Shown: one piece after another, positions 1 to 64,000 of the stretch
How positions within the stretch are numbered: position 1 is the stretch's first letter
How the letters are laid out: each line of letters opens with the position of its first letter
Source of the DNA: Azolla caroliniana
Taxonomy: Eukaryota; Plantae; Polypodiophyta
Direction of reading: 5' to 3'
Assembly: GCA_043228905.1 (NCBI GenBank)
Contig: JBHGNT010000014.1
Span: 7,936,001-8,000,000 of the forward strand
DNA length: 64,000 nucleotides
The notes under the pieces: model-generated
Told to the model about the DNA's origin: nothing
Databases searched by the model: none
What the model saw: only the letters and a program-made list of their open reading frames with translations
Position numbers and translations under genes: made by a program

Positions 1-961
1 CAAAGAGAAAAATAAAATTGTGAGATATCCCACATAGCCAGGAAATAAGGATCTCACCATATATAAGGTAGAACAAAAGCTATTATCTCTGTGTCCATGT
101 GTGGAGCATAGAGAGTTCAAGATGACTTGAACTAAGCTATTGATGAATGGGTGTGGCCTGGCTACTTGCAAAGGTTTTGGCCAACCAAAACCGGACCGAC
201 GACGGAGCTAGTGGCAACCGACATTTGGCAACAGAACCGGGAACTGGGATCCAACGTTCAGCAACGGAACCAGACGGTAACCAACATTCGGTGACCAGAC
301 GATAACCGACATCCGGCGATCGGACGGGATCCAGGATCCGGCAACCGGCGACCGGCGGCTAGATGGATAAATAAATAAATAAATATTTATACATATACAC
401 AAGGAGAGAAAGTAAGGATTTGAACCTTGCACCTCCAAGTTGAAAGCCAATAGGCTTACCACTAAGCCAACACATTTTCTTGGAATTATATTTTTATCAT
501 TGTAAGTTTACATGTAAATTCTCATACATGAGAACTAAAATGAGTGACATGGTTATCATGCACCACATGTAATACATGAGGACCAAATGGCAAACATGCA
601 TTTTATGCATGTCTTGTACCCTCAAATGCATGGGGGCATCTATAAAAGAGTGAAGGAATCAAGCAAAAGGGGGGATTTTTTATCACTTAAGCTTTGTACT
701 TTATATCAAAATTAATATTAAGAAGAAAATTCGTTATCCAATTGATGTATTAATCTTGTTCTTCAAATCTAAAATCAAGAGTTCAATCTTAATCTCTCTC
801 TCAATCTAAAGTCAAGCGTTCTATCTTATTTCAATCTCTCTCTCTTTCAATCTATCTTAATTCCTTTCTCGCTAAAGCTTGTGCAAACTTCGAGTCCTTC
901 CGATCCAGAACCCTGGCGGTTCCGCCTCACGATCCGCACGTAGTGATGGATCTTCACGACA
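1..961 (+). repeat. 5' LTR (start outside window) of non-chromovirus Ty3/gypsy element A
   Basis: Ends CACGACA at 961, has TATAAAA near 641, and is followed by a tRNA-Trp PBS and gag; the 5' part resembles solo LTR 44776-45705 (GATATCCCACATAG). Confidence 0.75.
403..475 (-). other. tRNA-derived module in LTR A (Pol III A/B boxes; possibly Glu-TTC-like loop)
   Basis: Minus strand reads TGGCTTAGTGGTAAGCC (perfect D-arm) ...CTTTCAA... GAGGTGCAAGGTTCAAATCCTTAC (T-arm/B-box); anticodon and acceptor stems decayed. Confidence 0.7.
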
Positions 962-969
962 TAATTAAG

Positions 970-987
970 TGGTGAACTCGACGTGAA
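970..987 (+). promoter_or_regulatory. Primer binding site, tRNA-Trp
   Basis: TGGTGAACTCGACGTGAA is complementary (1 mismatch) to the plant tRNA-Trp 3' end recalled as TTCACGTCGGGTTCACCA; 8 nt after the LTR. Confidence 0.75.
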
Positions 988-1892
988 AGAGGCGGCAAGA
1001 AGGATCAAATTGAGGATCAACCGATACTTGGAGATGGCATCCTCAAGCAACCAAGCGGGAGAGTTCGAAAGGATGATGCTGATCGTCGAACAAATGATGA
1101 GATCTCGAGACAACATTGTGACCGTGGAGAAGGCTGTTAATCGTGTCGTAGAGCTCGAGGGTCAATTTGACGGAAGGAACATTACGAAGTTCCTTGATGC
1201 ATATAGAAGGGAGATGAATCAGAGGGACGTGTCTGAAGCGCATCAAATCACAAGTTTCAAGAGAGTGGTCGCCAACAACATCCAAAGGCGCGTCATCGAG
1301 CTTCAAGAAGGGAAGACAATGTGGTCGGAGTTCGAGAAAGCGATATTAGCGGAGTTCGCGACGGAAGATTTGTCGAGGATGACTTGACATGCCTTGATGA
1401 AGTGGATAGAAAAGAAGAATAAGAAGATGAGCGCCTCAAGGGTGTACGACAAATTCGACCAAATGTTTCGTCGTCTCCCTGCCACAAAACAAATGCTACT
1501 TGAGGAGGAAAAAACTTTGTACTTCCTAAAGGTTGTGGATATAAAGGATAGACGAGAACTGGGTACTCTCCTCGAAGATGATACCCAAGCAAATGGGCTT
1601 GTGGCGGATTGGGTTGCGGTGAAGCGAGCATGATATAGGCCGACAAGCGTCGTCAGTGGGTTGATGATACCGACTTGGCGGGATCGACTGTTGTGGAGAA
1701 GACAAGACAACCGAAAGTAGTTGAGCCGCCCAAACAAAGCAGCATGGAAGAAAGGAAGATTGATGATGACATCATCAAAGAGCTAGCGAAGAGGTTCGAG
1801 ATGGTCATGCTAGCCAACATGAATCGTTGGGGCCCCAAAGGAAAAGAACCCTTTAGATGTGTGTGGTGTGATAACATGGACCACATGAGAAG
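983..1892 (+). pseudogene. gag: Disrupted, truncated gag of element A
   Basis: ORFs 983-1387, 1394-1633 and 1675-1944 align by eye with D gag (GQFDGRNITKFL, LYFLKVVD..R..LG.LLE, ADW.AVKR); degenerate zinc knuckle CVWCDNMDH. Confidence 0.8.
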
Positions 1893-2499
1893 TGCTTCTT
1901 TTGTGACCCACCGAAGCACTTTGGGAAAAGACCGATCCTGTTAGATCTCCTCGTCCGCTTGCTGGAAGGTTTCCCGCCTTTGCTGTCTTGCGGCTAGTCT
2001 TCTTCCTCGTTCGGTGACTTGGTCATTAGTTGGTCTAGACATCCATCCCCCGGTGTTCTCTGCTCACTGCAGGAATCATGGTCGCCAAATTATTGTTGAT
2101 CCTTGGCCGGACTAGCCACAACACAAGGTCTCCTCTCCCGGAACACTTCTCCAAAGGGGTGGTAAGGTTAGGATGCTTCCGTAATTAACATGCGTAGGAT
2201 CTTAATATTAACCACAGACGGCAAGTATACAAGACGCAAGCATGAATTACTCGATATATATATATATTATCTTCTATTACTTCTGTAAACATTACATCGG
2301 GTCGGATCCTTTTATAGGAATCCGGTGTCGTTACAAAACAGTGCCCTATCGGCAACCGGCTACGAATTGGTTCGGATTTGGATCGGTACAACTTACCGGA
2401 TCGGTCCCTTGGAGGAATAATTCTATCGAATTCTAAATATATATATTTCTCCGACTCGCCCTTTTCCCGCTTATCCTTTGGTCCTTAAACGGCCAACAA

Positions 2500-2573
2500 C
2501 AGAGAGGGAATTACTACTAAAAGATGCGAATTAGTAGTAAGAGAGAGAAAAGGGTGTAGAACTCACGAGATAA

Positions 2574-2604
<31 letters not shown>

Positions 2605-2936
2605 CAAAGAGAGGAGATAGATAGATTATATTATCGTCTTTGGAGGTCAAATATTATATTATATGAAGAGAAAGTACAAGAATAGCTATGAGGCTTAAGA
2701 CTAGTGTTGAACCGATTTGGTTTGAAATAATGCCTTGTGCCTCCTTTTATAGTGTTTTCAGAAGTACTCCTAAAGTTTCTAGAATGTTCCAAAGAAATCT
2801 GGAAACATACATCAATTTTCTATAGTGAAATAATAAATGAAAATAATATCTATCACATTACAATATATAGTCTAATGGGAAGGGCTCGACCCATGTAACA
2901 TAAGGTCATCAGTTCGAATCTTGTCATATAATGACA
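2500..2936 (-). repeat. Truncated LTR related to chromovirus C, with tRNA-like module at ~2865-2930 (+)
   Basis: Reverse complement resembles 10634-11078 (TGTCAT start, TATAAAAGGAGGCACAAGGCATT, CT microsatellite). Confidence 0.85.
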
Positions 2937-2939
2937 CCA

Positions 2940-5054
2940 AGCAGTCCACTGTGACAATCGTCTATTCGAACTTCGTCAAGAAGAACAGGGGACTCGCGGG
3001 TCTGAGGCTTCTTCCTGAAATGCATCAATCGCTAGGCCCTACTTGTCTCGCACGCCAACCTTACCATCACGCAGTGATACCCATACCAAAATGGAGGTCG
3101 ATTTCCATACCCCGATGGAGATCGACCACGCTCGGTTCCAACCACTAACTAAAGCCCAACACCAACATCGTCGAGACAATGGACTCTGTCTCTATTGTGG
3201 CAACCCCGGCCATGTCATCTGCCATTGCCTGGTGCGGGGCCTGCAACACCGATTCAATCGTGCATGACTTGAAGAGGTTCCTCGACAACAGGAAAATGAC
3301 CAAGTCCGGTTGCAATAGGAGCCATGCCGCTAGACGCTTCTCGTTACTCACATTCTCCATGCTCCTACAAATCCTTCCACCATTAATAGGGTTTTATTTG
3401 GAAGTAAGTCTTTGTTTTGGTTCGACTTCAATACATTCTCATGCCTTGCTTGACTCCGAAGCATCTACTTCCTTTATCAATAAATCATTTTTCCACGCAC
3501 ATAATATCCCCACCATCCGCACATCTGAACCCATCTCCATTGAAGCGATCGACAGTCAGGTTCTCTCTTCGGGGGCGGTTACCGAAGCCACTATCTTGTT
3601 GGTACTTCAAGTCGGGGCGCACCAAGAGGAACTCACGTTCTACCTCATTGCAACCCCTCGAAATCCGATTGTGTTGGGGCTATCTTGGTTAGAGACACAC
3701 AATCCAATGGTGGATTGGTGTAACCGCTCCATCACTTTTCCAGTAAGGCTAATTCCTGCTAGGTCACAATTTTTATAGACGATTTATAGACGGGTTCTCT
3801 TCCCTCTCATCTAGCTTACCCGGAAAGATTCTCCATTTCTTTAGACCCTGCAACACACAATGCTTTTAATGCCCTCAAAGCAACTTTTCTCTCTGCCCCT
3901 GTGTTAGTCCACCCCGACCCCACCCGCCCTTTCCAGGTTGAAACCGACACCTTCGACTTTGCCATAGGTGGAATCTTGTCTCAGCCCAACGATGATGACA
4001 CCCTACATCTGGTCGCCTTCTACTCTCTGAAGTTTACAGCCCCAAAAATCAATTATCCGGTTTACAACAAGGAGCTTGCAGCTATTAGCTTGGCCTTCAC
4101 CGAATGGAGACCCTATCTGGTTGGGCCCAACATTGTATACAGGTGCTGACCGACCACAAGAATCTCATCCACTTCACCACCACTCGTACATTGAATCGGA
4201 GGCAGAATCATTGGTCATCTTTTCTCGCCGACTATGACTTCGAAATCTTGTATCGACCCGACGTTCAACATGGGAATACGGATGCTCTCTCTCCTCGACC
4301 CAACTTTGCACTATTCTTAGCAATCGCATTGTTTATTGCAACCTGATCAACTCCACATGTTTGTAACCTATATGTTTCATGATGATTCCTTGCTCAACGA
4401 GATCGCCCAAGCAACCACGTCGGACCCTTTCGCTATTGACGCCATGGCAAGCCTCATCAACCCATCCCAGGAAATGCAAAGCTCGGAACTCAATCACTTT
4501 ACAACTCAGGATGGGCTACTCTATCATAATCACCTCCTTTGCATACAATTTGGCACATGTTAAATCCGAGTACTCCAAACTTGCCACGATGATCCTCTTG
4601 TCGGACACTTTGGGGTCATGAGAATGGTAGGATTGCTATCTCGGGGGTTGTGGTGGCCCCAACCTTGCAAATTGGTCAAAGAATTTATCAAACTTGTGAC
4701 ATCTATGCTCGCTCTAAAGTGGCTCACCATTGTCCATATGGCCTTCTACACCCACTTCCAATTCCTAGTCGACCTTGGGCATCTCTCTCCATGGACTTTA
4801 TCACCGACCTTCCTCGGGTCGATGACCATGACACGATGCTAGTGGTCGTAGATCGGTTTTCGAATATGGCTTACTTTGTCCCATGTTCGAAAACCATTTT
4901 GGGGGATGAGACGACTAACCTTTTTCTAAAAAACTATCATCCTATTACACAGCTTCCCTGAGGATGTCACTTCTAATCGAGGTCCTCAATTTATCTCTCA
5001 CTTCTAGCGCTGACTTCTACAGACATTTGAGACTTCTGTGAACTTGTCAACTGT
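2940..5054 (+). pseudogene. pol: Decayed gag-PR-RNaseH-integrase of E (RT core deleted)
   Basis: CLYCGNPGHVICHC knuckle, LLDSEAS protease, ETDTFDFAIGGILSQ/KEL/TDHKNL RNase [16 protein letters not shown] integrase; many stops and frameshifts. Confidence 0.85.
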
Positions 5055-5339
5055 TGTCGCAATGTTTTGCACATGTCTGTTACTTCGGCGGGACCACAAA
5101 GCTCTTGGACTAGGGAGTACTGAAGGGATAGAGAAGACCTGAGGTTTGCTTTACGACAATACTACTTCTTCCCGAGCAACGACTCGTTGCCCCTTTTGTG
5201 AGGCCGGTGGCTTTCATTGATCACAACTAGTCGAGTTTTCAAGATCACCGCATGAACCAAGTGATCAAACGGGTACAAACAAAGATAAGCACGCAAGATG
5301 AACGCACAACGGGACGATAACACAAACACGAATGCACGT

Positions 5340-6840
5340 ATGTCTTTCTGAGGAGAGGTGCATGGGCATGCGTCACAAGACGTCGAACGCACACAAAACA
5401 CACACACAAATGCTCGTACGCATTTATGAGGAGGAGAGGTGCATGGGCAAGCTCGAATGTTACCTCGTCACAAGACGGTCGTGCGTACAAGGAAGACACA
5501 AACACACACACAAATGCTTGTACGTCTTTATGAGGAGGAGAGGTGCATGAGCACGCCTGAAACACTCCCTCGTCACAAGACGACCGAACGTACAAGGAAG
5601 ACACAAATACACGCACAAAATGGTCGTATGCCTTTATGAGGAGGAGAGGTGCATGGGCAAGCCTGAACGTTCCCTCGTCACAAGACGGTCGTGCGTTCAA
5701 GGAAGACACAAACACATGCACAAATGCTCATACGTTTTTATGAGGAGGAGAGGTGCATGAGCACGCCCGAAACACTTCCTCCTCACAAGACGGCCGAACG
5801 CACAAGGACACAAAATGGTCGTACGCCTTTATGAGGAGGAGAGGTGCATGGGCACGCCCGAAACGCTCCCTCATCACAAGACGACCGAACGTACAAGGAA
5901 GACACAAACACACGCACAAATGCTCGTACGCCTTTATGAGGAGGAGAGGTGCATGGGCAAGCCCGAATGTTCCCTTGTCAGAAGATGGTCGTGTGTACAA
6001 GGAAGACACAAACACACACACAAATGGTCATACGTCTTTAGGAGGAGGAGAGGTGCATGAGCATGCCTGAAATGCTCCCTCCTCACAAGATGACCGAAAG
6101 TATAAGGGAGACACAAACACACGCATAAAATGCTCGTATGCCTTTATGAGGAGGAGAGGTGCATGGGCACGCCCGAAACGCTCCCCCATCACAAGACGAC
6201 CGAACGTACAAGGAAGACCCAAGTACACACACATGCTTGTATGCCTTTATGAGGAGGAGAGGTGCATGTGCACGCCCGAAACGTTCCATCATCACAAGAC
6301 AACCAAACGTACAAGTGGACGAGAACAAAGAAAGAAAGAAAGAAAAAAAAACCCACGAATGATATTGGCTAAAAAAATAAATACGTGTTCAATTCGAACG
6401 CAAGAGGGGGCTTTATAAAATAGGGCTTGATTAGAATGTGGCAACTTCTAGTTAACCACAAGATCAACAAAACATAAACACTAAATGCCCTTAGAGACAA
6501 GAGCAAATCAGAACACGGAGCACGAACACACAAGCACCACAAAAATGCCGACCCCAACAAACCACGACCACCCGAACAACGAACACTTGGGCTCGCAATG
6601 ACGAACGGGGTGAAGCAACGTACAAGGAAGACACAAACACACGAACACAATGATCGTACGCCTTTATGAGGAGGAGAGGTGCATGGGCATGTCCGAAACG
6701 CTTTCTCATCAGAAGACTACCGAACGTACAAGGAAGACACAAACACACACACAAATGCTCGTACGCCTTTATGAGGAGGAGAGGTGCATGGGCACGCCTG
6801 AAACACTCCCTTATCACAAGAAGGCCGAACGTACAAGTGG
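5340..6840. repeat. ~105-bp tandem repeat array inside the B LTR (about 10 + 2 units)
   Basis: Anchor TTTATGAGGAGGAGAGGTGCATG recurs at ~5344, 5423, 5527, 5633, 5737, 5828, 5933, 6037, 6143, 6246, 6663 and 6768. Confidence 0.95.
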
Positions 6841-7436
6841 ACGAAAAGAAAGAAAGAACGAAAGAAAAAATAAATAGGAATTATATTGGCTAAAGAAATA
6901 AGTACGTGTTCAATTCCAATGCAAGAGGGCCCTTTATAAAATAGGGCTTGATTACAATGTGACAACTTCTAGTTGACCACAAGCTCAACAAAACATAAAT
7001 ACTAAATGCCCTTAGAGACAAGAGCAAATCCGAACATGGAGCAAGAAGACGAACACACGAGCACCACCTAAATGCCGACCCCAACGAACCATGACCACCC
7101 GAATGGCGAGCACACAGGCTTGCAACGACGAATAGGTTGAAGCAACATCGAATCAACGAATCTCGGGCTCACGAGCACCGTAAACGAGCACTTCGAGTGC
7201 CAAAGTGAAGAAGACGAGGATTGGCGATGAGGGGATGAAGGGGTATGAGATGGAGAGAAGTGGTGAAGAAGAAGATGAAGAGCTCTGAAGGAAAAATGGC
7301 GATAGTCTTATCCTCCCCAAAATGTCCTCCCAAATGAGCCCGCCTCGACCTCCTTTTATAGGAAAAAAATGGAAGGGGGTCGCCAATTTTGTCTTCAATA
7401 CAAAAGGAATAAAATTCCTTAAATCATGTTGCATTG

Positions 7437-7500
7437 TATGACCGGATTTGTACTATGCATCTATAGCTAGAAGTCAATGTAACTATCCAGTAGTCCATTA
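7437..7500 (-). other. Degenerate tRNA-Arg(TCT)-like module in the B 3' LTR
   Basis: Minus strand TGGACTACTGGATAGTTACATTGACTTCTAGCTATAGATGCATAGTACAAATCC; a better-preserved copy lies at 31345-31412. Confidence 0.5.
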
Positions 7501-7767
7501 ACTCTCTCTTATATGATATATAATTCTATATCTACTAATTCATAGCCTGCCTCCTCTCTACTTTTATCTCTCCTCTCTCTTAATTTTTACACGAGCTTCT
7601 ATACCTCCTTTCAACCCATTTTGCACACACATTGCACATTGCACATGCACATTTTGACCCCCCATTTTGTCGGTTTTTCCCACACTCGAGCACGCCACAT
7701 CACAACATCCACCCCCACCAAACCGCACATCCTCCAGTATGTACCAAGAATGGCGGGCTGAGGGTGG

Positions 7768-10628
7768 TCAATAGTTCATTTCCTCCTCCTCATTGACCCT
7801 GTGCCTTGTTATTTTCTCGCATTTATCTTCGTCAAGGTCATCGAGGTTTGGGTCCCTGTCATGTCTCTTTTTGAAGATTTTGACCCGCTTCCTTGCTATT
7901 AGTACTGCCAACTTAGTCTCATCAAGTTCAGCGAGGTGGTAGGTGGCATTATCGTTTGCCCTCGTTACCGTTACCACGTACAACCCGAACCATCACTTTG
8001 TGAATTTCCGCATCGAGCTATGTTGATTGTAGAAATTGCTATCATACACAATCACGTGGTCTCCTTCTTCGATCTTCCGAGGGCGTAGTCGGTGTGTCTT
8101 GTCGAACCGGGCTTTGTTACTTAGCCTAGCTGCGTCTAACCTCTCCTTTGCCAACTCCAAGTCTTCAGGTCTTCTCTCAAGTTGCCTTATCCTTGTTGCT
8201 AGAAGCTCTTCTCGACTCATCTCGTTTTCCCATGCCATCGCTACCCATGATGCAATTGTGTCTTCAATGGGCATCACCGGCTTTTGTCCATACATGAGCT
8301 CAGCTGGCATGAAACCTATAACTGAGTTGTGAATTGTTCTGTCGGCCCACAAGGCATAAGGTAGTAACCAAGGCCAGTTCCCGACTCGCCCATCGGAAGC
8401 TCTTACAATGGCTCCGGGTTATAAGAGGTCATGAGAGAGAGCTTCACTCCAAGTTGTTCAAAGAGCTCTATAGCTTCGTGAGCATTCAACTCTCCTCTGT
8501 CGGCGACTATCTTTCCCACACATCCGTACCGGCAGATTACATCTTCGAGTAAGAATTTACACACCCCCGTCGTCGTCTTGAATGCTAAGGCTTGCCTTTC
8601 TACCTGGTTTGTTAGGTCTTCTCTTGCTAGCACCAAATATTTCATTTGGCCCACTCCCATCGGCATCAAAACCAAATCCACCATCCATTTGAAGTGTATG
8701 GTGAGTGGGTAGCTCAGGTGCAATTCTTCCCTATGGCGTATGTTTGAGTGTATCTAGTAGCTTTCACACGTCCCCACGAAATGGGCAACATCCTTGTACA
8801 TTCCCGGTCACCAATACTTCTCCTTTAACTTCACGAATGTTGCCCACGTTCCTCTATGGCCCGCTCAAGGACTCTCGTGGAACTTAGACACCAATGTTGT
8901 TTGGTCCTCTTCCTTTATGACCACTTGTTGTGGCATTCCCGTCCTTCTCTTCGGGTGCCTCCAGAGGAATCCCCCTCGTAGGAAGTACTTGTACGCTTTC
9001 TTTCGGACTCTCTGTGCTTCGTCCTTCGACCATGAACTATCCACCGTCATTGAGCTTAAGAACTTGCCAATGTGTAGCCACTACCCTTCGTATTCACTTT
9101 CGTTGAAGGTGTGGAGTAATCGCACATCTCGATCATCTATAGATGCTTGGGCCGTCTTAAAGAAGTCAAGAGCGACATCCTCATCTTCAGACACCATGTC
9201 GCTTTCGCCCTCGAATCTTGCCCTCAATAGCATATCTACCATCGCATTGTTCTTCCCTGAAATGTGGTGAATCTCTAGGTTCATTGATTTGATGTAGGCA
9301 ATCTATCTTAGTATAGCTAAGTCAGGTGTTGCACATCCCGAAACCATCCCTAGGATTGGAAGGCAATCCGTCTTTATTATCATCTCTGACCTGATTAGGT
9401 AATCTTTATCTGCCTTCATTGCGTACACAATACCCCAAAGCTCACGTTTTACTTGGGCATATCCTCGTTGTCGCTCGCTTAAGACCTTGGCTCCGAACCG
9501 GATGGTTTAGCGTGTACCATGCTATCCTTCTTGGTTGATGACCCATCCGATCCCTGTTGGACTCGTATCTACCATCACATAGATGGGCACCCCTTCCTTG
9601 TATACTGCTTTTCATAAAGCTGGTGCCACTACCAACATTCCTTTGAGCCTCTTCATTGCCTCTGTGTGCTCTTCCTCCCACTTCTTGAGTAACCCATATA
9701 AGGGCTCGACTAGGGGAGCGTAGTGCAAGATCCAAGTGTGGTAGAATGCACAGGAACCAAGAAATCGCCTCACCTCTATTTGCGATTTACATTTTTCCCT
9801 CATGTCTGTGATGGTATCCACCTTTGCCGGGGATGACTTCCGTCCGTACGCCCCGCACAAGTGTCCAGTTGGCCGAATTCCGATTTCTCACCCGAGAAGT
9901 TCAAGTGTGCATCTTCGAGTCTTTGTAGAACCTTCTTGCAATCGGAGATGTGATATGCCACAAAACGTCTGCACCCATCCTCGGTCCAAGGTTTCATCTT
10001 TCTTCACTTCAGAGCACCCTTTTATGGGGATGTCATCGAGGAATGGCATGGTCATATTGGGGATGCAATCTCTCAATACCTTGTTCATTGCATTTACCAT
10101 GTGGGCTACAGAGTTAGTGCCACCTTGTGGCAAGTACACATTCGCATTAGGCCGATAGGGTCCTGCATCGTCGTGATGTCCCTACTCTCCATAGCTAGTT
10201 GGAATTGATCATACCCCGAGTATAGATCACTGATTGAATAAATAGAACTTCCAGCGAAGGCCTCGGCGAAATCGTCAACGCTCAACCCGACCCCTGCATT
10301 TCGAATTGTCTCTTCATTAATAGGTTGTAGGTCCTAGATGAAGCATAAGGTGACGTTCTTCTTTGGAAGAGTGAACCACCGATTCAAGTATGGGGCGTTT
10401 GATGGCTCTAGGATACCCATCTTGATCTTTTCCTTTCGTAGCTCAATCAACTTCGGGATGTGAGCTCTCGGAACCGGTATTGGTTTGATGTTCCACGGTA
10501 CGTACGGTACCATAAAGATCACCATTGGCTCCACGATCTTAGGGTTTATGCATCGTATCTCACCCGACGAGAAGGCGAAATCCCTTCCGTACCTTTTGAT
10601 CATCCTTCTAAATCTTTCCTCCTCCCTA
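7768..10628 (-). pseudogene. pol: pol (RT, RNase H, integrase) of B, disrupted
   Basis: LPQGGTNSVAHM, MPFLDDIPIKG, KWMVDLV, DVICRYG..KIVADRGEL, WADRT; many stops. Confidence 0.9.
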
Positions 10629-10633
10629 AGCAA

Positions 10634-11078
10634 TGTCATGATATAGCAAGACTTGAACCCATGACCTTATGCTACATGGGTCGAGCTCTTACCATTAGAC
10701 TATGAATTGTAATTTGTAGGATATTATTTTCATTTATGCTTTATCATAAAAAAATGATGTATACTCCAGATCTCTCTGGAACATTCTAGAAGCTTTAGGA
10801 TTATTCCTAAAAACACTATAAAAGGAGGCACAAGGCATTGTTTTGAACCAAATTGGTTCAATGCCAGTCTTAAGCCTCTTAGCCATTTTGTACTTATCCT
10901 TCACATAATATATTGGCTGTTATCATCATCTCTCTCTCTCTCTCATCCTCGCTATCTCTCTTTTCGCTTCTCTCTCTCTCTCTCTCTCGGGAGTCTTACG
11001 TAGTTCCGTCCTCTTAGTACTAATAGTACTGCTCTTCTTTAGTACTAATTCCATCTCTGCTTAGTACTATTCCTGACA
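10634..11078 (+). repeat. 5' LTR of C
   Basis: 445 bp, highly similar to 23365-23821; TATAAAA at 10817. Confidence 0.95.
10641..10709 (-). other. tRNA-derived module at the start of C 5' LTR
   Basis: Minus strand TAGTCTAATGGTAAGAG (A-box) ...AAGGTCATGGGTTCAAGTC (variable loop plus B-box). Confidence 0.7.
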
Positions 11079-11092
11079 GTTTGAACCAATTT
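11079..11092 (+). promoter_or_regulatory. Self-priming (Tf1-type) PBS of C
   Basis: GTTTGAACCAATTT is complementary over 12 nt to AAATTGGTTCAA at 10850-10861, about 33 nt after the TATA; no TGG-type tRNA PBS. Confidence 0.7.
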
Positions 11093-11117
11093 GTCCTCCT
11101 ACGCTTTTCCCTATACT

Positions 11118-11913
11118 ATGGCTACTGTTAGCGCCCAAGAATATCAATCCGTTTTCTCCGAGCTACAATGCTTAAAAGAAAAATTTGTTGCCTTGGAACA
11201 AGAAAACCAACGGCTGATAGGGGATCTGCAACAAATCGCTCCAGAAAAGCAACAAACGCAGCAACAACATGGGGAGTTAGCGTTACAGGTGCAACAACTC
11301 GAAGTGGCATTGCAACAACAAGGATCAAGTCCCCAAGGATTTCATAAAGAGCCGAAGATTGGACTTCCTGTGAAATTTGATGGAATGCGATCGCAATTCA
11401 GGAGATTCCTTAATCAGGTACGATTAGTCCTCCAAATGCATCCTTCCCAATACCCCACTGATGCATCCCGAGTCGGCTTAATAGGCACGTTGCTTAGCGG
11501 CTCAGCCTTAGCATGGTTTGCTCCGCTTCTAGAAAAACAATCGCCCTTGCTTAATAACTTTGAAGATTTTATTAGTGAGTTCAAAGCGTGCTTTGGAAAC
11601 ACCGACAGCATCAGGACGGCGATCAACAAGATCCGGCGATTGCATCAAGGCGATCGTCCAGCCTCTGCCTACGCGGCGGATTTCCGCCTACCCTGGGATT
11701 TCCGCCTACCCTGGGAGCAGTTTCGCTATGGCCTGCGAAATGATGTCAAAGATCTACTTCTAACCTTCCCCGAAGAACCAAAGTCTCTTACGGAGGCAAT
11801 CAGTCGAGCGGTCCCATGTGACAACCGCCTTTTCGAACGGCATTCGGAACGTCAATTATAGATACCACGCGCTAGGCCGGAGCCCACTTACGCCGCAGTC
11901 ACGGCTAAACCGT
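11118..11913 (+). pseudogene. gag: gag N-terminal part of C
   Basis: Coiled-coil, then EPKIGLPVKFDG, LLSGSALAWF, L.QG.R....YAADF..FRYGL (sushi/Tcn1-type capsid). Confidence 0.88.
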
Positions 11914-12557
11914 TGTCGTGAAGATAACCGTCCCTTAGCGCAATCAGTGCATAGCGCGTGTGAACCGGCTCTTCACGCGTGCGCGCCCTTAATGTATATA
12001 ATAAGGAATTAAGTACGTAGGTATATCCTAGGTAGTTAGATTCGGTAGGTAGGAAGTAAATGAGGGAGACGGCTCCCTTCTTGACACTATAAAGGAGAGG
12101 GAGATGCAGGGAGAAGGGATAGGGCATTAAGAAGGACGAAGTGCTGTCGAACCGTAACCGAACGCTTCTCCTCTGATTCGTTCTCCATCGCTCTTCTCTG
12201 CAGGTTTTCGGGAGGCTCGCGCTGCTTTGAGGAACGCCCGTGTGCTTCCGGCAGCACCTCCAGCCTTTTCTCCTTTCGTGCGCAGACGAACAGGCATCGG
12301 CATCTGTTCGCCAGCCTGTTCGGTTGTAACCGCTCGCGTGCTCTATTGTGTATTTGTTATTCGTTAATATACAAACACTTGTGTCTCCCTGTCTCTGTGT
12401 CCATTCACGTCTTCTGTGTTGACGGGCCGTGCCCCTGTGTTTCTTTGCTCATACGTGACCGGGCGTCTCTCTCTTTCTCTTTCCCCTTCTATCACCTGCT
12501 CTTCGGTTCCCGGTGGTCCCGCCTCGTTTCTCCACGCACGCGCGTAGTAACGCGACA
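11914..12557 (+). repeat. 5' LTR of D
   Basis: 644 bp, direct repeat of 19017-19666. Confidence 0.95.
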
Positions 12558-12561
12558 TATT

Positions 12562-12579
12562 TGGTGAACCCGACATGAA
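12562..12579 (+). promoter_or_regulatory. Primer binding site, tRNA-Trp
   Basis: TGGTGAACCCGACATGAA, 17/18 complementary to the plant tRNA-Trp 3' end. Confidence 0.8.
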
Positions 12580-14721
12580 CAAGGCGGCAGAGGAGCAGAA
12601 GATGAGGGGGTCGGATCTTGCAGAGGCCATGGCTTCGGCCGTGGACCGAATAGTGAGCGCGCGCGAGGGCACCGGCGCCCTTGACAGGGCTATTGAGGCG
12701 ATCGTCGGTACGATCGGCCGGTTCAGTGGAAAGGATGCCACGAGTTATTTTGTGTCCTACCGGGCGGAGATGTTGATGAGGGATATTCCGGAAGAGAGGC
12801 GTCTTGCCGTATTCCCTCGAGTGGCGATGCCGGGCATCCATGCGGAGGTGCTCGAGGTCCGGGCGGAGAGCCGGACCTGGGAGGAGTTCGAAGGACGGCT
12901 CCTGGAGAAATACGGGCTGGATGACGCGCTTCCACTTTCGAAGCGGGGCTTCATGGAGTGGGTGGAGTCCCCCAACAAAGGAAGAAATGCGTCGGTACTC
13001 CTCCGGGAGTTTGAGGAACGCTTTGCACGCCTTTCGGCGCTCGATCGGACCGTTCTGGACACAAGTCGTGTCCTACTGTTTGTCAAATCGGTTGACGCAC
13101 GGGATCGGGGGCAAGTTGGCTCCTTACTGGAAACCGAAGACGGGCTGACGGCTGACTGGGCCGCGGTAAAAAGAGTCTGCGGCCGTTTTGACAAACGGTG
13201 GGAGTGGGCAGATACAAAGGCGACCGGGGCGGGACCTATCGCAGCAAGGAAGCTCGAACCGATACCGCAGGCGCGAAAGGAAGAGACCCGGGAGTTGCTC
13301 GAAACCGGTTCGGCTTCGACTGGCGTGGTCAGAGGCTCATCCGGGGGAACAACTTTGGAGGAGTTGACACGAGCGGTAAAGGATCTCCAGATCGCCCAGG
13401 CTCGGAGGGAAGGCAACGATCAGGCTTGTGACCGACGGCCTTCGGCAGGAAGTAGGTGCATGTGATGCGACGAGGTCGGCCACATCTGGAAAGACTACGG
13501 GGACTTTAGGCTTTGAGAAGCCGGGTGTACCTGTGGGAAGGTCGGGTGCATGCCAGCGATACCCGGAGGGCCCTAAACCGAAACGACGGGCGAGGAGGAA
13601 TGAAAAGGCTGATGGAAGAGGCGGCAGCCCGGCACGCGGAGACCGTCCACTACTCAGCGTCAGCCGGTATTCAGGTCGGAGGCAATGAGGCCCGGAAGGA
13701 GAGCAAAGCTGGGTTCTGGCCGACGGTACTGGAAGGCCTCGCCGCTCCCCGACTAAAGAAAGACGAGGCGGACCACGCGGAGAAGCGGGTCCAGGAGGTA
13801 ACCGGGTGGAGTGACCCGGTCGAAGAAAAGACGGGTTTCGTCGAAGCAGCTTGCCAGAACTACGAGGCTCTGGTTGAAGACAAACGGGTAGGTAAAACCG
13901 GAGGGGCCGGACCCTCACAGAGATACGAAACCCGATTCGGGCCGAAACGGAACGAGGTCGGTGAGTCCAGTGCCCGGGATAACCACAAGAAGGGCGGATA
14001 CCGTTTGGGCACGGAGATCGAAAGGACCACGGACCTACGAAAGGTCCTGGAAGAACGAATCCTCGACAGTAAAGTGGAACTGTCGTTGCGGGAGGTGCTC
14101 GGAATCGCCAAGAAGGAGTTCCACGACTCCATCGTGGACTTGGTGAAGAGGAGGAGGTTGTCGACGGAGGCAGAACCGGAAAGGCCGGTGGAGGTGCGGA
14201 CGGCGCACATAGAGGACATGGCGCTGGAAGACGAGTGGGCGGAGAGCCACTATTCGAGGCCACACTGGGCCCGAGCGACCACGGAAACCCCGGTGAAGAT
14301 CGGAGATGTTCAGGAACTGGTTGTGGCGCTGGTGGACCACGGTTCGGAAATAAACCTGATGTCCATGGACTTCTACAAGAAGGGGAAATGGCCGATGAAC
14401 ACTAAGCAAGGGTGGAAGATACGGGCGGCGACGCGCACCACCGAGAAACTACACGGGGCCTGCCCAAACGTGCGAGTCAAGATCGGCGACGTCGAGATAG
14501 ACCAACACTTCTTTGTGCAGGAGAAGTCCTCGCACCCGGTCATACTGGGAGAACCGTACATAACGGCAGCGCGAATGGAGACCAAGGTGCTGGACAACGG
14601 GTCGGCTTACGCGAGGGTCAAGAGTCAGGACGGGCGTCATTCGGTCCAGTTCCTGACAGTGCGACCGAACCACGAGCAAAACCGCGAGTCCCTCGGTGGC
14701 GAGAACCGGGAGGATTTTTAG
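12575..14721 (+). pseudogene. gag: gag-protease ORF of D, disrupted
   Basis: ORFs 12575-13465 and 13513-14721; knuckle CM*CDEVGHIWKD; protease LVDHGSEINLM ... VILGEPY. Confidence 0.88.
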
Positions 14722-15499
14722 AGAGGGCTGCCAAGGCGTGGGGCCGTGACAGTCCGGACAGTCCGGGAAAACCCCACAAATGTAAGATAGAAGCGAAACC
14801 GAAGAAATCTTGTACCATAAGTAGGAAGTTTTGTTTCTCCGACAACGGAGGGTGTACGATAGTCGGCGTTCGGAGTTCTCGGGCCCAGCGAGGAAATCAA
14901 TGGAGCCGTGGAGGCGGTCTCCTTCGACGATACCTTGGGAGTACTACGAGAGGTGGTCGGAGAGGGCCTTAAAGAGGACCGGACGATACCGGTTTGTTCA
15001 GAAGAGATGTACGAAGTCATCACAGACTTTAGTCGAGGGCTCGAGTCAGATCGGACGACCCGGAAGGTAAGGCCAGTCGCGGCACCCTTACCGGAGGGCA
15101 GCGAGTTGCGAATCAAAGGGGTCGCGACGGACCCCAGTTTACGAGATCCGGCCAGCATAGGACACGCCTTCACCTACAGAATGTACGGGAGCTGAAAATC
15201 AGTGGGGGCGGGTTCCTACTGCCGGCGGAAGAAGACCGGTTTCGGAAAATGCTCGGAAGGCATGGGAAAGCCTTCGCATTCTCACCGGGAGAGATCGGGT
15301 GCGTAGACCCGACGGTCGTGAAGCCGATGGTGATATTCACGGTACCGCATGTGCCGTGGAATCTCAAACCAATTCCGGTACCGAGAGCTCACATCCTGGA
15401 GCTGATGGAGCTGTTGAGGCAGAAAGTCGATATGGGCATCCTCGAACCGTCGAGTGCCCCGTACTCGAACCGGTGGTTTACTGTACCAAAGAAGAACGG
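14716..15499 (+). pseudogene. pol: pol N-terminal part of D
   Basis: RKVRPVA, FAFSPGEIG, HVPW, GILEPSSAPYSNRWFTVPKKNG; continues after the solo LTR as TLRFIQDL. Confidence 0.85.
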
Positions 15500-16313
15500 T
15501 GTCGTGCCTTTCGGCTCCGGATCGTTGCGTGAGTCGGGTGGGAACCACTGAGGTTTTTGACTAGGAGAAAGAAGAATATGAGATGAGGCTATTAATGAAT
15601 AGATTATTAGAAAGAGAGATAGAAATTTTGTGAATCCCACGAGTGTATTGTATTCGATTAATCAATATTTAGATAAGAATATGTATTTAGATTGAAAGAA
15701 AGATATAAGAAACTTGTGAATCCCACAAGTATAGATTATATTATTTTCGTGAATCCCACGATTATATTAATCGGTTGGTGTTTTCGGAAATATATCCAAT
15801 TTCCAAATATTTCACACACCTATTACATTGTGCTCCCCATCCTTATGTAGTGATGGGAGAGACTAAGCATAGCTACATGCTTTTTTTTTCTAATATGTTC
15901 ATGCACACTAAATGTGCATGTGATGCTTTTCTAATCCTTGCTTTTATTTGCTAAATATAGTGCTCATGCACGCTAGATGTGCATGAGTCACTTTTTAGTT
16001 GCTTGCGTTTTTCTATAAAATATTCACGCATGATTTACCTTTTAATAAAGGTAGGCGCAAATAAAGCACTTATAGTTATTAAATCTATTTATAGAACACT
16101 AAAGATAAGGTAGCATAATGGTAAAGTTGAGGTTTGGCTACGTGGAGGTACAAGGTTCAAATCCTGCCCTATGCACGTGATAAATATCTTGATATTCTTA
16201 TTTTATTTATTGGTGATAAATATCTTAATATTCTTATTTTATTTATTTATATGTAATTAAATCGGTTATATTATTTTTACTTTTTCACGTAGTGTACGAA
16301 ATACACTACGACA
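15500..16313 (-). mobile_element. Solo LTR (TGTCG-ended gypsy lineage) inserted in the RT of D
   Basis: TGTCGTG...TACGACA termini, perfect TSD ACGG, and the RT frame rejoins (KKNG|TLRF); AT-rich. Confidence 0.9.
16104..16174 (+). other. tRNA-derived module in solo LTR
   Basis: TAGCATAATGGT (A-box) ... GAGGTACAAGGTTCAAATCC (B-box); partial acceptor pairing ATAAGG/CCCTAT. Confidence 0.7.
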
Positions 16314-19016
16314 ACGGGACGTTGCGCTTCATTCAAGACCTGCAACCGGTCAACAGAGTGACCATTCGGAACGCAGGAATTGGACCAACGATAGACGAGT
16401 TCACAGAGGCCTTCGCCGGAAGGTCGATCTACTCGGTCGGTGATCTGTACTCGGGGTACGATCAGTTCCAACTAGCCGTGGAGAGCAGAGACATTACGAC
16501 GATGCGGAATCCTCTCGGCCTAGTGCGGATGTGTACCCTACTGCAAGGAGGGACGAACTCGGTGGCCCACATGGTGAATGCGAAGAACAAGGTGCTGAGG
16601 GATTGTATCCCAGACATCACCATGCCATTCTTGGACGACATCCCGATCAAGGGATGTCCGGTGGAGGAAAAGGACGAAACGATTAGATCGGACGGATGCC
16701 GGAAATTCGTGGCGACACACATTGGCGACTACGAGAAGGTGCTGCAGAGGCTAGAGGACGCGAGGCTCACCTTCTCCGAAGAGAAATCGGCCTTCGGGCA
16801 ATCGGAGATCATGGTCGTCGGACATCTATGCGGACCGTATGGCCGGAAACCGTCTCCGGCTAAGGTAGAAGCCATCTCCGCAATGAAGCCCGATTGTAAC
16901 TCGGTCACAGAGGTATGGAGGTTCTTGGGAGCATGCGCTTTCTACCACATATGGATCCTGCATTACGCCCACGTTGCCGAGCCGCTATACGAGTTGCTGA
17001 AAAAGGGGCGAAAATTCGAGTGGCGGGACGAGCATACGAAGTCGGTCCGAAAGATGAAGGAGGCTCTTGCTGCAGCTCCGGCACTCCGGAAGGCTGTCTA
17101 CGAGAAAGGCACTCCCATCTACATAACGGTAGATACGAGTCCGACCGGGATCGGATGGGTCGTCAACCAAGAAGATGAGGACGGCATTCGGTTCCCAATC
17201 CGGTTCGGCGCGAAGGTCCTCAACGAGCGACAGCGAGGATACGCCCAGGTTAAACGCAAACTCTGGGGTATCGTTTCGGCGGTAAAGGCCGATAAAGACT
17301 ATCTGATCGGGACAGAGGTGATTATCGAGACGGACTGCCTGCCGATTCTCGGCATGGTTTCCGGATGTGCAACCCCGGACCTGGCAATGCTCAGGTGGAT
17401 AGTGTACATCAAGTCCCTGGATCCGGAAATACGACACATTTCCGGGAAAGATAATGCCATGGCCGACATGCTTTCGAGGGCGCGATTCGACGACAAGGGC
17501 GGCATGGTTTCGGAAGACGAGGAAGTCGGCATAGACTTCTTCGAGGCGACCTACATAACAACCGAGGGAGGGAGCACTCCGGCGCTTAACGATTTCGACG
17601 AGAGCAAGTACAACGGGGAGTGGCTAAAGATTGGGGGATTCTTAAGGACGATGACGTTGAACGCGTCATGGACAAAGGACGAGGTGAACCGGATCCGGAA
17701 GAAAGCGTTCCGATTCTTTCTCCGGGACGGATACTTGTGGAAGCACCCGAAGAAGAGAAACGGCATCCCGCTCCGAGTAATGGCGATGAAGGAGGAACAG
17801 GAGGAGTTACTGAAGGCCTACCACGATAGCCCCTGGGCTGGACACTGTGGAACGTGGGCCACGTTCGAGAAACTAAAGGGGAAGTACTGGTGGCCGGGAC
17901 TGTACCGGGACGTGCATCGGTTCGTCACAACTTGTGAGAGCTGTTAGATACACTCCATAGTCCGACATCGGGACGAGCTTCACCCTACATACCCTCCGGC
18001 CATCCACTTCAAATGGATGGTAGATTTGGTGACGATGCCGATGGGCGTAGGGCAGATGCGATATCTGGTGCTGGCCCGGGAGGACCTGACGAACCAGGTG
18101 GAAGGCCGAGCCCTGCAAAACAAAACGACCGCGGCCGTGTGTCGGTTCCTGATCGAGGACGTGATATGCCGGTACGGGTGCGTCGGGAAGATCGTGGCTG
18201 ACCGCGGGGAGTTGGACGCCGAAGAGGCTGAGGAGCTGTTCGACCGGTTAGGGGTCAAGCTCTCGCTCACCACAGCGTACAATCCGGAGCACGGACACGG
18301 ACCGATCGTCAAAGCGTTAGTCCGGGCATGTAGAGGCCAGGTCGGGAACTGGCCACAACTGTTACCTTATGCCTTGTGGGCGGACAGGACAACACACAGT
18401 TCGGTAACCGGGTGCATGCCGTCAGAGCTCATGTTCGGACAGAAGCCGATCATGCCAATGGAACGGACGATCTCCTCTTGGGCGACAGTAGACTGGAGAG
18501 ACGAGATGAGTCGGGAAGAACTGCTAGCAGTGCGTATATGGCAGCTCGAGCGGAGGCCAGAGGACATGGAACGAGCGGTGGAGAGACTTCGGACGGCGAG
18601 CATGAAGAACAAAGCCTGGTTCGACCGAACGCGCCCGCTCCAACCGAAGAAAATCGAGGAAGGCGACTGGGTGCTAGTCTATGACAGCAGCCTCGACAAC
18701 CAGCACCGAGCAACATGGAAGTTTGCGAAGCGGTGGTTCGGGCCTTACGTGGTAACGAGCGCCAACGACAACGAGACGTATCACCTGGCGGAACTCGACG
18801 GTACGAGGATGGCGATACCGGTAGCAGGGAAGCGGATCAAAGCATTCAAGAAGCGCCACGACGGTGAACCGGATCTAGGAGGCCTGGACAGCGACGACGA
18901 ACAGTCCGAAACGGAGGACGAACCGATGGACGAAGAACCGGAACCCGGATCGGTTTTCTCCAACCAGAACACAATTTTGGCGCATACCGGTGGATGCGCG
19001 GTTAGGTGGGGGCGGA
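16314..19016 (+). pseudogene. pol: RT-RNaseH-integrase of D
   Basis: ORFs 16292-17947 and 18017-19024: DLYSGYDQ, FLDD, VDTSPTGIG, ETDC, H..GH..C..C, DDE core, GPY; no chromodomain. Confidence 0.92.
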
Positions 19017-19666
19017 TGTCGTGAAGAAAACCGTCCCTTAGCGCAATCAGTGCATAGCGCACGTGAACCGGCTCTTCACGCATGCGCGCCCTTAATGTAT
19101 ATAATAAGTAATTAAGTACGTAGGTATATCCTAGGTAGTTAGATTTGGTAGGTAGGAAGTAAATGAGGGAGACGGCTCCCTTCTTGACGCTATAAAGGAG
19201 AGGGAGATGCAGGGAGAAGGGATAGGGCATTAAGGAGGACGAAGTGCTGTTGGACCGTAACCGAACGCTTCTCCTCTGATTCGTTCTCCATCGCTCTTCT
19301 CTACAGGTTTTCAGGAGGCTCGCGCTGCTCCAAGGAACGCCCGTGTGCTTCCAGCAGCACCTCCAGCATTTTCTCCTTTCATGCGCAGACGAACAGGCAT
19401 CGACATCTGTTCGCCGGCCTGTTCGGTTGTAACCGCTCGCGGGCTCTGTTGTGTATTTGTTATTCGTTAATATACAAACACTTGTGTCTCCCTGTCTCTG
19501 TGTCCATTCGCGTCTTCTGTGTTGACGGGCCGTGCCCCTGTGTTTCTTTGCTCATACGTGACCGGGCGTCTCTGTCTTTCTCTTTCCCCTTCTATCACCT
19601 GCTCTTCGATTCAAGACCCCAGTGGTCCCGCCTCGTTTCTCCACGCACGCGTGTAGTAACGTGACA
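19017..19666 (+). repeat. 3' LTR of D
   Basis: Direct repeat of 11914-12557, preceded by the PPT. Confidence 0.95.
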
Positions 19667-19670
19667 CCGT

Positions 19671-20017
19671 TTGCACGAGACATACCTCAAGCAAATACTT
19701 TGACACCGATGGAGTTCGATACCATGCGTCGACGCGGCCCGTTATCGGAAGAAGAAAAGCAACGACGACGTGCAAATCGATTATGTCTTTATTGCGATGG
19801 ACCAGGGCATATCGCAATCAATTGTCCCCATAGGCCAAGAAGACAGGTAAATCAAATTGTAGCCTGTACTAAACCCGAGTCAATTATTCCGTTAGGAGTG
19901 TTTGATAGTATTAATAGTACTAATAGAGTGTTTGATAGTATTCATAGTACTAATAGCCCAAGTTTCTCAAATAAATTTGAAATCCTTAGTCAATTAGATG
20001 AAGAGTTAAACGATTGA
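19671..20017 (+). pseudogene. gag: gag C-terminal part of C
   Basis: PMEFD, zinc knuckle CLYCDGPGHIAINC. Confidence 0.88.
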
Positions 20018-23000
20018 GTCCAGCCAAAATAGGAGTCGTTTGGTTGGACAGCAGCCCTAGATTTGTACAGCCCATTAGTGGTTCCATTCCTTCCAAGCAA
20101 GTTAGCAATGTGTTCCTAGCCCAAGTCATTGTTAGTACTAAAAGTACTCCCCTAGTACCCGTCCTAGCACTTTTAGATTCCGGAGCTAATTCCTGTTTCA
20201 TGGATCGAAATTTTGCCCAAGCTTCTCAGATATCCTTAAGAAAACTTCCTTGTCCCGCATCTGTAGTAGTCATTGATGGTCGTCCCATTGCTTCCGGGAA
20301 TATTGTAGAAGAATCAGAACCCATTCAAGTTGTCTTAGGTAGGTTTGTGTGTGTAATATCATTTAATATATTTAGTAGTCCAGAGCATCCCATTGTCCTA
20401 GGATTACCTTGGTTTGAATTTCATAATCCAGCCATAGATTGGAGAACAAGAGAAGTCCGATATCGACCACCCCAAGAATCAACTCACCGAGTTTCGACCA
20501 TTTCACTCCATCAACTACGCGAAGAAGGACCCAAGGAGGCAATGTTCCTATTTGCAATATCAGTACATCCTTCCAGCACTATTAAGGACTCCTCAATACA
20601 ACTTTCGGCAAAATATCATCCTTATGCCGATGTATTTGACAAGGTAAAAGCTGGTACCCTTCCTCATCACCGTCCCTTTGACTGTCCCATCGATTTACAA
20701 CCAGGAACCGAGCCACCATGGGGACCAATTTAGAACTTGTCACCTACCAAGTTAGAAGTCCTCCGAGCCTACATAGAGGAGAACTTGGCAAGCGGGTTCA
20801 TCCGTCATTTGAAATCTCCGGCCGGTGCACCCATCTTCTTTGTCAAGAAGAAAGATGGCTCAGTTCGTCTTCTCGTTGATTACCGCGGATTGAATAAAGT
20901 CACCATCCGGAATAGGTATGCACTTCCTCTTATATCAATTCTTTTAGAGCGAGTTAATGGTGCCAAGGTTTTTACTAAAATCGACCTACGAGGAGCGTAT
21001 AACCTTGTGCGGATCCGACCGGGAGATAAGTGGAAGACCGCCTTTCGCACGCGGTATGGGCATTTCGAGTATACTATTATGCCGTTTGGCCTAACCAATG
21101 CACCCGCAGTCTTCCAACACATGGCAAATGATATATTCAGAGACCTCTTGGATATCTGTTTGATCATTTATCTGGATGATCTATTGATTTATTCGAAGAC
21201 CCAGGAAGAGCACGATTCTCATGTACTATTAGTACTAAAGCGACTCCGCGAGAATGGTCTTTATGCCAAGCTAGAAAAATGTAGCTTTGACTGCAAGCAA
21301 GTGGAATTTCTAGGCTACGCCATCTCCTCAAAGGGCATCGCCATGGATCCAGCTAAAATCCAAACTGTACTAGAGTGGCAAATTCCACGGTCGGTACGAG
21401 ATGTACAATGTTTTTTAGGTTTTGCTAACTTCTACCGTAAGTTTATACAGGATTACTCGAAGATTATTTTACCTCTCACACAACTTACGAAGAAGGGCCA
21501 AGCATTTCTTTGGTCCATAGAAGCAAATATGGCTTTTCGGCATCTTAAGAAAGCCTTTACATCAACACCGATTCTAGCTCATGTGGATACAAGCAAACCA
21601 TTCATCATGGAGGCCGACGCATCAGATTTCGCCTAAATCGACGGCAAGCTCGGTGGGCACAATTCCTCACGTGTTTCGACTTCAAAATCACATATCGACC
21701 GGGGAAGCAGCAAGGAAAAGCAGATGCACTATCACGGCGTTCATATCTTGCACCTCGTCCTGGTGACGCAACATTTGATAATCAAAAGCAAGTAATCTTG
21801 GGACCAACACGATTGCACACTACGCGGATTTTTCACACCCCGATGGATTCACGGATTACCGATGACATACGTGCAACCTTGAAGACGGATAGTTTTGCTC
21901 AAGACATCCTGGCACACATTGATACTTCTCGGGCATCCTGTACTCAGTCTCAACAACCAGGTATTGACTACCGACAATTCGAATATCATGATGGTTTGTT
22001 ATTCTTTAAAAAGCGCGTATATGTCCCCGATTGCTCCTGTCACCTTCAAATCGTCCAGCATTGTCACGACACTCATACGGCGGGACATTTCGGTAGTACT
22101 AAGATGTTGGAGCTAGTGCAACGATCTTTTTGGTGGTCCCACATGCGCCGTTTTGTTGATGACTACGTTCGGATCTGTGATGCTTGCTGCCGAGCAAAGG
22201 TGCCACGACACCATCCATATGGCTTCTTGGAACCCTTACCGATTCCAAGTAAGCCGTGGCAGTCTATTTGTCTTGATTTTATCACAGATCTGCCGGTCTC
22301 GAAGGGGTTTGATGCTATCCTAACCGTCGTTGATCGATATACGAAGATGGCACATTTTGTGCCGTGTACTAAAGCCATCACTAGCGAGGAAACTGCCGCT
22401 CTTGTTATGCGTGAGGTATTTCGGCATCATGGCCTCCCAGACAGTATTATTAGTGACCGAGGACTGCAATTTGTCTCCAAATTTTGGCAACATCTCTTCA
22501 AGATGCTCAAGGTCTCCTGCAACCTCTCCTCCGGCTACCATCCTCAGACCGACGGGCAGGCAGAACGAACAAACCAAACGCTAGAGCAATATCTCCGGTG
22601 TTTCCGGAGTTATCAACAAGACGATTGGGCCGAGATTCTCCACTTTGCGGAGTTTGTGTATAATAATGCTATTCACTCCTCGTCTCGGGTCTCCCCATTT
22701 TTCACTTATACCGGTTTCCATCCTCGCTGGTCGGTGATCGACACCCCGGAGCTACCTACCAACCCTCGTGCCGAGGATCATTTGGAGAGGCTACGCAAGA
22801 TCCAGATGGATCTCTCTACTCACCTTCGTCATGCTCAACACACACAGAAGACTTATGCGGATCGTCATCGGATTCCCTCCTCTTTTGCCATCGGAGATCG
22901 AGTATGGCTCTTACGTCGTCACATCAAGACTACTTGACCGTGCGACAAGTTGGATTATCGACGACTCGGTCCCTTCCGTATTATGGGTAAGATTAATGAT

Positions 23001-23353
23001 GTCACATTCCGCCTTGATCTCCCTCCGCAGCTTCAGATACATCCGGTTTTCCATTGTTCTATCTTGAACCTTATAAAGCAAACACCATTCTCGATCGTGT
23101 GACACCACCGCCGCCCCCACTGGAGTTGGACGCCGGCCCGGAGTATGAAGTTGTTGCCATCCTCGATTCCAAACTTGTTCGCAACAAACTTTATTACTTG
23201 GTCGATTGGCTCGGTTATAGTCCGAGCGAACGTACTTGGGAACCCGTCGAGCATGTTGCCAATGCACAGGATCTTCTTGCTGATTTCCACCGAAAGTATC
23301 CAAACAAACCCGGCCCGCAATTAGCGCCGACTCGTTCCACTCGTCGTCTTTAA
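20014..23353 (+). pseudogene. pol: pol of C: protease, RT, truncated RNase H, integrase, chromodomain
   Basis: LLDSGANS; MPFGLTNAP, IYLDD; EADASDFA joined directly to LNRRQAR; CHD..AGHFG..C..C, DFITDLP, SDRG, QTDGQAE; EYEVVAIL..YLVDWLGY....TWEP. Confidence 0.93.
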
Positions 23354-23364
23354 GGGGGAGATAG

Positions 23365-23698
23365 TGTCATGATATGGCAAGACTCGAACCCATGACCTTA
23401 TGCTACATGGGTCGAGCTCTTACCATTAGACTATGAATTGTAATTTTTAGGATATTATTTTCATTTATGTTTTATCATAGAAAATTGATGTATATTCCAG
23501 ATCTCTCTGGAACATTCTAGAAGCTTCAGGATTATTCCTAAAAACACTATAAAAGGAGGCACAAGGCATTGTTTGGAACCAAATTGGTTCAACACCAGTA
23601 TTAAGCCTCTTAGCCATTTTGTACTTATCCTTCACATAATAGATTGGTTGTTATCATCATCTCTCTCTCTCTCTCTCATCCTTGCTATCTCTCTTTTC

Positions 23699-23733
<35 letters not shown>

Positions 23734-23821
23734 GAGTCTTACGTAGTCCCGTCCTCTTAGTACTAATAGTACTGCTCTTCTTTAGTACTAATTCCATCTC
23801 TGCTTAGTACTATTCCTGACA
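23365..23821 (+). repeat. 3' LTR of C (tRNA-like module at ~23372-23440, minus strand)
   Basis: Direct repeat of 10634-11078; B-box GGGTTCGAGTC intact on minus. Confidence 0.95.
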
Positions 23822-23826
23822 GGCAA

Positions 23827-26251
23827 TAGGAAGCCACCCCCACCAATCCGGATCTTCTATCGCATCTCGTCAGTGAACCGGTTCCCTATGCCTAGTGGGT
23901 CTCGCAAGCTAGGATCAGCCACTACCCCCTTTATCCGATCCCAACTATCATTAGGCAATGGGGCAGCCACAAGCTTCACCTTCTTGTCCACAGTCTTATA
24001 CTTTGTTTGCACCTTGATCGTCCTCATTTACTCAATCAACCGCCCAAGCTCTTTGATGGCCGTTTACATGTCAACTGAGTTGACTGGAATTACCTTGTCT
24101 TCATTTAGGCCCGAAAACTATCCTCTCCATCTCTCTGAGAGTGTCATTGAACGAGACCGCCTCCATGGTGCCGCTTATGGTGTCATCTTCCCCCAATAAA
24201 TTACATTGTTTGAGATCTACCTTTCTTATCTCTTGGCCCTAGGCTTATCTCTATCACTTAAACTAGTAATTTTACAAGCTCCATTTCAAGGAACCAAAAG
24301 TGTTTCCTATTACATTTAATAGATTTGCAAGGGTTTAGGGTCTTAGTTTTTTGCAACCCCACTCTTTAAAGTCCTCTTGGCTCTCCCCTTTGAGGGAGGC
24401 TCGATTGTGCTCATGGTTGGGCCTCACCGTAAGGAATTGGACCAAATGCTTCCCATCTTGGCTCTTGACCCTCCCATATGCCGATCCGTTGTCTAGCACC
24501 TTCGTCTCCATGCGAGCTGCCGTGATGTATGGTTCACCCAAGATGACCGAGTGTGAGGACGTCTCTTGAACAAAGAAATGTTGATCTATTTCGACGTCCC
24601 TGTATAGCTCCTCGGTTGCTTGGGTCACCGCTCTAATCTTCCACCCGTGGTTCGTGTTGATCGGCCACTTTCCCTTTTTACAAAATTCCATGGACATAAG
24701 GTTGATCTCAGAGCCATGGTCGATCAATGCTACAACCGGCTCTTTTACATCTCCGACCCACACTGGTGTCTCCGTTGTCAGTCTCGCCCAATGCGGCCTC
24801 ATGTAGTGATTGTCCGCATAGTCTTTGTCTTCCTCGGGCACCTCAGTTGGCAATGCATTTACAATCACGGGCTTTGCCACTTCTTGCATTGTCGAGAGCT
24901 GCTTCGCTTCCTCTTCATTAGGTCGATGATGACCTCGTGGAATTCTTTCTTGGCTATTTTGAGTACCTCTCATAGAGTAAACTCTACACGACTATCGAGG
25001 ATCCTTTCCTCCACTACCTTCTTCAAGTCCGTTGCTTGTTCGATCTCCAAGAAAAGCTTGAAGGGGGGGGGGGGGTCCCCTTCTCTTTCCATCTTTCGCC
25101 GCGTGCTTGAGACTGGTTTGGCTCTTCCCTTCTTCGTGCACCTCGAGCGTTGTATTTCCTTGATGGACCGGCTCCCTCGTCATTTCCTACCTTTTTCTCT
25201 TCAACATGTCGTGCTTTGGCCTCCTCCATTAGCCTTCTCATGCCCCCTCAGCCTTGATTCAATCCCAAGGGGTGCCTTGTCTCCGTCGAATAGACCCTAT
25301 TGTTCCAAAGATAGACAATATCCCTTCTTAGGGTCTCTTGAAAGTCTCCACACTCCCTTTGTACATGGTTAGGATTGTCGGACCACATACATCTTTGCGC
25401 GAATAGGGGACGTCGATCTTGAGGGCCGCCACTCTCTCTCCTAGCTTGCGCTATTTGGAGATCACGCACCATCTTTGTGAGCTTGTCTATTGCCGACCCT
25501 CCAGACGGTGCTTCAACCACGTTTCTCTCGGCGACGAACCTTGCATTTGCTTGCTCTCTTTCTTGAGGTGCTCTACTGCCCCTGGGTTCATGTGTCTCAC
25601 TAATGGAGCCTGTGGATGTTTGCCGCTCAATGGAGACCCATCATTCCATTCCCTTCTCTTATCAAAGTGACTACAAACCCGTTTGACCATAGCCTAATCC
25701 GTTGTGAGCTCATCATCAATTTCGAGGAGGAGCCCCACCTTCTCTCGGTCTCGTGCATCAACAACTTTTATGAATAGTAGGACCTTGCTTGTGTCAAACA
25801 CCATCCTATCGAGAGCTAAGAGTTGCACGAAGCGCTTCTCAAATTCTATTAGAAGTACCATAGTATTTCTCCCCTTGTCGGGAAGCTCAACCCATTCCAT
25901 TAGATCCCTTTTCGAAATTCTGAGTGAGTCATCAAGGTCGTACTTCTCGAGGGGTCTTTCTTTGAACACCTCCCAATTGCAAGACTCTGCTTGGATCTCA
26001 AGTACCTCTACGTGGATACTCGGTGTTACCACTCTAACGAATCCAATTAGCCACCTATCTTCAGGGACATTTCGCATAAGCATTTTGGCCTTATAGGCAT
26101 CCAAGTAGCTCATGGTATCTCTTCCTTTAAACCGACCCGTTGTGCTAACCACCGTCTCCATGGCCCGGTCTAGGCCGGTGATGCCTTCTTGGGCATTTAC
26201 CAAGCGGTCCACCGCCGCCGCCATCACTTCAGCGAGTTCTCCTCCTCGCAT
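23827..26251 (-). pseudogene. gag: gag-protease and pol N-terminus of B
   Basis: MRGGELAEVMAAAVDR and LIDHGSEINLM are homologous to D; joins 10628 across C (GGGFLL|LREEE). Confidence 0.88.
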
Positions 26252-26670
26252 ATTGGATCTCCCTTGCCACAGTTTCTTGGATGTTTCGCGCGAGTGTGTT
26301 ACTTGGGCGGGACCACCGGGGTCTTGGACTAAAGGGATAGAGAAGACCTAAGGTGTGCTTTATGACAATACTACTTCCCAACCCATTCCCGAGCAAGGGC
26401 TCATTGCCCCTTTTGTGAGGCCGGTGGCTTTAGTTGATCACGACTAGTCTAGTTTTCGAGATCACCGCACGAGCCAAGTGATCAAATGGGTACAAGCAAA
26501 GATGAGCACGCAAGATGAACGCACAAGGGGACAATAACACAAACACGAATGCCCATACGTCTTTATGAGGAGGAGAGGTGCATGGCTACGCCCGAACTCT
26601 CCGTCATCCCAAGACGTCAAATGTACAAGGAAGACACAAAACACATGCACAAATGCTCGTATACCTTTAT

Positions 26671-29600
26671 AACACCTTTGCATTCACAAGTGGAAGGATT
26701 GCGCATTCCACTTATAGATTCCTTTTATAATCTTGCAATTTTAGACAATTTCCAAAAACTTGATACACTAGTATCACATGTTTTAAATAGCATGTAAATT
26801 TTGCTAATTTTTTGAGATTTAACAAATTTCTAAATGATAATTTCTAAAATTGAATAGTTTAGGGATAATGTTTAAATGTTCATGGTTTGCAAATATGAAA
26901 TGTAGTTAGCTTAAAGAAAATCACAATTATGGTCAACTCAAGGCACAAGTTAAGATTAATGGTTTCACCGTCTTGAGAAGATTAAGGTTACATCTATTGT
27001 TAGACTTGAAAATGTTTTAAGTATAAAAGGTAATATTGCAATCCTTAATGTCATCATCTATAAATTAGTGCTCATTAACATCCATAAATTCACAACTCAA
27101 GAAATGTAGACAATATTCATAAACAATTTTGATAAATCCACAACTCCTAAAATGTAGACGATATTCATAAATTGTCAAACTTTAGATGTGAACATTAATA
27201 TATCAATTTGAACATAACACATAGTTATCAAGGTATCTACAATGTTATAATCTCCTTCCTTATAAGAATTCCCCTTCAAAATTTGTGAAGTAAATGGCAT
27301 TTGCAAAGTTCAATTACCATCAACACAATTATTAATGGTTTTCTTCTAATAAATGAAGCACATATTTACCATAAGGCATCTTGTTCTACAACATACATCT
27401 TTAAAAAACCTCTTATCTTTGAAAAACAACAAGAGTTTTAAACATGACCACGATATGTTGTATTGAATTGACATAAAAAATAGAGTTTTCATCATAACTC
27501 TATACAATATATTGAATTCATGTTCAAAGTTTTTTTACCGGATTTAAAAAATAATAATAATAATAAATTAAGCTTGATTTCATAGAAAAACCAGATTTTT
27601 CATCACAATTCAATACAATGTATCGAGTTCATGTTTAAAGTAATTTTTTCTAATTTTTAAAAAAACATTTTCAATTTGTTTCAATTTGTTTTATTTTTTT
27701 TCAAATTTTTTTTGTTTTTTTCAATTTTATTTATTTATTTATTTATTTATGGAAAAAATAATAATTTTAAACATGAACTCGATACATTGTATCGACTTGT
27801 GATAAAAACTCTGGTTTTTTCATCACTTATTAAAGCTCAAAAACAAAATTCTAAGATAGAGACGAAATTAGTACTAAGAGAGAAATATTAGTACTAAGAA
27901 GAATTTAAGGTGAAGAACACTTGAGAAAAGAAGAGAGAGAGAGAGAGTGACAGAGAGAGAGGGACTGAGAGGGAATGATGATGACATGAGTTCATCTACG
28001 GCGTATCGAGTTCATGTTGAAAAGCTAACTTTTTTACATGAACTCGATATGCCTTTTCAACATGAACTCGATACGGCGTATCGAGTTCATGCTAAAAAGC
28101 TAACTTTTTTACATGAACTCGATACGCTGTATCGAGTTCATGTAAAAAGTTTTATTTCGGATTTTTTTTATAAAATAATTACATTTTTTCCTATTTTATT
28201 TTGGTATTTTGTTTTTTTTTCTAAAAAATTTTAAGCTTTAATAAGTGATGAAAATAATATTTTTTGTATTACAATGTATGGTCTAATAGTCAAGAGCTCG
28301 ACCCATGTAACATAAGGTCATGAACTAAGCTAGCTTTTTTACAAGAACTCGATACAACGTATCGCGTTCATGTTTAAAAGCTAACTTAGTTCATGTCATG
28401 ATATGGTAGGACTCGAACTCGATACGCCGTATCGAGTTCATGTTTAAAGTTTTATTTCGGATTTTTTTATTTAAATAATTACATTTTTTCCTATTTTATT
28501 ATGGTGTTTTGTTTTTTTTCTAAAAAATAATTGAGCTTTAATAAGTGATAAAAATAACATTTTATGTATTACAATGTATGGTCTAATGGTCAAGAGCTTG
28601 ACCCATGTAAAATAAGGTCATGGGTTTGAGTCCTACCATATCATGACATGAAAAGTTTAATTTTGGATTTTTTATAAAAAATAATTACATTTTTTTCTAT
28701 TTTATTTTGGTATTTTGTTTTTTTGTAAAACAAAATTGAGCTTTAATAAGTGATGAAAAAACCAGAGCTTTTATCACAAGTCGATACAATGTATCAAATT
28801 GATGTTTAAAAAATAAAACAAAATCAATAAAAAATTATAAAAAACTGAAAAAAATTGAAACAAAATTGAAAACAATTAGAAAAAATTACTTTAAGCATGA
28901 ACTCAATACATTATATCGAATTGTGATGAAAATTATGGTTTTCTAGATGAACTCAAGCACAATTTATTATTATTATTATTTTTTAAATCCAGTAAAAAAA
29001 CCTTTTGAGCAAGAATTCAATACATTGTATGGATTTTTTATGAAAACTCTATTTGTTACATCAACTCGATATAACATATCGACTTAATGTTTAAAATCTT
29101 GTTGTTTTTCAAATAAAAGAGGTTTTTTAAACATGAACTTGAATCGTACTAAAATGTTTGTTTTAACAAAAGAAAAAGATGCATATGGATAGTGCAAACA
29201 AGTATGTTGTACAACAAGATACTTTATGATGAACATGTGCATCATTGATTAACAAAAAACTATTAATAATTGTGTTGATGGTAATTGAACCTTGCAAATG
29301 CCATTTACATGGTCCATAAAGTGTTCGTGTGGTTCTTAATCACTACTTAATGTTAATCTTTATAGTTGGAATGAAGGATGACAACATAAGTATAACTCAG
29401 ATGACAAGGAAACTTGCAAGAACTCAAGATGGGGATATTAATAGCTACACATGTAGATGGCCATGACCTAGGGTACCAATTCTGCATTGGTAAAGTTTTG
29501 GACATGATGATGTATTAAACGTTTGTAATACATCTATCATTGACATTAATGAGGTGGATATCATTATGTATGACTTTACACAAACAAAAGTTGGATGTAT

Positions 29601-30142
29601 AAGGACAACAACGATATGCATAATAAAAGAGATATTAGCAAGTCTAGAAGATATCTCAGATTGAAGGCGAAGAAGATTTATTGCACAAAATTTGGAGATA
29701 CCATTTGGTGAAGACAATGATTTGATTGGTACATTGGAAGATGAGGAGGAAGAGTCACAATTGATTCTCATGAAAAGAATGATGATAGTCATGCGAATAA
29801 CTCCCAAATGTATTTGTTGTGCAACTATATGTAACAAATTTAGACAACATTTTATCGAATGGAATAAAAACGTTCATTGTTTTGAAATATTCTACTTTGA
29901 TTTCTTTAAGATCTAAAAACTCATTAGTTGTCATTTTTCTTTAAAAATCCACAAAGTTACTTTTCATATTTTACCCAAATTTGGCATTTTTCAATTTTAC
30001 CAAATGGTGAAAATTTCAACTTTTTCATCAAGTTTTGGAGAACATGTGATACTAGTATCAAGATGTTTTGTGAAATGGCAAAAAAAACCCCAAAATCAAA
30101 CGGAATATTCCTTATCCTTCCACTTGTGAACGCAAACGTGTT
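26671..30142. mobile_element. Non-autonomous foldback DNA (TIR) element, superfamily unresolved
   Basis: TIR AACACCTTTGCATTCACAAGTGGAAGGAT versus the reverse complement at 30114-30142 (2 mismatches); TSD TTAT (or TA with shifted ends); host repeat CCTTTATGAGG restored on removal; internal inverted repeat 27290-27840/28737-29310. Confidence 0.8.
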
Positions 30143-31344
30143 TTATGAGGAGAGGTGCATGGGCAAGCCCGAATGCTCCCTCGACACAAGACAACCAAAC
30201 GTACAACGAATACACAAACGCATGCACGAATACGCGTACGTCTTTATGAGGAGAGGTCCATGGGCACGCCCGAAATGCTCCCTCCTCACAAGACGGTCGT
30301 GTGTACAAGGAAGACACAAACACATGCACAAATGCTCGTATGCCTTTATGACGAGGAGAGGTTCATGGTCATGCCCGAAACGCTCCCTGATCACAAGACG
30401 ACCAAACGTACAAGGAAGACACAAACACACACACAAATGCTCGTACGTCTTTATGACGAGGAGAGGTGCATGGGCACGCCTGAAACGCTCCCTCGTCACA
30501 AGATGACCGAACGTACAAGGAAGACACAAACACACGCACAAATGCTCATACACCTTTACGAGTAGGAGAGGTGCATGGGCATGCCCGAAACGCTCCCACG
30601 TCAGAAGACGGCCTAACATACAAGGAAGACACAAACACACACACAAAATGCTCGTACGCCTTTATGAGGAGGAGAGGTGCATGGGCACGCCCGAAACGCT
30701 CCCTTGTCACAAGACGACCGAACGTACAAGGAAGACCCAAGCACACACAGAAATGCTTGTATGCCTTTATGAGGAGGAGAGGTGCATGTGCACGCCCGAA
30801 ACGCTCCATCGTGACAAGACGGCCGAACGTACAAGTGGACGAGAACAAAGAAAGAATGAAAGAAATAAAAACCCACGAATAATATTAGCTAAATAAATAA
30901 ATATGTGTTCAATTTGAACGCAAGAGGGCGCTTTATAAAATAGGGCTTGATTAATTTGTGGCAACTTCTAGTTAACCACAAGCTCAACAAAACATAAATA
31001 CTAAATGCCCTTAGAGACGAGAGCAAATCCGAACACACGAGCACCACAAAAATGCCGACCCCAACGAACCACGACCACCCGAATGGCGAGAACACGGGTT
31101 CGCAACGACAAACGGGGTTCGCAACGTCGAACCAACGAATCTCGGGCTCACGAGAACCGTAAATGAGCACTTGGAGTGCCAATGAAAAGAAGAAGAGTAC
31201 GGGCGATGAGGGGATGAAGGGGTATGAGATGGAGAGAAGTGGTGAAGAAGAAGGTGAAGAGCTCCGATAGAAAAATGGCGATAGGCTCCTCCTCCCAAAT
31301 GAGCCCCCCTCGACCTCCTTTTATAGGAAAAAAAAGAAAGGGTC

Positions 31345-31412
31345 GACATACCGAATTTGACCTTTGTACCTCTAACTAGAAGTCAATGTGACTATCCACT
31401 AGTCCATTAACT
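31345..31412 (-). other. tRNA-Arg(TCT)-like module in the B 5' LTR
   Basis: Minus strand TGGACTAGTGGATAGTC (perfect D-arm) ACATTGA-CTTCTAG-TTAGA GGTACAAAGGTCAAATTC; resembles plant tRNA-Arg(UCU) recalled as TGGCCTAATGGATAAGGCGTCTGACTTCTAATCAGA. Confidence 0.6.
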
Positions 31413-31653
31413 CTCTTTTATATAATATGTAATTCTATATCTACTAATTCATAGCCTGCCTCCTCTCTACTTTTTATCTCTTGTCTCTCTTACTTTTTAC
31501 ACGAGCTTCAATGCCTCCTTTCCACCCTTTCTTTTCCTTTTTCTTTTGCATGTGCACAATTAATTGCCTTTGTGTGCACACACATTGCACATGCACATTT
31601 TGATCCCCCCTTACGCCGGTTTTTCCCACACTCGAGCACGGCACATCACGACA

Positions 31654-32400
31654 CCGCGCAGCACCCTCAAATTGATGGCCAAACCGAAAGAGTCAAGCAT
31701 ATCCTCGAACAATACCTCCGGTGTACAGTAAGCTACCAACAAGACGATTGGGTGGACTTCCTTGCCATGGCGAATTTGCCTACAATAATAGTAGCCATGT
31801 CTCAACTATGGTTTCCCCATTCTTTTCAAACTACGGTTTTCACCCTCGTTTCACATTTCCATTTCGGACATTTCCGTCAATCCGTGGACCGAGAGGCGTG
31901 CCCATACCTTACAAGATGTCCATCACGACGTGTCCCTTGAGCTCTGTGCTACTGGAAAACAATATAAAGCTCACGCTGACCGACATCGCTTGGTCGCCCC
32001 GACCTTTGCAGTCGGTGACATGGTTAGGCTGCTACATTGCCACATCGCAACAACCCGTCCCTACGCGAAGCTCAACTACAGAAAGCTAGGCCCCTTCCAT
32101 ATCCTCAAGCACGTTAATCTAGTTGCCTTCCTGTTAGCGCTTCCCCCCACATTTCGGCTTCACAATGTTTTCCACGTCTCTCTCCTCGAACTCAACCATC
32201 CTTCTCGCATTCCGGGACGCCAACCTCCGCCGCCGCCCGTGGATTTATTGACAAGTGAGGAGTACGAGGTTGACTGGATCCTCGAGTCCTGCTTGCATTG
32301 AAGAAGACTTCAATACTTGGTCTTATGGAAAGGTTACCCTCGTTCAGATGCCACATGGGAACCAGTTACACATTTACAAAATGCACCAGAGGCAATTCAC
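31654..32400 (+). pseudogene. pol: Integrase C-terminus and chromodomain of E
   Basis: [32 protein letters not shown]...YLVLWKGY...ATWEP. Confidence 0.88.
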
Positions 32401-32453
32401 ACTTTTTATCAACCGGTCGTCGGTGTTATACGATGGCCTTAGAGGGAGGATAA

Positions 32454-32845
32454 TGTTATAGACATATGCCACGGAGGAAGGTAGGGATTGAACCCATGAC
32501 CCTATGGTCTCTATTGGCAAACCCTACCAATTGAGCTACGTATGCATCCTTGTACCAAATCCAACTTCATGTAGTATAGATGGAAATTGGAAGTTCCTAG
32601 CTTGCATGCATCCACATTTCTAGCTTGCACACATTCTCGTGCATTCTATATTGCATCTCATGCAGGCTCTATTTCTAGATGGCTTACATAGCCCTACGTT
32701 AGTGTATAAATACTCATGTGCACCTTGATTCTAATCAAGGTAAACAACACCAGTTACGGATTCTATAAGTTGAGTTCTTGTTCTTTTCCTATGTCTTGTT
32801 TTCTAGTCTTTTCTTCACTCTACTATATTATACTTGTCCGTGACA
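32454..32845 (+). repeat. 3' LTR of E (related to the F LTRs)
   Basis: Follows PPT TAGAGGGAGGATAA; TGTTA...GTCCGTGACA; TATAAATA..GTGCACCTTGATT shared with 56511-56948. Confidence 0.85.
32474..32545 (-). other. tRNA-derived module in the E LTR
   Basis: Minus strand TAGCTCAATTGGTAGGGT ... AGGGTCATGGGTTCAATCCC. Confidence 0.72.
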
Positions 32846-32995
32846 CATACGAGCGACTGACATTGACTCCCAAAAATATGCCTACATACGAGGCTAGATT
32901 CGTGGGCCTCTAATGGCCTACCGATTCATCATGATCCAGATTACAATCCGGCTCTCCAATCCGACCCGGATCCAGTTGAGCTTTTCCACTCAACA
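32846..32995 (-). repeat. Fragment of a J/K-family copia LTR
   Basis: Resembles 57840-58046 (ACTCCCAAAA..., TTGAGCTT...CTCAACA). Confidence 0.55.
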
Positions 32996-33883
32996 CCTAC
33001 AATAACGAAGAATTTGGTCTCATTCCGCCAAATTGTGGAGCAAGGTATGCAAGTCCATTTCAACAATGGAGGTTGCTTTATTGAAAAGAATGGTTGACTC
33101 ATAGCTAGAGGACAGAGAGAAGACCAAATGTTTATTCTCAATTCAAACGAGGTAAAATCTACCATGTATGCCAAAGATCATAAGATTGAGACGAATATCG
33201 AAGTGTGGCACAAGAGAATCGGTCACATCAACCTCCAACGACTTCAAGCTATGTAGTCAAAGGGAGTCATCATCGGATTTCTGGCCTTCAGTGGAAACAA
33301 GTCGACTGAGTGTGTGAAGCATGTTAACTCGGCAAACAACATCGATTACTATTCCCAAAGGAAAGACATGTGGCCTCGGTCATGTGGTCCATTCCGATGT
33401 ATGGGGGCCAGCTCAAACGCCAACAATTGGAGGATGCCAGTACTTGGTCACCTTCATCGATGACTATTCATGCTACATGTGGATCTTCCCAATGAAGAAG
33501 AAGACTGAAGTGCTCACCCACTTCCAAAAGCTCAAAAACCAAGTGGAGAAAGAAACAGGCTGGCATATTCGATGCCTATAGTCGGAGGGAAGGAAGGAGT
33601 ACTTCTTTGACAAATTCATCTCCTATCTCCAAGGTGAGTGAATAAGTAGAGAATTTTCATTATGACACACGCCACAACAAAATGGCGTAACTGAAAGGAA
33701 GAATCAATGTTGCATGAGAAGCATATGTTGAAATTCTACTGGGCTGAGGGGGCATCAATAGCCGTCTACCTAATGAATCGGTGCATCACTAATGGAGTGC
33801 ATGAGCTAAATCCATACGAGACCTATGTTGGAAGGAATTTGGTTCTATCACATCTAAGAGTGTTCAGAAGCATAGCCTATGTA
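32996..33883 (+). pseudogene. pol: Copia G (J/K family) pol fragment: pre-integrase and integrase; resumes at 41558-~42010
   Basis: PTITKNLVS, WHKRIGH, HSDVWGP, FIDDYS, SHLRVF.SIAYV|HIP across element H. Confidence 0.82.
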
Positions 33884-34424
33884 TGTTAGGATTTTGGTCC
33901 CTCCGGATCGGATGATGAAGACCCGGTGAGAACCGGATGATGCAGGCTAGGTGAGAACCTCTCACCGGATGAAGGGACATATATGTAAATATGTTTCGGT
34001 TAGCCCATTGTGGCTATATTTGTAAATAGTCTAAAAGTCATATTAGTATAAATATGACCTAGGGCAAACACTTATGTGTTGTTGGTCATTATTGGTGTAA
34101 CTATTGTACAGAGCGTAACAGAGAGAGAGTGAGAGAGATACTTGAATAGTCTCTGTTGTAACCGCCTATTGGCGAAGATTGAGAGCACGAGGTCGTTTCC
34201 TCTGTGCTCCTCCTATTTTATTCTTCGAGACATACTGATAGTTTGGAGCTAGTGGGCTCCCCTGGTTTTTCCCATTTAGGGTTTTTCACGTAAATATCAT
34301 GTGTACTCTCTCTTGCTCTATTGTTTGTGTGTATACATGCACTCCTTCCTATTCCCTCATTTTTCTGTGGTTGATTCTAAGACTCGGTTGTGGTCGAGCA
34401 ATATTCCGCATATTCCTGTCAATC

Positions 34425-34436
34425 TGGTATCAGAGC
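34425..34436 (+). promoter_or_regulatory. PBS, tRNA-iMet
   Basis: TGGTATCAGAGC 3 nt after the LTR. Confidence 0.92.
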
Positions 34437-34451
34437 GAAACGACACAGAAA

Positions 34452-37400
34452 ATGGAAGATTCGTTGGGAGGCATGTTCAAGCTCACCGGCTCCAACTACT
34501 CAGTGTGGAAGTCGACGATGAGGGACATGCTCGTGGTTAAAGATCTATGGTTGCCAGTTCAGTTTGGGGACAAGAGACCGGACAAGATCGATGCCATAGT
34601 GCGGGAGGTGATACACATGAAGACGACGACATACATACGGTGCTTCATTGACATGAGCCTGTACAACAACTTCAATGAAGAGAGCAAGGCTCATGAGCTC
34701 TGGGAGAAGATCAACATTATGTTTCAGAACAAAAATGTTGTGAATCGGGTTTCGGTATTACGGAAGCTAGTGAGGCTCCGGTACCAAGATGGCTCCAGGA
34801 TGGCGGAGCACATGAATGCCTTCTAGGGACTGATACACCAAGCAACCTTGCTAGAAGTACCTCTCGCCAATGAGGTACTAGCACTGCTCTTGCTTGGTTC
34901 CCTCCCGGATAGTTGGGAGACGTTAGTTGTCACTTTCGGTAACGCCGGGCCGGAAGGGAAACAATTATCCCTAGCAAGAGTCAAGTCGAGCTTGCTAGAT
35001 AAGGAGGTGCGTCAGAAATACAAGGATACGAGCTCCGACTCCAAAGCACTCCTTACCGAATTGGAACGCGGAAGACAAAGGAACCGGAGTCCCCAGAGCC
35101 GGGAAAAGTTTGGGCCATGGTCAAAGTCAAGGGGAAGGCCCACTTGCTTCTACTGTGGGAAGCCGGGGCACTTCCAAAAGAACGGTCGGCATTTTCGGAA
35201 AGAGAAGGAAACCGACAGTACCGATTCGAAGCGGTCACCAGATCGGAACGGTAAAGACCGGAGGGGACCGGACCGGAAGGGAAAGACGGCAATCGCGGCA
35301 AGTGAAGAGGAGTTGATGCTCATCACCGAGGAGAGTGAGTTGAACCTTGCTGGCGACGAGACAACGTGGGTTGTCGATTCCGGAGCGTCGTTCTACCTGA
35401 CCCCGAACCGGAAATGCTTCTCATCCTACACCGTCGGTGAGCACGGTTGTGTCCGGATAGGGAATGAAGGGACATGCCGAATTATCGGCATACGAAATGT
35501 GTTGTTGACAACATCGACCGGATGCAAGTTGCTGCTGAAGGATGTCTGACACGTTCCTAAGCTTCGACTAAACCTGATATCAGTTGGTCGGCTAGATGAT
35601 GATGGCCACACCAGTAGCATCCGGAACTATGTCATGAAGTTCGGCAAGAGGAGCTTGATAGTGGCTCCGGCCCGGAAAGTCAACACGTTGTACTTGATGA
35701 ATGCCCGGTTATGCCAGGAAGAAGTGAACGTGGCATCCGACACTACCGGTCAGCTGTGGCACTAGAAACTGTGTCACATGAGCGAGAAGGGGATGAGGCT
35801 TGCCGATGACAACCTCATTCCGGTGAAGGAAGTGCAACTTGAGAGGTGCACCGACTGCTTGGATGGTAAGCAAAACCAGACCTCCTTCCAATCAAGGCCA
35901 CCGATGAGACGGAATGCACCACTGGAGCTGGTGCATACCGATGTGTGTCAAGTGGACACGAAGTCACATGCCGGAGCGCAGTACTTTGTGACATTCATAG
36001 ATGACCACAACCGGAAATTGTGGGCCACACCACTGAAGACAAAGGATTAGGTGTTATCCTTCTTCAAGGAGCTCCACGCAAGAGTGGAAAGAGAAACCGG
36101 CCAGAAGCTGAAGGCGGTTCGAGCAGATAACGGAGGAGAATACCGAGGGCAATTCGAGGAATACTGTTGCTCGAAGGGAATGCAGCTCAACTTTACCGTG
36201 CCGAAGACACCGGAACTAAACAGGCTGGCCGAGAGGATAAACCGGACCATAATGGAGAGGGTTCGAAGTACGCTAGCACATGCAAAATAACGCAAGAAGT
36301 TTTGGGCTGAGGCACTGTCGACAGTGACGTATGTGATCAATAGATCACCCTCAGTACCCTTGGACGGAGACACGCCGTAGAGAGTGTGGCCCGGTAAGGA
36401 AGTGGCTTACCGGCATCTGAAGGTGTTCGGGTGTCTCGCTTACGTGCATGTTGCAAAGGACCGGAGAGCAAAGTTGGATCCAAAGTTCCGGGCTTGCATA
36501 TTCCTAGGATATGGCGATGATGAGTTCGGCTACCGAGTGTGGGATCCGATCGACAAGAAGGTTTTCCGGTGTCGAGGTATTATCTTCATGGAGGACAAGA
36601 CCCTTGCCGATTGGGAGACGGAGAAGAAGATAATGAACTCCGAGTCAACCGGTAAGAATCAATTCGATGATGTGCAGACCCAACCGGTTAACACTCGAAA
36701 ACCGTCCGGTTACGGAGAGGACACCGAACTGGCAGAAGAAGAAGAGGAAGCAGGAACCGGAACCGACCAAGATCCCGAATCGGATTCAGATGAGGAACAA
36801 ACAGAGGAGCTAGTTTCCGGAAACCAAGGACATAGATATCCCCTCAAAGAGAGAAGGGCCCCTAGGAGATTTCTGGATGTAGAGCGTGTGTTGCTAACCG
36901 ATGAGGGGGAGCCGAAAAGCTTCGAAGAAGCAAAGGAAGACACCCATAGCTGCAAATGGTTGAGTGCCATGCAGGACGAGATGGATTCCCTGTATGAGAA
37001 CCACACGTATGAATTGGTGGAGTTGCCGAAAGGAAAGAGGGCACTCCGAAACAAATGGGTGTACAAGTTGAAACAGGGAGATGCTGGCAAACCCCCAAGG
37101 TACAAAGACAGGATCGTGGTGAAGGGGTTCCAATAGAAGAAGGGAGTGGACTTCGACGAGATATTTGCCCCGGTAGTGAAGATGCCTTCCATCTGGACGG
37201 TGCTAAGTAATGCGGCAAGCATGGACCTCAAGATAGAGCAGTTAGATGTGAAGACTGCGTTCCTCCACGGCGACCTCGAAGAGGAGATCTACATGCAACA
37301 ACCGGAGGGATTTGTGAAGAAAGGGAAGGAGCACCTAGTTTGTCCGTTGAAGAACAACCTCTACGGTTTGAAGCAGGCTCCTCGGCAATGGTACCGGATG

Positions 37401-38481
37401 TTTGACTCCTTCATCACGGATCAAGGATACCACAAGACGTAGGCCGATCACTGCGTGTTTGTGAAGAAGTTTGAAGGTGGAGACTTCCTGATACTCCTCC
37501 TGTACATGGACGACAAGTTGATCGTCGGACGAGACCAAGTCAAGATACGGACGCTCAAGAAGGCTCTGAACCGGACCCTTCTCAATGAAAAACTTGGGTC
37601 TGACAAGACAGATACTGGGGATGCATATCATCCGGGATGGGTCAAAGAAGCAATTGTAGCTGTCACACAAGAAGTACGTGACAAAGGTGCTTCAGCAGTT
37701 CAACATGTTAGTTAAGAAACCGGTCAGATCGACACTCCTGACAAACTACAGGTTATCCAGTGAGCAAAGCCCGAAGACGAAGGCAGAGAAAGCGGATATG
37801 ATGAAGATACCATATGCCTCTACCGTCGGGAGCTTAATGTACGCAATGGTGTGTACCCGACCGGATATCGGATACGCAGTCGGAGTGGTAAGCCAATTTA
37901 TGAGCAACCCCGGCAAGGAGCACTGGAATGCGGTAAAATGGATACTCCGGTACTTGAAAGGCACCTCAAGTATGTATCTCCGGTTTGGCTCTGGTAAACC
38001 CCAACTTGACGGTTTCACCGATTCGGATATGTCGACTTATGCGGATACCAGCCAGTCAACATCGGGATATGTTATGACATCTGCAGGGGGAGTTGTTTCA
38101 TGGCAATCTAGGCTGCAGAAGACGGTTGCATTGTCAACCACGGAAGCGGAGTACATGGTAGTTGTGGAAGCCGGCAAGGAAACATTGTGGATGAAGGACT
38201 TCATCGGAGAGCTAGGGATCCGGCAAGAGGAATACCGGCTCTATTGCGACAGTCAAAGTGCCATCCACCTTGCGAAGAATGCGGCGTATCTTTCTAGGAC
38301 GAAGCACATCCAACGGAGGTACCACTAGATCCGGGAGCGAGTGGAAGATCGAGAGTTCGTACTAACAAAGATTCACACAGAGGAGAACGGGTCGGATATG
38401 CTGACCAAGGCATTGACACCCGACAAGCTGGACACCTGCCGGAAGTGCATCGGACTGACGAGGCATCCCATGCCGGAGTGA
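34452..38481 (+). pseudogene. pol: gag-pol of H (gag, PR, IN, RT, RH), multiple stops
   Basis: FKLTGSNYSVWK, CFYCGKPGH, WVVDSGAS, HTDVC..FIDD..ADNGGEY, LDVKTAFLHG, LYMDD, ALSTTEAEY. Confidence 0.93.
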
Positions 38482-38491
38482 AGGGGGAGTT

Positions 38492-39050
38492 TGTTAGGAT
38501 TTCGGTCACTCATGATGGGATATGAGTACTTGGCAAGGAGGACTCGTAAGAACCAAATGATGCAGGCCCGGTGAGAACCTCTCACCGGATGAAGGGACAT
38601 ATATGGAAATATTTTTCTTAGAGCCCATTGGGGCTATATCTATAAATAGTCCTAAAGTCATATTAGTATAAATATGACCTAGGGCAGATAGAGTGCGTGT
38701 GTTGTCATTATTTTGTATAGAGTTATTGAGTGTAACGGTTGTACGAAGCGTAACAAAGAGAGAGAGAGAGAGAAACAGAGTAAGTCTCTGTTGTAACCGC
38801 TGCTAGGCGAAGAGTGTGAGGACGAGGTCGCTACCTCTGTGTTTACCTGTTGTATTCCTCTCAACATAGTGATGGTTTGGAGCCTGTGGGCTCCCGTGGT
38901 TTTTCCCGTTTAGGGTTTTCCACGTTAAAATCCTGTGTATTCTCTTCTGTTTGCGTACTTACTTCCATTTCTCATTTCTTCTGTGTTTGATTATCATTAA
39001 GTGATCTAAGTCTCGGTTGTGGCCGAAGATTATTCCGCATATTCTCTACA
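38492..39050 (+). repeat. Internal LTR of H (different subfamily from the outer LTRs)
   Basis: TGTTAGGATTTCGG...CTCTACA after the PPT; diverged from 33884 and 40981. Confidence 0.88.
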
Positions 39051-40970
39051 AAGGTGTTCCGGAGTCGAGATATTATCTTCAAGGAGGACAAGACCCTTGC
39101 CGACTGGGAGTCAGAGAAGAAGATAATGAACTCTGAGTTGACCGCTAAGGATCGGTTCGATGAGATACGGACCTACTCGGCTAAGAGCCAGTTGACACTC
39201 GAAGAACTGGCCGGTTACGGAGAGGAAACCGAACCGGCCGAAGAACGAGAGGAAGCTGAAACCGAAACTAGACAAGATCCCGAATTGGATTCGGATGAAG
39301 AACATGCGTAGGAGCCAGTTACCGAAAACCGAGGACGGAGATATCCTCTCCGAGAAAAAAGATCCCCGCAGAGATTTCCGGATGCAGATCATGTGTTGTT
39401 GACCGATGAGGGGGAGCCGGAAAGCTTCGAAAAAGCGAAGGATGACACCCATAGCCGCAAGTAGTAAAGTGCCATGCAGGATGAGATGGGTTCCCTGCAT
39501 GAGAACCACACGTATGAATTGGTGGAGTTGCCGAAAGGAAAGAGGGCACTCCGAAACCAGTGCGTGTACAAGCTGAAACCGGGAGATGCCGGCAACCCCT
39601 GGAGATACAAAGCCAGGATCATGGTGAAGGGGTTCCAGAAGAAGAAAGGCGAGGACTTCGACGAGATATTTTCCCCGGTAGTAAAGATGACTTCCATCCG
39701 AACGGTGCTGAGCATATCAGCAAGCATGGACCTCAAGGTAGAGCAGTTAGACGTGAAGATGGCATTCCTCCACGGCAACCTCAAAGAGGAGATCCAGATG
39801 TAGCAACCACAGGGATTTGTGAAGGCAAGGAGCGCCTAGTTTGCCGGTTGAAGAAGAGCCTCTACGGTTTGTAACAGGCTCCCCGACAATGGTACCGAAA
39901 TTTCGACTCCTTCATGACTGATCAAGGGTACCACAAGACGTAGGTTGATCACTACGTATTTGTGAAGAAGTTCGAAGGAGGAGACTTCCTGATACTCCTC
40001 CTATACATGAACGACATGTTGATCCTCGGACGAGACCAACTCAAGATACGGATGTTGAAGAAGGCTCTGAACCGGACCTTCTCAATGAAAGACTTGGGTC
40101 CGGCAAGACAGATACCGGGGATGCATATCATCCGGGACCAGTCAAAGAAGCAATTGTGGCTGTCACACAAGAAATACGTGACAAAGGTCCTTTAGCGGTT
40201 CAACATGTCAGATGCGAAACTGGTCGGATCGACACTCCCGGCAAACTGCAAGTTATCTGATAAGCAAAGCCCGAAGAGGAAGGCAGAGAAGGCGCATATC
40301 ATGAAGATACCATATGCCTCTGCCGTCAGGAGCTTAATGTACACAATCATGTGTACCCAACCGGATATCGGATATGCAGTCGGAGTGGTGAGTTGGTTCA
40401 TGAGCAATCCCAGCAAGGAGCACTGGAATGCGGTAAAATGGATACTCTGGCACCTCAAGTACGTGTCTCTGATTCAGCTCCGATAAACCCCAACTTGACG
40501 GTTTCACCGATTCGGATATGTCGGCTGATGTGGATACCAGCCGATCAACATCGAGATATGTTATGACATATGCAAGGGGAGCTATTTCGTGGCAATCAAG
40601 GCTGCCGAAGACGGTTGTGTTGTCAACCACGGAGGCGGAGTACATGGCGGCTGTGGAAATCGGCAAGGAAATACTATGGATGAAGGACTTCATCGAAGAG
40701 CTAGGGATCCGGCAAGAGGAATACCTGCTCTACTGCGATAGTCAAAGTGCCATCCATTTTGCAAAGAATGCGGCATATCATTCCAGGACAAAGAACATCC
40801 AACGGAGGTACCACTGGATTCGGGAGTGAGTGGAAGATCGAGAGTTCGTGCTGACGAAGATCCACACAGAGGAGAATGGGTGAGATATGTTGACCAAGGT
40901 GTTGACGCCCAACAAGCTAGATGCATGCCGGAAGCGAATTGGACTAACCAGATATCCCATGCCGGAGTGA
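39051..40970 (+). pseudogene. pol: Second copy of IN C-terminus, RT and RNase H
   Basis: Paralogous to ~36558-38481. Confidence 0.9.
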
Positions 40971-41557
40971 AGGGGGAGTTTGTTAGGATTTTGGTCCCTC
41001 TGGATCGGATGATGAAGGCCGGTGAGAACCGGATGATGTAGGCCCGGTAAGAAAGACCTGGTGAGAACCAGATGACACAGGCCCGGTGAGAATCTCTCAC
41101 CGGAAGAAGGGACATATATGTAAATATGTTTCTATTAGCCCATTGTGGCTATATTTGTAAATAGCTCGAAAGTCATATTAGTATAAATATAACCTAGGGC
41201 AAACACTTATGTGTTGTTTGTCATTATTAGTGTAACTGTTGTACAGAGCGTAACAGAGAGAGAGAGAGAGACCTGAACAGTCTCTGCTGTAACCGCCTAT
41301 TGGCGAAGATTGAGAGCACGAGGTCGTTGCCTCTATGCTCTTCCTATTGTATTCTTCAAGACATACTGATATTTTGGAGCTAGTGGGCTCCCGTGGTTTT
41401 TCCTGTTTAGGGTTTTCCACGTAAACATCCTGTGTACTCTCTCTTGTTCTATTGTTTGTGTGTATACATGCACTTCTTCCTATTCCCTCATTTTTTTGTG
41501 GTTAATTCTAAGACTCGGTTGTGGCCAAGAAATATTCCGCATATTCCTGTCAATGTA

Positions 41558-42010
41558 CACATCCCAAATGAAAGAAGAAAGATGAAAGCCGACGGAAGTC
41601 GGAAAAATGCATCCCTGTAGGATACTCGTCCGAGTAGAAAGGATACAAGTGCTTCAACCCTTCTACCTGAACGTTTCGGGTAAGTCGCGATATGGTATTT
41701 GACGAATTAACATCATGATATTAACCCGATTTGGTTCCATCCGGCCCGATTGAGGAAGAGTTTGATATCAATTCGGATGAGACATTTGGCCAAAGCATGG
41801 ACCACGGAAAAGTTCAAGCTCAACCATGATGAGCGGACCACAAGAGCCTCCAAGCAATGAAAGCATATCTCAACCAAGGGCTGGATCGGACAAAGGAAAA
41901 GATAAGATGCCTAAATATGAAGTGTACCACCCTAACGAAAGCGATTCAGGCGTGTCAGCTTGCTCACTAAACAGTGAGGTTGGTGTACCCATTATTCGGA
42001 CACTCAGTGC
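41558..42010 (+). pseudogene. pol: Continuation of copia G integrase C-terminal region
   Basis: KGYKCFNP, VSRDMVFDE, KGKDKMPKYE. Confidence 0.7.
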
Positions 42011-42216
42011 TCACATCAACAAATCAGAAGCTCTGATTCTCATCAAGAGAAAAGAATCTGGTCAATTGATTCGGCTACTCCCTTTCGGCTTTTCCATGTA
42101 AAATATCTTGTCTCTCTATACGTCTGTTTTCTTGTTTTTTGTCTGTGCACTATCTTTCTTGATCTTTGCAATTGCATATGCATACATGAAACCGGTTGTG
42201 GCTAGTCGATTCTCAA

Positions 42217-43996
42217 TAGTATGTGTGTGTGAAAGAGTAAGGAAGTTAAATGAGAGATAGAGGGGGAAAACACTTATGAACAATAAGACAAATGGGGAAT
42301 AATTGACAAGCCTGTAGGGTTGAAGACCTTTCTCTCTATTAATAAGCATCAAAATACAAAAATACCCACAATGTGGTATATATAGAACTCATGTGCAAGG
42401 GTGCACATGTGTGAGGAGAATATAAGTACAAGGATGTAAGTCCTATATTAACTAACCTTGGGAGTGGGGGATCTAGAATGTATCCCACTCAAGTACAAAA
42501 TCCTATTTAAGGGTTCAAAGTCAACATACTAACTAGATTCTATTTATGTAACTATTAAGTTACAGGATTAACTAAATAACTAAACCTAATTGAGCTTGAT
42601 ATCTCAACACGACCCCTCAAACTCAAACGTGAGGCGTCCGACGTCCGGTTTGGCTTTCAACATTGTTGGCTTCCATCCAACTTCCGGCTCATGTCGGCTC
42701 CTATCCGTCGGCTTCCTGATTTCGGCCTTTACAATAATGGTTGTTTTCAGTTCCTCCCCCACAAGCTCGTGACGAAGGTTTGGAGCGGTAAGTGGTTGAA
42801 GGCCGAGTGCCAGTGAAAACTGTTGAAGCTTGTCTGCTCCTAAGGCCTTGGTGAAGATATCAGTTGTCTGTTGATCAGTGCCAACGTGTTGGAGATCGAT
42901 ATTTCCCACAATGATGCGTTCCCTGATCCATGGTCCCACTAACGTATCGTAAGACTCGCTTAACACAATGCAAATGCTTGTCGCCTGGTGTTTGCATGAA
43001 TGACCTAAGGAGACCGACCAGATAGCTCAGGTCAAGTCGAGTGATAGTTCGGTAAACGTGACTCCCAATGATTTGCCGATATTGAGTCGGTTCACATGGT
43101 GTGCCAAAGTTGTGTGCAATTTCACATTGTGGTCGAGGGGATTCGATATTGCCTTGTGGCCCGTCATGCCAAACTTGGATAGAAGATTCAAGATGTAGAG
43201 GCGTTGGGAGATCATGATGTTGGTGTCGGTTTGGATGACCTCGATTCCCAAGAAGTAATGAAGTTCATTCATGTCTTTCATCTTGAACTTCCTGGAGAGT
43301 GGCATCTTGACTTTGTTGATGTAGGCTAGGTGTTCACCATCAATCACTAAGTCATCGACATTTATGATGATGAAGATCAGATCGATTGAGTTGCTTCAGA
43401 TAAACAGAAAATTGTCTGATTTAGACATTTGAAAGCCGATTCGATGCAAGAATTGCATGATCTTTGAATGCCAAGATTGTGGCGCTTGCTTGAAGTGGTA
43501 GAGGGGCTTCTTGAGTCGCCATATGGAATTCGTATGTGATGTCGACTTGAAGTCGGGTGGTTGTACTATGTAGACTTCCTCCTCTAGTTCGTCGTGGAGG
43601 AATGCATTCTTGACATCCATTTAGTGGAGATGCCACCCCTTCACCACTACAAGTGCAAGGAACATTTGAATCGTAGTCATCTTTGCCACCAGGGTAAAAG
43701 GTTTCTTCATAATCAATCTCATGGGTCTGAGCATAACCCGTTGTGACAAGTCGGGCATTGTATCGGTTGATGGAGGCGTTGGCATTTTGCTTGATCTTGT
43801 AAATCCATTGGCAACCAATCGCCTTTTTGTGTGGTGGAGGTGTGACAAGATCCCATGTATCGTTGTTGGCTAAAGCTTCATCTCTTCATCCATGGCTTCC
43901 ATCCATTGGGGGTCTCGTGCCACTTTTGTAAAGCTTTCTGACACTTGTTCAAACACTACTTTCATCATGAAGGCATAGTGATGTGCCATATACTCA
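42217..43996 (-). mobile_element. Truncated minus-strand copia M (J/K-related): 3' LTR ~42217-42609 plus RT-RNaseH remnant
   Basis: TGTTGAGATATCAAGCTCAA LTR start after a PPT on minus; MDVKNAFLH, KQAP, YFLGIEV, DIFTKAL. Confidence 0.75.
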
Positions 43997-44775
43997 TAGG
44001 AGCCCACATACTCTAAACAGAATGACTAAAGTAAGAGGAATACAACGAGAGGCTTCAAGGCAATGACCTTTGCTCTCCTTTGTCTAATTGATGGCGGTAG
44101 AGTTACAACTCTCACTCTCTCACTCACTCACTCAGTTACAGAGGTAACTACCAAAAATAATTGTTCAACAACTATACAATAATGATCATTCACACTTTCA
44201 TAATGATTTCCCTAGGTGTATTTATACTAGTTAATACAACATTCAAGACTATTTACAAATATAGCCCACAAGGGCACATTAACTTATTTATAGATATAGC
44301 CCTGAGTTGGCTTCTTCCAAATCAACTATTAGCCTAATCAATTCGGATTCGATTATTTGGCCACGACCGAATCGAACAATCGACCAAGTTGCTATCAACT
44401 GACTCAGTTCTCCCTTTTATTCAACTCGTGTTCCTCTTTAAATCCAGAGGGAACCATTTCCTAACAAACTCCCCCTTCACTCCGGCATGGGGAACTTCAC
44501 CAATCCGACTCATTGTTGGCACGCGTTCAACTTTGTTAGCATGTCCGACCCATTCTCCATTGTGTGCATCTTCACTAGAGCAAACTCATTTTTCTCTACT
44601 CACTCTCGGAGCATGTGGTATGTCCTCTGAATGTGCTTGATCATCGACTGGTAGGCAGCATTCTTCACAAGGTGGATAACACTTTGGTTATCGTAGTAGA
44701 GTTGGAATTCTTCTTGCTGAATTCCTAGCTCATTGATAAAATCCTTCATCCATATGACTTCCTTGCGTTCTCCAT

Positions 44776-45705
44776 TGTTGTGTGGTTCTTTACACACAAT
44801 ATGAAAAATAATGAAATATTATTTTAGATTAGTGTAATGTCTTTGTATGAAAAGATAGACATCTTCAAGAGCTTCTGAATGCATTTTACTACATATAAAA
44901 TGGACAACTAGATATCAACTTATGCAAATATGAAGCTTTAGAAGATGAGGGAATATAAGAACTTTAAGATATCCCACATAGATAGGAAACTTTTGGATCA
45001 AGCACTATATAAGTCGATCAAGACCAATTAGTTAATATTTGTGTGTTAGGAGCATAGAAGGAATGGTTGGACTTGGGCCAAACTATCCAGATGGATTGAT
45101 GTGGCCAAATTGTCCCAGAAAGATGGATGTATGTGGCTGAAAAGCTCGTAGTAGTTTTGGACCGGACCGGATCAAATCAGATCAAATTATGCACGAGTTG
45201 TAACTGAACATGGAGGCCATGCACAACTAAAGTAAACTTTATGAGGGACTAAAGTAAAGGTCATGTGGATGCATTGAATGGAACTGGAGATACAAACTAG
45301 AGTTCCTCATGCAAGTGTATCTTCGTGTGGTAGAACCCTAATTTTCCTTACGGAAGGCATATCTCTCACACAAACCCTAATTTTCCTTATGGAAGCCATA
45401 TCTCTCAAAAACCCTAATTTTCCTTACGAAAGCCGTATCTCTCACATAAACCCTAATTTTCCTTACGGAAGCCATATCTCTCAAAAACCCTAATTTTTCT
45501 TATCTATTAATCTCTTTAAAGCTAAACTTCCGTAATCCAATCTTGCGATAGATTCTAATTTTTCTTTTCCTTTGCTAATAAAATTTATTCAACTTTCTCA
45601 TTGTCGTTAGTTCCTAAAGTATAACCACACGAATTTGGTATCCTCTTGTTAGAGGCCTCGGGGTCCTGCCTCAAGTTCACGTATCTCTGTCGTATTTTCG
45701 TGACA
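44776..45705 (+). mobile_element. Solo LTR related to the element A LTR
   Basis: TGTTGTG...CGTGACA, flanks CCAT/CCAC, host RNase H rejoins; similar to 1-200. Confidence 0.8.
45333..45498 (+). repeat. Tandem repeat of 37/39-bp units, each with a telo-box-like AAACCCTAA
   Basis: AAACCCTAATTTTCCTTACGGAAGCCATATCTCTCA x4 plus a partial fifth unit. Confidence 0.92.
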
Positions 45706-46403
45706 CCACTACGGCCATATACGTGGCTTCTGTGGTTGAAACCACCACGGCCTTCTACAACCTCGACTACCATGAGACGACTCCCCCTACATAAGTCATT
45801 ACGTATCCGGACGTGGATCGGCTGGTATCCACATCAACCGACATGCCCGAATTAGTATAACCTTCCAATATGGGGTTACTTGAACCGAATTTGAGACACA
45901 CGCTCGAGGTACCTACCAGGTCCAAAGTATCCATTTGATCGCTGCCCAATGCTCTCTTCTGGGATTGCTCATATATCAGTTGACGACTTTGATAGAGTAT
46001 CCAATGCCCGACCTGGTGCAAACCATTGCATAGACGCATCCGATTGCTGAGGCATATGTGACTTTGCTCATCTCCTCCTTCTCCGTTTTCGATTTTGGAC
46101 ATTGACTTTTGGACAGTTTGGAAATTGTCGGTAGTGTTGAACCGACTAGTTTCAAATTCTGCATGTTGATCTCTTGAGCACCTTGTCACGTATTTTTCTT
46201 ATGAGGGCCACAACAATTTCTGTCCTATCCCCGACAATTTGCATTCCCAAGGTTTGCTTTGTCGGTCCCATATCCTTCATTGCAACCGACATGCTCAGCG
46301 CCTTCTTCAAAATTCCAATTTTCTTCGAGTCCTGTCCGACAATTAGCATCTCATCAACATACAACATGAGGATGAGAAAGTCTCTTCCATCATATTTCTT
46401 AAC

Positions 46404-49400
46404 TGTTGAGAGACAAGCTCAACATTGGGTGCGTAAACAGGTACGTAACCCAATACGTAGACTGGGTACGTAAAATCTTATGCAAAATATGGTCGTGGTG
46501 GTGTTTAAACGAAGAGGCCGTTAGAACATTATTCCTCGTAAGGAATAGTTTTGGGAGTTATTGTAGAAGGCTCATTTATGAGCGGTCAAGTACTGGCAAT
46601 ACTTGTGTCAGCCCAATAGTCAGGGCTTGTATATAAGGTGCTTACTGAGCACGAAATATGTAGTACAAAGAACATAGAAAATTATTTGAATATAGTTTTG
46701 TGTTTCTGCTCTCTCTCTCAGTCTCTCCCTCTCTTTCTCTGTGATTTATGTGCTTTACCGAACCGTGTACTCTCTGTGTCCCTACGCATACGCTTCCGCA
46801 CACGTATTCTTTTACATGGTATCAGAGCATGAGGGTTGAGACTCCTCTGCAGCTGCCAGATAAGCTTGTGATAAGACAGAGTTAAGTTGTTCTCGAAAAG
46901 TATAAGACATCAATATGGACTGAGGAATGGGAAGCTCGCTACCGACTGAGAAGCTCGACAGGAGCAACTACACATCTTGGTCATACAAGATGCACCAGTA
47001 CCTGCTTGGTCATGGCTATTGGAGTTATGTCGATGGACCTAATGATGCAGCACCCGAATCAACACAGAAAGACTTTTCGGCTTGGGAACAAGCGGCATGA
47101 AGAGTTCTTTACTGCTTTGTGTCCTGTGTGAGCGACCAGCTTTTGAGCTACATTCGGGATGCTAAGACGCCAAAGGATGCGTGGGCGAATTTCAAGAGGA
47201 TTTTCGCTGCTATCACAACGGCCCGGAAGTTGCAGATCAGGCAAGAGCTCAGCAATGTCCGACAGAAAGTTCTGTTTGTGACCGATTACACAGCCCGAAT
47301 CTAGGAGATCTGTGACTCTCTCGCCTCCGTCAACGTGAATGTTGAGGAGGACGAAATGGTGCAGGTGTGTCTTGGTGGGTTAGCGACAAAGTTCGGGGCG
47401 TTCCAAACGGCGGTCTGCACAATGGAAATTACACCTTTGTTCTTCGAGCTTCAGTTGATGTTGCTCGTAGAGGAAAATCACGCGAGCGCATCAACGAGTA
47501 CGCACACTGACAACAAGATGTTGTACACGGAGGAAGATAGGCCCCATAGTCGTGGTGGACGAGGCGAATTGGCGCGCAATGGAGGTGGCCGAAAAGAGCA
47601 AAACGTGCAGCATAATCGAAATGCCGAAAGCAATTCCGAACTCTCCGGAAGTAGGGGGAGTCATAGCGGCACCGGAAGTCGACAAGAGAAGGTCATAACG
47701 GAATGTTGATACTGTGGTAAGAAAGGCCACAGGGACAGCGACTGCTAGAAGAAGAGAGCCAATTCGGACAAAGCCGAATCAAGCAAAAGAGACGCATGAA
47801 GGCATCAGAAATCGCACTCCGCCGAGGGCTCCAAACAAGCTGAAAATGGATCAAGCCCAACCTTTGTAATGAACCACAAGGCCAATTCAATGGCCGTGAA
47901 CACCTCAAAATCAAGCGAGGTGTGGTATGTTGATTCCAGAGCTTCAAATCATATGATGAGTCATGAGGAATGGTTCTCGTACTTGGAGAAACCAGAAAAA
48001 TGAGTGGTCGAAATGGGAGACGACACTCCGCATACCATCGAACATGTCGGAGAAGTTCCTCTTAGCCACGTCGGACATAAAGGGAAACTTATAAACGTGT
48101 TGCATGTTCCGACAATAACCAAGAACCCGGTATCTGTCGGACAAATCGTCTACCAGGGGTTGTAGGTTCGATTCACACACCTTGGGTGCTACATCGAAGA
48201 TGAAGGTCAAGTTATCGTGCAAGGATGTTCATCTTCAACACCAATCAAGCTGGAACCGCATTGTTCGCGAAAGGACAGAAGGTTGAGTCGGACATCAATC
48301 TGTGGCACAAGCGGTTCGGCCACGTTAACTTCCCACGGCTTCATGAAATGCAAACAAAGAACATTGTTTTCAGATTGCCGAAATTTCGGGGCCGTAATGG
48401 CCAAGTCTGCGAAGCCTGCCAACTCGGGAAGCAACACCGACTTCCATTCCCCAATGAGCGTAATTGTAGTCAAAATCCACTAGATTTAACCCATTCTAAT
48501 GTGTGGGGACCGATACAAAACGTGAGTCTTGGTGGAAGCCGTTACTTTGTAACCTTCATCAATGACTTCACTCGGCATACTTGAGCGTGCTTGATCGCGA
48601 AAAAGAGCGAAGTTGTCACATGGTTCCTGAAGGTGAAGAGCCTTGCGGAAAGGGAAACTGGACGAAAGATCAAGTGCCTACAGTCTAATGGCGGCAAGGA
48701 GTACTTCTCCAACCAGTTCACGAGTTAGCTACAGAAGGAAGGAATTTGACGCAAAATCTTGTGTAGATATACACCGAAGCAGAATGGCGTAGTTGAGTGG
48801 AAGAACCGAACAATCGAAGAACCTGCCAGGGAAATGCTTGAAGAGAAGAATATGCCAATGTTTTACAGGGCTGAAGTCGTAAGGACAGCGGTTTACTTAC
48901 AGAATCGGACCTCTGCTAATGGAGGAGTGTCGCCACAAGAGTTGTATTATGGCAAAATGCCAAACATGGCACAAGGATTTCCAGCGGCATTACATATGTG
49001 CATGTGCCAAAGGAGAAACAGAGGAAGCTGGATGCCAAAGCTGAGAAGTGTATCTTGGTCGGCTATTCAGACGAACAAAAGGGGTATAAGTGCTATAACC
49101 CCCGAACGAAGGAAGTTCACGTAAGCTGAGATGTCATGTTCGACGAATCCGCTTCGTGGTACTTCCCTCCACCTCCAATACCTCATGATTCCATTCCAAA
49201 TTCTGAAGAAGAAGTTAGTGAGGCTGAGATGCCTCTGCGTGATGACGATATCATAGCTCTAACAGAGAGTCCGATCTCATTTCGGCTAAGTGGGTCGAAT
49301 GAGGGGTTCAGCCGAGACGGCCAACCAAAGGAAGAGTCGGCGAGTAGTGGATACTCGACTGTGTTATCCCCGTGTAAAGAATCAAGGAGATGGTTTACAC

Positions 49401-52143
49401 ATAAAGAAAAAGGGAAAAAGAAAATATCGGAATATGATTTCAGCAATGTTGAGTCAGATCAGAGGGAATCTGACTTCGGGCCAATAAAAAAGGAACCTCC
49501 ACGGAAGAGGTCGAAATCGACCGAAAGGGTCGTGAAATCAGGTAATCATGAATTACGCCGATCTACCCGCCGGAAGAACCCCATAAAGAGGTACGGGTAT
49601 AATGAGTACATGGCACATCATTCTACGTACATGATATGCGTGGCGGAAGTGCGTGAGCCGGAGAGCTACGCAGATGCGATAAAAGACGCAAATCGGCGTG
49701 CCGCAATGGAGGAAGAGATGTGCACTTTAACGGACAATGAGACTTGGGATCTGGTTGATGCACCGAAGGGTGTAAAGTCGATCGGATGTAGATGAGTGTA
49801 TAAGGTGAAATACAACACCGACCGCTACGCCAACTGATATAAGGCACGTTTAGTTGCGAAAAGCTATGCATAGAAGCACGACATAGATTATGACTAGACC
49901 TTTGCCCGAGTCGTGAAGATGACTACTACACGAGTTCTGCTAGCCGTACCAACCGTGAAGGGGTGGCATTTACATCAGATGGATGTAAAAAATGTGTTCC
50001 TGCAAGGCGATCTTGAGGAACAGGTGTACATGGTACAACCCCTCGGATTTCTATCCGAACAGAACACCTCGGCAGTCTACTGATTGAAGAAGGCATTATA
50101 CGGCCTTAAGCAAGCCCCACGAGCTTGGAACGTGAATATTACACAACAATTGCGTAGAATGGGATTTACGACGTCCAAATCGAACTCTTCGTTATTCGTT
50201 CGGCATGGTCGACATGGACCGGTTTGTCTTTTACTTTATGTTGATAATTTAGTCATCGTCGGTGCCGACCTGGAAGAAATCAGCCATGTAAAGTCTCCGC
50301 TTGCAGCATCATTCGAAATGAAGGATCTTGGAGACCTTCATTACTTCCTCGAGATCGAAGTGATCCATTCCCCCGAAGGCATATTGATCAGCCAGCGTCA
50401 TTATGCATTGAATATGCTCTTCAAATTCGGCATGGCAGATTGTAAGCCCATCTCAACCCCCCTAGATAGAAACGTAAAGCTTCGCCAAGATTCGGGAAAG
50501 GCATCCGACCCGGCATGGTTTCGACAGATTGTCAGAAGCCTCATCTACTTGACGATCACTCAACTAGACCTCATCTATCCGATCGGAATGATCAGTCAAT
50601 TTATGTCGCAGCCCATGATCGAACACCTTCAATGCGCGCAAAGGATATTACAATATGTCAGTGGCATGAAAGACATGACGTTGTTGTATCGTGTAGGCAT
50701 AGCCGAATAGTTAGTCAACTACACGAATGCCGATTGGGCCAGAAATGCCCATGATCGTCGATCCACATTTGGGTACGCATTCTCATTGGGAAGTGCAGCA
50801 ATCGCATGGAGCAGTAAGAAGTAGCCGACAATAGCGCTATCGAGCACAGAGGCCGAATATCGAGGGGTGATTGTCGCTACATGCGAAGTCATCTCGCTGA
50901 AACAACTATTACGGGATCTGCATGTGGAGGTGTCCGATCCAATGATGATCTATTGCGACAACCTCAACAACATCCACCTTGCGAAGAACCTTGTGTTCCA
51001 CGCGCGGACCAAGCACATTGAGGTGCATTATCATTTCGTCTGCTAGCGTGTCCTTTCTGGTGAAGTTGAACTAGCGTATGTTCCGACGAGTCGACAGATT
51101 GCCGACATCTTCACCAAGCCCCTTGGTCTCAACAAGTTACAACATTTCTCGAGTGAGTTGGGGTTGCGTCACCTCGACACGCCGAACTTGAGAGGGAGAC
51201 AAGAGCAGGAACATGAGCATGAAAGGAGTGGTAGTGACCACGATACCGAATCGGATGAAGAATTCGATTTTGGGCCGGCTGAAGAAGCCGAAGAAGAAGC
51301 AAACAGGGGCCGTAATCGCAAGGAAAAGCCGAAGACAACTGAACAAAAGGGAAATACAACCAAGAAGGGCATAAAGGCCAAGACCAAAATGTGGTCTGAT
51401 GTTGTCAAGGGTCTTAAAACAGAAGACGAATTGGAGAAAGCTAATTCGGGCAAAAGTGGAATTGAATCGGAAGTATCCGATTTAATCGAAATGTTCGATT
51501 CGAGCATTACGAATTGATTAAGGGCCAAGCGCAGGAAAGGGCAGCGAAAGAGGAGCCAACACCATGACAGCAAGGGAGCTGAGAAGGGCCACATGAGTAA
51601 ACAAGCTGATCGGAAGGGTCGAAGAGTGCGGAATCGAACGGGTCGAGGAGTGCGAGCGAGGTGTGAAGCCAGGACATGCCGAAGCGAAGATCCGGAAAAA
51701 TAGATGGAACCTCAAGTTGAGCTTGAGGGGGAGTGTTGAGAGACAAGCTCAACATTGTGTGCATAAACGGGTACGTAACCCAGTACGTAGACTACGTACA
51801 TAAAACCGTACGCAAAATATGGCTATGACGGTGTTTAAACCAAGAGGTCGTTAGAACGTTATTCCTCGTAAGGAATAGTTTTGGGAGTTAGTGTAGAAGG
51901 CTCATTTATGAGCGGTCAAGTACTGGCAGTACTTGTGTCAGCCCAATAGTCAGGGCTTGTATATAAGGTGCTTACTAAGCACAAAATATGCAATACATAG
52001 AACATAGAGAATTATTTGGAATATAGTTTTGTGTTTCTGCTCTCTCTCTCTCTCTCTCTCTTTGTCTGTGATTTCTGCGCTTTACCGAACCGTGTACTCT
52101 CTGTGTCCCTACGCATACGCTTCCGTACACGTATTCTTTTACA
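46404..52143 (+). mobile_element. Ty1/copia element J, full structure, decayed (possibly Bryco/RLC5-like)
   Basis: LTRs 46404-46816 and 51734-52143, perfect TSD TTAAC, PBS TGGTATCAGAGC 46817-46828, PPT GAGGGGGAG. Confidence 0.93.
46927..51710 (+). pseudogene. pol: gag-pol of J with C-terminal extension after RNase H
   Basis: EKLDRSNY.SW, WYVDS.AS, WHKRFGH, C..C, KQAPRAW, LYVD, LSSTEAEY, ADIFTKPL; many stops. Confidence 0.9.
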
Positions 52144-54068
52144 TTAACAAAGACACGATGATCGACTTGTGTCTTGTTGAAACCGTGATCCACCATGAAG
52201 GATTTGAACTTTCAGTACCATTGCCGGGGAGCTTGCTTCAGTCCGTACAAGCTCTTTCTTAGTCGGCATACCAAGTTCTCCTTTCATTTATCCACGAATT
52301 CCTCTTGTTGTTGTATGTAGATCTCTTCCTCTAGATCTCCATGCATAAAGGCAGTTTTAACATGTAACTGCTCAACTTCTAAATCCATGTTGGTTGTTAT
52401 CCTCACCACCGTCCGAATCAACGTCATGTTGACAACCGAGTCAAATATTTCGTCGAAATCTACACCATTCTTCTGTTGAAAGCCTTTCATCACTATTCGG
52501 ACTTTGTATATGGGTGAAATCCACCTTTCTCTTGGCTTCAATTTGTATACCCACTTGTTCTGAAGTGCCTTCTTTCCTTTCGGCGGCTTGGTCAATTCAT
52601 ACGTGTGGTTCTCATGCAAGGAATACATCTCATCTTGCATGGCAGTCAACCACTTTCGGTTGTGGGTATCGTTCTTAGCGTCCTCAAAGCTTTCCGGATC
52701 CCCCTCATTGGTTAGTAGCCCATATTCTTTATCGGAAATCTCCAAGGGGCTTTCTCTCTCATAGGGTATCTTCGGCCTTCGTTCGCAGCAATGGACTCTT
52801 GTGTGATTTCTTCAGTTGGCTCTTCATTCGAGTTGGATTCGATTCCTTGTTTGGCTAATTGATCCCTTTGTTCTTCAGTTGTCTCTCGACTTTGCCGATT
52901 ATCTACTCAGCCGACTGGTTCGTCAATGATTTCGATCGAATCGACTGATATTCGATTCGGCTGATCATCAACTCAGCTCAAATCGGCAACTAGAGGCCTA
53001 TTTTCCATATCCCAATCGTCTATTGTCTTCTCTTCCATAATGACAATATCTTGGCTCTGGATTATTTTCTTCTTGACTAAGTTCCATAGCCGATAGCAGA
53101 ATTCATCATTGCCATATCCGAAAAATATGCATGGCCGAGATTTTGGAATTAATTTTCCCCTCTAGTCCTTAGCCACATGCACATAGGCAATACAGGCGAA
53201 CACCCTCAGATGTTGGTACGAGACATCTTTACCAGTCCAAACCTTTTGTGGAACATCTCCGCCCAATGGTGTTGAGGGTGATTTATTTATCACGTATACA
53301 CTTCTGACATCAACGCCTCAGCCTAGAACGTCTTGGACAACTTGGCATGTGCTAGCATGCTTCAGACCCTCTCCATGATGGTCCAGTTCATCCTCTTGGC
53401 CAGCTCGTTGAGTTGTGGCGTTTTCGGTATTGTGTACTCGAGCCGAATTCCCTTCGATCGGTAGTACTCTTCGAATTGACCACGGTATTCACTGCCATTG
53501 TCCGCTCGGATTGCTTTCAATTTTCGACCAGTCTCCCTCTCGGCTCTCGCTTGGAACTCCTTGAAGATGGATAACACCTGGTCCCTCGTCTTCAATACAG
53601 AATCCTACTACTTCTGACTATACTCATCAATGAAGGTCACAAAATATTGTGACTTAGTGTCTACGTAGCATACGTCGGTATGCCCGACTTCTAGTAGCAT
53701 TGTCTTGCTTGTCGAGGGCCTAGTTCGGAAAGAGGTTCTATTCTGCTTGCCGGCCAATTAGTCGGTGTTGTCAGGGACGAGGCCATGGACAAGTAGACGA
53801 GGCTAAATACTAAGAGAGAGAGAGAGAGAGAGCATAGATAAGAGAGCAAGAAAGAGAGAGAGAAAATAAGCAAGAGGGCGAGAACTGAATTATGCTTCCG
53901 TAACTAGTTTTGTTCGACTTGATTGTAATCAAGGTGCACTCGAGTATTTATACAAGAATGTGGAGATATGCATGTAATCTATGAAACATCTAGAAAGTGC
54001 ATGGAAACCAATCAACAATTACTAGCAACGTGTCATGGCCACCGACCAGAGGGAGGTCGGTTATAAAG

Positions 54069-54699
54069 TGTTGGGAGACAGGTCCCTCCGGATGGGAAGG
54101 GAGAAGAACAATGCTGATGAGCAAACTCGGATGAGGAGTACCTGGCTTCGAAGAGCCGGATGGTGCAGACCCGGTGAGAACCGGATGAGGAGTACCCGGC
54201 TACGGAGAGCCGGATGGTGCAAACCCGGTGAGGAGTGCTCACCGGATGAAGAGACATATTCGTAAATATGTTTCTGAGAGTCCATCATGGCTATATTTGT
54301 AAATAGCCGAAAAGTCATATTAGTATAAATATGATTTAGGGCAAACTTTTAGAGTGTGGTTGTCATTCTTGTTGGCGGAAGAGATCAGAGCGCGTAACTG
54401 TGTACAGAGAGAGAAAGAGAGAGGAAGAGGTCATTGCCTCTGTTGTAACCGCCACCTGTGGCGAAGATAGAAAGCTCGAGGTTGTTGCCTCGGTGCTTTA
54501 CTATTGTACACTGTAACATAGTGATAGTTTGCAACCTGTGGGCTGTCGTGGTTTTTTACCTAGTTTGGGTTTTCCACATAAACATCCTGTGTACTCTTCT
54601 CTTCACTGTGTCGTGCATTCATTCCTGTTTTTTTTTGTGTTTGATTCTAAGCTCGGTTATGGCCGAGCATTGCGCATAAGGAGCGTTTAGTTCCCGTCA
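54069..54699 (+). mobile_element. Solo LTR, Tork-like H family
   Basis: TGTTGG...CGTCA, TSD TAAAG (one extra T on the right), shares TTAGTATAAATATGA with the H LTRs; host SMDF|ITDLP rejoins. Confidence 0.82.
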
Positions 54700-55329
54700 T
54701 TAAAGTCCATGGATAGAGAGGCCCATGGTCAACATGGAATTAGGAGTGGGTGGAGAAGACTGTATGGCCTATGGTGAGCCGTTTTGGACCAAGTGCATAC
54801 ATCACATGTCTTGATAAATTCCTTGACAAATTTACAATGTTGGGGCCACCAAAACCGCTGAGATATATGGCGAAACTGATATATATGGCATTGTGAGTGG
54901 AGAATTGTGGGAGGAAGACGGAAAGCCTCGAGTCCCATGTTCCTCCTGTCGAAGCTCAAAAAGACAATTATCACATTGAGCGGCTTGGGAGATTACCTGA
55001 AACAACGATGTGGCTCCAGATAGTTTAAGAGAAGAGTCTTGACATCATTTCGGATGCCTCGATGAAACTGGTTGCATAAGGCTTGGTCATCCCAGCTGAC
55101 ATCGCACGCGATCTGACAAAACTCTAAAGCATCAACGGAAGCTGGACGAGAGCCTTGTTGTAAGGAATAGAGCTTCGTGAGTGCCGGTTTTTCTCAAGCT
55201 CCGCAAGAAAGGCAGGAAAGTTGTCTAAGAGTGTGGATGAGGTCCCGATCAAAGGTGCAAACCATGCTTGTGCTAGCCTAGAGAAGGGTTCCAATGAGGC
55301 CGACTCGAGAGAAATCGCTAGCATAACGT

Positions 55330-56191
55330 TGTCGCGGTATTCCATGAGTACGTGTAGGATCCAAGGCGGGACTGCGGGGATCTTGGACTAGGGAGTAGAG
55401 GGTACCGCAAGACTGACTCCCTCCGTGACCGGCCGCACTAGAGTAGCACAAAACCGGAACATTACCGGTTGGGTACAAGAGGCTACTGAACAGAAGGGAG
55501 GGCGAGATGGATAGAGAGAGAGAAAGAGCGCACTCAACACCGGCCCAACTCACACCCTTATGTACAAAAACGAAAGAAAGAAAACACTAAAGACACCCAT
55601 ACAGACACCGAATGCAGAACCCTGCACATGTAAATTTACAAGAACAAGATACAATACTAGCTTCGAGCCGGACCTAGGAAGCTCAGGATACAACAATTAC
55701 CTACTGCCAAGCCGCCGGTCAGGGAGCTCTCGGGCTCGTCGCACCGAACGGGGTCTTGCATAGGAGACAAGGGCCGAAACAGAACCGCCAGATGCCAGGA
55801 CTCGCTCACACAAAACGACGAAGAAGAAGCAGAACTAGATGAAACCCTAGGCAAGAGAAAATCAAGAGAAAATCAAGAGAAAATCAAGAGAAAATAAGAG
55901 AAAGAAACTAACTTAATTCAAACCTAACGGTATACCCTCCTAACTCAAAATGGGCAACCCTTTTACAAGGGACCCTCCTTTCCTTTTATACCACAAGAAG
56001 GGAGGTGCGTAACAATATGGGATAAATCCCGATTTAGATGGGATTCCCTGTCCCGACTTGACTCCTACTCAGCGCCATAAAGGCACCCCTATTATTCACG
56101 CATCTTTTACAAGGGTAAGTGCACATGATGCACTCCGCCGATTCTTCCAATATTCCCCGGTTTCTCACCATGGCCCGGAATCTTCACGACA
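55330..56191 (-). mobile_element. Solo LTR, TGTCG-ended gypsy lineage
   Basis: TGTCGCG...CACGACA, perfect TSD ACGT, GGCGGGAC motif as in the B/D LTRs; internal AAGAGAAAATC x4. Confidence 0.87.
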
Positions 56192-56497
56192 ACGTTGGGG
56201 TTGTTCGCAGATGATAAGCTGAATTTGATTAAGGAAGCCGCAAAGATGTGCCCTTGAGCCATTGAATTTGTCAGGTAGGCTGACACTAGGTTCAAGGACA
56301 TATGAATGGGAAGAGCAAGGGGTTGGGCTAGGTGTTGACGAAGGGTGAGGCTCGACGAGTGGTGGGTTGTTGGATGTGCCATTTTGAAGCTCTTGTAATG
56401 ATTGATGAAGGCTTTCATTTTCTAGTTGAAGTTGTTCCAAGTCTGCCATTACTTGGTTTAAGTTGTTGACCGAGTCGCACATGGTAACAAGAACAAG

Positions 56498-56510
56498 AAG
56501 GTGAACAAAC
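56498..56510 (-). promoter_or_regulatory. Self-priming PBS of F
   Basis: Minus GTTTGTTCACCTT is complementary to AAGGTGAACAA (56670-56660), 32 nt after TATAAATA. Confidence 0.7.
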
Positions 56511-56863
56511 TGTCACGGACGAGGCCATAGACAATTAGACAAGGCTAAATACTAAGAGAGAGGGAGAGAGAGAGAGAGAGAGCATAGACAAGAGAGCAAG
56601 AAAGAGAGAAAGAAAATAGACAAGAGGGAGAGAACTCAATTATGCTTCCATAACCGGTGTTGTTCACCTTGATTGTAATCAAGGTGCACCCAAGTATTTA
56701 TACAATAATGTGGAGATATGCATGTAAGCTAGGAAACATCGAGAGAGTGAAAGGAAACTTCTAGAGAGTGCATGAAGATCCATTTTCTAGAAATTTCTTG
56801 AAAGTTCTAGTGATTAACCTACAATGCAATAAGTTGAATCTTATACAATACAATAATGCATAG

Positions 56864-56935
56864 ATGGATGTAGCTCAGTTGGTGATGTTGCCGAATAAGA
56901 CAAGGAGGTCATGGGTTCAACCCCCTACATTCCAT
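56864..56935 (+). other. tRNA-derived module in the F 5' LTR
   Basis: GGATG-TAGCTCAGTTGGT ... GAGGTCATGGGTTCAACCCC-TACATTCC, partial acceptor stem GGATG/CATTC. Confidence 0.75.
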
Positions 56936-57623
56936 TGTGTCCATGACACGTTCATTTCTCGAATTGCATGTTCTTCACCTCCGGAATGAGTTTATCATCA
57001 GCGAGTCTCCACATCCCTTTCTTCTCTCTCATGTGGCACAACCTCTTGTGCCACAGTTCACCAGTAGTGTCATCTACCACATTCACTTCCTCCCGACATA
57101 TTCAGGCATCCATTAAATACAGCCATAATTAGCATCCCTTTGCAGAACTTTATGGCGCCGTGATTGATGCTACTTGTGTAGCCTTCGTCATCCATCCAAT
57201 TAGCTAAAATCAGATTCAATCGAACTTCGGGAACGTTTCGAACATCCTTCAGCACTAGTCGATGCCCAGTCAATGTCATCAAACACACATCTCCTATGCC
57301 AAAAATTTGGCATGCTCCTTCATTTCCCATCTTTACAAGACTGTGGTCTCCGGCCTTGTACAATGAGAAGCACTTTCGGTCGGGGGTTAGGTGAAATGAC
57401 ACACCCGAATCGACCACCCATGTTGATTCTTCCTTGGCGAGATTGACTTCATTTTGTTCACTAATAAATAACATTTCCTCTTCACTCATGAAGATTGTTG
57501 AGGTGTTCTTTCTGTCGAAAATCGTACTCGACCACAACCAAGTTTCACAGTACAAATGGAAGATTAAACAGAAAGTAACAATATAGTTCACAAGGTAAAA
57601 GAGCCGACACCTGATGTTAACGA

Positions 57624-60600
57624 TGTAAAAAGAATAGCGTGCGGAAGCAATAGAAAACCGAACACAGAAACGCAAGTTTAATGGAGAGCTTGAATATACA
57701 CAATACGTGTGAGAGAGAGAGTACACACAACCTCAATTCAAAATAATACTCAATCTGTACATAGGATGTGCTCAGTGAGCACTTTTATACAAGTCCATAT
57801 GGACTGACAGAAGTACTGACACGTACTTCAATGCTCATAAATGAGCTCTACACTAACTCCCAAAATATATTCCTACGCGGAATATCTTTCCAATGGCCTC
57901 GCGGTTTACGCACCGCTACGACTTCTCATGGTGTGCAGGCCTGTACACCGGTTTACACACCGGTCCGGCCTCATCGATCGGTCCCAACCGATCCGGTCCT
58001 CGGCTTGCTCAACCGATCTGGCTGATGTTGAGCTTGTTTCTCAACACTCCCGCTCAAGCTCAACTTGAGGCGCTTCAGGTTCTTCCGGATCATCGCTCTG
58101 GTTCATCCTGGCTCCACGCCTCGCTCGTGCTCCTCGACCTATTCAATTCCGCACACCTCGACCCTTCCGGTCGGCTTGTCTGCTCACACGGCTCTTCTCA
58201 GCTTCCTTGTTGTCGCGGTGTTGGCGCCTCTTCTGTTGCCTTCTCTTCCGCTTGGCCCTTGGTTGATTCAGCGTATCCGAATCAAACATCCGAACTGACT
58301 TGACTTCCTCCGATCGGTTTTCGCTCTTGTCTGAGTTGGTTGTCTCCAACTCGTCTTCGGTCTTCTCGCCCTTGATGGCTTCGTCTCCCCCACGCTTGGT
58401 TGGCTTTGGCTCTTTCTTTCGACTGCTCCCCTTATGTCCGCTTTCGGAATCTTCTGCGGATCCGCCCTCGGCTTCTTCAACCGATCCGAAATCGAATTCG
58501 TCATCCGACTCGGCGTCATGATCTTCTGGAACTTCTCTCCCCCTTCCGTGGTCATTCGGGACGTCTCTCCCGAAGTTCGGCACATCGAGGTGACGTAACC
58601 CAAGCGCACCCGAGAATTGCCGCAACTTGTCCAAACCAAGAGGCTTGGTGAAGATGTTGGCGGTCTGCCGATCTGTCGGAACATACTGAAGTTTGACTTC
58701 ATTGGAGAGGACACGCTCACGGACGAAATGGTAGTGCACCTCAATGTGCTTAGTCCGGGCATCGAAGACGGGGTTCTTTGCTAGCTGGAAGTTGCTGAGG
58801 TTGTCACAGTAGATTGTTGTTGGATCGGATACCTCCACCTGCAGATCCTTAAGTAGCCGCTTCAACCATATGGCTTCGCATGTCGCGATAGCTGCTCCTC
58901 TATACTCGGCTTCAATGCTCAACAGCACAACTGTCGGTTGCTTCTTGCTACTCCACGCAATCGCAACACTCCCAAGGGAGAACGCGACACTGGACATGGA
59001 TCGGCGATCGGCGACATTGCTGGCCAAGTCGGCATCGGTGTAGCTGACCAACTGCAGGGTTGTACTGGTCCCGATATAGTAGCCCCCGGTCCTTAGTGCG
59101 GCTCACGTACCGCAGTACGCATTGCACACACTGAAGATGCTCTTCAGTAGGTCACGCCATGAACTGACTGATCACACCGACCGGGTAGCTGAGATCTGGT
59201 CGGGTGATGGTCAAGTATATAAGGCTTCCAACTATCTGTCGGAACCTCGTCGGGTCGCATACCTTTCCGGAATCGGGGCGAAGCTTGACAGTTCTATCCA
59301 GAGGAATCGAGATGGACTTACAGTTGACCATCCCGAATTTGAAGAGCATACTCAACACGTAATGTTGTTGGCTGATAAGTATGCCTTCGCAGGTGCGGAT
59401 CACTTCGATCCCGAGGAAGTAATGAAGGTCACCCATATCCTTCATGTCGAATGATGCCGCAAGTTGGAGCTTCACACGGTCGATTTCACTTAGGTCGGCG
59501 CCAGTGATGACCAAGTCATCAACATAAAGTAAAATACTAACCGGCCCGAGTCGACCTTTCGGGATGAATAGTGAGGAGTCCGATTTCAACGTCGCAAAGC
59601 CCATCCGACGCAGTTGCTGCGTGATCTTCGCATTCCAGGCACGCGGAGCTTGCTTTAATCCGTAAAGGGACGTCTTCAATCGGCACACCGCCGAAGTTTC
59701 GTTCCGGAGTGAAATCCGGGGGTTGTACCATGTACACCTGTTCCTCAAGCTCACCTTGCAGGAACACATTCTTTAGATCCATCTGATGTAAGTGCCACCC
59801 CTTTGCCGCAGCTACCGTGAGCAAAACACGAACGGTCGTCATCTTCGCGACAGGCACGAAGGTCTCGTCGTAGTACACGTCGTGCTTCTGCGTGTAGCCT
59901 TTCGCTACTAACCAGGCCTTGTAGCGATTAACCGAGCCATTAGTGTTGTACTTGACCTTGTACACCCACCTACATCCGATCAGCTTCACACCTTTCAGTG
60001 CATCAACTAGGTCCCAAGTTTCATTTTCAGCCAATGAGCGCATCTCTTCCTCCATTGCGGCACGCCAATTCGCGTCTTTCGCCGCTTTTGCGTAGCTCTC
60101 CTGCTCACGCACTTCCACTACACGGGTCATGTACGCATAGTGATGCGCCATGTTCTCATTGTATCCGAACCGCACAACGGGGTTCTTCTGGCGGGTAGAT
60201 CGGCGTAATTTCTCATTAGCCGATGTTGAGGCTTTCTTGGCCAATGTCCGCTTAACCGAAATGAAATCGGACTCTCTCGTGGATCCCGATTTCAGGCTCA
60301 TCCGAGGCATCTCGGCCTCGCTGACCTCATCATCAGAACTCGGATTGGAGGTGAGGTCCGGAGTTGGAGGCAAGTACCAGGATGCGGACTCGTCAAACAC
60401 AATGTCACAGCTCACGCGCGCTTGGTTGGTGCGTGAGTTATAACATTTATAACCCTTCTTCTCGTCCGAATAGCCGACCAAGATACACTTCTCGACTTTC
60501 GCGTCCAGCTTCCTCCGCTTCTCCTTCGGTACATGCACATAGGAAATGCTACCAAAAACTCTTAAGTGTCGCAAATTCGGCTTCATTCTGAAGTATAGCT

Positions 60601-63182
60601 CATGCGCCGACACTTTTTCTCCGATCCGGTTCTGGATGTAGACCGCGGTCCGAACCGCTTCGGCCCAGTAGAACTTGGGCAAGCTCTTCTCCTCCAGCAT
60701 TGCCCGTGCCGCTTCCACAACCGACTGATTTTTCCTTTGGGCCACGTCGTTTTGTTGCGGCGTATATCCGCAACTGAATTCGCGTCAAATTCCCATCTAT
60801 TGTAGATACCCATTGATGTGACCGGAAAAGTACTCTTTTCCGCCATCCGACCGCAAGCACTTGATCTTTCTTCCTGTTTCCCTTTCGACGAAACTCTTGA
60901 GGTCCCGAAAACCGTCGAAGACTTCACTCTTCTTCTCAATGAGGTAGATCCACGTGTGCCACGTATAGTCGTCGATGAAGGAAATGAAATATCGACTTCC
61001 GCCAAGACTAACGTTCAGTGCCGGCCCCCATACATCGGAATGTATCAAGTCGAGCTTGTTCCATCTCCAGTTATGCTCGTTAGGGAAAGGAAGTCGGTGT
61101 TGCTTCCCTAGATGGTAGGCTTCACAAATTTATGGCTTTTGACCACTAAATTTGGGCAATCCGAACACCACCTGTTTCGATTGCAGGTTCTGAAGTCGTT
61201 GATAGTTGACGTGGCCTATCCGCTTGTGCCATAAGTCGATATCCGACTCGACTTTTTGTCCTTTCGCAAACATTGTGGTGCCACCATCACTAGAGTCAAG
61301 GATAAACATCCTCCCGTCTCTACGCCCTTGCGCAATAACTCGGCCTTCTTCCTCGATGAAGCACCCAAGGTGCGTAAACCACACCTGCATCCCCTGGTCA
61401 ACGATCTGACCAACTGACAACAAGTTCTTCGTGATAGTCGGATTGTGTAATACGTTCATCAGCTTTCCCTTCTGTCCGATGTGGCTCAAAGGGACTTCTC
61501 CAACATGCATGATTGGGTGAGGGATGTCGTCTCCGGTTTCGACAACTCCCACTTGTTCCGGTTTCTCCAAGAAGGAGAACCACTCTTTGTGGCTTGTCAT
61601 GTGATTCGACACACCGGAATCAACGTACCACACTTCCTCCGATTTGGAAGTGGTCTTCTTCATCGAATTAGCCTCGTGTTTCATCACCAAGGCTAGCCCT
61701 TTACCGGCTTTTTCGGTTTTGGATCCTCCCGATCCTTCTGCGTAGTGCGAGTATTTCCGGTTCTCTTTGCCGGCCTTGCCGGATCCGGATTTGTCCGAAT
61801 CGGCGCACTTCTTCTAGCACTTGCTTTCCCGGTGGCCCTTTTTGCCACAGTACTAGCATTCTGTATCAACCTTTCCTTGCCGATTCCCAGTACCGCTTTG
61901 ACTCTCCCTGCCTGTGGAGGGTCCGAAACTACTGTCGGCACAACCTTTGTGCCTCCGGTCCTACTCTTGCCGGTTGCTACCATTGCGAGCTGATCTGCCT
62001 CGTCAACCACGCCCATAGGGCCGATCTGCCTCCGTGTACAACATTCGACTGTCGGGGGGGGGGGGGGGGGGTGCACTTGTTGACGCACCGACGTGGTTCT
62101 CCTCTACAAGGAGCATTGACTGTAAGTCAAAAAATGACAGTGTATTCTCCCTTGTACACACAGCAGTTCGCAATGCTCCGAACTTCGACGCTAGTCCCCC
62201 GAGACAGATCTGCACCATCTCGCCTTCCTCGACGTTCACATCGATAGAGGCTAAGGAGTCGCATATCTCTTTGATCTTCGAGGTGTAATCAGCCACCGAC
62301 AAGTCGTGTTGTCGTAAGTTGCTCAGCTCCTGTCGGAGTTGAAGCTTCCTGGTTGTGGTGCTTGTGGCGAAAATCTTCTTTAGATTTCCCCAAGCATCCT
62401 TCGGCGTTTTCACATCCCGAATATAGCTCAGAAGTTGTTTGCCCACACAAGACGCGAAGCAGTAGAGGATTCTGCTCACTGACTGTTCCCAACCCGGGAA
62501 GTCTTTGTGTGTTGAATCAGGTGCTGTGTCATTTGCTCTGTCGACATAGCTCTAGTAACCGTGCCCGAGCAGGTATTGGTGCATCCTGTAAGACCAAGAC
62601 ACATAGTTGTTTCTGTCGAGCTTCTCTGTTGGAAGCGAGCTAGCCATGCCTCTATCCATTTTGTTTTCCCTATTCCTTGAGAAGGTTAGGTTTTCTTCTT
62701 TGAGCTAAGGTCGGCTGCAGAGGTTCTCAACCCTCCCACTCTGATACCATGTAAAAAGAATAGTGTGCGGAAGCAATAGAAAACCGAACATAGAAACGCA
62801 GGTTTAATGGAGAGCTTGAATATACACACTACGCGAGAGAGAGAAAAAGAGAGAGAGAGAGAGAGAGAGTACACACAACCTCAATTCAAAATAATACTCA
62901 ATCTGTACATAGGATGTGCTCAGTGAGGACTTTTATACAAGTCCATACGGACTGACAGAAGTACTGACACGTACTTCAATGCTCATAAATGAGCTCTACA
63001 CTAACTCCCAAAATATATTCCTATGCGGAATATCTTTTCAACGGCCTCGTGGTTTACGCACCGTTACGACTTCTCGTTGTGCACTGGTTTACGCACCGGT
63101 CCGCCCTCACCGATCAGTCCCAACCGATCCGGTCCTCGGCTTGCTCAACCGATCCAGCCGATGTTGAGCTTGTCTCTCAACA
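57624..63182 (-). mobile_element. Ty1/copia element K (J family)
   Basis: LTRs 57624-58046 and 62750-63182, iMet PBS 62738-62749, PPT 58047-58055, imperfect TSD. Confidence 0.9.
58143..62647 (-). pseudogene. pol: gag-pol of K with C-terminal extension
   Basis: WYVDSGVS, HSDVWGP..FIDD..SDGGKEY, LYVDD, LSIEAEY, IFTKPL; frameshifted. Confidence 0.9.
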
Positions 63183-64000
63183 ACGTGGAAAACCCTAATC
63201 GGGAAAAACCATGGGAACCCTAATCGGGAAAAACCATGGAAACCACTAGAAAGAGGGAGGGTACAATGGGAGATTCAGAGGAAACGACCTCGAGCTCTAC
63301 CTTCGCCAACCAGCGGTTACAACAGATACAAGTTCTGTATCTCTCTCACTCTCACTCTATACAATAAATAACAACAGTATTGCCCAAGTTATATTTATAC
63401 TTATATAACTTAGGGTCTATTTACAAATATGACCTCAACAGTCACATCGGAACATATTTACTATTCATATGCTCTGCCATGCTAGATGCCTTCTAGATCC
63501 ATCGGGTCCAGTTCCTTCCTTCATCTCGTCCGGTCCGGCTTGTCTGATTCTCATCCGGATCCCATCCGGAGGGACCGATTTCCCTTCACTTTCTGTCCAG
63601 GATTTTCTTCGGTTCTACACCATCAGCTCTCCCTTTCTCCTTTTGGAAGTGTCAGCAATTCTTTTGGAAGTGCCCAGGATTCCCACAGTAGAAGCATCTA
63701 GGCCTCCCTCTCAACTTCTAGCTCGTCCCCGATTTCTCCCGATTTTGGGGACTTCTATTTCAACCCCTTCCTCTGTTCATGTCACCTTCTATGACCATGA
63801 CCTTCAGGTCGGTCACGAGTTTCTTCATTCAGCAAGCTCGACTTCACCTACTCTAGGGATAAGTGTTTCCCTTTCGGTCCGGTGTTGCCGAATGTGACAA
63901 CGAGTGTTTCCCATCTATCCGAAAGAGATCCCATCAACAATAATGCTAATACCTCATCAGCAAGAGGTACTTCTACCATGCTGGAGGCATTCAGGTGCTC

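Follow-up and report, generated by a model that had tools for sequence, protein, structure and literature searches.

The window, the whole 64-kb stretch of Azolla DNA that was analysed, contains LTRs of several Ty3/gypsy families, the U3 of which carries a module with the layout of a type 2 Pol III promoter, that is, an A box and a B box at tRNA spacing (weak in family B). The features are listed below, with the direction of each module given relative to its element.

405..476, minus strand: module in the U3 of the family A LTR, A box and B box, antisense, 23.0 bits
227 bp before the window (start seen in L091) to 962: family A LTR, TATA at 640 on the plus strand
2861..2932, plus strand: family C module at the 5′ end of a minus-strand LTR (about 2500-2936; self-alignment), antisense, 23.4 bits
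7433..7504, minus strand: decayed family B module, sense, 3.8 bits, in the minus-strand LTR 5062-7707
10638..10709, minus strand: module at the 5′ end of the chromovirus C 5′ LTR, antisense, 28.2 bits, 107 bp upstream of the TATA at 10816
10634..23821, plus strand: family C chromovirus, LTRs 10634-11078 and 23365-23821 (93.7% identity)
11914..19666, plus strand: family D element, LTRs without module (negative control), chromodomain not found
16104..16175, plus strand: module of a family G solo LTR (15500-16313, minus strand), antisense, 20.5 bits
23369..23440, minus strand: module at the 5′ end of the C 3′ LTR, antisense, directed into the PPT, 30.2 bits
28572..28644, plus strand: LTR-C-derived module in a DNA transposon, 25.4 bits
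31342..31413, minus strand: decayed family B module, sense, 6.1 bits, in the minus-strand LTR 26281-31653
32473..32545, minus strand: module near the 5′ end of the family E 3′ LTR, antisense, 34.0 bits
32454-32862: family E 3′ LTR, TATA at 32704
56864..56935, plus strand: family F module near the 5′ end of the minus-strand LTR 56511-56947, antisense, 32.1 bits

The C element is bordered by the target site duplication AGCAA/GGCAA and contains gag, PR, RT, RH, INT and a chromodomain in broken reading frames, with the D and G elements nested within it. The DNA transposon (about 26671-30140) has terminal inverted repeats, is inserted into a B LTR and bears a second, truncated copy of the module at about 28270-28322. 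The B module at 31342..31413 has a damaged B box and has lost about 60 bp downstream, while that at 7433..7504 is homologous to the better copies L172-L200 and to the modules of families A and K, the B module being tied to those of A and K by this homology.

Modules were scored with a two-box (A/B) model built solely from the host's own tRNA genes, using a cut-off of 20 bits. Eight matches in the window reached at least this score, against a mean of 0.07 and a maximum of 1 in 60 block-wise dinucleotide shuffles. Seven of them are modules noticed in an earlier note on this DNA, the coordinates of which proved accurate to a few bases; the eighth, in the DNA transposon, was absent from it. The modules that the note had placed in A, C, G and E/F scored 20.5–34.0 bits (median of the host tRNA genes in the same model, 32 bits), but the two B copies of the window, which it had also listed, are decayed. 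Its other observations at this level were borne out as well: the boxes lie in U3 upstream of the TATA, the modules of A, C, E, F and G are antisense and those of B sense, and the surrounding LTRs barely align apart from the boxes at tRNA spacing.

In the genome, the module is a fixed part of the U3 in the coding families A, C, E, F and G; it is weak in B and was also found in families J, K and M. In each family's 30 best copies from the genome, the window's own included, at least 15 bits were reached by all 30 of C, 29 of E and 28 each of A and G. The genomic relatives of B have a better B box and a median of 10.5 bits (at least 15 bits in 5/30, at least 20 bits in 0/30), and a C11-type family has lost the GG of the A box. 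The module is antisense in A, C, E, F, G, J, K and M and sense in B alone; orientation and number vary, K, a relative of B, being antisense and J having two modules. Integrase was found in C, E, M, A, G, J and B, and reverse transcriptase too in C, A, G and J. The carriers are mostly gag-pol elements of 5–8 kb; family G has both coding and gag-only members, and the latter also exceed 3 kb. The integrase of C bears a chromodomain (PF00385, E 2.9e-14), which was not found in the short elements of A, B, D, G and J. The absence of the module from copia LTRs and from D, also noted earlier, held: none of the 16 copia LTR pairs reached 10 bits, none of the six D-type LTRs had a credible module, and families D, N and H lack it. 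An Atlas search with the D reverse transcriptase returned no lineage name. With regard to a free-standing SINE2 family with body, tail and TSD, 40 matches lay outside a tRNA-Pro array in 1.08 Mb; 35 of them were in LTR-type clusters, and the remaining five comprised one in a DNA transposon, one tRNA-Met-like sequence beside organelle-type sequence and three unassigned matches.

Despite their layout, the modules are not tRNA genes. This possibility was rejected because ARAGORN detected no tRNA at them and Rfam gave no tRNA match at E ≤ 10 for the window, C or F; on A, Rfam returned a weak tRNA-Sec match (16.9 bits, E 0.31). The acceptor stem paired at 0.29–0.46 compared with 0.93 in real tRNAs, and the anticodon stem at 0.13–0.44 compared with 0.88. 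Both stems thus pair at chance level and the cloverleaf is lost, which points to DNA binding rather than to an RNA fold. The earlier description of tRNA-shaped cassettes therefore stands for the box pair and its spacing, but not for tRNA structure. A conserved stem fold was also considered and found unconvincing, since 2 of 15 stem tests exceeded column shuffles nominally, with margins of 2 and 6 points, and such shuffles take no account of relatedness.

The middles of the modules form two groups, C/E/F/M and A/B/G/K, with J outside clear grouping. The two groups correspond to one chromovirus and one chromodomain-less clade of the integrase tree; the earlier note had placed the LTRs in chromovirus and non-chromovirus lineages. 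Given this parallel between module types and integrase tree, a history of two or three old captures with subsequent inheritance, the source being a tRNA gene or the head of a tRNA-derived SINE, would fit better than the repeated capture in five families proposed in the earlier note. The best z-scores in a search for the source tRNA were 5.7 for C and 5.2 for M against Ile(UAU), and 3–4 for the others; because a control sequence from D, which has no module, scored as high as 3.2 and not all host tRNAs are in the set, no source is named. A retained primer tRNA is an unlikely origin for C because C primes itself, from a site at 10849 with a 13-nt complement.

Selection was examined on nine invariant bases chosen beforehand from tRNA knowledge (T8, A14, G18, G19, G53, T54, T55, C56 and A58). 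In trees of 167 copies in four groups, changes were assigned by parsimony to internal or tip branches. The nine bases showed 1 internal and 37 tip changes, compared with 86 and 137 at positions 20–43 (Fisher p 1.4e-6) and 349 and 614 in the U3 flank (p 2.0e-6). The promoter bases are therefore under purifying selection while the elements replicate, and the boxes are better conserved than the stems, as noticed earlier, and than the flanks. When B and the C11-type copies, which had been left out, were added (202 copies), 5 internal changes were counted versus 35.1 for base-matched sites (p 1e-5). In the CpG control within the B box, G57 and A57, both of which fit GGTTCRA, were swapped six times on internal branches, while the C56-to-T changes number ten on tips and one on an internal branch. 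Among 23 related LTRs of metagenome contigs, retrieved without an A-box condition and perhaps from the same species, T8, A14, G18 and G19 matched the reference in 87–96% and positions 9, 11 and 12 in 43–52%. The tree test replaces an earlier conservation test (p 0.19 for C), which included misaligned flanks and truncated copies.

Family B, taken by itself, shows no selection signal (2 internal and 9 tip changes versus 7 and 32), and G18 and G19 were altered on internal branches in B and the C11-type family. C56T occurs in both LTRs of one A element and is common to several old G copies, in which parsimony assigns it to tips. Bases 44–52 (variable loop and T stem) are fairly conserved too (16 internal, 34 tip), which is not a clear prediction of TFIIIC binding.

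The modules may bear on the open question of how LTR retrotransposons manage to be transcribed after insertion into heterochromatin. We consider a TFIIIC/Pol III barrier or open-chromatin element the best reading, with a probability of roughly 0.45. The A-box/B-box pair, carried in U3 by coding Ty3/gypsy elements of two lineages, would be bound by TFIIIC, and probably by TFIIIB and Pol III as well, on that side of the Pol II promoter which faces the flank; the TATA of this promoter shows no internal-branch change in C, E/F, A and B. The bound module could then act as a barrier or nucleosome-free patch and help a new copy to be transcribed in heterochromatin. The functional model is the cen1 tDNA barrier of S. 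pombe, where TFIIIC and Pol III are recruited through the A and B boxes; the barrier depends on the A box and on Pol III, and its orientation is immaterial (PMC2040200). It is, however, formed by a genuine tRNA gene of the host that stays in one place, and it was demonstrated experimentally, whereas here a mobile, non-folding plant copy is judged by sequence. Heterochromatin targeting has been proposed for moss chromoviruses (PMC7466625). An insulator role is plausible. Against it, families D, N and H and all copia elements lack the module and are nevertheless abundant or young, so that success does not depend on it, and a review of plant barriers names, in its available text, no plant tDNA or TFIIIC barrier (PMC9540200). 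Methylation of the B-box CpG could block binding at most copies. The antisense bias, seen in every family but B, is left unexplained by an orientation-free barrier. The wider proposal that two distant coding Ty3/gypsy lineages each insulate themselves with a captured tRNA promoter, the bound TFIIIC/Pol III serving as a portable heterochromatin barrier, is put forward tentatively, with the odds against it.

Alternatively, the Pol III transcript itself may matter, as a short, mostly antisense U3 RNA by which the element tunes its silencing or its copy number, or as a decoy. The same antisense bias speaks for it, together with an A box as conserved as the B box, AT-rich DNA upstream of the module and, in B, G, J and K, a TTTT at 83–107 nt past T8. 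Moreover, foamy viruses keep a U3 Pol III miRNA cassette that aids replication (PMC7693620). Yet neither a conserved fold nor a fixed module middle was seen, and in C, E, F and M the LTR ends before any TTTT occurs, so that each of their 5′ LTRs would yield a different read-through RNA. We regard this explanation as unlikely, if the strongest of the alternatives. TFIIIC might also be bound for other ends, as a plain Pol II promoter activator, for nuclear positioning or as an aid to integration at the cDNA end. The modules of C, E, F and M lie within about 20 bp of the LTR end on which integrase acts, and T8 is 166–171 bp from the TATA in E, F, M and A; this distance is 114 bp in C, however, and the modules of A, B, G, J and K lie about 140–640 bp from the end. 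Modules were found within 200 bp in 0 of 70 5′ outer flanks (one 14.5-bit chance match) and 0 of 29 3′ outer flanks and are therefore not landing pads, nor was a Ty3-like pile-up of insertions seen at them. This explanation is likewise doubtful and ranks next.

That the modules are neutral relics of old tRNA or SINE insertions, hitch-hiking in LTRs, agrees with their being broken as tRNAs, with their lack in D, N and H, with the missing signal in B and with the decay of the copies amplified in the DNA transposon, where C56T is found in 16 of 39. It is contradicted by the excess of tip changes at the nine bases and by tRNA-spaced boxes kept between LTRs that otherwise barely align, so that for C, E/F, A and G it is largely refuted and overall improbable. 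Least credible of all, and very improbable, is that the module drives the element's genomic RNA via Pol III, in the manner of Cassandra and of the proposal for Helenus, which has the same conserved box motifs (PMC10886601), since the direction is wrong in all families but B, B has a TTTT about 30 nt past its B box, the sense strand of C has 18 runs of at least four T in 3.7 kb, and the self-priming site of C sets the RNA start about 33 bp past the TATA.

The closest known system is the Helenus TRIMs, or TRIMp3 (Kojima 2024, PMC10886601). The earlier note knew of no description of such a system, but this paper already reports tRNA-like promoters in the LTRs of non-coding TRIMs. As in the present elements, both LTRs of Helenus contain a tRNA-like sequence in which the A and B boxes are conserved and which is no functional tRNA, and multiple origins via SINE insertion are proposed for it (PMC10886601). 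Unlike the carriers described here, which have a conserved TATA, Helenus elements are non-coding and 311–1263 bp long, and in the supplement LTRs examined the tRNA part is in sense (PMC10886601). According to the same source, which analysed TRIMs alone, Selaginella is the sole plant case and autonomous partners are argued to use Pol II necessarily; "not a few" Repbase LTRs are said there to resemble part of a tRNA (PMC10886601), so single coding cases may be catalogued in Repbase. Cassandra TRIMs, named as the plant exception to Pol II transcription (PMC12786077), also hold the Pol III promoter of a small-RNA gene inside a plant LTR, but theirs is 5S-derived (type 1), lies in sense, makes the RNA of the element and belongs to a non-coding element (PMC10886601, PMC12786077). 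Foamy viruses resemble the present case in combining a U3 Pol III unit with a coding retroelement and a retained Pol II promoter; their product, however, is a hairpin miRNA with host targets (PMC7693620), whereas the modules are tRNA-shaped, mostly antisense and without a detected conserved fold. By description, C can be likened to Tcn1 of mosses and club-mosses (chromodomain, self-priming) and A, B, D, G and J to Phygy (short, chromodomain not found); the available description of these lineages makes no mention of a tRNA-like U3 module (PMC6317226).

The modules extend the tRNA-in-LTR arrangement from tiny TRIMs to coding elements, in which the promoter cannot simply make the genomic RNA. The density of about 35 matches per Mb, an upper bound for the genome as the samples are TE-rich, implies thousands of potential TFIIIC sites, which could affect chromatin domains and the supply of Pol III factors. 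If self-insulation is true, thousands of Pol III sites would be scattered genome-wide, far above the number of host tRNA genes. The LTRs offer a ready test system, with nine selected bases, sister families that differ in whether they carry the module, inversions and duplications that arose naturally, and young copies. The chromodomain-less-type module pattern had no match in viral contigs. Of 120 metagenome matches, the 80 listed were analysed; about half of these were C- or M-type LTRs, and the others were genuine tRNA genes, chance matches or members of an unrelated family that resembles SINEs. A comparison of LTR C with the contigs of four runs, which registers presence only and neither strand nor level, revealed related LTRs in three of them.

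The tRNA-like modules, ~70-bp A-box/B-box cassettes in the U3 of Ty3/gypsy LTRs, are real, selected and widespread. The window consists of nested LTR retrotransposons within a genome of 523 Mb, and its elements were delimited by self-alignment, Pfam and reading:

10634-23821: C, a chromovirus, with D inserted inside it and a solo LTR of G inside D

The LTRs of E and F are related to each other and of chromovirus type; no chromodomain was found in the lineage holding A, B, D and G. Self-priming chromoviruses and Phygy-like elements, types treated in PMC6317226, both occur here. In the B LTRs a 105-bp repeat forms long arrays past the TATA, on its downstream side (5300-6840 and 30140-30835).

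ARAGORN and Rfam made no call on the modules. A two-box model was trained on 18 nuclear and organelle-type tRNA genes of the host, with the modules kept out of training, and in the window it returned 8 matches of at least 20 bits versus 0.07 in shuffled sequences (n = 60). Seven were modules already named in the earlier note, while the eighth was a fragment of the C LTR within a DNA transposon. The two B modules in the window scored just 3.8 and 6.1 bits, and among the best 30 genomic copies per family at least 15 bits was reached by 5 in B (30 in C, 29 in E, 28 in A and 28 in G). When copies were retrieved through LTR sequence outside the module and counted by eye, low scorers included, the module was present in 13 of 16 C, 14 of 15 A (one J-type) and 17 of 18 G copies, and in 8 of 10 of the E/F group, three of them weak and of the C11 type, which has lost the A-box GG; the copies lacking it looked truncated.

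Selection was assessed on copy trees, in which changes on internal branches have passed replication and those on tips are mostly decay after insertion. Four groups with 167 copies in all went into the test. It excluded 17 of the sites retrieved, 4 of the C11 type and 13 that were truncated or non-homologous (a J-type site among the latter), as well as exact duplicates and copies lying at the end of a locus. The nine tRNA-invariant promoter bases (T8, A14, G18, G19, G53, T54, T55, C56, A58) changed once on internal branches and 37 times on tips, against 349 and 614 changes in the U3 flank and 86 and 137 in the module middle (positions 20-43), which bears out the suspected better preservation of the boxes. 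The branch assignments are limited by the crudeness of parsimony and FastTree and by blurring through LTR pairs and recombination; many copies had been retrieved as best matches to queries that contain the module, which biases the set but not towards the boxes specifically. With C11-type copies and family B included, 5 internal changes were observed versus 35.1 expected (p 1e-5); B on its own gave no selection signal in this test. G57/A57 swaps occurred six times on internal branches, and 10 of the 11 C56T changes fell on tips. A partly independent check came from metagenome contigs, in which 23 LTRs of C or M type, retrieved via the LTR end and B box only, kept T8, A14, G18 and G19 in 87-96%.

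The constrained bases are those that TFIIIC reads in DNA. Pairing in the acceptor and anticodon stems is at chance level, and that in the D and T stems is 0.57-0.83 with unconvincing covariation. The fold is gone and the Pol II TATA is retained; the genomic RNA cannot be a Pol III product. Outside G, where no TATA was located, the module lies about 80-300 bp upstream of the TATA. In C, a 13-nt self-priming complement puts the RNA start ~33 bp after the TATA, so that Pol II starts downstream of the module. C, E, F and M have the module at the end of the LTR, and A, B, G, J and K have it farther in. As to function, we infer that the module may act as a barrier or open-chromatin element, by analogy with the fission-yeast tDNA barrier in the available text of PMC2040200 (probability about 0.45). 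The antisense orientation, noted earlier for most families, extends to every carrier except B, and B and K have a common LTR start yet modules in opposite directions; that an antisense RNA yielded by the module is the functional product seems rather unlikely. Slightly less probable still is some other role of TFIIIC at these bases. No sign of a landing pad for insertions was seen, with modules at 0 of 70 outer 5' and 0 of 29 outer 3' element flanks.

The closest known system is Helenus, a group of non-coding TRIMs with tRNA-like sequence in their LTRs, described by Kojima (PMC10886601), who also states that 'not a few' Repbase LTRs resemble parts of tRNA. Neither the results of the literature searches nor passages of PMC6317226, PMC7466625, PMC13578239, PMC9540200, PMC12786077 and 10.1101/827881 describe promoters of tRNA type under selection in the U3 of coding plant Ty3/gypsy elements.

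A 1,084-kb sample contained 47 matches of at least 20 bits; 7 made up a tRNA-Pro-like array, and LTR-type clusters accounted for 35 of the remaining 40. Because the sample was picked from TE-rich regions, its density of ~35 per Mb sets an upper limit. Carriers newly recognised are K, J with its two modules, and M, which is of chromovirus type. The absence reported for copia and D was upheld (0 of 16 copia LTR pairs; none credible in 6 D LTRs), and the module was also absent from 4 LTR pairs of family H, with none credible in 4 LTRs of family N. H elements (G000:C13:10507701-10516921, C20:7401281-7411104 and two more) have no purine tract or U3 module, and show PBS-like sequence at both ends. 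Two gag-only, module-bearing G elements (G000:C10:12020420-12023936, C13:10500493-10503608) are very young, with LTRs 99.87% alike, and 4-bp TSDs appear to flank G insertions. Another A/B-box element lies inside a repeat at G000:C7:13816292 and C19:8023455 (26.3 and 19.8 bits). In a short element at G000:C11:11430878-11432817, with no coding domains detected, the LTR opens with a hairpin around the B box, and loss of the A-box GG has left a B-box-only state.

A tree built from 36 single integrase matches joined E, M and C in one clade (88/91, not starred) adjoining the module-less N; A with B and J with G fell in the other lineage. D takes no definite position there, so the tree does not distinguish its loss in D from a later gain. 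The module middles sort into C/E/F/M and A/B/G/K, J fitting neither clearly. Judged from these sequence groupings, two or three captures would fit better than the five separate ones first proposed. Neither a source tRNA, among the incomplete host set compared, nor a parent SINE was found.

A piece of the C LTR has been acquired by a DNA transposon that is present in high copy and has terminal inverted repeats (about 26671-30140 in the window; L425-L438; L336, L358), and the transposon's module-bearing end has multiplied as tandem units of ~330 bp. There are 1-4 modules per 3.3-kb locus, 39 across 14 loci, and copies are inverted in two metagenome contigs. C56T in 16 of the 39 suggests that these modules are decaying. 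Nuclear tRNA genes, together with pseudogenes, were also seen repeated in tandem:

L001, L002, L018, L019, L212, L214-L217; G000:C3:9.32-9.35 Mb: tRNA arrays of Lys(UUU), Arg(UCU), Ile(UAU) and Thr(UGU), plus a degenerate Pro-like array

Several metagenome contigs (L313, L314, L321, L324, L340 and others) carry an unrelated SINE-like family with a tRNA head.
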